Source of the DNA: Candidatus Aerophobota bacterium
GTDB taxonomy: Bacteria; Aerophobota; Aerophobia; Aerophobales; AE-B3A
Reading direction: 5' to 3'
NCBI GenBank assembly: GCA_030616535.1
Contig: JAUWXE010000003.1
Span: 1-36,856 of the forward strand
Length of the DNA: 36,856 nucleotides
How positions within the stretch are numbered: the stretch's first letter is position 1; the number at the start of each line of letters is the position of its first letter. Shown here one piece after another: positions 1-36,856 of this stretch. The position numbers and the translations under genes were made by a program. The notes beneath the pieces were generated by a model. The model was not told where the DNA came from, searched no databases, and saw only the letters and a program-made list of their open reading frames with translations.

Positions 1-399
1 CTGACAAAGAACTTACCCTGATGAATTCTCTTTATGAGAATGAACTCAGGCTCTATAAAAACTTCTTTTCTCCGGTAATGAAACTCATCAAGAAAGAAAG
101 AGTTGGAAGCAAGGTCAAAAGAAAGTACGATATTCCCAAAACTCCTTATCAAAGACTCATTGAGTCAGGACAAATCTCCGAAGAGGCAAAGAGAAAATTA
201 CAAATCCTTTACCAGAGTCTTAATCCCGCAGAGTTAAAGAGAAAGATCGAGGAGAAAACACATAAACTCTACCAAGCTTATGAAGAGAAAAGGAGAGGAC
301 AAGAAGCCATTCCCTTCAAAAGACAATTACCTCGTACGGTTAGAAATTATATGATTCAACAACCTCCAATTGGGTTAGGGGGTTAAATGATTTGACACG
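1..399 (+). mobile_element. Right end of a partial IS element
   Basis: The transposase 3' end overlaps two imperfect tandem motifs, GGTTAG-n7-ATGATTcaAC and GGTTAG-n8-ATGATTtgAC (~338-397), which resemble subterminal transposase-binding repeats. The exact end is uncertain. Confidence 0.55.
3..386 (+). CDS. C-terminal part of a DDE integrase-type IS transposase (IS481/ISNCY-like), truncated by the window edge
   Basis: The frame is open from base 3 (DKELTLMN...). The segment NFFSPVMKL..K.R.GSKVKRKYD.PKTPYQRL is typical of this transposase family's C-terminus. Confidence 0.75.
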   Translation, partial: DKELTLMNSLYENELRLYKNFFSPVMKLIKKERVGSKVKRKYDIPKTPYQRLIESGQISEEAKRKLQILYQSLNPAELKRKIEEKTHKLYQAYEEKRRGQEAIPFKRQLPRTVRNYMIQQPPIGLGG

Positions 400-854
400 T
401 TCCCCTTTTTTTTCTGATATGTAACCTTCAAAGTTAGACTCGGGAACATTAAAATAAGACTCTTTCTGGAGGGAATAAAAGGGAGTTTCTGGAGAAAAAA
501 TCTTAAGGATTTGGAGAAAGATATTTTTCCAAGTTGAGTCCAGAATTTTTTGTGAACCCCGTGCAAGAGTAGGAAGTTATTCCTAAGAGTGGCTTTCAAG
601 AATCATGAAGGCAAAGATAAGAATTCTCTTTTTGAGGCCTCAATGATTTCCCTCGAGGGAGTCAAAATCCTGAGATGCCTTATCATTCTACATTATAAGA
701 AACTCATAGAGGCTCATTTTAGCCCTTAAAAATTTTTAGATGGGGAAAACATCATCTAGAGAAAGAAATTAGCCTCCCTGAGTCTCTAGGTGAGCCCCTT
801 TTTACTTGGAAAGTTAGGTAAATCCAGGAGAGAAAGTGCTCTTTGAAATTAAAA

Positions 855-890
855 TGGTAAACTTCCCTATAAAATAGGGAGGCTTACCCA
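855..890 (+). promoter_or_regulatory. Hairpin sequestering the transposase RBS
   Basis: TGGTAAACTTCCCTAT-aaa-ATAGGGAGGCTTACCCA. The 3' arm contains GGAGG and reaches the ATG at 890. Confidence 0.6.
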
Positions 891-2095
891 TGGGAAAACA
901 GATTCACAAAAGGCTGCCCAAAGATTTTGTAAAGGATCTCATCGAGACATTTTATGCCGAGGAAATTGGCAGGGAAAAAGCTTGTGAGCTTCTGGGACTA
1001 TCCAAGAGTGGACTTTATTGGTGGAGAGAAAAATCCCTTGCCTCGAGAAATAAAGGAGAAGAATTCAAACTCTACAGTAAAGATGCTAAGCCTACTCGAT
1101 CCTTTCCTCCAGAAGTAGAAAAGTTCCTTCACGAGGAGCTTTACTACATAACCCGCTGTGAGGGTAGATTTAAGAATAAGTTTAACTTCTCCTTTTTAGC
1201 CGAAGAAGCTAAAGAAAAAGTTTGGCAGGCCCTTCAATAGAAACAGTATTCGACGATTTGCCCTCAGACATAAGTATTATGAGGCAAAACCTGATGAAAA
1301 GAAAAAGGTTTACATTCGGTTTGAAACCCCAGGGCCAGGATTCTTGTTTCAACACGATACTTCTCACCATATGTGGCTACCTCTAACCAACTCTTTTAGT
1401 GATCTAATCTTAACCAAGGATGATTATAGCCGAAAGGTTGTGGGAAGAAAGCTAGTGGAAAAAAGATTTGCTTTGATCATCTCTCAGTTGCCAGGAAAAC
1501 AATCGAGGATTATGGCCTACCCTTAGCCTATTATGTAGATCAACATAGCATCTTCCGCTTTGTTAAGCACCGGGGAATCCATGTTAGCTATACGGTGGGT
1601 GAGGATGAGGGAAAGATTCAGTTCAAAAGAGCTTTGGAGAGCTTAGGGACAGGGGTAATCTATGCTCACTCACCAGAAGCCAAGGGAAAGATAGAAAAGA
1701 GGTTCGATTATTTTCAAAGAAGACTTCCCTTCCTTTGCGAAAGATACAAGGTGGTAAAGATAGCTGAGGCAGAAAAGGTCCTTGATGAGCTAATCGAGTT
1801 CTACAATGAAAAGCGAGTTCATCAGGAGACTGGCCAGACCCCTAATGATCGCTGGGAAAAGGGAGAAAGAGAAGGGAAAACTAGAATAAGAGCTTTACCG
1901 GAAGACATTGATCTAGACTATGTCTTTTCCCTTCATTATGAAAGAAAGGTAAAAACAGACGGAACTATAAGTTTTAACGCCAGAAGATGGAAGGTAGGCA
2001 AATTCCCCAAAGATAAAGTCACTGTTTGCTTTATTCCAGAAAAGAAGATTATGATCTTTAAGGATAAACAAAAGCTGTGGGAATACCATCTATAG
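890..2095 (+). pseudogene. ISNCY/IS1202-type transposase with two compensating frameshifts
   Basis: ORFs 890-1240, 1344-1526 and 1595-2095 join into ~401 aa if frameshifts in A-runs at ~1215-1220 and ~1459-1465 are corrected. Motifs: N-terminal HTH (ACELLGLSKSGLY), QHDTSHH.W, YGLPLAYYVDQHSIF, AHSPEAKGKIEK. Confidence 0.8.
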
Positions 2096-2161
2096 ATTCC
2101 AACTTTAGGGTTACAAAATTCCGACTTTGAGTGTTACAGGATTCCAACTTTGGTGGTTACG
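2095..2161. repeat. Three tandem imperfect ~22-bp subterminal IS repeats (ATTCCAACTTT..GTTACA)
   Basis: gattccaactttagggttaca / aaattccgactttgagtgttaca / ggattccaactttggtggttacg. The last copy forms part of the right terminal inverted repeat. Confidence 0.85.
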
Positions 2162-2181
2162 TATCAACCAGTTAACCGTCC

Positions 2182-2211
2182 TCGACAAAAAATAAAAATA
2201 TGTTAACATAT
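2182..2211 (+). promoter_or_regulatory. Putative gntR promoter overlapped by a 14-bp palindromic operator
   Basis: TCGACA (2182-2187), 16-bp spacer, TAACAT (2204-2209) with an extended -10 TG. Perfect palindrome ATATGTTAACATAT (2198-2211) with a GT-TA-AC core like HutC-subfamily operators. Confidence 0.55.
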
Positions 2212-2274
2212 AAAATAGATTATGATATTATTCTTTCGTGGCGCAAGGATGTATATGAGAAAAAGGAGAGATCG

Positions 2275-3006
2275 GTGCCAAGGAAAGTCCTTAAAGACTC
2301 CAAGATTCCTTTATATCATCAGATAAGGGAGGATTTACGAGCCCGCATAGAGGAAGGAGAATGGCTTTCAGGGGAGCTTATTCCTGCAGAAAAGGAACTA
2401 TGTGCCGAATATAAGGTGAGCAAAATAACGGTCTTAGAGGCAATAAAGGGCCTTGTAAGAGAGGGACTGCTTTACCGAAAACAGGGCAAAGGAACATTTA
2501 TGGCTAAACCTAAGCTAGAGCAAAGTCTTAATAGGTTTTATAGTTTCACTGAAAGTATGCGGCAAAAAGGACTCGAACCAGAACAGAGGATATTAAAAGT
2601 AAAGTTTACTGAGGCTGACAAGCATTCTGCAAAACATCTTAGGATTAGAAAGGGAGAGAAGATCACTGAAATAGAAAGATTAAGATTAGTGAATGGCGAA
2701 CCCTTCTACCTAGAAACAATTATGATTCCAGTTAAGTTATGCCCTAATTTACACCTAAAAGACATTAGCTCCAAACCCCTGAATGATATATTAAGGAATG
2801 AATATAAGATACCTTTAATTAGAGCAAAAGAGTGCTTCGAGCCAATTATTGTCGACAGTTACGAAGCTCAAATGCTCGGCGTAAAGGATGGCGCACCTGC
2901 CCTGCTGCTAGAACACACTACTTATACCACGAAAAACCAGACAGTACTTTTCAGCAAGGGAATAATTAGAGGAGATCGGTGTAGGTATTATACCGAGCTT
3001 GAATAA
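2275..3006 (+). CDS. GntR-family transcriptional regulator, HutC subfamily (wHTH + UTRA)
   Basis: IPLYHQI...IPAEKEL...YKVSKITV..AI..LVREGLLYRKQGKGTF, then a UTRA domain ending RGDRCRY. Start moved to GTG 2275 after AGGAG (ORF track gives 2200). Confidence 0.93.
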   Translation: MPRKVLKDSKIPLYHQIREDLRARIEEGEWLSGELIPAEKELCAEYKVSKITVLEAIKGLVREGLLYRKQGKGTFMAKPKLEQSLNRFYSFTESMRQKGLEPEQRILKVKFTEADKHSAKHLRIRKGEKITEIERLRLVNGEPFYLETIMIPVKLCPNLHLKDISSKPLNDILRNEYKIPLIRAKECFEPIIVDSYEAQMLGVKDGAPALLLEHTTYTTKNQTVLFSKGIIRGDRCRYYTELE

Positions 3007-3277
3007 ATACAGATGTAAATACTAAGTAAACCCCGTTAGAATTCCACTAATGTGGAGAAAATACCTTGAAAATTGGGTATTATAAGAAGTGAGGTCCCTA
3101 TTTTATCCTTTATTTTTCCCGAGGTGGGGGGGATGTTGCCTTTGGGACGTGGTTCACTGAATATTTACATACAGATGTTCTCTCCAAGATCCTGATAATC
3201 TTCCGAGGAGGTAATATGTCTATTGGTCGACAACTCAGAGGGGAATTGGTCCCCCGGAGTATGTACAATCGGTTAAC

Positions 3278-3532
3278 ATGATGCATTTAGAGAGAAAAGA
3301 TAAGGTGGATATCTCTGACCAAATCGGAGCATGTACGGATTTTATGCCTAGGACCCGCAATGAAAGTATCTATGATGCTATTACCGCTGCGTATAGGGCA
3401 GAATTTGCAGGACTTGAGTTATTTCCTACAAAGGATCAGGCTGTCATGTTACATGAAAGTCTGTTGAGGAGATTAATTCTCCAAGCTAGGAGGTGCACAC
3501 AATGGGCTTCCAAATTCATGCAGGTGAGGTAA
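3278..3532 (+). pseudogene. Short ORF, possibly an N-terminal remnant of a xylose-isomerase-like TIM-barrel protein
   Basis: SIYDAITAAYRAEFAGLELFP resembles the 'EAI..A...GF.GVEL' start of AP-endonuclease-2-type barrels, but the ORF is only 84 aa. It is preceded by a 21-aa ORF (3216-3281) with a strong RBS and ATGA overlap. Confidence 0.3.
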
Positions 3533-5517
3533 GTATATTTTTCGATAGGCAGGCTAAGCCCGCTAAAATTAAGTTATTTGGTCAATCCTTTAATCAGCCA
3601 GCACATATAGTGTCCTATGGTCTATGGGGGAAAAAGGCCAAAGTAAGGAGAATTGCCTCAAAGAAAGAAGGAAAACTTACTGCTTATTTAGAAGTGGAAG
3701 AGAAAGAAGCTGTTTTTCGCGCAGAAACATCAAGGAATGGAATTAAATTAGCCCTTAGGAGCCTTACAGATGATAGAAGCTGTTATGCCCACCTCACTCT
3801 TTTCTTTCCAGAAGAATTAAAAATTTACTTTCCTGGGACTCCGGTGGGTTTCACCTCTGGAATGAGTGCTCGATTGTTTGATAGGAGAATGCCTGTTGGT
3901 TCTACCTTTGCAACTCCCGAAACCGAACATGGCTCTAAAGGGCTTTCCCATCAGTTAATTTTGGTAGAATCTGATCGAGGCTGTCTTTGTTTAACGAATC
4001 GATCTGATTTAAGGGAAGTCTTCTCCTTGGATGTGAGAGGTTTAGCTTATCCTAGGATTAAAATTAGCCGATCTGTAGAAGGTTTCTCTTTTACCTACTA
4101 TTGGCCGTCTGCGGTTCCTCTTTTCCTACGGTCTTTTCCCTCCTTACAAGAAGCTGTCAGGGACTACAAGCAGTGGATGGAAAATACGTTCAATCTCATT
4201 CCACTCGAGCAAAACTCTGGCCTGCCAGATTGGTTTTTCAACACCAAGCTGATTATAACCTTGGATATGTGGCGGTCAAATGGGCAAATAGCCCACAACT
4301 ATCAACATCTAATAGATCTTTGCAAGGACATGCGAAAAGCAAGGGCTCCTAAAGATACCTTATTCTACCTTCCTGGATGGAATTATAAGTACGATGCACA
4401 TTATCCAGAGTATTCCCCCACTCCAGAGCTTGGTGGTCCTAAAAAATTCAAGCAGATGGTGGATACGGCTCATGAGTGTGGATATCGAATTATGGTTCAT
4501 ACCATGCCATGTGGAGTGGATCCTTACCTACCTCAATTTGAAATTACGAAAAAGTGGGTTAAAAAAGGGCACATTTTTGCCAATTACGCTGGCTGGCCAG
4601 GAGGCTCTAAAGTCTTAAAATATGACTGGGAAGGTAAAAAAGAACAAATTTCCGGTACAATGGTCGATAATTCCATTCTTTTTCCGACGATTACTATCCC
4701 TGAAAAGTGTGAGGCTAAGTTGGTTATAGGGGGTTTAAGTGGTTTTGGAGGACAAATCAAGATTACAGTTGGTGAGCGAAGGCTAGAATCACCTCCTCAA
4801 TGGTTCATGAAAAATGACTCTTACACCTTTCCTTTTCCCTTCTTCTTCAAAGCCGGGACTAACCAAGTTCACCTGAAATTTACAGAAGCGGAGTTAACCA
4901 AAGATATGAATATCTGGTATCAGATTGTAGATTGTTTCCATTTTGCTCCTATCTGGACCTATCCCTTTGTAGGTACTGAGCTGAGTAACCCAGAATGGGC
5001 AAGTTACTTTACTGGAAGAGTATCTTCTTTGGTTCAGCAATTTGACATAGACGCCGTTCACCTTGATGCTCACATTTTAGGAGGAACCTCTTGGGAAGGA
5101 ACGGAACTTTTTAACCAGTTGCGGAAACAGATTCCAAAAACGGTATTTAGTTGCGAGGTCTTTGATGAGCCCGCTATGAGTTTTTTCTCTCTCATACAAA
5201 ATGGAGAAATTCTAACCAACAAAGAATTAAATGAATGGCGCAATCAATATACCCCTATTTTTTCCAACTTGATTTTAGACTATGTAAAGCTGTATCCGCA
5301 TTTATGTGTTCCGGAAGGATTAGTCCCAGTAGCAAAAGTATGCAATATAGAGAAGCCACCAACTGAGGTAAGTGAAGAACAACGAAAGCGAATCAGAGAA
5401 GTTGTAATGAATGCCGGAAAATACGGTGTTATCCCCAATCTAAGGTTGAATTACAAAGATTATGGTTTGGATCAGGAAACTAAACAAGTTATAGCGCAAT
5501 TGGTCGCCTCATTCTAA
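3502..5517 (+). CDS. Uncharacterised glycoside-hydrolase-like TIM-barrel protein (DUF6259/GH36-clan-like)
   Basis: N-terminal beta-rich region, then YLPGW...YD..YPEY.P..ELGG...FKQMVDTAHECGYRIMVH, NPEW, IDAVHLD and FSCE, the strand pattern of GH-type (beta/alpha)8 barrels. RBS AGGAGG precedes ATG 3502. Confidence 0.65.
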   Translation: MGFQIHAGEVSIFFDRQAKPAKIKLFGQSFNQPAHIVSYGLWGKKAKVRRIASKKEGKLTAYLEVEEKEAVFRAETSRNGIKLALRSLTDDRSCYAHLTLFFPEELKIYFPGTPVGFTSGMSARLFDRRMPVGSTFATPETEHGSKGLSHQLILVESDRGCLCLTNRSDLREVFSLDVRGLAYPRIKISRSVEGFSFTYYWPSAVPLFLRSFPSLQEAVRDYKQWMENTFNLIPLEQNSGLPDWFFNTKLIITLDMWRSNGQIAHNYQHLIDLCKDMRKARAPKDTLFYLPGWNYKYDAHYPEYSPTPELGGPKKFKQMVDTAHECGYRIMVHTMPCGVDPYLPQFEITKKWVKKGHIFANYAGWPGGSKVLKYDWEGKKEQISGTMVDNSILFPTITIPEKCEAKLVIGGLSGFGGQIKITVGERRLESPPQWFMKNDSYTFPFPFFFKAGTNQVHLKFTEAELTKDMNIWYQIVDCFHFAPIWTYPFVGTELSNPEWASYFTGRVSSLVQQFDIDAVHLDAHILGGTSWEGTELFNQLRKQIPKTVFSCEVFDEPAMSFFSLIQNGEILTNKELNEWRNQYTPIFSNLILDYVKLYPHLCVPEGLVPVAKVCNIEKPPTEVSEEQRKRIREVVMNAGKYGVIPNLRLNYKDYGLDQETKQVIAQLVASF

Positions 5518-5707
5518 GACACGTTCAGCTATAGCCAACGAGTTTCGTCTTTAGTTATGGCAGAGTTTTGCATTGTGTAACGTTAATGGCGTTTAGTTGA
5601 AATATAAGAAGGGACAAAAGGGGTCTTTGTCCTCTATTAATAATTTTTTATCCGAGGTGGTTCCCTTTTACTTTGTTACAGTGAGCCCTTTTGGGATTGA
5701 TATTCAC

Positions 5708-5838
5708 AGGCCGGAGGGAGGTGAGAGAGCAAATATGGCCATTAGCTGAGAAATAAAAGAAGGTTTTCCAAAAAGAGAAGTGTCGAAAAATTAATTTCTC
5801 TTTTTGGGAGCTTTCCACAAAAAATGAACGATGTCTGC
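5708..5838 (+). repeat. ~130-bp structured intergenic repeat, copy 1
   Basis: Direct repeat of 8092-8220. The core 5765-5806 matches 8147-8188 at 40/42. Internal inverted repeat CAAAAAGAGAA/TTCTCTTTTTG. Confidence 0.85.
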
Positions 5839-5897
5839 TGAACAGGGAGGAAAAAAGAATTTTCGAGTGAACTAATAATGTGACTGAGGAGGTGATG

Positions 5898-7931
5898 ATG
5901 GTTAACAATGTACTAACTAATAGGAATGCAGGAAAGAGGATAGGGGATTTTTTCCGAGAGATGAACGTCGATAACCCGTTTTGCGAAGGACTGGCTGAAA
6001 CATTCGGTTTCGGGTTGGGATACGACAGGGTTAAACACGAAGAATGTTTCCAGGATCTCAAACTTCATGCTGTTTCAAACCGGGGATCTAAGCAGATTAC
6101 AGAACAGGTTTGGAGAAATAGTACAGAATGTCTGGAAATCAGAGTTGAATACGAGCTCTTTCCAGAGCACAATGCGTTGAAATATCAGGGACGCATTCAC
6201 AATATCGGTGATAAACCCATACCACGAGTAAAAGATCTACACACGGTGCAATGGGGCTTTCCTGTTTCTACTATTGGACCACCCACAATCCACGGAGCGG
6301 GCGGAGGGATGAAGGATAACTTTTACCCACCCCCCTCATATCGTAGGTTTGATACCACCTTAGTTGAGTCGCGTTATGGTGATGGATTGATCGTTGGCTC
6401 AAGGTTGGGGCGATCCTCCAATGCATACCTTCCTTTCTTCGTTGTGAGCAATGGTGCTGATTCGCACGGGATCTTTTTTGCCCTTGGTTGGTCAGGAAAC
6501 TGGAAGGCAAAATTCCAATTGCATGAGACCAACCAGAACTCGCAACAGTTTCTTATTAAGGCATGGTTACCCGCGGTTGATCTGATGCTCATGTCTGGGG
6601 AGGAAATACCAATCCCGGAGGTTTTAATAGGCTTATATGATGGATCTGCTCTTAATGGAATGAATGCACTGCGTCGAACCATTTACGAGAGGTATGTTCC
6701 CTTACTGGCGGGCAAGAAAGTTGTTCCTTTAACTGGATTTGGTAGCTGGTTCGCTTACAATGGTATAGTTGGTGCTCCCAGAATTAATGAGCACAGCCTA
6801 AAAAAACAGGTAGATACGGCCGCAGAGATAGGCTGCGAGTACTTTGAGGTTGACGACGGTTGGGAGGTTGGCTGGCAGGAGGGTCTAGGATTCAATGAGC
6901 GAAGAATGGATTGGGTAGCCGATGAGGCGAAATTCCCTTTCGGTCTTGATAAATTTGCAAAGTATGTTGAAGACAAAGGGATGAAGTTTGGTCTCTGGCT
7001 TGATCTTGCTCGAACCACTCGACGATCCAATTTGCTCCAGGAACATCCTGAATGGGTGATCTGGTCAGAAAAGGATCCAGATAGAGGCCTTGTTAACTTC
7101 GGTCTGTCACAGGTTCGTGAGTGGGCAAAAGGTATTTTTAGTGAACTGGTTGAAAAGTACCATATGCAGTGGGTAAGAAACGATTACAACGTGGATCCCG
7201 AGTTCCAATGGACCAAATATGATCCTCCAGAGCGTAAGGGCATAACAGAGATCAGACACATAGAAGGTCTCTATGAGGTTATGGAGTGGGTTCTGAAGAA
7301 TTATCCCTCGTTGTGCGTTGAGCAGTGTGCAAGCGGAGGACGGATGATAGATTTGGGGACTCTCCGCCGAGCACATATGGTTTTTGTCAGTGATCACACA
7401 ATCAGCGCGGATATCTGTCGGTATCATCTCTCAGGGGCTAGCTGTTTCTTGCCATCCATACTGCTCCATACTGATCTTTCTCACCATACTGAGGCGTACC
7501 CCGATGTGTTCTACCTGAGCCGCTTCGGTGGTGCTTTAGGCATTGGTGATGACATTGCAAGATGGTCTCCGGTTTTGCAAGAGAAGGCTAAAAAGATGAT
7601 AGGTATATATAAATTGATCCGACATTTTCTTGCAGGTGATTTCTATCCGGTGTTCTCCCAACCTGTTTCGATAAGGGAATGGGATGGTTGGCAGTTCCAC
7701 GATCCCTCTTCTGATTCAGGCATAGTAGTAGTGTTTAGGGTGCAGAGCACACAGGCACAGAAACTGGTTAAGCTATCTGCACTCGATCGTCACAAGAGCT
7801 ATTCGTTGACTAACCTACTTATCAGTCAAGAAACGGTAGTTTCCGGCCAGACACTTCAGGACGAAGGTTTTGCAATTAGTCTTGAATGTGGTGAAGCGGA
7901 AATTTGGCGCTATCAGCCGTCCACGGGATGA
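5898..7931 (+). CDS. GH36 alpha-galactosidase-like glycoside hydrolase
   Basis: GRSS...LPFF, GWSGNW, EYFEVDDGW, KFPFGL, GMKFGLW, WVRNDYN (nucleophile Asp position), EQCASGG..IDLG, VSDHT (acid/base Asp position), GDFYP. RBS GAGGAGG precedes ATG 5895/5898 (ORF track gives 5880). Confidence 0.88.
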   Translation: MVNNVLTNRNAGKRIGDFFREMNVDNPFCEGLAETFGFGLGYDRVKHEECFQDLKLHAVSNRGSKQITEQVWRNSTECLEIRVEYELFPEHNALKYQGRIHNIGDKPIPRVKDLHTVQWGFPVSTIGPPTIHGAGGGMKDNFYPPPSYRRFDTTLVESRYGDGLIVGSRLGRSSNAYLPFFVVSNGADSHGIFFALGWSGNWKAKFQLHETNQNSQQFLIKAWLPAVDLMLMSGEEIPIPEVLIGLYDGSALNGMNALRRTIYERYVPLLAGKKVVPLTGFGSWFAYNGIVGAPRINEHSLKKQVDTAAEIGCEYFEVDDGWEVGWQEGLGFNERRMDWVADEAKFPFGLDKFAKYVEDKGMKFGLWLDLARTTRRSNLLQEHPEWVIWSEKDPDRGLVNFGLSQVREWAKGIFSELVEKYHMQWVRNDYNVDPEFQWTKYDPPERKGITEIRHIEGLYEVMEWVLKNYPSLCVEQCASGGRMIDLGTLRRAHMVFVSDHTISADICRYHLSGASCFLPSILLHTDLSHHTEAYPDVFYLSRFGGALGIGDDIARWSPVLQEKAKKMIGIYKLIRHFLAGDFYPVFSQPVSIREWDGWQFHDPSSDSGIVVVFRVQSTQAQKLVKLSALDRHKSYSLTNLLISQETVVSGQTLQDEGFAISLECGEAEIWRYQPSTG

Positions 7932-8091
7932 GTCATATCTATTAACGATCAGATTAGATGAACCTCAAGTGAATTGGTGTGAGGCTTTCGTGCATAATCT
8001 AGTGAAAGGCGATGAAGGTGAAACTAAATCCCAGAGAAAAAATAGGCAAAAATATTGCTTTCCCACTGTCTAGTTTGAAGGAATAAAAATA

Positions 8092-8220
8092 AGGCCGGGG
8101 AGGAGGTGTGAAGTGGGTTAGGCCTTTAGCTGAGGCAAAGAAAAGCTTTCCAAAAAGAGGAGTGTCGAAAGATTAATTTCTCTTTTTGAGGGCTTTCAGG
8201 GAAAAATGAACCAGGTCTGC
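8092..8220 (+). repeat. ~130-bp structured intergenic repeat, copy 2
   Basis: Shares AGGCCGG..GGAGGTG, TTAGCTGAG, the 42-bp hairpin core, GCTTTC, AAAAATGAAC and GTCTGC with copy 1. Confidence 0.85.
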
Positions 8221-8242
8221 AAAAAATAAAGGAGGTAACAAA

Positions 8243-9520
8243 ATGTTGCATAAGTCTATTGGTGTCCAAGCAATAGGGATATTCATAATATCTCTGCTTA
8301 TTTGCTCCAGCGCAAGTGCTGTGAAAATTACCGTTTGGGATCAATACACCGCACCTGATATGTCACCTGCTGTGGACAAGTTGAATGCTCTTTTCGAAAA
8401 AGCAAATCCTGATATTCAAATTGAGAGAGTGGCGATGAGCGGAGAAGATATGAGGAAAGTTCTTAAGACCGCTTTGTTGGCAGGAGAAAAGCTGGATGTT
8501 GTTTACACTGAGGTTGGTCCGGGTCATATGGGTTTGCTTGCGCGAGCTGGTCTGTTGATTGATTTGACAGAGGTGTATGAGCGATATGGATGGACTGAAC
8601 GGGTGTATGAATTTCCAAGAACCATAGCGACATTTGATGGAAAAATTTGGGGAATTGGAAATGAATTAGAGTATTTAACAACCTACTACAACAAAGATGT
8701 ATTCCAGGAACTAGGACTTGAGATACCCAATAGTTATGAAGAATTGATCTGGATTTGTGAAAAGCTCAAATCTAAGGGATATATTCCATTTGGTTTCGCA
8801 AGTAAAGACTATTGGACTTCTGTGCATCCCTTTGCCGTTTTTGTAAACCTTCTGATTCCTAAAGATGAGTTGGATGAAATTCTCCTCGAAAAGGACAAAT
8901 GGGATCATCCTGGTTTGGCTCGAGCACTCGAGATATGGTCTATCGAGTTTCCGCAAAAGGGATACTTTTCAAAAGACTTTCAAGCCTTAGGTTACAACGA
9001 CGGAAATATGCTTTTTTATACTGAAAAAGCACCTATGCGTCTTACTGGAACATGGCTACTTGGAGATATCATGGAAAATGTGAAAACTTTCGAACCCAGT
9101 AGTTTCTTATTCCCCCAAATCAAAAAAGATATACCGGTTCGAGTCCCTATGGTGTGTGGTTCTGGCTACTGTGTTCCAAAAGCAACTCTGTATCCTGAAG
9201 AATGTTTCAAATATCTAGATTTCTTACTGTCCGACGAAGCTGGTAAAATATGGATAGAAGAAGCCAAACTTGTTCCACCTTTTCCTGTGAGCCTTGAAGG
9301 TCTTGAATTAGCTCCTTTACAAAAGGACGTAATACGGTCACTTTTCGAAATTGATGGTGGTCACTTTATTGATATTTACAGTACAGCAAGATGGTGGAAC
9401 GAACTCTGTTCCTTGATGCAGGGAATTTATGCTGGCAAAGAAACAGTAGACGGAACTATTAACAAGCTGAATAGGATATGGAAAGAAGAACGAGAAAAAG
9501 GACTTTTGAGATCTAGATAA
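8243..9520 (+). CDS. Sugar ABC transporter substrate-binding protein (CUT1)
   Basis: Signal peptide ending ASA, then ITVWD, FEKANPDIQIE, YYNKDVFQELGLEIPNSYEEL, TGTW. Strong RBS AAGGAGG. Confidence 0.92.
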   Translation: MLHKSIGVQAIGIFIISLLICSSASAVKITVWDQYTAPDMSPAVDKLNALFEKANPDIQIERVAMSGEDMRKVLKTALLAGEKLDVVYTEVGPGHMGLLARAGLLIDLTEVYERYGWTERVYEFPRTIATFDGKIWGIGNELEYLTTYYNKDVFQELGLEIPNSYEELIWICEKLKSKGYIPFGFASKDYWTSVHPFAVFVNLLIPKDELDEILLEKDKWDHPGLARALEIWSIEFPQKGYFSKDFQALGYNDGNMLFYTEKAPMRLTGTWLLGDIMENVKTFEPSSFLFPQIKKDIPVRVPMVCGSGYCVPKATLYPEECFKYLDFLLSDEAGKIWIEEAKLVPPFPVSLEGLELAPLQKDVIRSLFEIDGGHFIDIYSTARWWNELCSLMQGIYAGKETVDGTINKLNRIWKEEREKGLLRSR

Positions 9521-9545
9521 AGTAAAGCGGTGTGATTTGACTGAC

Positions 9546-9598
9546 CCCATTAAGCTTCTCCTGCTATGCCTAAATCGAAAGAGGAGGAGCTTAATGGG
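9546..9598 (+). terminator. Intercistronic 17-bp stem-loop (mRNA stabiliser or attenuator) between the binding-protein and permease genes
   Basis: CCCATTAAGCTTCTCCT ... AGGAGGAGCTTAATGGG with one G-U pair. No U-tract follows on the + strand. Confidence 0.6.
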
Positions 9599-9653
9599 CA
9601 GAAAATGAAAGACTTATAAGTAACTTCTATGAGAAGCAGGAGGAGAAGGTGAA

Positions 9654-10532
9654 ATGAGGAGATTAAAATTACTGGCAAGGCAAAGTGGGATTTACTGTTT
9701 TATAATACCTGCCTTGGCTCTGTATGTAGTGTTTATTTTTTATCCTATGATTCATACATTATTGCTAAGTTTTCACGAGTGGAATGGTGCCACAATAACA
9801 AAGAAATACGTGGGTTTTGCTAACTACGTAAAGCTTATCTACGATGATATATTTTTAATTTCCTTAATGCACAACGTAATTTGGTTAATGTTAAGTCTTG
9901 CTCTACCAGTTAGCCTTGGTTTGCTATTAGCATTGTTGTTGAGCGAGAAAACAAAAGGGAGGGAGCTTTTGACAATTATTTACTATCTTCCCGCTATGAT
10001 TTCTCTTGTTGCTGTAGGGATAATATGGAGCCTAATTTATCACCCACAGTGTGGCATTTTGAATGGAGTACTTAGATTGATTGGACTAGATTTTCTTACT
10101 CGTCCGTGGCTCGGTCAAACCCCTTGGGTTTTGCTAGCCCTGATAGCTGCTGGAGCATGGACCTACTTTGGATTCTGTACTCTACTTTTCCTTGCTGGAT
10201 TACAAAATATTGATCCTCAGTTGTACGATGCGGCTAAAGTCGATGGAGCTGGTAGATTACAGCAATTCTTGCACATTACAGTCCCTCTACTGAGGAACGT
10301 AACTACATTAGTTGTTATATGGACTACTATAGGTTCATTTAAAGTCTTTGACATTGTGTGGGCGATGACTCGGGGAGGTCCGCATCACTCCACAGAAGTC
10401 GTTACCAGTTGGTTATATAAGCAAGCATTTGAAGCATCACGAGTAGGCTATGGAGCTGCTATATCAATATGCTTACTTGCCATTATTCTCATTTTAACAC
10501 TTGCATATTTATCTTATGCTGAGAGGGAGTAA
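9654..10532 (+). CDS. Carbohydrate ABC transporter permease (MalF/UgpA-like)
   Basis: YVGFANY, hydrophobic helices, EAA-loop LYDAAKVDGA, MTRGGP, GYGAAIS. Confidence 0.93.
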   Translation: MRRLKLLARQSGIYCFIIPALALYVVFIFYPMIHTLLLSFHEWNGATITKKYVGFANYVKLIYDDIFLISLMHNVIWLMLSLALPVSLGLLLALLLSEKTKGRELLTIIYYLPAMISLVAVGIIWSLIYHPQCGILNGVLRLIGLDFLTRPWLGQTPWVLLALIAAGAWTYFGFCTLLFLAGLQNIDPQLYDAAKVDGAGRLQQFLHITVPLLRNVTTLVVIWTTIGSFKVFDIVWAMTRGGPHHSTEVVTSWLYKQAFEASRVGYGAAISICLLAIILILTLAYLSYAERE

Positions 10533-10533
10533 A

Positions 10534-11382
10534 TTGAAAAATAAGCTATCTTACAAGTCATCAGAAAAGCTAGTAGCTGTGGCTAAATACGGTTTTTTAG
10601 CGTTCGTCACCTTGTTGGCACTGGCTCCCGTCGTTTGGGTTTGGATCGGTGCATTCAAGAGTCATCTTCAAATATATTTAAACCCATTTGGATTTCCAGA
10701 GACTTTTAATTATAGGAACCTCATAAACGCTTGGACAATAGGAAGATTTTCAGTGTATTTTAAAAATAGTGTAATCATGACACTAGCAACGGTGGTTATA
10801 GTCGTATTATTATCTTCCTTGGCAGGATTTGCTTTTGGCATGTTTAATTTTCGGGGAAATAAACCAATCTTTTATTTTATGCTAATTGGCCTCCTGATGC
10901 CTCCACAAGCATTTATTATCGGTCTTTATTACCTACTGAAAGATATTGGTCTTCTTAATACATACTGGGCCTTTATTCTTCCTAGTGCTGGTGCAAATGT
11001 GTGTTTTGGAACATTTATGATGCGAGCTTATTTTAAGAGTTTACCTAGAGAGCTACTAGATTCAGCATATCTGGACGGATGTTCAAAGCTTCAATCATTT
11101 ATTTACATAATGGCTCCGTTAGCGAAACCAGCAATGATAGCTCTTTTTATCTTCCAAACTGTATGGAATTGGAAAGATTTTTTTCTTGCCTTTATGCTTA
11201 TCCACAAGGAGTCGTTGAGGCCAATTACTGTGGGCCTGATCTTCTTTAAAGGGCGATATACATCAGACTTTGGTTTGATATTATCAGGAGTCACCATCGC
11301 TACTTTTCCTTTAATAGTTGTCTATTTGGTCATGCATAAACGCTTTGTTAAAGGGGTAATCGAAGGAGCTCTTAAAGGCTAA
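10534..11382 (+). CDS. Carbohydrate ABC transporter permease (MalG/UgpE-like)
   Basis: YFKNS, LPRELLDSAYLDGCS, C-terminal FVKGVIEGALKG. TTG start after GAGGGAG (ORF track gives 10501). Confidence 0.93.
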   Translation: MKNKLSYKSSEKLVAVAKYGFLAFVTLLALAPVVWVWIGAFKSHLQIYLNPFGFPETFNYRNLINAWTIGRFSVYFKNSVIMTLATVVIVVLLSSLAGFAFGMFNFRGNKPIFYFMLIGLLMPPQAFIIGLYYLLKDIGLLNTYWAFILPSAGANVCFGTFMMRAYFKSLPRELLDSAYLDGCSKLQSFIYIMAPLAKPAMIALFIFQTVWNWKDFFLAFMLIHKESLRPITVGLIFFKGRYTSDFGLILSGVTIATFPLIVVYLVMHKRFVKGVIEGALKG

Positions 11383-11596
11383 AAACTAATAACGGAATGG
11401 CGGATAGCTTTCGATGAATCTTCTACAATATCTATGTAAGTATTTTATAAGATAAGAGTCCTAACGAGATTTAATGTGAAAAAGAGACAAGGTTCTATGA
11501 CAAAAAGTGGGGTTCCACAGAGGTATTTTTTCGCTTCTATGTTAGTAAATTTCATTTTTTATATTTTACAAAATTTGGAATAGGAGGACTGTAGTT

Positions 11597-13150
11597 GTGT
11601 ACTTTCTGGGATTAGATGTGGGAACTTCTGTGGTCAAAGGTGCAATTTTTACCGAGAAAGGTCAGCCGGTAGCGTTAAACCGATTAGAATACCAATTAAA
11701 TTACCCTCATCCAGGATGGATTGAAATTGATCCCGATCTTGTTTGGGATAAAGTTAAAAAGCTGATTTCAGAGTTAGTCGGGAGCAGCAATGTTAAACCT
11801 GCGGAAATTGTAAGTATTTGTCCTTCTGTTCTGGGAGAAGCTATTGTTCCCATAAACAAGAAGGGAAAACCTCTCTATAACTTCATAGAAGGATGGGATG
11901 GAAGGGGAAACTACTACGAAGAAGAAATATCGTTTCTGGAAGAAAAGATTGGGAGATATAAAATCTACGACATATCTGGCGTTACTTTATCTTCACTGGC
12001 TTCTATCCATAAAATACTCTGGTTAATAAAGCATAAACCAGAAATCTACGAGAAAACTTTCAAATTTCTTTTTATGGAAGACTTCATTATTGCTAAACTG
12101 ATCGGTGAATATTTTGTAAACTATTCTTTGGCTTGCCGTTCTATGCTTTTTGACAGGGTAGAGAAAAAATGGTCGGAAGAAATTCTTGGGGAAGCCGCTC
12201 TTAGTCCAGACCTTTTTTCATTACCTGTACCCTCAGGAACAATAGTTGGATCAGTGGCGGAGTTTGTTGCCAGCGAGCTTGGATTGAGCGAGAAAACCAA
12301 AGTGGTCACAGGAGGCCATGATCAATGTTGTGCTGCTTTAGGAGTAGGGATAATTTCAGAAGGTCCGGCTTTTAACGGGATGGGGACGGTGGAGGTAATA
12401 GCTGGAGTTACCGAAAGGCCGAGATTAGAGCATCACCTTTCAGATAGTAATATCGCCAATTATTGTCATGTATTAAAAGATAAGTATCTTCTTTTGGGCG
12501 TCAACCCGACTTTTGGCATGGCGTTGAAATGGTTTAAGGATGTATTTGTAAAAGGAAGAAATTCTATTGAGAACAGAGAGGGTAGAGGCATTTACGAGAT
12601 TATCATCGAGGAAGCCGAACAATCTTCACCGGGAGCTAAGGGTTTATTCTTTCTTCCTCATCTTCAGGGAACTTTTTCTGGAAGTTTTCAAGCTCTCAAC
12701 CCAAACTCTAGAGCTGCCTTCATAGGTCTTAGGTCCTTTCATAAGATTGGTGATATGGTGAGGGCTATCCTGGAAGGTGTATGTTTTGAAACTAGAAATC
12801 TCATAATTGAGATGGAGAAAGTCTTAGAAATTACCGATTTGAGAGTGTCTGGTGGACCTACTAATTCAGATTTATGGATGAAGATTAAGGCCGATATTTC
12901 TCAAAAGAAGCTGTTGGTTCCCGAAAAAAGTGAGGCTGGATTGATAGGAACACTAATTTTATCCACTATAGCTACCGGTGTTTATAAGGATACCGAAGAG
13001 GCTATATTGAGTATTTTTAAAGTGAAAAGATCTATAACACCAGAAGAAAAAATTGGGGTATTTTACACTTCTCGGTTTAATATCTTCAAAAAAATATATC
13101 CAACTTTATTTGAAATCTACGAACAGATGGGTTCTCTGAATAATCGATAA
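11597..13150 (+). CDS. FGGY-family carbohydrate kinase (xylulokinase-like)
   Basis: LGLDVGTS, PHPGWIEIDP, GGHDQ, GTVE, FLPHLQG, RAILEGV, VSGG. RBS AGGAGG precedes the GTG start. Confidence 0.92.
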   Translation: MYFLGLDVGTSVVKGAIFTEKGQPVALNRLEYQLNYPHPGWIEIDPDLVWDKVKKLISELVGSSNVKPAEIVSICPSVLGEAIVPINKKGKPLYNFIEGWDGRGNYYEEEISFLEEKIGRYKIYDISGVTLSSLASIHKILWLIKHKPEIYEKTFKFLFMEDFIIAKLIGEYFVNYSLACRSMLFDRVEKKWSEEILGEAALSPDLFSLPVPSGTIVGSVAEFVASELGLSEKTKVVTGGHDQCCAALGVGIISEGPAFNGMGTVEVIAGVTERPRLEHHLSDSNIANYCHVLKDKYLLLGVNPTFGMALKWFKDVFVKGRNSIENREGRGIYEIIIEEAEQSSPGAKGLFFLPHLQGTFSGSFQALNPNSRAAFIGLRSFHKIGDMVRAILEGVCFETRNLIIEMEKVLEITDLRVSGGPTNSDLWMKIKADISQKKLLVPEKSEAGLIGTLILSTIATGVYKDTEEAILSIFKVKRSITPEEKIGVFYTSRFNIFKKIYPTLFEIYEQMGSLNNR

Positions 13151-13228
13151 GGAGAAAATGAGATATATCTCATTATTAACCAAAAATACATGTTCCCATT
13201 GGGGACATTGCAAAGGATGGAGAAAAAA

Positions 13229-14587
13229 ATGGAAGCAACATATGATCCTTTAGTTTTCAACAGTGAGTATGAAAGTGTCCATAAAGAAAAGTTTATTATC
13301 GCTACATATTATGTGGAACACAAAGCGGAAGGTGAGATTTTGGACCATTTGAATGTTATCCAGCCTATGCTGCTACAGGGTTCTACCGGGACCTGGCAAA
13401 AAATTCCTGAAGATACTGCAAAAATAAGAGAACTTTTTACCCCTAAGGTCATCGGATATTATCCTGTTCCCACCGAAAGCGAAAACCATAAGAAGGCGAT
13501 TGTAAATATGGCCTTACATACAGAATCTTTCTCTCACAATTTTCCCATGTTGTTGATAGCTATAGCCGGAAATATTCTTTTCTTTCCTGGAGTAATTAAA
13601 TTGGTGGGTATTCATTTTCCTAAAAGCTTTTGCCAGGAGTTCACCGGACCCAAATTTGGTATCTCTGGCATCCGAAAACTCTTAGGAGTTCCTGAAAGAC
13701 CCTTCGTATTAACCATCATTAAACCCAAAATGGGCATGACACCGCAAGAAACTGCAGAACAGGCATACAAAGCTGCAATCGGGGGATCGGATATGGTTAA
13801 AGATGATGAGATGTGTAGCGAGACCTTTAACTGTTCCTTTAAAGATCGAGTCAGGATGGTTAGCCAGGCATTGAAAAGAGCTTATGAGGAGAACGGGCAA
13901 AAGACTCTCTACTTTGTGAGTATCACTGACAGACCCAGTAAGATGAAGCACAAAGCCAAACTAGCTATAGAAATGGGGGCTGGCGGCCTTCTGGTGGGCT
14001 TTACCGCTGGTTACTCTGTCATTCGAGATCTAGCTAAGGATTCGGATATTAACGTACCCATACTTATGCATCCTACCAGTGTAGCTTCCCAGACTTCAGT
14101 CTTTAGATTCCCTGTTATCTGTAAGCTAGCACGATTGGCCGGTGCTGACTTAGTGCTCAATGCTACCCGCTGGGCTACTTTGCCCTTTGTATCTTTAGAG
14201 GATGGCGTAAGAGCTAATCAAATCCTGCAGGCTCCTATGTATCATATTAATCCATCTCTTTCTGCTCCCAGTGGAGGAATGCACCCTGGTCTGGTTCCTG
14301 AATTAGTGAAAGAATGTGGTCCCGATATTTTTATTCCTGCAGGAGGAGGTATTCACGGTCATCCTAAAGGTACAACCGCTGGAGCAAAAGCTATGCGACA
14401 GGCTATTGAGGCTACTATGAGAGAAATATCACTGGAAGAAGCCTCTAAGGCTCCGGATAACCGAGAGCTGAAAGATGCAGTGGAGAAATTTGGAATCTTT
14501 CATCGTCCCACCACTAGATGGTTTAGAACAGTTTCAGAGTGGGAGAATAAAACTTCTATATTGACAGGTTACGATTACAGTAAGTAA
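13229..14587 (+). CDS. RuBisCO-like protein (form IV RLP)
   Basis: STGTW, AGN, GPKFGISGIR, IIKPKMG, KDDE (carbamylated Lys and Mg ligands), SGG and GGGIHGHP are present. Equivalents of R295, H327 and K334 are missing. ATG 13229 follows GGAG (ORF track gives 13190). Confidence 0.93.
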   Translation: MEATYDPLVFNSEYESVHKEKFIIATYYVEHKAEGEILDHLNVIQPMLLQGSTGTWQKIPEDTAKIRELFTPKVIGYYPVPTESENHKKAIVNMALHTESFSHNFPMLLIAIAGNILFFPGVIKLVGIHFPKSFCQEFTGPKFGISGIRKLLGVPERPFVLTIIKPKMGMTPQETAEQAYKAAIGGSDMVKDDEMCSETFNCSFKDRVRMVSQALKRAYEENGQKTLYFVSITDRPSKMKHKAKLAIEMGAGGLLVGFTAGYSVIRDLAKDSDINVPILMHPTSVASQTSVFRFPVICKLARLAGADLVLNATRWATLPFVSLEDGVRANQILQAPMYHINPSLSAPSGGMHPGLVPELVKECGPDIFIPAGGGIHGHPKGTTAGAKAMRQAIEATMREISLEEASKAPDNRELKDAVEKFGIFHRPTTRWFRTVSEWENKTSILTGYDYSK

Positions 14588-14619
14588 AAACATAATTTAT
14601 TGCACAAGGAGGGACGAAA

Positions 14620-15603
14620 ATGAGAAAAATTAAGTTCTCGGCTGGTTTAGCAGCATTTGGAAATGGAATCGACCGCTATGTAAACTTGGGATACAAAGAA
14701 AGTGTAACTGTTGAAAAAATGATTGAATTGGCTGGTGCTGTAGAAGACCTGGAGGGTGTTGAACTTGTAGAAAACTGGCATGTTAATAAAAATAATTTAA
14801 ATGCGATCAAAGAATGTTTAGAAAAATATAGGTTTAAAGTATCAATGGTCATTCCAGATCTTTGGGCAACTAAGAAATGGGCTATGGGAAGTCTAAGTGC
14901 AAAGGATGCAAAAACAAGGGAGGAGGCTAAGGAAACTATTATTAATGCTATAGAAATGGCTAAGAGGATTGATTGTGATTTAATCGATGTTTGGTTTGGC
15001 CAGGACGGATGGGATTACTCCTTTGAGGTTGACTATCTCCAATCCTGGCAATTTTTAGTAGAGGGATTGAGGGAAGTTGCTGATTATGACGCCGGTATAA
15101 GAATTGGGATAGAGCATAAAATTAAAGAGCCGCGATGCTTTGCTCATGTAGGCTCCATTGGGAAACTTATGCTCCTTATCAAAGAAGTAGAAAGACCCAA
15201 TATAGGAGTAGTATGTGATTTTGGCCACTGTTTTGAGGGTTATGAGAATCTGGGACAGGTACTGGCTCTAATGAAACATTATGGGGTAAAACTGTTTCAT
15301 ACTCACTTCAATGATAACTATCGTCTATGGGATGACGATCTGATTTCTTGTTCTGTACATACCATTGAATACATTGAAGCTTTCTATTGGTTACAAAAGG
15401 TAGATTACCAGGGTTGGTACTCCCTTGATATTTTCCCCTTCCGTATTGATAGCATCAAAGCTGCTACGGAAAGCATAAAATGGATAAAAGCTCTGGCAGG
15501 AGTGGTAGATAAAGTTGGAGTTGATAAGATTGATGAGGTCATCAAAGATGGCGATGCCTGTGATGCTCAGAAGCTCATTCGAGAGGCAATATTTGGCTTT
15601 TAG
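14620..15603 (+). CDS. Xylose/L-rhamnose-isomerase-like sugar isomerase (TIM barrel)
   Basis: WFGQDG, EHKIKEPR, DFGH, HFNDN..WDDD and SLDIFP match the two-metal ligand pattern of aldose-ketose isomerases. Confidence 0.85.
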   Translation: MRKIKFSAGLAAFGNGIDRYVNLGYKESVTVEKMIELAGAVEDLEGVELVENWHVNKNNLNAIKECLEKYRFKVSMVIPDLWATKKWAMGSLSAKDAKTREEAKETIINAIEMAKRIDCDLIDVWFGQDGWDYSFEVDYLQSWQFLVEGLREVADYDAGIRIGIEHKIKEPRCFAHVGSIGKLMLLIKEVERPNIGVVCDFGHCFEGYENLGQVLALMKHYGVKLFHTHFNDNYRLWDDDLISCSVHTIEYIEAFYWLQKVDYQGWYSLDIFPFRIDSIKAATESIKWIKALAGVVDKVGVDKIDEVIKDGDACDAQKLIREAIFGF

Positions 15604-15674
15604 ATAAGGTTTTCTACGATATCCTTTACAAAAATGAATTTGAAAGGTTTGCACTACATTTCATAGGAGGCTAC

Positions 15675-16640
15675 ATGGAAAAAAGGCTACCAAGAGAGAA
15701 ATTGATTGAAATGTATAGGAAAATGTTAAGGATTAGACACTTTGAAGATAGAATTTACCGACTCTTCTTAAGCGGGACTATGCCAGGGACTATTCATCTT
15801 TCCCAGGGACAGGAGGCAATAGCAGTAGGAGTATGTGCCAATCTCAGTAAGGATGACATAATTACCGGCACCCATCGATCTCATGGTGAAGCTCTGGCTA
15901 AAGGTGTTTCTATGAAATCATTGATGGCCGAACTCTTTGCTCGGTCTAACGGTTGTTGCAAGGGGAAAGGCGGCTCGATGCATGTGGGTGATATTGATGT
16001 AGGAATGCTTCCGGCTATAGCTATAGTGGGAGGAGGAATTCCTGTGGCTACCGGTATAGCACTGGCCTTTAAGATGAAAAGATTAGATCGGGTAGCCGTT
16101 TCCTTCTTCGGAGACGGAGCTTCCAATGAAGGTGCTTTCCATGAGGCGATCAATATGGGAGCTATTTGGGATCTACCCGTCATCTATGTTTGTGAGAACA
16201 ACCTCTATGGAGCCTCTACTCATGTTAGCAAGGTAATGAAGTTAAAAGATATCGCTAATCGAGCTTTCTCTTACGGGATACCGGGGGTGGTGGTGGACGG
16301 CAATGATGTAGTGGCGGTATATGAGGTAGCAAGGAAGGCTATAGATAGAGCAAGGAAAGGTGAGGGTCCAACGTTAATTGAGTGCAAGACCTACCACATA
16401 GGAGGTCATTCTCGTTCTGATCCCAGGCAATATAGAGATAAGGAAGAAGAAAAGAGGTGGCTGGCCAAGGATCCCATCCCCAGAATGAAAAAGAAATTGA
16501 TTGCGACGAATATTTTGAGCTCAGAAAAATCAGAGAATATAGAGGCCGCAATTGAAAAAGAAATAGACGAGGCTATAAAATTTGCCCAGAGTAGTCCCTC
16601 GCCGAAACCAGAAGATGCTCTAAGGGATGTATTTGCTTAA
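15675..16640 (+). CDS. TPP-dependent dehydrogenase E1 alpha subunit (AcoA/PdhA-like)
   Basis: HLSQGQEA, THRSHG, GKGGSMH, TPP motif GDGASNEG...ENN, GHSRSDP. Confidence 0.93.
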   Translation: MEKRLPREKLIEMYRKMLRIRHFEDRIYRLFLSGTMPGTIHLSQGQEAIAVGVCANLSKDDIITGTHRSHGEALAKGVSMKSLMAELFARSNGCCKGKGGSMHVGDIDVGMLPAIAIVGGGIPVATGIALAFKMKRLDRVAVSFFGDGASNEGAFHEAINMGAIWDLPVIYVCENNLYGASTHVSKVMKLKDIANRAFSYGIPGVVVDGNDVVAVYEVARKAIDRARKGEGPTLIECKTYHIGGHSRSDPRQYRDKEEEKRWLAKDPIPRMKKKLIATNILSSEKSENIEAAIEKEIDEAIKFAQSSPSPKPEDALRDVFA

Positions 16641-16656
16641 AGTTAAGGAGAATAAA

Positions 16657-17670
16657 TTGAGAAATTTAACTGTAGCGGAAGCTTTAAGAGAAGCGATAAG
16701 AGAAGAGATGAGGAGGGACGAGTCAGTCTTTTGTATTGGAGAGGATATAGGTATCAAAGGAGGCTGGGGAGGGGCTTTTACCGTTACTCTTGGGTTGTCG
16801 GAAGAATTTGGACACGAAAGGATTCTAGATACCCCCATCTCGGAGCTTGGTATAGCTGGTATAGCTGTAGGGGCAGCTCTTGCTGGAATGAGACCCATAG
16901 CCGATGTAGAATACGGAGATTTTATCTTCTTGGCCATGGATCAGCTCATAAATAATGCAGCTAAACTCCGATATATGTCAGCCGGCAAGTTAAAGGTTCC
17001 TATGGTTATGCGAATTCCCGTAGGAGCTTCAGGCAGAGGAGCCCAACATGCTCAATCCCTAGAGTCTTATTTTGTTCATGTTCCTGGACTCAAAGTTGTC
17101 TGTCCTTCTAATGCCTATGATGCCAAAGGACTTCTAAAAACAGCTATAAGGGACGATAATCCCGTAATGTTCTTTGAACACAAGCTTCTATACGGCGCTA
17201 AAGGAAGAAGGGAAGGTATAGATGCTCGAGGAGAAGTACCGGAAGAAGAGTATTTACTTCCTTTCGGAGTAGCTGAGATAAAAAGAGAGGGAGAGGATGT
17301 AACAGTAGTGGCCACCTTAAGAATGGTTTACGCAGCGTTATCGGCCGCTGAGGAACTGGAAAAAAGGGGGATAAGCGTGGAAGTGATAGATCCTCGAACT
17401 CTCACTCCTTTGGATTTAGAAACGATTTTAAAATCTGTTCATAAAACAAATAGGTTGATTATTGTTCATGAGGATAATTTAACTGGGGGATGGGGAGCAG
17501 AGTTAGCCACTCGGGTAACTAGTGAAGCTTTTGACTGGCTAGATGTTCCTGTAACGCGGATTGCTGCCCCAGATACCCCTGTTCCCTTTGCTCCCATAAT
17601 GGAAAATTATTTTGTCCCGAACAGTGAAGATATAGTTAGAACTGCAGCGAGTGTATTGGGTAAAAGTTAA
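16657..17670 (+). CDS. TPP-dependent dehydrogenase E1 beta subunit (AcoB/PdhB-like)
   Basis: GEDIG, DTPISE, DQLINNAAK, AQHAQS, FFEHK, IDPRTL.PLD. TTG start after AAGGAG (ORF track gives 16627). Confidence 0.93.
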   Translation: MRNLTVAEALREAIREEMRRDESVFCIGEDIGIKGGWGGAFTVTLGLSEEFGHERILDTPISELGIAGIAVGAALAGMRPIADVEYGDFIFLAMDQLINNAAKLRYMSAGKLKVPMVMRIPVGASGRGAQHAQSLESYFVHVPGLKVVCPSNAYDAKGLLKTAIRDDNPVMFFEHKLLYGAKGRREGIDARGEVPEEEYLLPFGVAEIKREGEDVTVVATLRMVYAALSAAEELEKRGISVEVIDPRTLTPLDLETILKSVHKTNRLIIVHEDNLTGGWGAELATRVTSEAFDWLDVPVTRIAAPDTPVPFAPIMENYFVPNSEDIVRTAASVLGKS

Positions 17671-17701
17671 AGATCACAATATAAAATTAAGGAATTGCAA
17701 A

Positions 17702-18610
17702 ATGGCACTTATCCCAATGAAAAAAATGTTAGTGAAGGCCCAAAAGGAAAGATACGCAGTAGGGTACTTTGAGTCTTGGAATTTGGAGTCTCTGCAGGCA
17801 ATTATTAATGCAGCAGAAGAGGTGTGCTCATCAGTAATCGTTGGATTCAGCGGTAGATTCTTAGCCGAGCCGGGCAGGTTAATGCCCGAAAAAATCGAAT
17901 ATTACGCTTCCATGGGAAAGGTGTTCGGTGAAAACACCTCGGTCCCAACAGCCTTAATTTTGAATGAAGCGTCTGATTTTGCATGGATCGAAAAGGCCAT
18001 AGAACTTGGCTTTACCGCTGTAATGTTTGAGGATGAATCATTGTCTGCCGTAAAAGAGGTGAATTTTATTAAAAAGGCAGTTAAAATAGCTCATTCAAAA
18101 GGTGTTTCTGTAGAAGCTCAATTGGGAATTTTGCCAGTAGCAGAAAAAAGAGGAGTCACCGAGGAGATAGCAAAAGATATTTCTTTAACCGATCCCGAAA
18201 AAGCTGCTCAATTTGTAAAAGAAACTGGTATTGATGCCCTGTCGATTTCTGTCGGCAATATTCACTCTTTAACCAAAGGTAAGGCGGAAATTGATTTTGA
18301 TAGGCTTAAACACATTAGAGAAGTGGTAGATATACCCTTAGTTTTACATGGAGGAACAGGACTTGCAGATGATACCGCGAGAAGAGCAATCAAATTAGGA
18401 ATATGTAAAATCAATATTGGAGCTTTACTTAAACAGACTTTCATTAAGGGGATAAAAAAGAAGCTTGGTACTTACTTTAACGGCTATTCAGACCCCCATG
18501 AATTTTTAGGATCAGGCAAAGAAAGGGATATATTAATGGCTGGTGCGCTAGAGATGAGGGATGTAATTAAAGAAAAAATGAAAGTTTACGGCTCATCTGG
18601 CAGAGCATAA
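17702..18610 (+). CDS. Class II fructose/tagatose-bisphosphate aldolase family protein with an atypical active site
   Basis: YAVGYF, GVSVEAQLG, TDPEKA..FV.ETGIDAL..SVGNIH, PLVLHGGTG, KINI. The canonical HLDH is replaced by ILNE. ORF track gives start 17651. Confidence 0.85.
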   Translation: MALIPMKKMLVKAQKERYAVGYFESWNLESLQAIINAAEEVCSSVIVGFSGRFLAEPGRLMPEKIEYYASMGKVFGENTSVPTALILNEASDFAWIEKAIELGFTAVMFEDESLSAVKEVNFIKKAVKIAHSKGVSVEAQLGILPVAEKRGVTEEIAKDISLTDPEKAAQFVKETGIDALSISVGNIHSLTKGKAEIDFDRLKHIREVVDIPLVLHGGTGLADDTARRAIKLGICKINIGALLKQTFIKGIKKKLGTYFNGYSDPHEFLGSGKERDILMAGALEMRDVIKEKMKVYGSSGRA

Positions 18611-18636
18611 TAAACATAGATATAAAATGAGGATAG

Positions 18637-19263
18637 ATGAAAATGAAGATGAGAGCAGCTATTTATCACGGGATTCAGGATGTGAGATTGGAAGAAGTAG
18701 AAATTCCTCAGATTAACTCTGATGAAGTATTAGTGAAAATAAAGGTGGCTTTAACTTGTGGTACGGATCGGAAGATGTACCTCAGAGGTTATCATCTAGT
18801 TAATCCTCCCTTTGTTTTTGGCCATGAATTTGCTGGAGATATCGTAAAGGTGGGAGCTAATGTAAGAAATTTCGAAGAAGGTATGAGAGTAGTAGCAGCA
18901 AATTCTGCACCCTGCAATAAATGTTTTTACTGTAAGATAGGTAGGGAAAGTTTATGTAAAGATCTAACCTTCAGACTTAACGGTGCCTTTGCTGAATATG
19001 TAAAAATCCCTAGAGATATCGTAGAACAGAATTTACTGGAAATTCCGTGCAACATCTTTTACAAAGAGGCAGCTCTGGTAGAACCCTTGGCCTGCGTTGT
19101 ACACGGGATACAAGAGTCAAACATAAGGCTAGCCCAACTTCCACATTTTCAAAAAAAATGTGGTGTTTATGGTGGTTTGCGAGTTCATTCAGTCACTATA
19201 TTTGAAGAGTGCCATGTTTTTATGGGTTTCATAACCTCGGAGGGAATACCAAGATTCTTATAG
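18637..19263 (+). pseudogene. 3'-truncated Zn-dependent (MDR) sugar-alcohol dehydrogenase
   Basis: CGTD, GHEFAG, C..C..C...C and EPLAC are present. Homology stops at ~19131, just before the GxGxxG Rossmann motif; the remaining ~43 codons are unrelated. Confidence 0.85.
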
Positions 19264-19294
19264 ATTTCAAGATGCTCTGGTTCTGCATTGACCC

Positions 19295-19315
19295 CTCCCC
19301 GGACTGGACTCGAAC
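19295..19315 (-). other. 3' fragment of a tRNA (Asn-like); possible att-site remnant
   Basis: The minus strand reads G-TTCGAGT-CCAGT-CCGGGGA-G, i.e. T-loop, 3' T-stem, 3' acceptor strand and G discriminator. No 5' half is found upstream. Confidence 0.5.
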
Positions 19316-19457
19316 TAAGAGGATATTACATCAAAATGTAGATAAACAAATTGGTGGGGTGTATTTCTTGGTTGAAGAACCGAAAAAGATGGATTATGCC
19401 AGATAGATCGAGAGTGTTTAAGGAATAGAGTAGATTGTTATTGATTTTGCCAATTTT

Positions 19458-20534
19458 TTACGGAACTACTAGACCTTTAATAGCATTGTCCTTGCGCTCT
19501 TTAATGGTTTTCAATGCTGTCAGAACATCATCTAGAGAAAATCTGTGGGTAATCAAAGAGCTAACATCAACAAGTTTCTTATCGATAGCCTGAAGAGCGG
19601 TGGGCCAGGTAAAAGGTGCCAGCCAGGAGAATCGGATGGTCTTATCCCATAAAAGTGAGTCAAGAGCGGGAACTTTGAGAGTATCATTCGGGCCGGGAAG
19701 GCCAAAGTAAACTACGACAGCCTTTCTTCCAGAAATAGTGAGGGCATCCTGCATTGGCTTTAAAGCCCCGGTGGCACAGATAACTCTATCAGCCATCCTT
19801 CCTTCAGTTAGCTCCTTAATTCTTTCTTTTAAATCATCAATGCAATAGGGGGATTTTTTTTCTTTGGTATTTAAAATGAAATCTGCTCCCAGCTTCTTTC
19901 CCAGTTTGAGTCGATAGTCCCTCGTGCCAACCAGCACTACAGTTCCAGCTCCTCTTGATTTGGCCATTTGAGTCATCATCAGCCCTATGGGGCCGGGACC
20001 AAAGATAACGCAGAAATCACCCAGAGAAATGTCGAGATTCTCAATCCCATAGGTGGCGCAGGATAAAGGCTCGGTAAAGGCTGCCTGCTCAAAGCTAACC
20101 CTTGAGGGAAGTTTATGGACCCCGGTATATTTAGATTTAACATATTCGGCAAAGGCACCATGGGTGGAGACCCCAATCACACTTTTATTTTCACAGAGAT
20201 TAACCATTCCTCTGGCACAAACTCCGCAGGCGCTGCAGTACTGAACCGGGTCCACCGTAACTCGATCCCCAGCCTCGAATAATCCTTTCTCCTTAGGAAT
20301 TCTCCCCACCTCGACCACCTCTCCAGAAAATTCGTGGCCTAAAATTAACGGACCCTTACCGGTGAGTGTTTCCAGAGGACTTAACCCCCAATAGTAAGCA
20401 ATATCCGATCCACAGATACCACAGGCTTTGACCTTGACCAGAACTTCATCTTCTAAAGGAGAGGGAATAGGAACCTCTTCCAATCTCATCTTTTCTGGCT
20501 CATAAAAAACCTGCGCTTTCATCATTTTAGCCAT
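19458..20534 (-). CDS. Zn-dependent polyol/sugar dehydrogenase (MDR family)
   Basis: CGICGSD, GHEFSG, CSACGVC..C, EPLSC, GPGPIG, LITHRF. Full length. Confidence 0.92.
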   Translation of the reverse strand: MAKMMKAQVFYEPEKMRLEEVPIPSPLEDEVLVKVKACGICGSDIAYYWGLSPLETLTGKGPLILGHEFSGEVVEVGRIPKEKGLFEAGDRVTVDPVQYCSACGVCARGMVNLCENKSVIGVSTHGAFAEYVKSKYTGVHKLPSRVSFEQAAFTEPLSCATYGIENLDISLGDFCVIFGPGPIGLMMTQMAKSRGAGTVVLVGTRDYRLKLGKKLGADFILNTKEKKSPYCIDDLKERIKELTEGRMADRVICATGALKPMQDALTISGRKAVVVYFGLPGPNDTLKVPALDSLLWDKTIRFSWLAPFTWPTALQAIDKKLVDVSSLITHRFSLDDVLTALKTIKERKDNAIKGLVVP

Positions 20535-20555
20535 GAGTATTACCTCTTAAAGGAT

Positions 20556-21470
20556 TTATTTCCATTTAAGTTTTGTAAAAAGGTTATCCAGGTGTCTTTT
20601 GCAGTCAGCAGTAATCTCCCAGGCGTTTGGCCAAAAGCAAAGATCAATAGACCACCACCCGGAATTATAGCCAGCCTCAACCAGAGTTGGCAGAAGGGCC
20701 TCAAAGTTCAGCACTCCTTTACCAAAAGGTACATGGGCACTGGTCTCATTGTCGTGAAGGGTATTGTCTGAGTCAATTAAGTGGACATGCCCGATTTTAC
20801 CCTTTAATAGACGGGCAAACTCAATTTCACCACCGGGAAGCTTGTCTAATGGAGGTGTCTGTTTAGCTGCAACTGCCGAGCACATATGAGCATGACAGCT
20901 ATCAAAGAGAAACTTAAAATTTGGCCGATCAACTTCATTGAGCAGTCTCATGACCTCATGGGGTTTATTGAAGATAAACCCCGGTTCAAATTCCCAGACC
21001 ACCAGTGTATCTACCTCGGCAGCCTTATCGGCACAGCTTCTGAACATGTTGACTACTCTATCCCAGGTAGTCTGGTAGTCAAGATGTTCCGGGAAAGGAG
21101 TGTGGGTGACGGTATCTACCCGAATAGCTTTGATCCCACAATCCACACAAAACTCCAGGCTTCGATCAAACATTTCCTGGTACTGTTTGACCACCTTGGG
21201 ATCGCCCTCGGCAAAGGGAAGCGACCAAAGATCAGCGGCGTAGGCAGAAACTTCCAGTCCCTTTGATTCTAACATCTCCATTAGTTGGCCTCTGCTCTTT
21301 TTGTTGGGATATAGATCAGGATGAGCATGGGGTTTGAATCCGCCTAATTCAACTCCATCAAATTTAAGAGCCTCCAGCCGCTTAGCCACCTCTTCCAGTT
21401 CTACTGGATGATCAGCATAGGGACCGATAGCATAAGCCCAGCTACCAATGGAGATTTTTGGAAAGATCAT
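20556..21470 (-). CDS. Sugar-phosphate isomerase/epimerase (xylose-isomerase-like TIM barrel)
   Basis: FDGVELG, WEFEPG, FDSCH, HVHLIDSD, HVPFGKG, GY..WWSID. RBS AAGGAGG. Confidence 0.85.
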   Translation of the reverse strand: MIFPKISIGSWAYAIGPYADHPVELEEVAKRLEALKFDGVELGGFKPHAHPDLYPNKKSRGQLMEMLESKGLEVSAYAADLWSLPFAEGDPKVVKQYQEMFDRSLEFCVDCGIKAIRVDTVTHTPFPEHLDYQTTWDRVVNMFRSCADKAAEVDTLVVWEFEPGFIFNKPHEVMRLLNEVDRPNFKFLFDSCHAHMCSAVAAKQTPPLDKLPGGEIEFARLLKGKIGHVHLIDSDNTLHDNETSAHVPFGKGVLNFEALLPTLVEAGYNSGWWSIDLCFWPNAWEITADCKRHLDNLFTKLKWK

Positions 21471-21531
21471 CTTATTTACCTCCTTGAGCTAATTAAACTA
21501 CTGCAACTAATCCCGAAACTGCTCTCGAAGA

Positions 21532-21560
21532 ATCTTAGCATATCCTCCACACTCCGTCAA
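21532..21560 (-). promoter_or_regulatory. Sigma70-type promoter for the epimerase-dehydrogenase pair
   Basis: Minus strand TTGACG, 17-bp spacer, TAAGAT, with an extended -10 TG. Confidence 0.7.
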
Positions 21561-21751
21561 TTTTCGTATTTCGTATAAGGAAGTCAAACTTTATCCACAA
21601 TTACTGAACAAATTATGATTAAAGGATGAATTTATTTGTTTTGCAGAAGATGACCAAAAAAGCATGTATCCGCCACCCAAAGTTGTCTTTGATCTAGTTA
21701 GCTTCTGGCCCAAAAGTATTAAAAAAATGGGAAAAAAGGGTGGGCGGAGAA

Positions 21752-21780
21752 TTGACTTTCCTCCTTCTATACGCTATGAT
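21752..21780 (+). promoter_or_regulatory. Sigma70-type promoter for thiE-tsaE-tsaB-rimI
   Basis: TTGACT, 17-bp spacer, TATGAT. This supports a thiE start at 21814 rather than 21664. Confidence 0.7.
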
Positions 21781-21813
21781 TTTGATTGTAAAGGTTATGC
21801 ACTGGAGCTTCTT

Positions 21814-22866
21814 GTGAATAAGCAGAGAGAAATTTATCGAATAATGGATGTCAATCTTGATCGAGCAAGTGAAGGCTTGAGAGTAATAGAAGACGCAGTT
21901 CGATTTGGCTTGAACGATTATCATCTTACCCAAAAGGTGCGGCAGCTGCGTCACTTTTTAATAAAAATAGCGGAGGAGATTCCTCACTTTAGATGGAGGC
22001 AGCGCATGAGCTGCCGGGATGTGGAAAAAGACGTAGGAGCAGGACTGGGGACAGAAGAAAAAAGAGAAGGGTTTGAGAATCTAGTGAAAGCTAACTTTGG
22101 AAGAGTCCAAGAGGCTGAAAGGAGTCTAGAGGAGTTTGTTAAGCTGCTTTCTTCAGAATTAGGGCAAAGATTTAAGAAGCTTCGTTTCCAAACCTATGCC
22201 CTAGAAAAAAAAGTAGCTATGAGACTAGAAAAAAGATATGATTTCAGCCTCTATGTGATCACTGACTCTAGCCTGATCAAAGAGGAACAGTTCAAAGAAA
22301 AATTAAAAGATGTGGTATCAAACGGAGCCACTGTCATTCAGTTAAGAGAAAAGACCCTATCTTTATCGGCCTTTTTCAAAAAAGCCCTTTTAGTCCGAAA
22401 AATAATTCCGGAGGATGTCCTTTTTATGGTAAACGATAGGGTAGATATCGCTATGGCCTCAGGGGCAGATGGAGTGCATCTAGGACAGGAGGATCTGCCC
22501 ATCTCGGCTGCCCGCAAGGTCTTAGGAGAGAGTAAAATCATTGGTGCATCTACCCACTCCGTGGAGCAAGCCCAGCAGGCAGAAAGAGAAGGTGCCGATT
22601 ACATAGCTATAGGACCGGTTTTTTCCACCGCTACTAAACCCCATGTCGGATCTGCTAAGGGGATAGGAATAATAGGTAAAACGAAAGAAAAAGTGCATAT
22701 TCCCGTAATAGCAATAGGGGGGATAAACTTGGACAATGTGGAGAAAACTTTAAAGGCAGGAGCAGACGGGGTGGCCGTTATAAGTGCTGTATTTAAGGAG
22801 GCTAACACTGGTCTAGCTACCAGAAGACTTTCCGAAAAGATCAGGGCCATAAAAAAGGAAAAATAA
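21814..22866 (+). CDS. thiE: Thiamine-phosphate synthase with an N-terminal ThiD2-like domain
   Basis: N-terminal RIMD.NLDRASEGLRVIED...AN..R.QEA.RSLEE; C-terminal LYVITD, QLREK, VNDRVD, GVHLGQED, GPVFSTATK, AIGGI. Confidence 0.92.
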   Translation: MNKQREIYRIMDVNLDRASEGLRVIEDAVRFGLNDYHLTQKVRQLRHFLIKIAEEIPHFRWRQRMSCRDVEKDVGAGLGTEEKREGFENLVKANFGRVQEAERSLEEFVKLLSSELGQRFKKLRFQTYALEKKVAMRLEKRYDFSLYVITDSSLIKEEQFKEKLKDVVSNGATVIQLREKTLSLSAFFKKALLVRKIIPEDVLFMVNDRVDIAMASGADGVHLGQEDLPISAARKVLGESKIIGASTHSVEQAQQAEREGADYIAIGPVFSTATKPHVGSAKGIGIIGKTKEKVHIPVIAIGGINLDNVEKTLKAGADGVAVISAVFKEANTGLATRRLSEKIRAIKKEK

Positions 22867-22867
22867 A

Positions 22868-23362
22868 TTGGCCACAGCCTTATCCATAGTGACCCAAAAT
22901 TATGAAGAAACCCAAAAATTGGGTGAAGAACTGGGCCGCAGGCTCCCTCCCGGTTCAGTTGTAGCTTTAACCGGACAGTTAGGGAGCGGAAAGACTACCT
23001 TAGTTCAAGGAATAGGCAAAGGCCTAGGGATTCGGCCTTTGATTAAAAGCCCTTCCTTTGTTATCATCCACGAGTACTCGGGTTCCGTGCCCTTATATCA
23101 TTTTGATCTTTACCGAATAGCTCACCAGGAAGAAATTGTTTTCTTGGGCTACGAGGACTATTTTTACCAGAAAAAGGGCATTGTCGTAATAGAGTGGGCC
23201 GAAAAGATAAAGGATCTTTTGCCTGCAGAATATCTTAGGATTGAGCTAGAAATAGTGGATTTATCCAAAAGGAAAATTGGCTTAAGAGCCTATGGTTCTT
23301 TCTATGGGAAAGTGATAGAGGAGATGAGAAAAAGGGGGTTATTTTGCTCCTTCTTGGTATAG
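22868..23362 (+). CDS. tsaE: tRNA threonylcarbamoyladenosine biosynthesis ATPase TsaE
   Basis: GQLGSGKTT, SPSF, HFDLYR, IEWAE. Confidence 0.95.
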   Translation: MATALSIVTQNYEETQKLGEELGRRLPPGSVVALTGQLGSGKTTLVQGIGKGLGIRPLIKSPSFVIIHEYSGSVPLYHFDLYRIAHQEEIVFLGYEDYFYQKKGIVVIEWAEKIKDLLPAEYLRIELEIVDLSKRKIGLRAYGSFYGKVIEEMRKRGLFCSFLV

Positions 23363-24066
23363 ATACCTCGGCAAAAAAGGGGATTTTGTGCTTGGGAAAC
23401 AGAGAAAAAATCCTGGCTAGAAAAACGATTTCCGCTGGTTTGTCCTCTGGAGAGCTTATTCCTGCTCTGGATACCTTAATGAAGAAGAAAAAAATAAGAA
23501 AAGAGGATCTTGAAGCTGTGGTGGTTAGTTTAGGTCCAGGCTCTTTCACGGGTCTGCGAGTTGGATTGAGTCTAGCTAAGTCTTTGGCTTTTGTTCTGAA
23601 GATTCCTTTGGTAGGGGTTGCTACCCTGGACAGCTGGGTTTTCTTTCTCCCCCGTGAAGGAATTTTTTGTGCGCTTCGCAGAGCCTATGGGGGTAAGTTC
23701 TATGCAGGATTTTATGAAAAAGACCAAGGTAAAACAGCAAAGATAGATGAATCTCGATTTCTTTCCTTCAACGGGATTAAAGGGTCTTTGGAGAGATTTT
23801 TTCCTCAGAAGGTAACTTTTCTTATCCCCACTGAAGAAAGAGAGCTCACCACAGAGCTAAAGAAAATAAAGAACACATCATTTTTACTTCTGGACAAAAT
23901 ATTCCTCATTAAGGCATTGCTTAGACTAGGAGCGGAAAGACTTAAGACCGGAAAAATTGACAATGTCTCTAGTTTAAGTCCTCTTTATGTCTCACCACTG
24001 GAGGTGAGGATTGGACGAGGAAATAAAGATTCGCTTAATGAAGAAAGAGGATATCCCGGAGGTTAG
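23344..24066 (+). CDS. tsaB: tRNA t6A biosynthesis protein TsaB
   Basis: LGIDTS, GPGSFTGLRVG...AKSLA, PLY. Lies between tsaE and rimI. Confidence 0.92.
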   Translation: MLLLGIDTSAKKGILCLGNREKILARKTISAGLSSGELIPALDTLMKKKKIRKEDLEAVVVSLGPGSFTGLRVGLSLAKSLAFVLKIPLVGVATLDSWVFFLPREGIFCALRRAYGGKFYAGFYEKDQGKTAKIDESRFLSFNGIKGSLERFFPQKVTFLIPTEERELTTELKKIKNTSFLLLDKIFLIKALLRLGAERLKTGKIDNVSSLSPLYVSPLEVRIGRGNKDSLNEERGYPGG

Positions 24067-24460
24067 CGAGATCGAGAAACTCTCCTTCCCCAGCCCTTGG
24101 TCTTCCAATATCTTTTCCTCAGAACTCGAGAAAGAGAGCTTTGCTTTTTATTGGGTTATGGAATACCGGAGTCGACTGGTAGGATACGGAGGATATTGGA
24201 AAATAAAGAATGAGGCTCACTTGGTTACTTTTGCTATTCATCCAACTTTTAGAAGGATGGGTCTGGGAGTAAAATTATTAGAGCATCTTCTAAAAGATGC
24301 TCAAGATCAATCACTGAATACAATTACCTTGGAAGTCCGTCATTCTAATCTGGCTGCTCAAAGATTCTATGAAAGATTTGGCTTTAAGAAGATAGCCATC
24401 CGTCCCCACTATTATTCCGATACCGAGGAAGACGCTATTGTTTATTGGAAGAAGTTATAA
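24011..24460 (+). CDS. rimI: Ribosomal protein S18 alanine N-acetyltransferase
   Basis: IEKLSFPSPWS, HPTFRRMGLG, LEVRHSN, RPHYY...EDA. Confidence 0.92.
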   Translation: MDEEIKIRLMKKEDIPEVSEIEKLSFPSPWSSNIFSSELEKESFAFYWVMEYRSRLVGYGGYWKIKNEAHLVTFAIHPTFRRMGLGVKLLEHLLKDAQDQSLNTITLEVRHSNLAAQRFYERFGFKKIAIRPHYYSDTEEDAIVYWKKL

Positions 24461-25028
24461 ATTTTGATTGGATGCCATAACATATTGAAGCTGCCCCCAC
24501 AAGTTTAAGCGCATCTCCCGGCAAAAAAGGAATTAATCCTAGATAAAGACTCTGCCCTATTCCAATTCTTAGCAAACAAGCTAACCATAAGGTTCCTAAA
24601 AAGAGGATAACTCCTTCTCCTACTCCCATAATTAACATCAGGGACAAGAGATTGCTTTTTTTCTTTTCGGCCATTCTTCCCACCAGATAAGCAGCTAAAA
24701 CAAAACCAATGAGATAACCGCCTGTGGGTCCAACCAGACGAGATACTCCCCCGCTAACCCCAGCAAAAATAGGCAGACCCAGCCCTCCTAATCCCAGGTA
24801 GAACAATTGGGATAAAGCTCCTAACTTTCTTCCCAAAATGGCTCCCCCCAGGAGAACAAAGAAGGTCTGTAGAGTTATGGGAACAGGAGTAAAGGGGAGA
24901 GGGATCCATACGAAGGCACCCAGAGCCGTAAGAGTGGTAAACGTAGCTACTCCTATCAAGTTATAACTTGTCCGGGAAAGAGGAATTTCTCGAGTTAATG
25001 TATGTTTTAAACTTTGTGTTATGAGCAT
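24435..25028 (-). CDS. bioY: Biotin ECF transporter S component BioY
   Basis: PFTPVPITLQT, GLPIFAG, GPTGGYLIGF, PFLPGD. Confidence 0.95.
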   Translation of the reverse strand: MLITQSLKHTLTREIPLSRTSYNLIGVATFTTLTALGAFVWIPLPFTPVPITLQTFFVLLGGAILGRKLGALSQLFYLGLGGLGLPIFAGVSGGVSRLVGPTGGYLIGFVLAAYLVGRMAEKKKSNLLSLMLIMGVGEGVILFLGTLWLACLLRIGIGQSLYLGLIPFLPGDALKLVGAASICYGIQSKFITSSNKQ

Positions 25029-25051
25029 CGGTTAGTTCCCACCAAACTTAT

Positions 25052-27070
25052 CTAATGTGATTTCTTGGCTTGAGCAATTATTCTTTGAGCTATCTCATCA
25101 GGAACTCTCTCGTAATGAGAAAACTTCTTGGCAAAAGCTCCTCTCCCTTGAGTTATGCTGCGAAGCGAGGTTGAATAATTATGGAGCTCCGCCAGAGGGA
25201 CAGTTGCCCTTATCCTCTGTCTTCCTTGAGACGGCTCTACTTCTAGAATTTTTCCTCTCCGCGAGTTTAGGTCTCCGTTAGCATCCCCGAGGAACTCATC
25301 GGGGACCTCAACTTCCAGCTCTCCAATAGGCTCTAAAAGGATAGGCTTAGCCTGCTCCACTGCCTTTTTTAGCCCCATAGAGGCAGCAATATGAAAGGCT
25401 ATGTCAGAGGAATCCACGGGGTGATAGGTGCCGTCAAATAGGATGACCTCCAGGTCTACCAAGGGATAGGAGGCTAAAATTCCTTTTTTTAGGGCCTCTT
25501 TAGCTCCCTTCTCTACTGCAAGAATATAGCGAGAAGGAACCACTCCCCCTTTGATTTTGTCTATAAATCTAACCCCTTCCCCCCGAGGTAGAGGCCGAAC
25601 TCGTAGCCAAACATCCCCATATTGCCCGTGACCCCCCGTCTGGCGTTTATACTTTCCCTGTGCTTCTGCAGATACTGCAATGGTTTCTCGGTAAGGAACC
25701 CTTGGCTCCTCGGTCTGGACCTCAACATTAAATTCGGTCTTTAAGCGGTCAATCATAATCTCCAGGTGTACTTCTCCCGTTCCAGAGAGAATAGTTTGTC
25801 CCGATTCCTTGTCCGTCTCTATTTTAAGGAGGGGGTCTACTTTGACTAATTTGGCCAGGGCCATGCTCATCTTTTTCTCGTCCTTTTCTCCTTTTGGTTT
25901 AAGAGCTATGGAAGTGGTGGGTTCAGGAAACTGCAAAGGAGGAAAGGTGACCGGATTGTCTCTGGCACACAAAACATCCCCTGTATCAGTTTTTTTTAGC
26001 TTAGCTACCGCTCCTGTGTCACCAGCCACTACGTGGGGAGTTTCTTCTCTTGAGCTACCCTGCATTAGATAAATCTGGCCTATTTTTTCCTCTGTCCTTT
26101 TGGTAGAGTTATAAATAGTGGTACCCGAGGAAAAAACACCTGAAAGAACCTTAAAAAGGTTTATCTCCCCCAGATGTGCTTCAAGAAGAGTCTGAAAGAC
26201 AAAGGCAGAAGGAGGTTCCTTCTCCGCTGATTCTTTAAGTTTGGGAGAAGGTAAAAAATCTACTATGGTGTCTAAAAGAAGATCAATTCCTACATTTTTG
26301 GTGGCCGAACCAAAAAGAAGAGGAGTAAATGTATGGTTAGCAATGCCGTCTCTTAGACCCTTTTTAATTTCAGCTTCCGTTAATTCTTCTGTCTCCAGAT
26401 ATTTTTCAATGAGAGTATCATCTGTTTCGGCAACTGCTTCCAGCAATTTTTTTCTAAACTTTTCTACCTCTTTTTCTAAATCCTTAGGAATCTTTACCTC
26501 TTTAGCTTTTCCTTCCTCATACATCCTTCCCCTCATCAAGATCAGGTCAACAACTCCCAAGGAAACTTTATCGGAAGTTATGGGAATCTGTAAAGGAAGA
26601 CAAAGGCTAGAGAATTCTTTTTCTATTCTGGAGGTTAGTTCAGAAAAATCTACGGTTTCTTCGTCTATTTTGTTCAAGAATATCAAAGGGAAGACTTTTT
26701 CCTCCTCTGCATATTGCCAAGCCTTTCTGGTTTCACTACCTGTGAGGGTCGAGGGAGTGATAACCATCAGGGCTATCTCTGCCACTCTGAGCAGTGCCCG
26801 AATCTTGGGCACAAAGTCTGTAAAACCGGGTCCGTCCAAAAGATTAATCTTATGGTCCCGCCAGGGTAGATGAAAAAGGGAAGGATTTATACTGAATCCT
26901 CGTTTTTTCTCTATCTGATCATAGTCAGAGAGAGTATTTCCCTGTGCTATACTTCCCATTTTATTTATGAGCTTAGCTTGATAAAGAAAAGCTTCAACCA
27001 GGGATGTCTTTCCTGTTCCCTGACCCCCAATTATGGCTACATTTCTCAGTTTTTCAGCGAAAGTTGGCAT
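25052..27070 (-). CDS. fusA: Elongation factor G paralog (EF-G2/FusA2-like)
   Basis: All EF-G domains present (GEVHL, PYRETI, KRQTGGHGQYG, HPVDSS, ILLEP, LRSITQGRG), but G motifs are divergent: GGQGTGKTS, DGPGFTDF. Not in an rpsL-rpsG operon. Confidence 0.88.
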   Translation of the reverse strand: MPTFAEKLRNVAIIGGQGTGKTSLVEAFLYQAKLINKMGSIAQGNTLSDYDQIEKKRGFSINPSLFHLPWRDHKINLLDGPGFTDFVPKIRALLRVAEIALMVITPSTLTGSETRKAWQYAEEEKVFPLIFLNKIDEETVDFSELTSRIEKEFSSLCLPLQIPITSDKVSLGVVDLILMRGRMYEEGKAKEVKIPKDLEKEVEKFRKKLLEAVAETDDTLIEKYLETEELTEAEIKKGLRDGIANHTFTPLLFGSATKNVGIDLLLDTIVDFLPSPKLKESAEKEPPSAFVFQTLLEAHLGEINLFKVLSGVFSSGTTIYNSTKRTEEKIGQIYLMQGSSREETPHVVAGDTGAVAKLKKTDTGDVLCARDNPVTFPPLQFPEPTTSIALKPKGEKDEKKMSMALAKLVKVDPLLKIETDKESGQTILSGTGEVHLEIMIDRLKTEFNVEVQTEEPRVPYRETIAVSAEAQGKYKRQTGGHGQYGDVWLRVRPLPRGEGVRFIDKIKGGVVPSRYILAVEKGAKEALKKGILASYPLVDLEVILFDGTYHPVDSSDIAFHIAASMGLKKAVEQAKPILLEPIGELEVEVPDEFLGDANGDLNSRRGKILEVEPSQGRQRIRATVPLAELHNYSTSLRSITQGRGAFAKKFSHYERVPDEIAQRIIAQAKKSH

Positions 27071-27091
27071 ACTGGGCCTCCAGTATTTGGG

Positions 27092-28219
27092 CTATTTGGT
27101 GGTTGCCTTATATTGAATTTCTTTTTTTTGTCCCCCAGGAACTTCAACCTCATACACAACAAGATTTTCTTCTTTTATATAATTTTCAGGTCTACTTTCT
27201 AAAATAGTCCATTCTCCATAAAAATGTTCCACGACTTGCACCGTCATAGATAGGTTGGCTGAGTTATAAAGAATTATCTTATAGCTAAATTCCTTCTCAG
27301 AGGTTGGTAGTTGCTGATAAGAAGTCTGAACTCTCTCCCCTTTCAAGTCCTTCGCTTCTCCTAAAAAAATTCTCACCTCTCTCTCGGGAGGAGTCTCGGG
27401 AAGAATATCCTGACCAATAAAGTTTATCTTGTCTCCCAGGCCCATCTTATAAACATAGACCGGACCCTGGGGAAGAGGCGTACCTAATCCGAGATCGGGT
27501 GAATTTTTTAATAAAAGTTCCTCTCTCACCTCCTCCCCATATTTTGCTCCATCAAAAAGATAGACCTTTTTTATGGGGATGCCTCTAGCGGTGAAAAGTA
27601 GGATTCTTTTCTTTTCACCTAATCTAAGAGTGATGGGATAGGTAACAGAATAAGAAAAATTTTGTGAGTCAGAAAGATAAGATTCTAATGGATTTCCTCT
27701 TGAGGCTGGTTTCTCGGCCTCCTGCTCGATCTGCCAAGGCAATTGCGTGGTTAAAGTTAGATAAACCTGAGAGAAGTTCACTCCACTTTTGTTTTCTACA
27801 GTTGCCCAGGCTGATAGATCCATAAATCTATCCTCTTTGTCTACCGCAACCTGATAACTCACTTTCCAATCCAGTCCAGTAGTTAGGTAAACAACTCTTA
27901 GAGTGGTTTCTTCTTCCTTTTCCGACCTTACTTTCCACGAAAGTAACGAATTAGAGCTATATTCTTGTTCTAGAAATTGACATCCCTCTGCCTGAGGGTA
28001 AACTGAATCCAGAATCATTCCTTTTTCCACCGGGCCAATAGTTATTTCATTAATCCCGACTTTTAACTTTATTATGCTTATCTTTTCAACTAAATTAAGA
28101 TTGTTAGGGAAAATGGTTATTCTGGTTATCGGCTCCTGGGCCCTTACCAGAAGCGGTAAGTAGAGACAAAGGACAGCAACCTCTGCTAACAGAAAAATAA
28201 TTCCTATTTTTTTACTCAC
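27092..28219 (-). CDS. Exported DUF4139-domain protein
   Basis: N-terminal signal/TM segment, YLTTGLDW..SY, WATVENKSG, LGTPLPQG...VY, FIGQD...TP. Confidence 0.7.
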   Translation of the reverse strand: MSKKIGIIFLLAEVAVLCLYLPLLVRAQEPITRITIFPNNLNLVEKISIIKLKVGINEITIGPVEKGMILDSVYPQAEGCQFLEQEYSSNSLLSWKVRSEKEEETTLRVVYLTTGLDWKVSYQVAVDKEDRFMDLSAWATVENKSGVNFSQVYLTLTTQLPWQIEQEAEKPASRGNPLESYLSDSQNFSYSVTYPITLRLGEKKRILLFTARGIPIKKVYLFDGAKYGEEVREELLLKNSPDLGLGTPLPQGPVYVYKMGLGDKINFIGQDILPETPPEREVRIFLGEAKDLKGERVQTSYQQLPTSEKEFSYKIILYNSANLSMTVQVVEHFYGEWTILESRPENYIKEENLVVYEVEVPGGQKKEIQYKATTK

Positions 28220-28235
28220 TAGGATTCTCTTTTCT

Positions 28236-29222
28236 TTACCATTCTATGGCTAAGGAGGCCCAGGTGAGCCCGCCTCCGAATGAGGTGAGGACTACCTTGT
28301 CTCCTTTTTTTATCTTTTTCTGGCGCACTGCCTGATCCAAGGCTACAGCACAAGAAGCGGCCGACATATTCCCACATTGATCCAGATTTACATATACTCT
28401 ATCCATACTCAGGCCTATCCTTTTGGCTACTGCTTTAATGATACGAAGATTAGCCTGGTGTGGGATAAAAAAATCTACGTCTTCATAGGTAAGGTCTCCC
28501 TTCTGTAAAGAGACATCTACTGCTCGAACCATTATCTTCACGGCTCTTTTGAATAGCTCATTTCCCCGCATTTTCATATAATGTTGTCTATTCTTTACTG
28601 TCTCAAAGGTGGCCGGTAGCCTCGAACCACCTGCCGGGACCCCTACCAAATTCGCCCCTTCTCCATCTGCTCCCAAATAGCTAGAGATTATTCCACTACC
28701 GTCATCAGATGGTCTCAAGATAGCCGCTCCAGCTCCGTCGGCAAAGATAACACAGGTGTTTCGGTCTTCCCAGTCGATGATCTTGGAAAGAGTTTCTGCG
28801 GCTACAACCAGGATGGTATTATAAGTTCGGGTGGCAATAAACTGACTTCCTATGCTAAGCCCATAAAGAAAACCGGAACAGGCAGCCTCCAGATCAAAGG
28901 AAGCGACCTTGCCCATCCCTAATCTTTCCTGAAGAATGCAGGCAGTAGCAGGGAAGATCATATCTGGGGTAATGGTGGCTACTATGATCATATCCAGGTC
29001 CTGAGGTTCAATTTTAGCGGCCTCTATTGCCATCCTAGAAGCCTTGTAAGCTAAATCTGATGCTGCCTCATCTTTATCAGCGATTCGCCTTTCTTTAATT
29101 CCAGTTCTGGTAGATATCCATTCATCGGAGGTATTCACCATCTTCTCCAAATCGGCATTGGTCAAAACTTTATCGGGAATGTAGGATCCCGTTCCGACTA
29201 TCTTCGTTTTCCTCATTTTCAT
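28236..29222 (-). CDS. fabH: 3-oxoacyl-ACP synthase III
   Basis: TSDEWI..RTGIKERR, AACSGF, DGAGA, PHQANLRI, GNMSAAS, FGGGLTW. Confidence 0.96.
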   Translation of the reverse strand: MKMRKTKIVGTGSYIPDKVLTNADLEKMVNTSDEWISTRTGIKERRIADKDEAASDLAYKASRMAIEAAKIEPQDLDMIIVATITPDMIFPATACILQERLGMGKVASFDLEAACSGFLYGLSIGSQFIATRTYNTILVVAAETLSKIIDWEDRNTCVIFADGAGAAILRPSDDGSGIISSYLGADGEGANLVGVPAGGSRLPATFETVKNRQHYMKMRGNELFKRAVKIMVRAVDVSLQKGDLTYEDVDFFIPHQANLRIIKAVAKRIGLSMDRVYVNLDQCGNMSAASCAVALDQAVRQKKIKKGDKVVLTSFGGGLTWASLAIEW

Positions 29223-30225
29223 TCTCCATCTCTCTATTTCTCGCCAAAACTTTCTCTATATGGTAATTCATCTTTTCCTTGGCAAATTGGAAACTTTCAA
29301 GAACAGCGTTTTTGATGGCTTTGCTTGAAGAAGCACCATGGGCAATTACGCAGACTCCATTCACCCCTAAAAGAGGAACCCCACCATACTCGGCATAATC
29401 GAGGTTTTTGTTTACCTGTATCAGCCACCCACGAGAAAGAATCCCCCCTAAGCCAGCCAAGCTACTCCTTGCCAATTCATTTATTATGGAAAGCGCAGTT
29501 TTTGCAAATCCCTCGGCAAACTTTAAGATGATGTTTCCTATAAATCCATCACATACAACTACCTCCACCTTCCCGCTGGTAATATCCCTGCCTTCTATGT
29601 TCCCCACAAAATTCAAAGAAGATTCTTTCATAAGCTTAAAGGCTTGAAGAACCAGATCGTTTCCTTTGTTCTCCTCCTCCCCAATGCTGAGCAGTCCCAC
29701 TCGAGGAGTTCTTATACGGAGTATCTTATACGCATATATACTTCCCATCATAGCAAATTGAAGTAGGTGATAAGGCCGACAATCAACATTGGCCCCTACA
29801 TCCAAAAGAACCACTTTTTTTCCATTTAAAGTAGGGAAAACCGCAGCCAAACAAGGGCGCTTCACTCCCTTCAATTTCCCCAGCTTAAATAGACTCGCTG
29901 TCATCACTGCGCCGGTATTGCCTGCGCTGACCAATGCTTCTGCTTTTTTCTGGTTGAGTAAGTTCACAGCTACCGCTATGGAAGAATTCTTCTTCTCTTT
30001 TAAGGAGGCAGTGGCCGAATCAGTCATCTTAACTACCTGAGGGGCATGAACTATAGAAAAGGGGACCTCTTTAAAATGAGAGAGCCTGATCTCCTCCTCA
30101 ATCTTGTCCTTGTCTCCTACCAGAATTATTTCTATCTGAGGCGCCTCTTGTACTGCTCTAATAGCCCCCTCTACTACAATACCGATGCCTCTCTCGGCAC
30201 CCATAGCGTCAACGGCTATACGCAC
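29170..30225 (-). CDS. plsX: Phosphate acyltransferase PlsX
   Basis: IAVDAMG, SAGNTGA, LDVGANVD, GEEENKG, CDGFIGN, HGAS. Confidence 0.96.
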   Translation of the reverse strand: MRIAVDAMGAERGIGIVVEGAIRAVQEAPQIEIILVGDKDKIEEEIRLSHFKEVPFSIVHAPQVVKMTDSATASLKEKKNSSIAVAVNLLNQKKAEALVSAGNTGAVMTASLFKLGKLKGVKRPCLAAVFPTLNGKKVVLLDVGANVDCRPYHLLQFAMMGSIYAYKILRIRTPRVGLLSIGEEENKGNDLVLQAFKLMKESSLNFVGNIEGRDITSGKVEVVVCDGFIGNIILKFAEGFAKTALSIINELARSSLAGLGGILSRGWLIQVNKNLDYAEYGGVPLLGVNGVCVIAHGASSSKAIKNAVLESFQFAKEKMNYHIEKVLARNREMENENEENEDSRNGILHSR

Positions 30226-30227
30226 GA

Positions 30228-30434
30228 CTAGCCGGCCTCCTCTGCTTTTTTTTTCTTTTCTTTCACGATGAATGCCTGTCTACCTTTATAATAACCACAT
30301 TTTGGGCAAGCAAAGTGAGGCAGTGTGGGAGCCTTACACTGAGGACAAGCTGCAAGACGTGGGGATACGAGCTTGTCTTGCGAGACTCTACTTCTTTTTC
30401 GTGATTTTGAACGTTTTTTTTTAGGAACACCCAT
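30228..30434 (-). CDS. rpmF: 50S ribosomal protein L32
   Basis: MGVPKKKRSKSR, CPQC...PH..CPKCGYYKG. Immediately upstream of plsX. Confidence 0.96.
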   Translation of the reverse strand: MGVPKKKRSKSRKRSRVSQDKLVSPRLAACPQCKAPTLPHFACPKCGYYKGRQAFIVKEKKKKAEEAG

Positions 30435-32526
30435 TTCTCAACCTCAATCGGGCATCAACAACCACTCCTCCTTTTTCCCAAACTACTAGAGGATTGGCCT
30501 CTATTTCTAAAATCCGAGGGAAATCACATACCAGTTGAGAAAGTCTTAACAGCGCTTCTTCGACTTCCATTGCATCGGAGGGGGGTTCTTCCCTTACCCC
30601 TTTTAGTAATTTGGAGATTACCTTGGTCTCCTCAATCATCTCCTTAGTCCAGGAAGGGGTAAGAGGAACGAGTTTGGTGGAAACATCTCTATAAATCTCT
30701 ACGTATTTTCCTCCCAGCCCAAATTTAATGAGATGCCCAAAAACATCATCCCAGGAAACTCCTATAAGAACTTCTTTTCCTTCTTTAACCATGGGCTGAA
30801 TAGAAATCCCTCTTATTCTGTTATCTTCCACTATTTTTTTGGCCATTTCCCTTAGCTTGCAAAATGATGTTTCCACATCGGTGGGTTTTAGGTTTAGCAG
30901 AACCCCTCCGGTATCAGATTTATGCGATATAACGGGGGATTCGATCTTCATAGCCAGGGATGAATTTAGTCTTTCTGCTACCTCAAGGGCCTCATCTAGC
31001 TCCTTTACCAGATAATTCTCCACGGTGGGAATGCCGTAAGCTTTCATTATCTGGAGCGCTCTTTCTCCTCCAATTTCGAGATATCCCTCTTTTATCGATT
31101 CATTCAGAATGTGGTCAACTCGGGATTTGCTCACCGGGAAGGTCTTTACTACCTCCACTGGTCTTTTTAACCACTCACCATATCTAAACATCGCTTCAAA
31201 GACTCTGATAGCGTCTTCTGGATCTCCATAATTGGGAATTCCATTATTTCGTAAAATCTCTACGGCGCGTTTTATCTTCTTCTGACCCATAAAGCAGGTA
31301 AGGATAGTTTTTTTAGTTTCTGGGCAAATTTTTATTATTATGCTGGCTGTTTCATCCTCATCAGAACCACTTTGAGGTGTCAATAAAACTATGACTCCAT
31401 CCACATTTGGGTCAGTGAGAATTGCCTCCAGAGCAATCTCATACCTATCAGATTTAGCATCTCCCAAAATATCCACGGGATTAGCCAAGGAACTATCCTG
31501 GGGTAGTTTTTCCTTAAGTCTTTCCTTGGTCTGGTCCTCCAGGTTAGCCAACTCCAGAGAAAACTGCTCACAAGCATCGGCAGCCATAATGCCTGCCCCA
31601 CCCCCATTGGTTAGTAGAAGAACTCTCCTTCCTTGAGGAATTGGCTGAGAGGAAAACCCCCGAGCAAGATCAATTGCTTCCCGCAGAGAATTAGCTCTAA
31701 TTATTCCCGAGGCTTCGAAAGCTACGTCATAAGCCTCATCCTGTCCGGCTAAGGATCCTGTGTGGGAGGAAGCTGCTCTTTTTCCACCCTCTGATCGACC
31801 GGCCTTTATCATTATCACAGGCTTTCGGGACGTAACCTCCTTGGCCACTGAGATAAAATCTCTTCCTCTTCCAATACCTTCCAGGTACCCCAAGATAACA
31901 TCTGTCTCAGCATCATCCTTAAGCATGGCTAAAAAATCTACCTCATCTAAATCGGCCTTGTTGCCAAGACTGATAAACTTGGAAAGACCTATTCCTTCCC
32001 CTTCAGCCTTATCGAGAATAGCACAGCCTAGGGCACCTGATTGAGAGAGGAAGGCAATATTTCCCGGTGGAGGATTGGCAGGAGCAAAGGAAGCATTAAG
32101 ATGATGATGAGCATCGATTATGCCTAAAACATTGGGCCCAAGGATACGAATTCCCAGGTTCCTCGAGAGCTTGAACAGTTGTGATTCAAGCTCAGCTCCT
32201 TGCTCGCCCACTTCCTTAAAGCCGGCACTGATGATAACTACCGAATCGATCCCCTTGGCTCCACAATCCTGAATCACCGAGGGGACCCATCGGCTCGGGA
32301 CAACTACGATAGCCAAATCGATAGAGTGGGGGACCTCAACTAGATTGGGGTAAGCTTTGATTCCCATTATCCGGGTAGTGGAATCAGCCTTAGCATTTAT
32401 AGGGAAAATTCTCCCCGGGAATCCACCTTTCAATAGATTTTCCAGGATCTGATTTCCCAATTTCATTTCCTTGATAGATGCGCCTACCACCGCTACCGAA
32501 TCGGGCTTAAAAAATTTTTCTAGCAA
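30421..32526 (-). CDS. ADP-forming acetate/acyl-CoA synthetase, fused alpha-beta subunits
   Basis: CoA-binding domain (AVVGAS, SAGFKE, GPN), SQSGA, phospho-His motif SHTGSLAG, TNGGG.G, NPVD, ATP-grasp HKSD.GGV, EANPL. No GNAT domain. Confidence 0.9.
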   Translation of the reverse strand: MLEKFFKPDSVAVVGASIKEMKLGNQILENLLKGGFPGRIFPINAKADSTTRIMGIKAYPNLVEVPHSIDLAIVVVPSRWVPSVIQDCGAKGIDSVVIISAGFKEVGEQGAELESQLFKLSRNLGIRILGPNVLGIIDAHHHLNASFAPANPPPGNIAFLSQSGALGCAILDKAEGEGIGLSKFISLGNKADLDEVDFLAMLKDDAETDVILGYLEGIGRGRDFISVAKEVTSRKPVIMIKAGRSEGGKRAASSHTGSLAGQDEAYDVAFEASGIIRANSLREAIDLARGFSSQPIPQGRRVLLLTNGGGAGIMAADACEQFSLELANLEDQTKERLKEKLPQDSSLANPVDILGDAKSDRYEIALEAILTDPNVDGVIVLLTPQSGSDEDETASIIIKICPETKKTILTCFMGQKKIKRAVEILRNNGIPNYGDPEDAIRVFEAMFRYGEWLKRPVEVVKTFPVSKSRVDHILNESIKEGYLEIGGERALQIMKAYGIPTVENYLVKELDEALEVAERLNSSLAMKIESPVISHKSDTGGVLLNLKPTDVETSFCKLREMAKKIVEDNRIRGISIQPMVKEGKEVLIGVSWDDVFGHLIKFGLGGKYVEIYRDVSTKLVPLTPSWTKEMIEETKVISKLLKGVREEPPSDAMEVEEALLRLSQLVCDFPRILEIEANPLVVWEKGGVVVDARLRLRNGCS

Positions 32527-32542
32527 TTTTTCCCTTTTTTAA

Positions 32543-32571
32543 AATCTACCATACCTTCTTTCTTTGGTCAA
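32543..32571 (-). promoter_or_regulatory. Sigma70-type promoter for acd-rpmF-plsX-fabH
   Basis: Minus strand TTGACC, 17-bp spacer, TAGATT, with an extended -10 TG. Confidence 0.6.
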
Positions 32572-32606
32572 GAGAATCTCGTGATTCTATCCGAAGTGAG
32601 GTTCTT

Positions 32607-33107
32607 TTAAACTTTAAGTTTTTCCAAAAGCTTTTCTCTTACCAAATCGGGGATTAAATCCCGGGTACTACCACCTAATTTGACGATCTCCTTGATTATG
32701 CTGGAGGAAAGGTAGGAGTAATGCTGGTTGGTCATAAGGTAGACAGTTTCAATCTTAGAGTTTAGTTTTCTATTCATCAGGTCCATTTGGAACTCATGCT
32801 CAAAATCAGAAAGAGCCCGCAGGCCCCTGATGATGAAACGAGCTTCTTTTTTCTCAGCGTAATGAACAAGTAAGCCTTGAAAACTCTCAACCTCTATTTC
32901 AGGACAACCTTTAAGAACCTCCCGGATCAACTTAACCCTCTCTTTTGCCGTAAATAAAAATTCCTTTAAAGGATTATCGTTAACGGCTATAATTATCTTA
33001 TCAAATAAAGATTTACTCCTTTTCAGGATATCCAGGTGCCCATTGGTAATGGGATCAAAACTTCCCGGATAAACGGCAATCCTGCGTGTAGTAGAAGATT
33101 GGTCCAT
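32607..33107 (-). CDS. coaD: Phosphopantetheine adenylyltransferase
   Basis: YPGSFDPITNGH, RGLRALSDFE, LSSS. Confidence 0.97.
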   Translation of the reverse strand: MDQSSTTRRIAVYPGSFDPITNGHLDILKRSKSLFDKIIIAVNDNPLKEFLFTAKERVKLIREVLKGCPEIEVESFQGLLVHYAEKKEARFIIRGLRALSDFEHEFQMDLMNRKLNSKIETVYLMTNQHYSYLSSSIIKEIVKLGGSTRDLIPDLVREKLLEKLKV

Positions 33108-33110
33108 CTC

Positions 33111-33983
33111 TTACTCTTTTGAGGCAAAATAGTCTTCTAAAATCTGTCGGTGATCGAAGGCTAGATCTTGAGGAAGTTCTTCCCTTCCGAAAACTTTTAT
33201 TTTTTTGGCATCATCTCTAGCTTTCAGTTTTCCTTGCCCTCTGGCAGTAAAAACAGTGGTGATGGTGTGACAGCGTGGATCTCTTTTGGGATTGGAATAG
33301 ACACGAAACTGCCGCAGCTCCTTTATCTCTAGATTGGTCTCTTCCTTGGTTTCTCGCCGAGCAGCCTCTTCTAAAGATTCTCCATAATTTACAAATCCTC
33401 CCGGTAAAGCCCACCCGGAGGGTGGATTCTTTCTGTTTATCAAAACAATTCCTTTGTCCTTCTCCACTATGGTATCCACCGTAGGAACAGGGTTACGGAA
33501 GGTTCGAAAGGAATCACTTATAATTTCCCTATGAGAAGAAAATGCAAGGGGAGGAAGGTGATTCTTAGGAAAAGACTTAACCTCGTTTACTTCCTTTCCC
33601 GGAGAGTAAATCCGTGATTGAAAAGTTATCTTGTATCCAATGATAACTACTGGTCTATAGAGTTCTGATTTACTTCGGTATACCCCTATCAATCCGGCTA
33701 GTTCTCCTTTTATCCCTATCTCTTCCTCTATTTCCCTTAGGACAGCTTCTCCCGGTGATTCATCTTCTTCCATGAATCCTCCCGGTAAGGCCCATTTTCC
33801 TTTGCCAGGATCAATACCCCTCCGTATCAACAGTATCTGTTCATCATCTCTGGATAAGACTCCCACAACTACAGGAAGAGGATTTCGATAGTGAACGCTG
33901 CCACACTGCCGGCAAACCAGCCTACTGCGACTGTCGATTTCTTTAGCCTCAAGCACTCCTCCACACTCAATACAATATTGCAT
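33111..33983 (-). CDS. Zn-ribbon plus tandem Nudix hydrolase
   Basis: CIEC...CRQC, followed by two Nudix boxes (GGFMEEDES...REIEEEIG and GGFVNYGES...RETKEETN), RDPR, LAFDH. Confidence 0.88.
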
Positions 33984-34125
33984 AATTTAGCTCATGATCA
34001 GATTTTCTTTTAGCTGAAGGAAGGCCTCTTCATTATTTATGCAGCCTGGATCAGGCGCCTTGTAGTCGATCGAGATTCACCCGGCTTTTTAGAAAGAATT
34101 CTATTAAGTAGCTTAGATCCATAGT

Positions 34126-35472
34126 CTATCCCTTAGCTGGATCTTTTGCCCTTTTTGCTCTCTTAAATATGCGTCTGTAGGCTAAATTCACGGTAAGCAG
34201 AGGACCGAGAAATCTCCATTTTCTCCCGGAGATCTTACCGGACAGTCTCCTGAAAATACCAGGAAAGCTATAGATATGTTGGTAGGCCCAGGTGAATCCC
34301 TCCTTTAATTCCTGGGGAGTCATCAGCTTAGGTTTGAAGACCACATTGGCTATGTCATAGTTGGACCAGTCATGGTCGATGATCCTTCCCTCCTTGGACA
34401 GTTTGCTGAACAGCCGGGTACCTGGAAAAGGTGTAAGAATTCCAAATTGCACGACATCTAGCTTCACTTTTTTTATAAAATTGACTGTTTTTTTAAAGAT
34501 ACTTTTGTCATCATTATCAAACCCGAAGATAAAGGCCCCCTCCAGAAAGATGCCAACCTGATGAAATCTCTCAATGGCTTTCTTATAAAAACTTATCTTA
34601 TTTTGTGGTTTATCCGCTTCTCTCAAGGAGGAAGGAGAAATAGACTCGAAGCCAACAAAAAGGGCCTTACAGCCGGATTGTGCGGCAAGTCCTAAGAGTT
34701 CCAGGTCCTGAGCAACGTTGATGGAAGCCTGGCCCACCCAAGCTAACCTATACGGAATTAAGGCTCGAAATAGTTCCTTGGCATATTTCACATTTCCCAT
34801 GATATTATCATCTAAAAAGCCAATAAAACGACTATAAAGAGACCTACCTACTAAACTTTTAATCTCGGCAACTACGTCTTTTACGGGACGAAAACGGTAT
34901 TTTTTACCGAAGAACTTACTTACTGAACAAAAAGAGCAATCAAAGGGACAACCTCGACTTACCTGCAGTACCCGGGTGATGATGTATTTATTTTTCTTAA
35001 GGAGAGATCTTCGGGGAAGGCAAATTTGAGAAAGATCGACTCGCCGCCCATCTTGATAGAACGGCTTAAGCGTTTCTTTTCCTCCTCTTTTAAAATCCTC
35101 GATTAGCCTGGGCCAGGTGAGCTCCGCCTCCCCAATTACCACTGCATCAGTGTGCTGAATGGCCTCCTCAGGTAAAGCACTAGGATGCATCCCTCCTAAT
35201 ACCACCGGGACCCCCTTTTCTCTGAACCTATCTGCTATCTCATAGGCCCGGGGGGCAGTAGCAGTCATAGAAGTTATTCCTACCAGATCCGCTTCTTTGT
35301 TAAAATTAATCTCTTCCACATTTTCATCAATTAGCTCTATCTCTACTTCAGGAGGAGTTACCGCTGCTACCGCCAAAAGAGATAGTTGAGGAAACTTAAA
35401 GACCTTTCCTCTCTTCATTCTCTTTTCCTTGACCTGGATTTTCCAGGTAGGAGAGATTAAAATTATTTTCAT
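34126..35472 (-). CDS. B12-binding-domain radical SAM protein
   Basis: N-terminal cobalamin-binding fold (LVGITS, VVLGGMHPS, GEAE), SRGCPFDCSFC, DDN, GFES, TPFPGT. Confidence 0.9.
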   Translation of the reverse strand: MKIILISPTWKIQVKEKRMKRGKVFKFPQLSLLAVAAVTPPEVEIELIDENVEEINFNKEADLVGITSMTATAPRAYEIADRFREKGVPVVLGGMHPSALPEEAIQHTDAVVIGEAELTWPRLIEDFKRGGKETLKPFYQDGRRVDLSQICLPRRSLLKKNKYIITRVLQVSRGCPFDCSFCSVSKFFGKKYRFRPVKDVVAEIKSLVGRSLYSRFIGFLDDNIMGNVKYAKELFRALIPYRLAWVGQASINVAQDLELLGLAAQSGCKALFVGFESISPSSLREADKPQNKISFYKKAIERFHQVGIFLEGAFIFGFDNDDKSIFKKTVNFIKKVKLDVVQFGILTPFPGTRLFSKLSKEGRIIDHDWSNYDIANVVFKPKLMTPQELKEGFTWAYQHIYSFPGIFRRLSGKISGRKWRFLGPLLTVNLAYRRIFKRAKRAKDPAKG

Positions 35473-35495
35473 CTTCCTTCCTTATATCTTCTAGT

Positions 35496-36854
35496 TCAAG
35501 GTAGATTTTTTCCTTTAGTCTGAATTTCTAATTCTTTTTTATTTTTCTTTTGCTGATTCTTTATGACCTGGCTTAACTTTACCACGGGAGAGTCGTATTC
35601 TCCGACGAGCATCTTTTCAAACTCTGGTCTGGTAATTTCATCCAGATGTCTGGCATAATTATCAAGGAATTCTGCAGTCTTACCATTGATAATGGTCTCT
35701 GCTCCTTTATGAGTTGGGTAGGCGCCAAGTTCTTTAACTGCCTCTCTCAGGATCTCGGGTTTGTCTATAATGGCGCAGGGAGTTAGCCAATTATGGTTCT
35801 GTTCCAGTTGTTTCTTTCTTATGGAGAGAAAAAAGGGAGAAACAATCGCCTCCTGCAGCCCCTTACCGCGTTTCCATAAATCAAAGATATTGTCCACAGC
35901 AAAGTGAACAAAGACGCAGGGCTCAATATCTCCTTTAGAATTGATATGAAAATATTTTCTTCCCCCAGCTATACATCCGCCAGTCCAGGGTCCGTCATTC
36001 CAGAAGTCTCCCACGAAGATAGACTTCTTTGATCTCCACTCCCACACCTTCTGACGAAGTCTAGCTCTCTGCTCAGGAGTAGGCATGAGTTCGGTGGCCG
36101 GTTTTTTCCCTATGGGAATATAAATAAAATACCAACCAAAGGAGACATGCCGCTCAATAAGATCATCTATAAATTCATCACTGCTAACTATTTGGGCATT
36201 TTCTCTGGTTACAGTTACGGAAAATCCCTGCAGGACCCCCGCCCGGTAGAGATTCTCCCTTACCTTATTTATTTTCTCCCAGACTCCCTTGCCTCTTCTC
36301 TCATCAGTCTCCTTTTTAAATCCCTCCAGGCTAATAGCGGGTGCTACATTGCCTAACCTGGCTAATCTTTCTATCCTGTCTTCATCTAACAATGTCCCAT
36401 TAGTATAAACTTGGAAATACATATCATTGTGCTCTTTAGCCAAGTCAAACAGATCCTTCCCTGTCTCTTTATCCTTATAATAGAAGGGTTCTCCACCCGA
36501 GATGGTCAAAAAACGAATGCCCAGGCTTTCGGCTTCTCGTAAAATCCTATCCAGAGTTGCGTAAGATAGGCCCTGGCCTCGTGGATATTCATGGGCATAA
36601 CAGCCGTAGCAATTAAGATTACAGGTGTTGGTGGGAGAAATGACAAAAAACCAGGGAGCTTTAAAGCCCTCTTCCTTCAGCTTTTCCCTTTTCTTAGCTT
36701 CCATGACCCAGTCACAGAAAAAGTTTTTGGCTAGTCTTTCCCTGCACACCTTAGACAACCTATCCTGAAGAATCAATCTGCTGAGCTCTGTCAAGGGATG
36801 TCGCCTCTGAAAAGCCTTGCGCACATTTTCCATGGCTGCTTCATTAGGACCGGC
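35496..36854 (-). CDS. Radical SAM/SPASM-type protein; 5' end probably beyond the window
   Basis: PTNTCNLNCYGC, SGGEP, YTNG, GCIAGGRKYFHIN..GDIEPC, PC..ID.P. The frame stays open upstream of ATG 36833 to the window edge. Confidence 0.88.
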   Translation of the reverse strand, partial: AGPNEAAMENVRKAFQRRHPLTELSRLILQDRLSKVCRERLAKNFFCDWVMEAKKREKLKEEGFKAPWFFVISPTNTCNLNCYGCYAHEYPRGQGLSYATLDRILREAESLGIRFLTISGGEPFYYKDKETGKDLFDLAKEHNDMYFQVYTNGTLLDEDRIERLARLGNVAPAISLEGFKKETDERRGKGVWEKINKVRENLYRAGVLQGFSVTVTRENAQIVSSDEFIDDLIERHVSFGWYFIYIPIGKKPATELMPTPEQRARLRQKVWEWRSKKSIFVGDFWNDGPWTGGCIAGGRKYFHINSKGDIEPCVFVHFAVDNIFDLWKRGKGLQEAIVSPFFLSIRKKQLEQNHNWLTPCAIIDKPEILREAVKELGAYPTHKGAETIINGKTAEFLDNYARHLDEITRPEFEKMLVGEYDSPVVKLSQVIKNQQKKNKKELEIQTKGKNLP

Positions 36855-36856
36855 AA

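Follow-up and report, generated by a model that had tools for sequence, protein, structure and literature searches.

What does a RuBisCO-like protein (RLP, form IV) do in an operon that sets it beside a sugar kinase, a putative sugar isomerase and both subunits of a thiamine-diphosphate enzyme? The question is raised by a 36,856-nucleotide stretch (the window) of contig JAUWXE010000003.1 from Candidatus Aerophobota, an uncultured marine-sediment bacterium. The answer favored here, at about even chances, is a route centered on two enzymes that travel together, the RLP and an E1 alpha/beta pair of the acetoin/pyruvate-dehydrogenase type, with every activity in it predicted.

Gene content of the operon

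Pfam searches confirm a run of co-oriented genes on the plus strand (2200-19263). The initial annotation had placed it at 2275-19131, slightly off, as the open reading frame of the regulator starts at 2200 and the last one ends at 19263. From the kinase to the alcohol dehydrogenase (ADH) fragment, genes overlap or are separated by at most 72 bases, and the aldolase frame begins within the end of E1 beta. The same order of kinase-RLP, isomerase-E1 alpha, E1 alpha-E1 beta and E1 beta-aldolase is found on contigs from the run of another study, with 1-9% of letters differing, and the cluster is therefore no oddity of assembly. The genes are as follows.

2200-3006, plus: GntR+UTRA (HutC-type) transcriptional regulator (Pfam UTRA 120 bits, GntR 68.7 bits)
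3493-5517, plus: DUF6259 protein, possible glycoside hydrolase (Pfam DUF6259 38.9 bits)
5880-7931, plus: GH36/melibiase-like glycosidase of the alpha-galactosidase family (Pfam Melibiase 117.9 bits, with GH36 N and C domains)
8243-9520, plus: CUT1-type binding protein (Pfam SBP_bac_1/SBP_bac_8)
9654-10532 and 10501-11382, plus: two CUT1-type permeases (Pfam BPD_transp_1 in each)
11597-13150, plus: FGGY carbohydrate kinase, XylB/GntK/LsrK-like (Pfam FGGY_N, FGGY_C)
13190-14587, plus: RLP (Pfam RuBisCO_large 152.5 bits, with RuBisCO_large_N)
14620-15603, plus: xylose-isomerase-like TIM barrel, putative sugar isomerase/epimerase (Pfam AP_endonuc_2 103 bits)
15675-16640, plus: thiamine-diphosphate E1 alpha, pyruvate dehydrogenase (PDH)/acetoin-dehydrogenase type (Pfam E1_dh 300 bits)
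16627-17670, plus: thiamine-diphosphate E1 beta of the same type (Pfam Transket_pyr, Transketolase_C)
17651-18610, plus: divergent class II aldolase, FBA/tagatose-bisphosphate type (Pfam F_bP_aldolase 231 bits)
18637-19263, plus: truncated Zn-dependent ADH, N-terminal catalytic domain only (Pfam ADH_N only)
19458-20534, minus: full-length Zn-ADH (Pfam ADH_N and ADH_zinc_N)
20556-21470, minus: second xylose-isomerase-like barrel (Pfam AP_endonuc_2)

The convergent minus-strand pair (19458-21470) has an uncertain link to the pathway; its barrel reaches 207 bits on an IolM-like NCBIfam model with a 450-bit cutoff. Pfam finds no ABC ATPase gene within the cluster. Mtn genes, a DUF1537 kinase and an oxidoisomerase are all absent from the 30 open reading frames scanned across the window, as had been claimed from the start.

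Other early assignments hold in part. The last gene of the run is related to Zn dehydrogenases, as proposed, but is a 208-residue N-terminal fragment whose homology to full-length ADH ends at about residue 167-175; no Rossmann domain lies downstream in any frame, and tblastn of the region returned no further piece. Two glycosidase-like proteins had been proposed. One is GH36-like, with alpha-galactosidase AgaB as its best PDB match (1.3e-35) and a score of only 56.7 bits on a beta-L-arabinopyranosidase model with a cutoff of 1100. For the DUF6259 protein the role is tentative: apart from the DUF match it shows a marginal 49-residue similarity to GH13 in PDB (E 0.0018), and it has no NCBIfam match. 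The nearest solved structures to the binding protein bind oligosaccharides (chitin oligosaccharides, XOS) at 3e-22 or weaker. The class II aldolase falls under the cutoff of all 21 NCBIfam models, the best being 236.8 against 423 bits.

The glycosidases, the CUT1 importer, the aldolase and the Zn dehydrogenase, all listed in the initial annotation of the cluster, are local additions outside its conserved portion. Across 80 genome loci that encode related RLPs, DUF6259, GH36 and the binding protein each occur in none and the aldolase family (FBA2) in one, with one further case among 32 metagenome loci; homologues of the window aldolase lie near an RLP only in loci L034 and L145. GntR/UTRA regulators adjoin the RLP in 12 of the 80.

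The RLP and its characterized relatives

Judged by sequence, the RLP is a member of no characterized type, and the early placement outside the known clades stands on model scores, tree, motifs and an AU test. Its true start is likely 13229 (452 residues), since the database gene call P0002 and its relative P0003 both begin MEA(T/I)YDPL. NCBIfam models for MtnW give 294 bits (cutoff 409) and 253.5 bits (cutoff 513.6), and the OiaX model 139 bits (cutoff 700), so that OiaX was rejected as an identity. In a tree built without any Rhodospirillum rubrum-type (DeepYkr) reference, the window RLP sits on a long branch (0.62) as sister (SH-aLRT 99) to the very large, uncharacterized clade of E1-linked RLPs, which has 48 rows in the tree. 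Its sole close relative on record is 89% identical, and JGI metagenomes yielded no close relative; with a single such relative, the synteny argument and any transfer of function rest on sisters at no more than 51% identity.

The closest characterized relative is MtnW/YkrW, the 2,3-diketo-5-methylthiopentyl-1-phosphate enolase of Bacillus and Geobacillus (PDB 2zvi, 2oek; 222 bits, ~36-40% identity). Fold families of the RuBisCO large subunit are common to both proteins, as are the KDDE motif for metal and carbamate and the phosphate motifs GGG..GHP and S/A-G-G; neither has the loop-6 Lys. The catalytic Lys of MtnW ('FGKL'), however, is Asn in the window RLP ('AGNIL'), whereas the second Lys of KPK is kept there and lost in MtnW; the window protein also lacks five residues after the His motif and extends further at its C terminus. 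It forms a separate clade, it has a kinase, an isomerase and E1 in place of mtn genes as neighbors, and the AU test rejects a grouping with MtnW (p 3e-49). The identity as MtnW was thus rejected. Motifs KPK, KDDE, GN and STGTW are retained, as is the His that follows strand 5, but no Arg comes after that His. Two positions conserved in the sisters differ: the Glu preceding STGTW is replaced by Gln, and the second His of HxSH by Ser.

The RLP of R. rubrum (DeepYkr type) is a 5-methylthio-D-ribulose-1-phosphate 1,3-isomerase, which moves the carbonyl of methylthioribulose 1-phosphate by successive enolizations and passes its product to a cupin methylsulfurylase instead of a thiamine E1. On this mechanism it is the best analogue for the step proposed below, although its solved relative 2qyg matches the window RLP at 158 bits, more weakly than MtnW. 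The apionate pathway reportedly uses the RLPs OiaX, OiaC and OiaT (Carter et al. 2018, as cited in PMC6302742). As is proposed for the window RLP, they belong to a sugar catabolic operon, and their substrate is a keto sugar already phosphorylated by a kinase; that route, however, employs a DUF1537 kinase and an acid sugar made by an oxidoisomerase, and the window has neither gene.

The RLP-E1 pairing across genomes

In 58 of the 80 genome loci of the sister clade, which span 13 named phyla, Bathyarchaeia among them, an E1 gene lies no more than 10 kb from the RLP. Where at least 6 kb is available on both sides, the pairing holds in 25 of 31 loci, leaving six RLPs without E1. E1 alpha is co-stranded with the RLP in 56 of 57 cases at a median start-to-start distance of 2.7 kb, and 17 of the 32 metagenome loci (partly duplicates of genome loci) also carry it. 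By comparison, no E1 lies within ~8 kb of the RLP at any of 13 control loci, drawn from four other RLP groups of Bacillota that include bona fide MtnW (0/4). The literature search found no description of such a pairing. In genus-mates, RLP paralogs (38-51% identity) each adjoin their own E1 alpha/beta, and the window E1 is 55-81% identical to E1 genes adjoining related RLPs.

The initial annotation had suggested looking for kinase-RLP-isomerase-E1-aldolase synteny in unrelated genomes; it recurs for RLP and E1 and largely for the FGGY kinase (42/80) and the isomerase-like barrel (44/80), but not for the aldolase. The window barrel, whose best PDB match is 3ktc 'xylose isomerase' (8.3e-51), is 30-47% identical to 39 homologues that adjoin related RLPs, and their alignment has Glu, Asp and His columns without variation; all 40 match xylose and rhamnose isomerase models, weakly. 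The window kinase scores 268.8 bits on NCBIfam XylB (cutoff 380.25) and 203.7 bits on LsrK; its identity with E. coli SE15 AplK is 22.7%, at 64 bits. Assignments as rhamnulokinase-like or as AplK were rejected in favor of the XylB/GntK/LsrK type.

A lipoyl acyltransferase (E2), which the early reading did not foresee, is encoded in 37 of the 80 loci, with lipoyl, E3-binding and catalytic domains. Its presence suggests that the cleavage is oxidative and yields an acyl-CoA, as opposed to a transketolase-like transfer. Since no E2 adjoins E1 alpha/beta in the window or in three genus-mate clusters, an oxidative acyl-CoA step in this genus is an assumption. The window's own genome, 81% complete, has a single E2, on another contig, and a lipoamide dehydrogenase split over two adjacent pieces.

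Acetoin dehydrogenase (AcoA/AcoB/AcoC/AcoL) offers a likeness through E1 alpha, which is 48.9% identical to a plasmid E1 alpha of Enterococcus faecium, the nearest annotated homologue examined. That operon (lpdA-E1 alpha-E1 beta-E2-butanediol dehydrogenase, with a sigma-54 regulator) is an acetoin-type context. The window E1, in contrast, has no adjoining E2, E3 or butanediol dehydrogenase, and its constant partners are the RLP and sugar-pathway genes.

Other neighbors of the sister RLPs include an LsrF thiolase equivalog (492.8 bits, cutoff 297) in a gene cluster that occurs in four loci, a 4HBT thioesterase in two and a free lipoyl-domain protein in three, which would fit an acyl-CoA and deoxy-ketose theme. 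Rhamnulokinase-like enzymes make up 31 of 37 kinases scanned (the single one inspected reaches 446.8 bits against a 527.95-bit rhamnulokinase cutoff); the window kinase is of the minority type (6/37), which counts against the proposal. Of the branched, deoxy or modified sugars suggested at first, the rhamnulokinase-like kinases and LsrF lean towards deoxy sugars for the sister clade. Relative to the L-rhamnose route (RhaA/RhaB/RhaD), the RLP and E1/E2 appear to replace the RhaD aldolase step.

A proposed route and its rivals

Whether the operon encodes an undescribed catabolic route, in which a ketose phosphate from the kinase is rearranged through enolization by the RLP and the thiamine enzyme cleaves the product into an acyl unit and a sugar phosphate, is in our estimate close to a coin toss. 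The CUT1 system would import an oligosaccharide, hydrolyzed by the GH36-like enzyme and perhaps the DUF6259 protein. The xylose-isomerase-like barrel would convert the released sugar to a ketose, which the FGGY kinase would phosphorylate. At the carbamylated-Lys/Mg site found superfamily-wide, the RLP would enolize the ketose phosphate and shift the carbonyl along the chain (or tautomerize a diketone), much as the R. rubrum RLP and MtnW do, giving an alpha-hydroxy-ketone outside the reach of ordinary enzymes. E1 alpha/beta with thiamine diphosphate would then attack the carbonyl and cut the carbon-carbon bond, a phosphorylated aldehyde leaving and a two- or three-carbon acyl equivalent being kept. 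In most relatives an adjacent E2 would hand this unit to CoA as acetyl-, glycolyl- or lactyl-CoA; in the window it might pass to the genome's single E2, be transferred elsewhere or be set free, with the class II aldolase adding a further cleavage step. A PDH-like E1/E2 pair of quinocarcin biosynthesis, QncN/QncL, is said to cleave ketose phosphates to a glycolyl thioester. URO-D/corrinoid methyltransferase genes, found in 25/80 to about half of the sister loci, are loosely accounted for by this scheme.

The strongest competitor, itself unlikely, takes E1 alpha/beta (with E2) for a standard pyruvate or acetoin dehydrogenase that handles the end product of the pathway, and the RLP for an isomerase or epimerase feeding a conventional aldolase route. 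In the window the aldolase would yield DHAP and an aldehyde, the ADH would reduce the aldehyde, and the RLP product would never meet the thiamine enzyme. E1 alpha lies almost at the cutoff of the PDH equivalog TIGR03182 (375.4 against 393.85 bits), which keeps a plain pyruvate dehydrogenase in play; E1 beta passes the PDH subfamily model NF006667 (380.5 against 321), the E2 of relatives is closest to PDH acetyltransferase models (340 against 445), aldolase and ADH genes lie directly downstream, and six related loci carry PF00596 class II aldolase genes. Were it a housekeeping PDH, however, one would not expect to find it in 13 phyla on the strand of an accessory RLP and no more than ~3 kb away, nor duplicated alongside each RLP paralog of one genus, and the window-type aldolase hardly recurs while the ADH is truncated.

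Considerably less probable is a branched pentose, D-apiose or a related cell-wall sugar, as substrate, with E1 (and E2) replacing transketolase in an oxidative counterpart of the isomerase/apulose kinase/split-transketolase route. GH140 apiosidase-like genes (Pfam 239.8 bits), in or beside the cluster in four of the 80 genome loci and two of the 32 metagenome loci (Bathyarchaeia, Omnitrophota, Clostridia), make a branched sugar possible, and apionate breakdown does involve characterized RLPs. The non-oxidative D-apiose route ApsI/AplK/AptA-AptB (E. coli SE15 ECSF_RS02670-02715) follows the same logic of isomerase, FGGY kinase and two-subunit thiamine enzyme cutting beside a keto group, a parallel with the transketolase route as PMC13001218 and PMC13753588 summarize it. 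This likeness, pointed out early on, extends to the superfamily level only: AptA/B are split transketolases matching E1 alpha/beta at 24-33% over parts, the route has neither RLP nor E2, and the kinase is distant from AplK. The low OiaX score and the mostly rhamnulokinase-like kinases of the clade also speak against it, and a thiamine enzyme could chemically cleave apulose 4-phosphate without an RLP step.

Least probable, by a little, is a variant salvage of 5-methylthioribose or 5-deoxyribose, by-products of S-adenosylmethionine, in which the isomerized and phosphorylated sugar would be converted by an R. rubrum-like RLP to 1-methylthio- or 1-deoxy-xylulose 5-phosphate and by E1/E2 to acyl-CoA and glyceraldehyde 3-phosphate. 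MtnW enolases are the nearest characterized relatives (2zvi 1e-64), an MtnA-type isomerase encoded on contig C109 of the genome clears its cutoff (456 against 279 bits), a methyl ketone such as deoxyxylulose phosphate would suit an acetoin-type E1, and the corrinoid methyltransferase family found in 25/80 sister loci includes methylthiol methyltransferases; yet the MtnW Lys, model scores and AU test all oppose it, MtnK was not found and the MtnB-like match is under cutoff in this 81%-complete genome, kinase and isomerase are of FGGY and xylose-isomerase rather than MtnK/MtnA types, and the cluster carries a sugar-type regulator, an oligosaccharide importer and glycosidase(s).

Taken together, the initial observation is partly confirmed and its interpretation partly supported. 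The RLP-E1 pairing, recurrent across many phyla, probably marks an undescribed sugar-splitting route. With its mostly rhamnulokinase-like 1-kinases, the sister clade probably handles a 6-deoxy-hexose, and the window version, with its XylB/LsrK-like kinase and divergent RLP, probably a different sugar.

Gene cluster around the RuBisCO-like protein

All genes of the cluster that carries the form IV RuBisCO-like protein (RLP) are co-oriented, as seen in an ORF listing and in Pfam and NCBIfam scans of the window. E1 alpha and E1 beta denote the subunits of a thiamine enzyme of the pyruvate dehydrogenase (PDH) and acetoin type.

Features of the RLP cluster
2200-3006, + strand, HutC-type GntR/UTRA regulator (GntR winged helix 68.7 bits, UTRA effector domain 120 bits)
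3493-5517, + strand, DUF6259 protein (Pfam/NCBIfam scans)
5880-7931, + strand, GH36-like glycosidase (Pfam/NCBIfam scans)
8243-11382, + strand, CUT1 binding protein and two permeases (ATPase gene absent from the cluster)
11597-13150, + strand, FGGY kinase (Pfam/NCBIfam scans)
13190-14587, + strand, RLP (true start likely 13229)
14620-15603, + strand, xylose-isomerase-like TIM barrel (best PDB match 3ktc, 8.3e-51)
15675-17670, + strand, E1 alpha and E1 beta (Pfam/NCBIfam scans)
17651-18610, + strand, class II FBA-family aldolase (PF01116 domain, 231 bits)
18637-19263, + strand, ADH_N-only ORF (N-terminal fragment of a Zn-ADH)

The co-oriented run described in the initial annotation is thus largely upheld, save that its Zn dehydrogenase is a fragment: homology with full-length Zn-ADH stops near residue 175, and no cofactor domain lies beyond. 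The DUF6259 protein had been called glycosidase-like, but neither family models nor PDB comparison revealed a demonstrable glycosidase relative. The combination of a GntR helix and a UTRA domain places the predicted regulator in the HutC subfamily. Several of the remaining products are less specific. The binding protein (8243-9520) matches generic oligosaccharide binders only, and the PDB entry closest to the TIM barrel is labelled merely 'xylose isomerase'. Because all 21 NCBIfam models score below cutoff on the class II aldolase, whose reading frame lies downstream of E1 beta and overlaps it, no named specificity can be given to this enzyme.

From the kinase to the last ORF, genes either overlap or are separated by at most 72 bases. 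The orders kinase-RLP, isomerase-E1 alpha, E1 alpha-E1 beta and E1 beta-aldolase are kept in contigs of X2, a sediment metagenome run from another study in which 1-9% of letters differ, and the operon therefore exists beyond this assembly. At the distal end, no contig among those listed for the likely source run (X1) spans 19217-19317. Loose contig ends occur at 19152-19352 in X2 and a third run, X3, and small insertions or deletions appear at 19203-19406 in contigs of other runs, so that the ADH cut-off may mark a junction that varies between strains or a join made during assembly. A promoter and terminator scan was uninformative, with 41 promoter-like sites (42.2 expected) and 12 terminator-like sites (16.1 expected).

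The remaining genes of the window are housekeeping genes: a thiamine phosphate synthase fusion, TsaE/TsaB, BioY, an EF-G paralog, FabH, PlsX, an ADP-forming acyl-CoA synthetase and radical SAM genes. The fusion, ThiD2-ThiE (21664-22866), lies about 200 bases past the divergent end of the cluster; on a Rhizobium plasmid, thiC-O-S-G-E-D lie directly 3' of a homologous E1-E2 operon. The proximity of ThiD2-ThiE may be a coincidence or a thiamine supply link for the thiamine enzyme. The acyl-CoA synthetase (30421-32526), 11 kb from the cluster, has CoA-binding, succinyl-CoA-ligase-like and ATP-grasp domains and could convert an acyl-CoA product into acid and ATP. Just upstream of the regulator, ORF 1595-2095 has a weak, below-cutoff match to the integrase core rve_3 (E 8.7e-4) and may be a mobile-element remnant at the cluster edge.

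Relationships of the RLP

Membership of the RuBisCO superfamily is clear from the catalytic TIM barrel (PF00016, 152.5 bits) and the N-terminal domain (PF02788, 23.2 bits), both above their cutoffs. The protein is nevertheless not a bona fide RuBisCO of forms I-III, since it scores 235.6 against a cutoff of 497.45 bits on TIGR03326, 226.7 against 438 on NF003252 and 122.7 against 489 on NF010002. Mapped by motif, in an alignment that contained no true RuBisCO sequence, it does not have the full carboxylase residue set: 'HPTSV' replaces the RuBisCO His-Arg, removing the Arg after the strand-5 His, and the loop-6 stretch 'LPFVSLEDG' contains no Lys. These positions presumably correspond to the loop-6 Lys and to the Arg/His of the second phosphate site in RuBisCO numbering. 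The KDDE, STGTW, post-strand-5 His and glycine-rich phosphate motifs are all retained.

The best-scoring models are the equivalogs of MtnW, the DK-MTP-1-P enolase of methionine salvage, yet both fall below cutoff (NF007095, 294 against 409 bits; TIGR03332, 253.5 against 513.6 bits). In an alignment with 2zvi, 2oek and three Bacillota MtnW proteins scoring above 600 bits, Asn128 ('AGNIL') occupies the column of the MtnW 'FGK' Lys. This residue, which we take to be Lys98 of Geobacillus MtnW, is said to have been identified as the catalytic base by Imker and colleagues in 2007. Conversely, the RLP retains the RuBisCO-type 'KPK' pair, of which MtnW has lost the second Lys. A 77-row tree places the window RLP as sister (SH-aLRT 99) to a 48-row E1-linked clade (support 100); the MtnW rows and two other groups of Bacillota RLPs branch elsewhere. 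Constraining the window RLP into the MtnW clade costs 142 log-likelihood units (p-AU 3e-49). The apionate-pathway RLPs OiaX and OiaC are likewise rejected, OiaX scoring 139 bits against a cutoff of 700 and no DUF1537 kinase being found among the 30 window ORFs scanned. For the R. rubrum (DeepYkr) type, whose activity is that of a 1,3-isomerase, the one indirect figure is the match to 2qyg (158 bits), weaker than that to MtnW. The RLP thus groups with neither MtnW nor the apionate-pathway proteins and probably stands outside the characterised clades, in line with the initial annotation, and the absence of mtn genes and of a DUF1537 kinase that it reported is borne out: MtnK, MtnA and MtnB are all missing from the window. 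Elsewhere in the host genome (1.08 Mb in 121 contigs, 81% complete), an MtnA-type gene scores 456 bits against a cutoff of 279 on contig C109, MtnK was not found and an MtnB-like match is below cutoff.

This RLP, the single RuBisCO-family gene of the 81%-complete assembly, belongs to a sparsely populated lineage. With the window's own entry set aside, one relative is 89% identical and the other matches listed are at most 51% identical; no further member above 51% was found among 32 JGI metagenome loci or 80 genome loci, and none on plasmids, where the best matches are MtnW proteins at 36-40%. The RLP of locus L002, from a Candidatus Aerophobetes bacterium, recurs unchanged in a genome ranked in the window's genus. 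Two conserved positions set the window RLP apart from its sisters: the Glu that precedes STGTW is Gln, and the second His of HxSH is Ser.

Conserved neighbours of related RLPs

A word-filtered search yielded 4234 proteins at E <= 1e-20 among 8000 scored candidates, a set that may include other RLP groups. In a scan of one genome per species, 213 relatives were confirmed, and the loci of the best 80 of these 213, which span 13 named phyla including Bathyarchaeota, were studied. Neighbours were counted by tblastn with several representatives per family, a recount preferred to single-linkage ORF clustering, which undercounted some genes because antisense ORFs took the place of genuine ones at GC-rich loci.

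Neighbour families at RLP loci: count among the best 80 loci; count among the 31 whose flanks reach at least 6 kb to either side of the RLP
E1 alpha or E1 beta: 58/80; 25/31
Xylose-isomerase-like barrel: 44/80; 24/31
FGGY kinase: 42/80; 17/31
E2 lipoyl acyltransferase: 37/80; 21/31
RpiR regulator: 33/80; 18/31
URO-D-like protein: 25/80; 15/31
GntR/UTRA regulator: 12/80; 3/31
GH140 apiosidase-like protein: 4/80; 2/31
Window-type aldolase: 1/80; 0/31
GH36-like protein, DUF6259 protein, window's binding protein: 0/80; 0/31

E1 alpha and the RLP are encoded on one strand in 56 of 57 loci, their starts a median 2.7 kb apart, and the commonest order is regulator-RLP-kinase-isomerase-(URO-D)-(E2)-E1 alpha-E1 beta; 6 of the 31 full-context loci have an RLP without E1. 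Among the 32 metagenome loci, some of which duplicate genome loci, E1 alpha was found in 17, the isomerase in 20, the kinase in 16, E2 in 5 and GH140 in 2. As a control, RLP genes of other Bacillota groups, 13 in all, were examined with about 8 kb of flanking sequence to each side (4 bona fide MtnW, 4 at about 400 bits on the MtnW model, 3 at 230-362 and 2 at about 225 bits): E1, E2, isomerase and URO-D were found at none of the 13, and a weak FGGY match at one. The recurrent synteny proposed as a check in the initial annotation is borne out for E1 and largely so for isomerase and kinase, and does not extend to the aldolase. The interpretation given there holds in outline but errs on the membership of the conserved core, from which the GH36-like and DUF6259 proteins, the binding protein and, at all but one locus, the aldolase are absent.

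Within the window's genus, further RLP paralogs (38-41% identity) each adjoin their own E1 alpha/beta and FGGY genes. The window E1 beta shares 78-81% identity with its closest genus-mate copy, against 91-94% for PlsX, so the E1 proteins are not strict orthologs and the clusters represent two paralogous modules, not a single locus. A third kind of module in a genus-mate (L163, G004:C33:33447-50721; RLP 40% identity) contains a sugar-binding regulator, a CUT1 binding protein, two permeases, RLP, E1 alpha, E1 beta, a D-2-hydroxyacid dehydrogenase and two FGGY kinases, with neither isomerase nor E2. Another genus-mate cluster (L002:7129-7974) has a gene of the histone-deacetylase family of acetyl-group hydrolases between kinase and E1 alpha.

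The window's thiamine enzyme is a heterodimeric E1 (E1_dh 300.4, Transket_pyr 152.2 and Transketolase_C 135.5 bits) that NCBIfam models assign to the PDH/acetoin branch. E2 accompanies E1 in 36 of 58 related loci, with lipoyl, E3-binding and catalytic domains. The window has no 2-oxoacid_dh (E2) domain, and the sole E2 of the genome is on contig C72. The only good match to lipoamide dehydrogenase (E3) in the genome is in two adjacent pieces (C29:3136-4502; 287 and 268 bits), one carrying 3 in-frame TGA stops; the split may stem from a frameshift or misassembly, or the gene may be broken. On two further contigs, stand-alone ORFs of 787 and 802 aa (C4:1417-3780, C54:1856-4264) span both E1 alpha and E1 beta matches, each beside a 342-aa ORF and with no adjacent E2, and look like fused E1 alpha-beta proteins. 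The annotated homologue examined, an E1 alpha at 48.9% identity, has an acetoin-type context: it belongs to the operon lpdA-E1 alpha-E1 beta-E2-butanediol dehydrogenase of an Enterococcus plasmid, accompanied by a sigma-54 regulator. A Rhizobium homologue adjoins a sorbitol PTS.

The kinases bear on the substrate. Rhamnulokinase models are matched at E <= 1e-60 by 31 of the 37 cluster kinases scanned, one of which, when inspected, scored 446.8 against a cutoff of 527.95 bits; the other 6, the window's included, are XylB/GntK/LsrK-like. Rhamnulokinase phosphorylates C1 of a 6-deoxy-ketohexose, and a ketose 1-phosphate would fit an RLP that keeps the carbonyl-side phosphate site and has no distal one.

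Other neighbours occur more sporadically. Divergently upstream of the RLP operon in L050 (8051-8932), and also in L029, L064 and L075, is an LsrF thiolase equivalog (492.8 against a cutoff of 297 bits) beside a ribulose-phosphate 3-epimerase family gene, an SDR and E2. LsrF is the 3-hydroxy-5-phosphonooxypentane-2,4-dione thiolase. Together with a 4HBT thioesterase and a free lipoyl domain, LsrF and the epimerase family gene fit a theme of acyl-CoA and deoxy-ketose. The URO-D-like genes are the least explained part of the cluster. Some are fused to corrinoid-binding domains matching methyltransferase corrinoid proteins, which suggests demethylation of a methylated sugar or methylthio group; in four Spirochaetota loci (L037:13877-15721 and three others), a URO-D/MtaA-like methyltransferase domain is fused with two B12-binding domains downstream of RLP-E2-E1, and unfused URO-D-like genes are present at 25 of the 80 loci. 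GH140 and GH4 genes in some loci point to plant or algal glycans.

A candidate route and its alternatives

We read the cluster as a probable RLP-dependent sugar pathway in which the partner enzyme is new and the reaction of the RLP probably is as well. The anatomy is observed directly, and each activity is predicted from it. An imported glycoside would be hydrolysed, and the freed sugar isomerised to a ketose and then phosphorylated. The RLP would enolise the ketose phosphate and move its carbonyl, or tautomerise a diketone, after which E1 alpha/beta would cut next to the new carbonyl and pass the acyl equivalent to lipoyl-E2 and on to CoA, where E2 exists. Purely as illustration, a 6-deoxy-hexulose 1-phosphate could yield lactyl-CoA and glyceraldehyde 3-phosphate after a two-step carbonyl shift and cleavage, or acetyl-CoA and a tetrose phosphate after a three-step shift. 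In the window, the end of the route may differ from that in the sister clade because E2 is absent from the locus and a divergent class II aldolase overlaps E1 beta. The substrate, too, is expected to differ from that of the main clade, judging from the two departures of the RLP from its sisters and the minority kinase type.

Near-PDH scores and an aldolase in the window would also suit an ordinary PDH or acetoin dehydrogenase that ends a conventional aldolase route, a reading that does not explain how each RLP paralog comes to have its own E1 copy, or how E1 and RLP share a strand across 13 phyla. A variant of methylthioribose or 5-deoxyribose salvage would account for the phylogenetic neighbourhood of the RLP, the corrinoid methyltransferases and the host's MtnA gene on another contig. 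Against it stand the sugar regulators, the importer, the types of kinase and isomerase, and the loss of the MtnW Lys. The non-oxidative D-apiose route, kept alive by the GH140 genes, fails by orthology of kinase and thiamine enzyme: the window kinase and AplK of E. coli SE15 share 22.7% identity (64 bits), AptB is 24% identical to E1 beta (58 bits) and AptA has no listed match to E1 alpha. AptA/B and E1 are alike at the superfamily level only.

The RLP-dependent route can be stated more broadly, as a speculative proposal to which we give rather low credence. RLP and E1/E2 would constitute a widespread, unrecognised and aldolase-free mode of sugar breakdown in anaerobes, in which the RLP shifts the carbonyl along a ketose phosphate supplied by the kinase and an acetoin-dehydrogenase-type complex then cuts the chain oxidatively. 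The products would be an acyl-CoA (acetyl-, glycolyl- or lactyl-), in which the energy of the bond is retained, and a triose or tetrose phosphate. Different RLP/kinase pairs, of which genomes in this genus have several, would fit one cleavage engine to different substrates; the main clade would take 6-deoxy-hexoses and the window a sugar of another kind.

To our knowledge, a reaction is known for a mere handful of RLPs, and the function of the remainder is a long-standing question on the origin of RuBisCO chemistry. A full-text literature search, whose scope stopped short of several key RLP papers and supplements, found no description of an RLP-E1/E2, RLP-FGGY or RLP-rhamnulokinase cluster. 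The one paper found to discuss a member, the Hakubella genome paper (PMC7325909), calls the function of the Hakubella RLP and its relatives 'unknown' and names Moorella thermoacetica as a carrier of a related RLP.

The window points to a very large uncharacterised RLP group with a constant and unusual partner, the thiamine E1(/E2), in organisms of soil, sediment and groundwater from 13 named phyla, archaea included. For enzymologists, this pairing narrows reconstitution to four or five named proteins. If the scheme is true, it would represent a new thioester-forming route for the breakdown of sugars, probably deoxy-sugars, in anoxic carbon cycling, and a new reaction type in the RuBisCO superfamily.

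Follow-up and report, generated by a model that had tools for sequence, protein, structure and literature searches.

A form IV RuBisCO-like protein encoded with a sugar kinase, an isomerase and a TPP-dependent E1 pair in an Aerophobota bacterium: a candidate non-carboxylating isomerase of keto-sugar phosphates

We analyzed a window of 36,856 nucleotides from Candidatus Aerophobota bacterium (assembly GCA_030616535.1, contig JAUWXE010000003.1, positions 1 to 36,856). The feature under study is a gene for a RuBisCO-like protein (RLP; hereafter the query), which lies on the plus strand among genes for sugar uptake and sugar conversion and for both subunits of a TPP-dependent E1 enzyme (Table 1). 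In the program-made list of open reading frames (ORFs), the frame opens at ATG 13190 and encodes 465 amino acids. We preferred ATG 13229, which has a GGAG motif 8 nt upstream and is the point at which every homolog of the clade described below begins. Translation from this start runs with zero internal stops, and the RLP that the initial annotation had placed here is thus an intact ORF.

Table 1. Features of the window around the RLP gene (positions of the window)
Feature	Position	Strand	Evidence or remark
GntR/UTRA transcriptional regulator	2200..3006	+	Pfam GntR 68.7 bits, UTRA 120 bits
DUF6259 protein	3493..5517	+	Pfam PF19773 38.9 bits
GH36/melibiase-family glycoside hydrolase	5880..7931	+	Pfam Melibiase 117.9 bits, Glyco_hydro_36N 30.2 bits
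Sugar ABC transporter solute-binding protein	8243..9520	+	Pfam SBP_bac_8 89.4 bits, SBP_bac_1 86.3 bits
ABC transporter permease 1	9654..10532	+	Pfam BPD_transp_1 61.6 bits
ABC transporter permease 2	10501..11382	+	Pfam BPD_transp_1 65.9 bits
FGGY-family sugar kinase	11597..13150	+	Pfam FGGY_N 170.6 bits, FGGY_C 87.8 bits
RuBisCO-like protein (form IV), 452 aa	13229..14587	+	Feature under study
Codons for clade-specific C-terminal tail of the RLP, residues 426-452	14506..14584	+	Beyond the MtnW end in alignment A1
Xylose-isomerase-like TIM-barrel isomerase/epimerase	14620..15603	+	Pfam AP_endonuc_2 103.2 bits
TPP-dependent E1 alpha (pyruvate/acetoin dehydrogenase type)	15675..16640	+	Pfam E1_dh 300.4 bits
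E1 beta	16627..17670	+	Pfam Transket_pyr 152.2 bits, Transketolase_C 135.5 bits; 14-nt overlap with E1 alpha
Class II ketose-bisphosphate (FBA/tagatose-bisphosphate-type) aldolase	17651..18610	+	Pfam F_bP_aldolase 231.3 bits
Truncated Zn-alcohol dehydrogenase, 208 aa, N-terminal GroES-like domain only	18637..19263	+	Pfam ADH_N only
Full-length Zn-alcohol dehydrogenase paralog, both domains	19458-20534	-	Pfam

The GntR/UTRA protein is likely the regulator of the sugar cluster; a regulator of this type adjoins the RLP in 13 of 81 loci. Judging by its position and strand, the DUF6259 gene would belong to the same unit. The GH36/melibiase gene is not conserved in related loci. The best solved relative of the TIM-barrel isomerase is 3ktc, a 'xylose isomerase' (176.5 bits). 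Among NCBIfam models, the FGGY kinase matched XylB best (268.8 bits, below the cut-off of 380.25), and its best curated and solved matches were xylulokinase, gluconokinase, glycerol kinase and AI-2 kinase, none of which passed the cut-off. Most of these enzymes phosphorylate the distal end of the sugar, not C1. E1 alpha reached 375.4 bits against TIGR03182, below the cut-off of 393.85, and E1 beta 380.5 bits against NF006667, above the cut-off of 321. E1 alpha is ~49% identical to its counterpart in an Enterococcus plasmid operon (sigma54-regulator/lpdA/E1a/E1b/E2), which we read as aco-type from its gene order. The class II aldolase gene overlaps that of E1 beta by 20 nt, and its product scored under every NCBIfam equivalog cut-off; no match to it (at least half length, E 1e-10) was found in the first 19 related loci. 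A Natronococcus plasmid encodes a similar aldolase, accompanied by an FGGY kinase and an RLP distinct from the query. Weak IolM/IolO/IolE-like matches in two minus-strand genes had raised the idea of inositol catabolism, which was discarded, as these genes lie outside the conserved cassette.

The RLP is a member of the RuBisCO large-subunit superfamily. It scored 152.5 bits (E 2e-44) against Pfam RuBisCO_large (PF00016; gathering cut-off 30.1) and 23.2 bits against RuBisCO_large_N (PF02788; gathering cut-off 20.7). The predicted model has the two-domain fold, with Foldseek TM values of 0.80/0.88 to 2oem, a structure of MtnW. This is the best solved structure by fold, and another MtnW structure, 2zvi, is the best by sequence (222 bits). 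Within the superfamily, the query is a form IV RLP, i.e. a large-subunit homolog without the carboxylation residues.

Active-site residues were mapped in a MAFFT alignment (A1) of 22 sequences including a Nitrobacter form I large subunit, on whose motifs we placed the spinach numbers. Kept residues (spinach = query) are T65 = T55, W66 = W56, N123 = N115, K175 = K165 and K177 = K167 (KPK), K201 = K191, D203 = D193 and E204 = E194 (KDDE), H294 = H281, S379-G380-G381 = S348-G349-G350 and G403-405 = G372-374. Altered are E60 (Q50), R295 (P282), H298 (V285), H327 (L310) and K334 (T317). Seven of the kept residues (K165, K167, K191, D193, E194, H281 and N115) are invariant in 120/120 homologs, and the K334 column holds S, T, A or G in all 120. 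Among the A1 sequences, K177 is found only in form I and in this clade, being absent from 7/7 other RLPs.

Both sets agree with what the initial annotation had proposed from an alignment by eye: K175/K177, KDDE, N123, H294, S379-G381, G403-G404 and T65 were recovered as kept, and E60Q, R295P and the loss of H327 and K334 as changes. No equivalents of K334, R295 or H327 emerged in A1 or across the 120 homologs. The proposed enolization core is intact in both data sets, with the carbamate Lys, two Mg ligands, K175, K177 and H294 in place, and the predicted loss of the P5 site and of the CO2-addition Lys is borne out by the replacement of R295, H298, H327 and K334. The further claim of an intact P1 site stands only in part: the glycine-rich phosphate site is kept, but K334, which in RuBisCO also contacts the P1 phosphate, is lost.

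In the first shell, the query deviates from the consensus of the clade at several sites (Q50, S284, R314, S348-G349 and H352). The E60 column holds E in 115 and Q in 5 of the 120 homologs, and E60Q is a lineage-specific change. Position 284, S in the query, is His in 115/120. R314 lies in loop 6, three residues ahead of the K334 column, and occurs only in the query and its 89% identical relative (2/120); elsewhere in the clade, Y predominates. Because of these differences the query may not share the reaction of the clade and may differ from it in function.

The extra C-terminal tail noted initially is real. In A1 it runs ~27 residues past the end of MtnW, and its first half is conserved, with R426 and P427 in 120/120 and W431 in 118/120 homologs. 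In its second half, the P-x-[FY]-H-P-K of the clade is replaced by SEWENK in the query. It had been suggested initially that the tail could cap the active site; the AF2 monomer model does not place it (pLDDT <50 for residues 429-452).

In the phylogenetic tree, the clade is monophyletic (support 97/92) and groups with MtnW (100/98), which puts the query in a clade sister to MtnW. The query and P0002 together are sister to the other 28 clade sequences. Note that this tree omits a distant Vibrio RLP, which has a very long branch and an unresolved position in a quick tree. One relative of the query is 89% identical and all others are at most 51% identical; a metagenome scan yielded no relative closer than 51%, and matches in the ESM Atlas were generic RuBisCO-family clusters only. 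The query sits on a rare, divergent branch of a large uncharacterized clade. Members of the clade were found in uncultured lineages only, namely Aerophobetes, Omnitrophota, Anaerolineae, Acidobacteriota, Spirochaetota, Bathyarchaeia and others of this kind. Moorella thermoacetica is named in PMC7325909 as a carrier of a related RLP.

The query almost certainly cannot fix CO2, as the initial annotation had held. It scored below cut-off against the carboxylase models TIGR03326 (form III; 235.6 against 497.45), NF003252 (226.7 against 438) and NF010002 (122.7 against 489). The loop 6 Lys is absent, with T317 in the K334 column, and so is the distal phosphate site, with P282, V285 and L310. The 81%-complete genome gave no match over cut-off for PRK-family (PF00485) or AMP phosphorylase (TIGR03327) models; two IF-2B/MtnA-like genes are present. 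Form III RuBisCO (archaeal, AMP pathway) is the second-best family of the query, by TIGR03326 and by the structures 6hun, 8dht and 2cwx (186-193 bits), and shares with it K175-P-K177, N123, T65 and W66. In contrast to form III, the query lacks K334, R295, H298 and H327. A true but unusual carboxylase, with R314 of loop 6 substituting for K334, would account for this unusually complete first shell and for the Arg in loop 6. However, no basic residue stands in the columns of K334, R295, H298 and H327, E60, which pairs with K334 in RuBisCO, is Q in the query, and R314 is confined to two homologs; the form III score and the lack of PRK-family and AMP phosphorylase matches over cut-off in the 81%-complete genome argue in the same direction. 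We give this reading next to no credence. Equality with MtnW, the 2,3-diketo-5-methylthiopentyl-1-phosphate enolase of methionine salvage, also has points in its favor. MtnW/YkrW (Bacillus subtilis 2zvi, Geobacillus kaustophilus 2oek/2oem) is nearest by HMM score, pairwise sequence, fold and tree; among curated models, its NF007095 scored highest (294 bits), and JGI gives its label to many clade members. Query and MtnW, ~33-40% identical, have in common the absence of K334, R295 and H327 and the presence of K175, K201, D203, E204 and H294, and by analogy both should enolize a keto compound with a single phosphate. Yet both MtnW cut-offs are missed (409 for NF007095; 253.5 bits against 513.6 for TIGR03332). 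The catalytic base of MtnW, the N-domain Lys in the N123 column (K98 in G. kaustophilus), is Asn in 120/120 homologs (N115 in the query), whereas Priestia MtnW has K. The window holds no mtnX, mtnB or mtnD neighbors, and in the 81%-complete genome MtnB reached only 58.3 bits (cut-off 137) and ARD gave no match. Unlike Priestia MtnW, the clade keeps K177, T65 and mostly E60, and it differs from MtnW in its conserved tail and in its surroundings, a sugar operon with kinase, isomerase and E1 alpha/beta (E1ab) instead of methionine salvage genes. Because of the Asn at the catalytic Lys, the scores below both cut-offs and the lack of methionine-salvage neighbors in the window, we rejected MtnW identity as highly improbable.

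Other RLPs provide partial parallels. OiaC and OiaX are RLPs of D-apiose catabolism (PMC6302742 and PMC6389311) and, like the query, are encoded inside a sugar catabolic operon beside a kinase. In contrast to the query, they keep R295 (A1) and pair with four-carbon acid-sugar kinases rather than an FGGY kinase; they form a separate branch of the tree, and the query reached only 139 bits against NF042437 (cut-off 700). The RLP of Rhodospirillum rubrum (DeepYkrW) is a 5-methylthio-D-ribulose-1-phosphate 1,3-isomerase, in which a carbonyl shift turns a ketose 1-phosphate into a ketose 5-phosphate (PMC6302742). This isomerase serves as our model for the chemistry proposed below. Its structure, 3qfw, was not among the best 60 of 99 PDB matches of the query, and we therefore regard it as more distant than MtnW or form III. 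A cupin, rather than a TPP enzyme, acts on the product of the R. rubrum RLP.

Gene neighborhoods of the clade contain a conserved cassette of RLP, FGGY kinase, xylose-isomerase-like TIM barrel and E1 alpha/beta, often with a lipoyl E2 and a URO-D-like protein. Across 81 loci, we counted the RLP ORF in 74, E1 alpha in 45, E1 beta in 44, the isomerase in 40, the FGGY kinase in 37, E2 in 30, RpiR regulators in 29 and URO-D-like proteins in 22, with nearly all cassette genes on the RLP strand. Where flanks are complete (at least 5 kb on each side of the RLP; 26 loci), E1 alpha, E1 beta and the isomerase are each present in 18, the FGGY kinase in 15 and E2 in 14. The link to the adjacent FGGY kinase, suggested initially from this one locus, is therefore upheld by synteny, with a median gap of 268 bp between the two genes and the same strand in 33/36 cases. 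The conserved E1 alpha/beta partner (with E2), which is the strongest clue to the product, had been overlooked. On a Vibrio nigripulchritudo plasmid, the distant RLP (28% identity) is found in the order E1a-E1b-RLP-FGGY, and an SDR and a sugar ABC transporter are encoded alongside. The cassette E1 alpha, E1 beta and E2 belong to the family of acetoin dehydrogenase (AcoABCL) and pyruvate dehydrogenase E1-E2. Unlike these systems, they are joined to a sugar kinase/isomerase/RLP operon and lack E3. No E2 gene adjoins the cassette in the window; the genome has a single E2-like gene, on another contig (32% identity to a cassette E2), and two further E1ab pairs are encoded elsewhere in the genome. 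Eight of the 26 complete loci have no E1ab near the RLP, and some loci, for example L065, carry a FucA-type aldolase and SDRs in its place. URO-D/MtaA-like proteins are frequent in the loci, some of them fused to corrinoid-binding domains.

Such close coupling with a TPP/lipoyl E1-E2 complex suggests that sugar phosphate is converted to acyl-CoA. We propose that the RLP is a non-carboxylating, enolizing isomerase acting on a monophosphorylated keto-sugar, whose product is cleaved by the acetoin-dehydrogenase-like complex, and we consider the chances of this proposal to be about even. As to substrate, phosphate position, enzyme order and chemical steps, we infer the following scheme. An imported sugar or polyol would be converted to a ketose by the xylose-isomerase-like enzyme, and the FGGY kinase would add one phosphate. 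The RLP would then enolize the keto-sugar monophosphate and reprotonate it elsewhere, resulting in a carbonyl shift or epimerization, as in the R. rubrum isomerase. The acyloin phosphate so formed would be cleaved by the acetoin/pyruvate-dehydrogenase-type E1 alpha/beta, and the lipoyl E2 present in many relatives would yield acyl-CoA and an aldehyde phosphate, e.g. glyceraldehyde 3-phosphate. Several observations weigh against this scheme. The nearest characterized relatives of the kinase mostly act on the distal primary hydroxyl rather than on C1, the cassette is not universal, E2 is not adjacent in the window, and the query differs from its clade in the first shell. Moreover, E1ab could be an ordinary pyruvate/acetoin dehydrogenase that is merely co-regulated, and the class II aldolase of the window could by itself cleave a ketose 1-phosphate, blurring the roles of RLP and E1.

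Such a separation of functions is the core of one alternative. Here the RLP would do no more than epimerize a ketose phosphate at C3 or tautomerize it, its product would go to an aldolase, and E1ab(/E2) would be an independent acetoin/pyruvate dehydrogenase encoded at the same locus. RuBisCO is known to misprotonate the enediol at C3 as a side reaction, the aldolase of the window is translationally coupled to E1 beta, FucA-type aldolases occur in 6/81 loci, and both the loci without E1ab and the additional E1ab pairs of the genome would fit. However, E1 alpha and E1 beta lie directly beside the RLP on the same strand in many phyla and in the distant Vibrio lineage, an arrangement not easily explained unless they share a pathway. 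We regard this alternative as unlikely. The RLP might instead act as a phosphate-eliminating lyase: enolization of a ketose 1-phosphate and expulsion of the C1 phosphate would generate a 1-deoxy-2,3-diulose (a methyl diketone), from which a pyruvate/acetoin-type E1 would release an acetyl unit and an aldonic acid. When carboxylation fails, RuBisCO is known to lose the P1 phosphate from its enediolate by beta-elimination as a side reaction, and the clade has the enolization set without K334. E1 alpha is close to the pyruvate/acetoin E1, whose substrates bear a methyl ketone, and the kinase also resembles AI-2 kinase (204 bits, below cut-off), whose substrate is such a diketone. On the other hand, ATP would be spent merely to lose the phosphate again, and to our knowledge elimination is not the main reaction of any RLP. 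This makes the lyase a long shot. The RpiR regulators, which usually sense sugar phosphates, do not discriminate between isomerase and lyase. D-Apiose had also been considered as a substrate, given an apiosidase-like hydrolase in 3/81 loci and the resemblance of the isomerase to 3ktc. Two points led us to drop it: few loci have the hydrolase, and apulose, by our own reasoning, has no C3 proton for RuBisCO-type enolization.

The proposed isomerase with E1-E2 cleavage can be extended to a specific catabolic route, which we offer as a speculation with a small chance of being correct. Its starting compound would be a deoxy- or methylthio-ketose 1-phosphate, derived for instance from 5-deoxyribose, 5-methylthioribose or a 6-deoxyhexose. 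The RLP would shift its carbonyl to the opposite end, and the lipoyl-dependent acetoin-dehydrogenase-like complex would form acyl-CoA and glyceraldehyde 3-phosphate. The URO-D/MtaA-like proteins would handle the methyl or methylthio group, and the query, with Q50, R314, S348 and H352, would represent a sub-branch whose active site has shifted toward a substrate of greater polarity or negative charge. If true, such a route would offer an alternative to those aldolase pathways that set free toxic aldehydes, and would conserve a thioester. Our literature search found no paper that connects RLPs to FGGY kinases, to carbohydrate kinases at large, to acetoin or to E1 components, and no description of a route from sugar phosphate to acyl-CoA via RLP and E1-E2; key RLP papers outside that search may name or discuss the clade.

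RLPs reveal what the RuBisCO active site does without CO2 fixation, and only a handful of their functions are assigned. The present clade, common in uncultured subsurface and soil lineages, has a first shell closer to that of carboxylases (K177, N123, T65, W66 and mostly E60 retained) than the other RLPs compared, and the methionine-salvage label often given to it is contradicted by residues and context. If confirmed, the proposed function would extend the known reactions of the superfamily, reveal a novel way in which sugar fermenters conserve energy, and correct a widespread annotation error.

The gene for the RuBisCO-like protein (RLP) is an intact open reading frame whose product, P0001, has 452 residues. 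An ORF finder placed the start at ATG 13190, giving 465 aa; ATG 13229 is the likelier start, since GGAG lies 8 nt upstream of it and every homologue begins at the equivalent MExxYDP. P0001 matched Pfam RuBisCO_large (152.5 bits, E 2e-44) and RuBisCO_large_N (23.2 bits). None of the curated NCBIfam models reached its cut-off: P0001 scored 294 (cut-off 409) and 253.5 (513.6) for MtnW, the enolase of methionine salvage, 235.6 (497.45) for form III RuBisCO and 139 (700) for OiaX. An AlphaFold2 monomer built on 22 clade sequences (mean pLDDT 81.1) had as top fold matches Geobacillus kaustophilus MtnW (2oem, TM 0.80/0.88), the Chlorobium tepidum RLP and B. subtilis MtnW. The RLP is the only RuBisCO-family gene of its own genome (1.08 Mb, 121 contigs, 81% complete), which also has two IF-2B/MtnA-like genes. 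In this 81%-complete assembly, AMP phosphorylase and the PRK family gave no match over cut-off, and neither an MtnB over cut-off nor an ARD dioxygenase was found.

Active-site residues were mapped by MAFFT alignment of P0001 with 14 members of its clade, seven RLPs of other kinds and the Nitrobacter form I large subunit, and every mapped column was re-examined across 120 homologues. In the form I motifs, by spinach numbering (P0001 positions in brackets), P0001 retains T65 (T55), W66 (W56), N123 (N115), K175-P-K177 (K165-P166-K167), K201-D-D203-E204 (K191-D192-D193-E194), H294 (H281), S379-G-G381 (S348-G349-G350) and G403-G405 (G372-G374). Five positions are substituted: E60 by Q50, R295 by P282, H298 by V285, H327 by L310 and K334 by T317. 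The alignment reproduces in full the map drawn by eye in the initial annotation, at kept and changed positions alike. This residue set predicts a protein competent for enolisation and incompetent for carboxylation, with one glycine-rich phosphate site; the distal basic residues are replaced by P/A/G/V, M/V and L. Several features set P0001 apart from its clade. Glu60 is kept in 115 of the 120 homologues, making the Gln lineage-specific; the loop 6 Arg (R314) occurs only in P0001 and its 89% identical relative P0002 (2/120); the His at position 284 (115/120) is absent; and positions 348-352 read S-G-x-x-H, versus [CA]-A-x-x-Y in the clade.

The extra C-terminal tail noted earlier is present and is a clade-wide feature, running ~27 residues beyond the end of MtnW. 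R426 and P427 never vary, and 118 of the 120 homologues have W431; because of this conservation the tail probably matters. Its second half is P-x-[FY]-H-P-K in the clade and SEWENK in P0001. In the monomer model, pLDDT fell below 50 at residues 429-452 and in the 51-57 loop. In form I RuBisCO a closing C-terminal strand covers loop 6, and by analogy the earlier suggestion that the tail may cap the site is reasonable.

In a large protein collection the closest relative was P0002, all others being at most 51% identical, and a metagenome scan returned no RLP above 51%. Relatives at 42-51% are numerous: two clade peptide patterns matched 210 confirmed loci in species-representative genomes. The 80 loci kept, all from MAGs, span Anaerolineae, Omnitrophota, Acidobacteriota/Terriglobia, Spirochaetota, Armatimonadota, Planctomycetota, Aerophobetes, Atribacteria, Actinomycetota, Clostridia and Bathyarchaeia. 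Maximum-likelihood analysis (LG+C20+F+G4) of 39 rows, the long-branched Vibrio row being excluded, placed the 30 sampled clade members in one group (97/92), with P0001 and P0002 sister to the remaining 28. The clade grouped with the single MtnW reference (100/98), and a quick tree agreed. Outside lay OiaX/NonPhoto-like RLPs, a Thiodictyon RLP, two archaeal RLP-like proteins, form I and an archaeal RuBisCO-family protein (294.6 bits to PF00016) taken to be a bona fide RuBisCO. The placement as sister to MtnW is provisional, because its reference set contained a single MtnW and lacked R. rubrum-type, AMC and GOS sequences. An EF-G-family protein encoded in the window shares 59-66% identity with its counterparts in Aerophobetes MAGs, and the host is probably a relative of Candidatus Aerophobetes; the nearest MAG by this protein (85%) is the unclassified b3.sp2_bin.56. 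This MAG carries two clade RLPs (L002 and L009, 49% and 47% to P0001), one of them immediately downstream of E1b; the loci found in it include no copy of the sub-branch of P0001.

The RLP gene belongs to a series of genes on one strand, comprising a GntR/UTRA regulator, a DUF6259 protein, a GH36 hydrolase, a sugar-binding protein with two permeases, an FGGY kinase, the RLP, a xylose-isomerase-like TIM barrel, E1 alpha and E1 beta of a TPP-dependent dehydrogenase (14-nt overlap), a class II FBA-type aldolase (20-nt overlap) and a truncated Zn-dehydrogenase, which looks like a gene remnant closing the operon. The ThiD2-ThiE fusion gene, for thiamine phosphate synthase, lies 3 kb from the TPP-dependent E1 genes, and on a Rhizobium plasmid (L193) thiamine genes adjoin a sugar-linked E1ab-E2; this proximity may be coincidence.

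Features of the window and of related loci
Feature	Location	Strand	Remarks
RLP (P0001)	13229-14587	+	intact
Zn-alcohol dehydrogenase	18637-19263	+	N-terminal domain only, 208 aa
Zn-dehydrogenase paralogue	19458-20534	-	full-length, convergent
Second TIM-barrel gene	20556-21470	-	
ThiD2-ThiE fusion	21664-22866	+	NF002727, 358.7 bits, over cut-off
ADP-forming acetyl-CoA synthetase-type protein	30421-32526	-	CoA_binding, Succ_CoA_lig, ATP-grasp_5; no operon link
Two neighbouring radical SAM proteins	34126-36833	-	window end; one with B12-binding domain
URO-D/MtaA-like protein	L031: 4680-5783		
URO-D/MtaA-like protein	L081: 13877-15721		
Vibrio nigripulchritudo plasmid pVNTG1 locus	L021: 5854-10473		E1a-E1b-RLP-FGGY
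Natronococcus sp. CG52 plasmid locus	L027: 1222-6110		RLP, class II FBA, FGGY kinase, two oxidoreductases

Clustering of ORFs from the 80 loci and the window (81 loci, many on short contigs) gave families almost always on the RLP strand: E1 alpha (45 loci, an undercount, as an opposite-strand ORF was chosen at some loci), E1 beta (44), TIM-barrel isomerase (40), FGGY kinase (37), lipoyl E2 acyltransferase (30), RpiR regulator (29), URO-D-like protein (22), GntR regulator (13), SDR (8), FucA-type aldolase (6), DeoR regulator (6), a 'cyclase' (5) and an apiosidase-like hydrolase (3). Where both flanks reached 5 kb or more (26 loci), E1a (again undercounted), E1b and the isomerase each occurred in 18, FGGY in 15, the URO-D-like protein and E2 in 14 and RpiR in 13. 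Common gene orders were RpiR-RLP-FGGY-isomerase-E1a-E1b, RLP-E2-E1a-E1b-UROD and GntR-isomerase-RLP-E1a-E1b-E2-FGGY. These gene sets point to a conserved operon that encodes a single kinase, a single isomerase of aldose-ketose type and a TPP/lipoyl complex, predicted to be of acetoin/pyruvate type. At four loci the URO-D/MtaA-like proteins are fused to corrinoid-binding domains.

Against one Aerophobetes locus, where the RLP matches P0001 at only 51%, the window E1a and E1b reach 78% and 81% identity. E1a is also ~49% identical to that of an Enterococcus plasmid operon (sigma54 regulator/lpdA/E1a/E1b/E2), interpreted by gene order as aco-type. Elsewhere the genome has two more E1ab pairs and, on another contig, an E2-like gene. 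With three E1ab pairs in all, at least five FGGY-like genes and more than 10 Zn-dehydrogenase paralogues, this small genome (contigs C4, C54, C72 and C42) is unusually rich in modules for polyols and sugars. The pVNTG1 RLP is short (381 aa) and only 28% identical to P0001; at the K334 position the MAFFT alignment shows Arg. Genes for an SDR, a SorC-type regulator and a sugar ABC transporter adjoin its locus. The RLP on the Natronococcus plasmid groups with OiaX/NonPhoto-type RLPs; its locus is the second case, and an independent one, in which an RLP accompanies both a class II aldolase and an FGGY kinase.

We give about even chances to a route in which a non-carboxylating, enolising RLP feeds cleavage by E1ab. 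The isomerase (dehydrogenases at some loci) would make a ketose and the FGGY kinase would add its single phosphate. The Mg2+-bound carbamate of the RLP would take a proton beside the carbonyl, whose return at another position would shift the carbonyl or epimerise the sugar; E1ab(/E2) would then split the acyloin phosphate to give an aldehyde phosphate and an acyl unit, the latter as acyl-CoA at loci with E2. A precedent for such a shift is the conversion of 5-methylthio-D-ribulose 1-phosphate to 1-methylthio-D-xylulose 5-phosphate by the RLP of R. rubrum (PMC6302742). Residue set and conserved operon bear out the outline of the initial annotation (no carboxylation, one phosphate, kinase-linked); its specifics are hypothetical and it overlooked the E1/E2 partner. 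Several points count against the route. The best relatives of the kinase (xylulokinase, gluconokinase, glycerol kinase, AI-2 kinase) leave a 1-phosphate product hypothetical, E1ab is missing from 8 of the 26 complete loci, and the window has no adjacent E2. A ketose 1-phosphate could also be a direct substrate of the class II aldolase in the window, and several residues of the first shell set P0001 apart from the clade.

A narrower version, in which the carbonyl shift known from R. rubrum would act on a 5-deoxy or 6-deoxy ketose 1-phosphate before acetoin-type E1 cleavage, is doubtful. An unlikely alternative, to be taken slightly more seriously, is a plain epimerase or tautomerase beside an unrelated dehydrogenase. 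That the RLP is a phosphate-eliminating lyase supplying a methyl diketone to E1 is a reading we consider rather improbable. MtnW itself is a very poor candidate: P0001 falls below both cut-offs, and G. kaustophilus MtnW K98, its catalytic base, faces N115 of P0001 in a pairwise alignment, the column being Lys in Priestia MtnW and Asn in 120 of 120 clade members. A carboxylase relying on R314 is scarcely credible, given the rarity of that residue and the form III score.

A full-text literature search, with the main RLP papers outside its scope, gave no paper in which an RLP is linked to acetoin, an E1 component or a kinase of FGGY or carbohydrate type. PMC7325909 mentions an RLP of unassigned function in an actinobacterial genome, places its relatives among Spirochaetes, Planctomycetes and CPR as well as in Moorella thermoacetica, and guesses that it acts as an epimerase; in passages of PMC13454268, RLPs serve only as outgroup. 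Were the narrower deoxy-ketose route true, acetoin-type E1 would, by chemical reasoning, yield acetyl- or lactyl-CoA and glyceraldehyde 3-phosphate. The ADP-forming acetyl-CoA synthetase-type protein would allow ATP to be gained from acyl-CoA of the proposed route. The pVNTG1 locus, in a cultured host, is a possible experimental handle on the RLP-E1 link. Judged by sequence and gene order, the clade is a group of uncharacterised, widely mis-annotated RLPs whose residue signature is distinctive and whose cassette is conserved, and the RLP of the window is a rare, further-diverged branch of it.

Follow-up and report, generated by a model that had tools for sequence, protein, structure and literature searches.

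The question raised by this locus is what reaction can be carried out by a class II aldolase homologue in which the motif supplying the catalytic Asp and a metal-ligand His is altered. The window, i.e., the whole stretch of 36,856 nucleotides that was analysed, contains the gene in question, P0001, at 17702..18610 of the + strand. The gene begins with ATG at 17702, with AAGGA 8 nt upstream of it, and ends with a stop codon at 18608-18610; its translation comprises 302 aa without internal stop codons, which agrees with the intact ORF described in the original prediction. An alternative in-frame start, GTG at 17651, is possible. In a Pfam scan, residues 6-301 matched PF01116 with 231.6 bits (cut-off 25.5), the only other match, to PF02581, was sub-threshold, and PF08013, characteristic of GatZ/KbaZ/UxaE-type relatives, was absent from P0001. 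The AF2 model (pLDDT 89.4) has the class II aldolase fold, and its best Foldseek matches are SqiA, FBA and AgaY; pLDDT falls below 50 at residues 149-156 of the catalytic loop.

The motif columns were read from a residue-by-residue HMMER alignment to the solved class II FBP aldolases 7nc7, 3q94 and 7ncc. In this alignment, ILNE (86-89) falls on HLDH, MFEDE (108-112) on MIDAS/MIDGS, EAQLG (138-142) on EAELG, GNIHS (185-189) on GSVHG and LHGGTG (215-220) on LHGGTG, and KIN is retained at 236-238. The motifs originally proposed, both the altered (ILNE, MFED, EAQLG) and the retained ones (GNIH, LHGG, KIN), are confirmed by comparison with these three structures. An excerpt of PMC11194214 names His110, His226, His264 and Glu174 as Zn ligands of the E. 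coli class II aldolase and ascribes the deprotonation of DHAP to Glu182 and the protonation of the forming hydroxyl to Asp109. It follows from the alignment that, with E. coli positions taken from that excerpt, P0001 has Asn88 in place of the catalytic Asp of HLDH (D109), Glu89 in place of the first Zn-ligand His, the other two, H188 and H216, being retained, and Gln140 in place of the buried-site Glu of EAELG (E174). The column of the catalytic-loop Glu (E182 in the same numbering) is occupied by Lys, and E147, E153 and E154 are present nearby in the low-confidence loop. Y22, E24, W26, G48, F49, K236 and N238 complete the set of key residues. N24E, W26, Y22, G48, two insertions, the apparent loss of the loop Glu and the kinship with YdjH/YdjI had been overlooked at first reading.

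Relatives of P0001 are labelled in databases as 'ketose-bisphosphate aldolase' or 'class II fructose-bisphosphate aldolase', and these labels would suit an FBP/TBP aldolase of the usual kind or an isolated allele in decay. Such an explanation seems hardly credible. P0001 scored under all 22 listed NCBIfam cut-offs (the top model, NF009497, gave 237 bits against 423), and it bears E24 and G48 at the columns of N35 and S61 of E. coli FBA, which bind the second phosphate. A housekeeping aldolase is ruled out by the presence in the host genome of a separate canonical HLDH enzyme, encoded on another contig, C77, in which no PF00676 match was found. Asn and Glu (hereafter N-E) occupy both motif columns in 120 of the 120 best database homologues of P0001 and in 163 of the 256 full-length family members collected; therefore, the pair is neither a matter of chance nor a sequencing error. 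N88 and E89 were found in 163/163 clade members, and the D-type column contains D in 89/89 canonical (D-H) sequences. A one-off or decaying allele is ruled out by these homologues, by the invariant pair and by the tree group described below. In other words, close homologues carry N-E rather than HLDH, and the replacements represent a conserved, selected change in an intact ORF.

The family alignment consisted of 152 rows, i.e., P0001, 150 matches at 50% clustering and the canonical aldolase of the same genome, and 58 of these rows were of the N-E type. In the family tree, 44/44 N-E rows, together with two degenerate rows, formed a single group of 46 rows (SH-aLRT 87), the sister of which is a 'D-E' intermediate, and P0001 was placed inside an E24/W26 core group of 40 rows (support 95). 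YdjI-like aldolases surround the N-E clade in this tree, and the clade arises within W26-bearing D-H sequences. Comparison of 163 N-E with 89 D-H sequences showed switches at positions 22, 24, 26, 48, 49, 88, 89, 106, 112 and 189, including A22Y, N24E, x26W and Q48G, and two insertions in the N-E clade, at 52-63 and 266-274. P0001 carries Y22, E24, W26, G48, F49, N88 and E89 as well as both insertions. The loop-Glu column is acidic in 69/89 D-H sequences vs 31/163 N-E ones, and position 140, which is Glu in 86/89 D-H sequences, is, among the 163 clade members, Glu in 73, Gln in 59, Asn in 10 and another residue in 21. H188 is replaced by Glu in 19/163. The two His ligands, the DHAP-phosphate loops GNxH and LHGG[ST]G, and K236/N238 are retained in the clade.

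Relatives of P0001 were found in at least 594 GTDB species genomes from many phyla, including Acidobacteriota, Planctomycetota, Verrucomicrobiota, Bacteroidota, Chloroflexota, Actinomycetota and Spirochaetota, and Bathyarchaeia are also among the carriers of the clade; cultured carriers are Pollutibacter soli and Aquisphaera insulae. Judging by these sequences, P0001 may tentatively be regarded as a functional member of a large PF01116 clade of single origin. The clade is apparently undescribed so far: no description of it or of its kinase/E1 module was found in the literature searched, and in the Protein Atlas a search led to nothing more specific than 'class II FBP aldolase family' clusters. 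Another member of PF01116, Atu3167, is a tagatose-6-phosphate epimerase; a literature search found no paper on it.

The genes upstream of P0001 form a cluster on the + strand, with a GntR/UTRA-type regulator (2200..3006, +; NCBIfam GntR-family matches) on its 5' side; in two relatives, cassettes combining a RuBisCO-like protein (RLP) with E1 are headed by GntR/UTRA regulators. A sugar ABC transporter (8243..11382, +; PF01547/PF13416, PF00528) includes a solute-binding protein (8243-9520, +) and two permeases (9654-10532 and 10501-11382, +). An FGGY-family sugar kinase (11597..13150, +; PF00370 and PF02782) comes next and scores under the cut-offs of both the xylulokinase model (268.8 vs 380.25 bits) and the AI-2 kinase model (203.7 vs 528 bits). 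It is followed by a form IV RLP (13190..14587, +; PF00016 and PF02788) with the KDDE motif retained, for which the closest NCBIfam model is that of the MtnW enolase (294 bits, cut-off 409), and by a xylose-isomerase-like TIM-barrel protein (14620..15603, +; PF01261). No further methionine-salvage genes were found in the cluster.

Directly upstream of P0001, at 15675-17670, are two genes of a TPP-dependent E1. E1 alpha (15675..16640, +) matches PF00676 with 300 bits, has a GDG...NN TPP motif in its translation, scores 375 bits on TIGR03182, under the cut-off of 393.85, and is 78% identical to the RLP-linked E1 alpha of a genome of the same genus. E1 beta (16627..17670, +; PF02779 and PF02780) scores 380 bits on NF006667, over the cut-off of 321, and the first 14 nt of its gene overlap the end of the E1 alpha gene. 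No E2 gene was found next to these genes. Thus, the order in the window is FGGY-RLP-XI-E1a-E1b-NE, with the N-E gene standing after an RLP-type cassette. PfkB is absent from the window, and a 36% identical PfkB is located on contig C28. On the other side of P0001, a truncated Zn-alcohol-dehydrogenase gene (18637..19263, +) encodes the N-terminal GroES-like domain only (PF08240 only); a genome of the same family has an intact ADH of 344 aa (L109, 5602-6633), the N-terminal part of which shows 91% identity to the truncated product, and the homology stops near 19130. A convergent pair at 19458..21470 consists of a full-length Zn-ADH (19458-20534, - strand; PF08240 and PF00107), which shows 29% identity with E. 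coli YdjJ, and another TIM-barrel protein of the xylose-isomerase-like type (20556-21470, - strand; PF01261).

Neighbours within 10 kb were counted at 80 N-E loci and at 80 metagenome loci of the RLP clade, and loci flanked by 9 kb or more on each side (43 N-E and 11 RLP) were treated as long. N-E genes were accompanied by PfkB in 50/80 loci, E1 alpha in 48/80, E1 beta in 47/80, E2 in 30/80, lyxose/mannose isomerase in 27/80 and GH38 in 25/80; E3 adjoined in only 1/80, and DeoR regulators and Zn-ADHs were recurrent. The PfkB partner is YdjH-like (PDB 3h49, 183.8 bits). E1 alpha was present in 33/43 long N-E loci, and ten of the 43 had no E1 nearby, so the kinase and the N-E protein may suffice alone; in four of five tested genomes with an E1-less N-E locus, E1 beta homologues, 57-61% identical, were found elsewhere, which speaks neither for nor against a dependence on E1.

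Gene order at N-E loci varies between phyla, and the N-E gene is often wedged between those of E1 beta and E2. Such a position, along with the disappearance of the catalytic Asp, of one His ligand and, apparently, of the loop Glu, could indicate a pseudo-enzyme, i.e., a subunit with a regulatory or otherwise non-catalytic role that binds a sugar phosphate or scaffolds E1. In our opinion, this is improbable. E24 (153/163 clade members), W26 (160/163) and the invariant N88/E89 are situated at active-site strands, and this strict conservation of new residues, combined with the retained phosphate and metal motifs, fits an active site under selection.

At RLP-clade loci, E1 alpha was found in 50/80 cases and a xylose-isomerase-like partner in 44/80, and both were present in 11/11 long loci. 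The original prediction had proposed checking whether homologues of the altered aldolase co-occur with this RLP clade; RLP was located within 10 kb in 0/80 N-E loci and an N-E gene in 1/80 RLP loci. As a general defining context, RLP co-occurrence was rejected and replaced by a shared clade of E1. For the E1 alpha tree, 22 N-E-linked and 22 RLP-linked sequences were drawn at random, each from 46, and those of the relatives were added. All of them formed one clade of 53 rows (support 98), in which N-E- and RLP-linked sequences are interleaved and the E1 alpha of the window is included. In relatives of the same family or order, the arrangement is NE-E1a-E1b or E1a-E1b-RLP, with E1 69-83% identical to that of the window. 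The clade of TPP-dependent E1 alpha/beta is the true partner shared by the N-E and RLP cassettes. That the cassette E1 is simply the PDH of the cell is unlikely, since five carrier genomes have 4-11 PF00676 matches each and the 53-row clade leaves out 12 further E1 paralogues encoded in five of the same genomes. It is possible that pyruvate is the substrate of the cassette E1.

The reading that we favour, although tentatively, is that the N-E enzyme converts a ketose 1-phosphate by enediolate chemistry of the DHAP type and feeds E1; the type of reaction is suggested by sequence and gene context. The ketose 1-phosphate, made by the kinase, would bind via the retained DHAP-type site and be held on a His2-Glu metal site that probably prefers Mn, Fe, Co or Mg over Zn, with E24 and/or Y22 as candidate acid/base. 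The canonical retro-aldol step would not be performed; the substrate might instead be isomerised, or lose phosphate or its 4-OH by beta-elimination, to give an acyloin or dicarbonyl, which would then be cleaved by E1/E2 to acyl-CoA. The role of the N-E enzyme would parallel that of RLP in the sister cassettes. It should be said that the order of the enzymatic steps is not readable from gene order and that the window itself, with FGGY in place of PfkB and without an adjoining E2, does not fit this scheme well.

Another observation also speaks against the favoured reading. In a genome of the same order (L218), a canonical D-H aldolase with HLDH, MFDGS, EAELG and the loop Glu fills the slot before E1a-E1b, and hence true aldolase chemistry is compatible with the module. 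Nearly as likely, if slightly less probable, is that the N-E enzyme has remained an aldolase that forms DHAP from a ketose 1-phosphate such as fructose 1-phosphate or xylulose 1-phosphate and works with a kinase as a YdjH/YdjI-like pair. Glu24, Tyr22 and/or Glu89 would have taken over as acid/base from Asp88 and the loop Glu, the metal site would have changed from His3 to His2-Glu, and the aldehyde fragment or a product of it would pass to E1/E2; L-fuculose-phosphate aldolase has a Glu73/Tyr113 arrangement resembling such a shift. A retained aldolase agrees with the preservation of the DHAP-phosphate motifs, K236, N238 and two His ligands and with the origin of the clade within W26-bearing, YdjI-like D-H sequences. 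It also agrees with the YdjH-like partner kinase (YdjH and YdjI are a 1-kinase and a 1-phosphate aldolase in RefSeq) and with the D-lyxose/mannose isomerase of 27/80 loci, which completes the classical isomerase-kinase-aldolase triad. This nesting and the long loci without nearby E1 weigh both for the aldolase and against the enediolate reading. However, all three canonical proton-transfer or buried-ligand residues are altered or unconserved, YdjI changed its substrate while its canonical catalytic residues stayed, and E1s that are 69-81% identical serve RLP cassettes without any aldolase. To our knowledge, there is no known route for glyceraldehyde or glycolaldehyde via a TPP/lipoyl E1-E2.

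To go further along the favoured line of enediolate chemistry, the N-E and RLP clades could be alternative, here combined, front-ends of an undescribed widespread sugar-phosphate pathway, with C-C cleavage by a dedicated TPP/lipoyl E1-E2, which would make acyl-CoA directly out of part of a sugar, and a new reaction on the N-E scaffold; we regard this proposal as rather doubtful. One candidate reaction would be methylglyoxal-synthase-like elimination of phosphate, or elimination of the 4-OH, from a ketose 1-phosphate, and a candidate E1 substrate would be a 1-deoxy-2,3-diulose or a related dicarbonyl, similar to DPD/AI-2.

As a rule, members of PF01116 are annotated as FBP or ketose-bisphosphate aldolases, and because the N-E clade is devoid of the residues that define this chemistry, such annotations are probably wrong for it. 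An E1 clade that alternates between the N-E protein and RLP outlines a catabolic module, not found described in the literature searched, and the N-E/E1 association provides enzymologists with two testable handles on the function of the orphan RLP clade. Mannose or lyxose are candidate substrates hinted at by the neighbouring D-lyxose/mannose isomerase and GH38 mannosidase. The N-E clade with its kinase and E1 points to an unfamiliar route of sugar breakdown; should E1 indeed split a dicarbonyl derived from sugar to give acyl-CoA, sugars would enter central metabolism by a new way.

When known systems are compared, the model of P0001 shares the TIM-barrel of class IIb FBP/TBP aldolases, namely B. 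methanolicus FBA (7nc7/7ncc), the B. anthracis enzyme (3q94), AgaY (1gvf) and SqiA (8q5a), with Foldseek TM 0.81-0.93, E down to 1.4e-27 and alignments at the level of 34-37% identity, and H188, H216, the LHGG loop and K-x-N are common to them. The N-E clade differs from these enzymes by D->N, H->E, N24E, Q48G, the unconserved loop Glu and the two insertions. As a comparison of context only, the closest to the window E1 alpha/beta are PDH-type E1s, 1ni4 (227.6 bits) and 1ik6 (304.6 bits). The cassette E1 resembles acetoin dehydrogenase/PDH in often being accompanied by a lipoyl E2, but it forms its own clade, lies inside operons of sugar kinases, isomerases and glycosidases, and almost never has E3 adjoining. 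In methionine salvage, the dehydratase MtnB, which has an aldolase fold, is followed by the RLP enolase MtnW. We propose a likeness to this pair, in which dicarbonyls derived from a ketose 1-phosphate are handled by an aldolase-like metal enzyme as well as by an RLP; nevertheless, MtnB has the alternative fold of class II aldolases (PF00596), and the window RLP, though scoring best on the MtnW model, stays under its cut-off.

Also among the closest known systems is that of E. coli YdjI, the L-glycero-L-galacto-octuluronate-1-phosphate aldolase (PF01116, PDB 6ofu), which has the same fold and is 30% identical to P0001 over 290 columns. W26 is common to YdjI and the N-E clade, and part of the 52-63 insertion is apparently shared as well, since this stretch aligns with only a 6-residue gap. 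Both the ydj cluster and the N-E loci include DeoR regulators and Zn-ADHs. Unlike the N-E loci, the ydj cluster is without E1/E2, and whereas YdjI is served by the PfkB-type kinase YdjH, the kinase of the window belongs to the FGGY family. The active site differs as well: YdjI retains HWDH, N24 and EAELG, whereas P0001 has ILNE, E24 and EAQLG.

P0001, the 302-aa product of the class II aldolase gene in the window, is encoded in a frame (17651/17702–18610, + strand) that is unbroken, as claimed in the original prediction. Its ATG at 17702, with an AAGGA box 8 nt 5′, lies past the stop of the E1 beta gene at 17670. PF01116 covers the protein end to end (231.6 bits, Pfam scan), and the cut-off of none of the 22 NCBIfam models listed was reached, the top one giving 237 bits vs 423. 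By HMMER alignments to the solved class II aldolases 7nc7, 3q94 and 7ncc, canonical HLDH is replaced with ILNE (residues 86–89), MIDAS/MIDGS with MFEDE (108–112), EAELG with EAQLG (138–142) and GSVHG with GNIHS (185–189), and LHGGTG (215–220) and KIN (236–238) are unchanged; the earlier description of altered ILNE, MFED and EAQLG and kept GNIH, LHGG and KIN was accurate. The review PMC11194214 states, in E. coli numbering, that Zn is held by His110, His226, His264 and Glu174, that DHAP is deprotonated by Glu182, sited on a flexible loop, and that the forming hydroxyl is protonated by Asp109. Applied to the alignment, the roles given there mean that in P0001 the catalytic Asp has become Asn, one His ligand Glu and the buried-site Glu Gln. 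An AlphaFold2 model from 28 sequences of its clade (mean pLDDT 89.4, confident outside the catalytic loop 149–156) gives TM values of at most 0.93 when superposed on the structures of SqiA, FBA and AgaY.

The Asn88-Glu89 pair (N-E), standing at the columns of canonical Asp-His (D-H), is present in 120/120 best matches to P0001 in an index of 5.8 billion proteins, the closest being 89% identical and all others ≤54%, and the idea of a one-off allele whose close homologues carry HLDH has to be abandoned. An exhaustive search of 50%-identity representatives matched 5694 proteins (E ≤ 0.001); the best 150 of them, aligned with P0001 and the canonical aldolase of its own genome, gave 152 rows (58 N-E, 90 D-H and 4 other). 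In a maximum-likelihood tree of 136 of these rows (16 outside 270–330 aa were left out; midpoint root only), one 46-row group (SH-aLRT 87) takes in all 44 N-E rows and two degenerate ones. Its sister is a 'D-E' sequence, and just outside come D-H sequences in which D/S24 is combined with W26. The residue-pair label changes three times on the tree, and as few changes were obtained in 0/500 shuffles. As judged from these sequences, the N-E clade is large, of single origin and not a one-off. When one genome for each GTDB species was scanned with a degenerate pattern, at least 594 confirmed relatives were found, and among those listed are Acidobacteriota, Planctomycetota, Verrucomicrobiota, Bacteroidota, Chloroflexota, Actinomycetota, Spirochaetota, Omnitrophota, Latescibacterota, Gemmatimonadota, Clostridia and Bathyarchaeia.

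Residue comparison indicates that the rewiring extends past the motifs named in the original prediction. In 256 sequences of 255–345 aa (163 N-E, 89 D-H and 4 with other residues), N88 and E89 are each invariant in the N-E group (163/163), as D88 and H89 are in the D-H group (89/89). D-H residues A22, N24 and Q48 correspond to Y (93%), E (94%; a basal sub-clade has D) and G (98%), and W26 (98%) and F49 (93%) occupy positions that are variable in D-H proteins. Serines 106 and 112 of the latter give way to variable residues, and G189 to V, I or L. Position 140, E in 86/89 D-H sequences, is E in 73, Q in 59 and N in 10 of the 163; the loop-Glu column is acidic in 31/163 vs 69/89; and the second His ligand, position 188 (H in 82/89 D-H), is H in 142 and E in 19 of the 163. 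An L-P pair at 144–145 (L in 144, P in 139 of 163) is absent from D-H sequences, and the N-E clade has insertions at 52–63 and 266–274. Both groups have E138, T163, D178, G185, H216, G217, G233, K236 and N238 in common. The site architecture is conserved, and this pattern does not fit a pseudo-enzyme, which is improbable, nor an ordinary aldolase, which is hardly credible. The site for a DHAP-type phosphate, carbonyl and hydroxyl probably survives, and the pocket that takes the other half of the substrate seems to have been rebuilt; the residues equivalent to 24 and 48 bind the phosphate of glyceraldehyde-3-phosphate in E. coli FBA. The canonical proton-transfer residues appear to be gone, with E24 and Y22 as the only likely new conserved candidates.

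The neighbours counted at up to 10 kb from the N-E gene in 80 genome loci were a PfkB kinase in 50, E1 alpha in 48, E1 beta in 47, E2 with lipoyl, E3-binding and acyltransferase domains in 30 (tblastn; 28 by ORF blastp), a cupin in 27, GH38 alpha-mannosidase in 25 (tblastn; 23 by ORF blastp), a DeoR regulator in 21, an uncharacterised protein of ~700 aa in 16, an RpiR regulator in 12, an FGGY kinase in three and E3 in one. The partnership with kinase and E1 is also seen in the 43 loci that have 9 kb or more on either side (33/43 for each of E1 alpha and the kinase). The top solved relative of this kinase is E. coli YdjH (3h49, 183.8 bits); the cupin, with 214.7 bits to 7nzo, is a D-lyxose/D-mannose isomerase. 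The order is E1a-E1b-NE-E2, then PfkB, in Chitinophagaceae, which have the cupin before PfkB, and in a Clostridiaceae MAG, the only one with an adjacent E3 after E2; DeoR-NE-(URO-D-like)-PfkB-E2-E1a-E1b in Planctomycetota; RpiR, then NE-cupin-GH38-ADH-RraA-like-E2-E1a-E1b-PfkB, in Terriglobia and Acidimicrobiia; and GntR-E2-E1a-E1b-NE-PfkB in an Anaerolineae MAG.

A different set of neighbours surrounds the RuBisCO-like protein (RLP, window 13190–14587). Metagenome contigs were scanned with an alignment of the window RLP and four RLPs from relatives, and the loci of the best 80 of 316 relatives contained E1 alpha in 50, a homologue of the xylose-isomerase-like (XI-like) TIM barrel (window 14620–15603) in 44 and E1 beta in 42 (each in 11/11 loci having 9 kb or more to either side), E2 in 25 (7/11), RpiR in 20, an FGGY kinase in 15 (3/11) and the N-E gene in one (1/11). 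RLP and the XI-like barrel were each found in 0/80 N-E loci, and the proposed co-occurrence of the N-E protein with the RLP clade did not hold as a general rule. By these counts two cassettes exist, namely kinase, N-E and E1a-E1b (with or without E2), and isomerase, RLP and E1a-E1b (with or without E2 and FGGY); a literature search found no description of either cassette or of the N-E clade. PMC7325909 describes the function of related RLPs in Spirochaetes, Planctomycetes and Moorella as unknown. A protein of the URO-D family (PF01208) is a recurrent member or neighbour of cassettes of both types in Planctomycetota and relatives of the host genome (L006 10870–12120, L106 6927–8006, L120 8326–9234).

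The E1 components of both cassettes belong to one clade. An E1 alpha tree of 65 rows was built from random draws of 22 out of 46 N-E-linked and 22 out of 46 RLP-linked sequences, to which were added the window sequence, six sequences of relatives and, from five carrier genomes, 14 other PF00676 genes. The cassette E1 alphas all fall in one 53-row clade (support 98), where N-E-linked and RLP-linked rows are interleaved; 12 of the 14 other paralogues lie outside, and the remaining two are duplicates of N-E-linked rows already sampled. Genomes G066–G070 (Acidobacteriota, Planctomycetia, Opitutae) have 5–12 matches each to the window E1 beta at E up to 1e-40, which suggests that many separate modules use this E1 family.

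P0001 was matched in 10/61 genomes at E up to 1e-40 (60 relatives and the host genome, itself included in the count). Ten loci fetched from relatives comprise six of N-E type (39–44% identity) and four of D-H type. Three of the former have the order NE-E1a-E1b, one with a URO-D-like gene between, and their E1 is 69–83% identical to that of the window. The RLPs of relatives (46–51% identical) are on other contigs and adjoin E1a-E1b in G009 (same genus), G024 and G007, with E1 72–81% identical to the window E1 in the first two and 56–58% in G007. In the light of these loci, the window arrangement FGGY-RLP-XI-E1a-E1b-NE (FGGY kinase 11597–13150, E1a-E1b 15675–17670) looks like an RLP-type cassette with a 3′ N-E gene of a different sub-clade. 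Directly 3′ of the N-E gene is a truncated Zn-ADH (18637–19263, + strand) with the GroES-like domain only, which matches at 91% identity the beginning of an intact ADH (344 aa) of a same-family genome (L109 5602–6633); the homology stops near 19130, with unrelated sequence beyond, which suggests a rearrangement breakpoint just after the N-E gene.

Elsewhere in the window, a 166-aa C-terminal fragment of an ISNCY-family transposase (1595–2095, +; profile positions 210–360 of 368), upstream of a GntR regulator, is what remains of a mobile element on the edge of the sugar cluster. A 674-aa DUF6259 protein (3493–5517, +) and a GH36-like glycosidase (5880–7931, +) with weak melibiase and beta-L-arabinopyranosidase matches are encoded upstream of the ABC transporter, and a glycoside may be what is imported. 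An ADP-forming acyl-CoA synthetase of 701 aa (30421–32526, −; acetate–CoA ligase alpha model, 572 bits, above cut-off) could, as a distant and speculative link, harvest ATP from acyl-CoA made by E1/E2.

The host assembly (1.08 Mb, 121 contigs, ~81% complete) contains a second PF01116 gene with HLDH, MIDGS, EAELG, GSIHG and LHGGSG on contig C77, which is without any E1 match. No E2 adjoins the window cassette; elsewhere in the genome there are an E2 and a lipoyl domain at the ends of C72 and C16, respectively, a PfkB on C28 and an E3 on C29. The E3 homologue (3133–4496, −) consists of two adjoining tblastn pieces in different frames, which may reflect a frameshift or an assembly error. Two more E1 genes, on C54 (2963–3979, −) and C4 (1654–2676, +), with open frames of 794–808 aa, are apparently fused E1 alpha-beta.

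The probable substrate is a ketose 1-phosphate, as judged from the resemblance of the kinase to YdjH and from the DHAP-phosphate loops, which are retained; the metal site is probably His2-Glu, and E24 and Y22 probably serve as acid/base. Tentatively, we favour a protein that has given up the retro-aldol step and prepares the carbonyl substrate of E1 instead. Isomerisation, phosphate elimination or 4-OH elimination via a metal-bound enediolate would be the candidate reactions. The Asp to Asn replacement, the variable buried-site Glu and the unconserved loop Glu argue for this, whereas E. coli YdjI changed its substrate with all three intact; so does the fact that the N-E protein fills the slot held in sister cassettes by RLPs, to our knowledge enolases or isomerases in most known cases, both cassettes being served by E1s 69–81% identical. 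Nearly as likely is an enzyme that is still an aldolase, with proton transfer moved to E24, Y22 or E89. Against the favoured reading, in a same-order genome (L218 6014–8896, G028:C133), a fully canonical D-H aldolase with HLDH, MFDGS, EAELG and the loop Glu, but with D24 and G48, directly precedes E1 alpha-beta behind an ABC transporter, so the E1 link exists for the D-H type too; moreover, the isomerase-kinase-'aldolase' triad is classical, and a nearby E1 is absent in 10/43 long N-E loci.

An epimerase of the PF01116 family is known from Agrobacterium. A parallel to kinase and N-E protein is YdjH and YdjI, which act in RefSeq as kinase and 1-phosphate aldolase, respectively, on L-glycero-L-galacto-octuluronate. 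At 30% identity to P0001, YdjI has W26 in common with it and appears to have the first insertion in part, the alignment showing a gap of only six residues across that stretch; unlike P0001, it keeps HWDH, N24 and EAELG.
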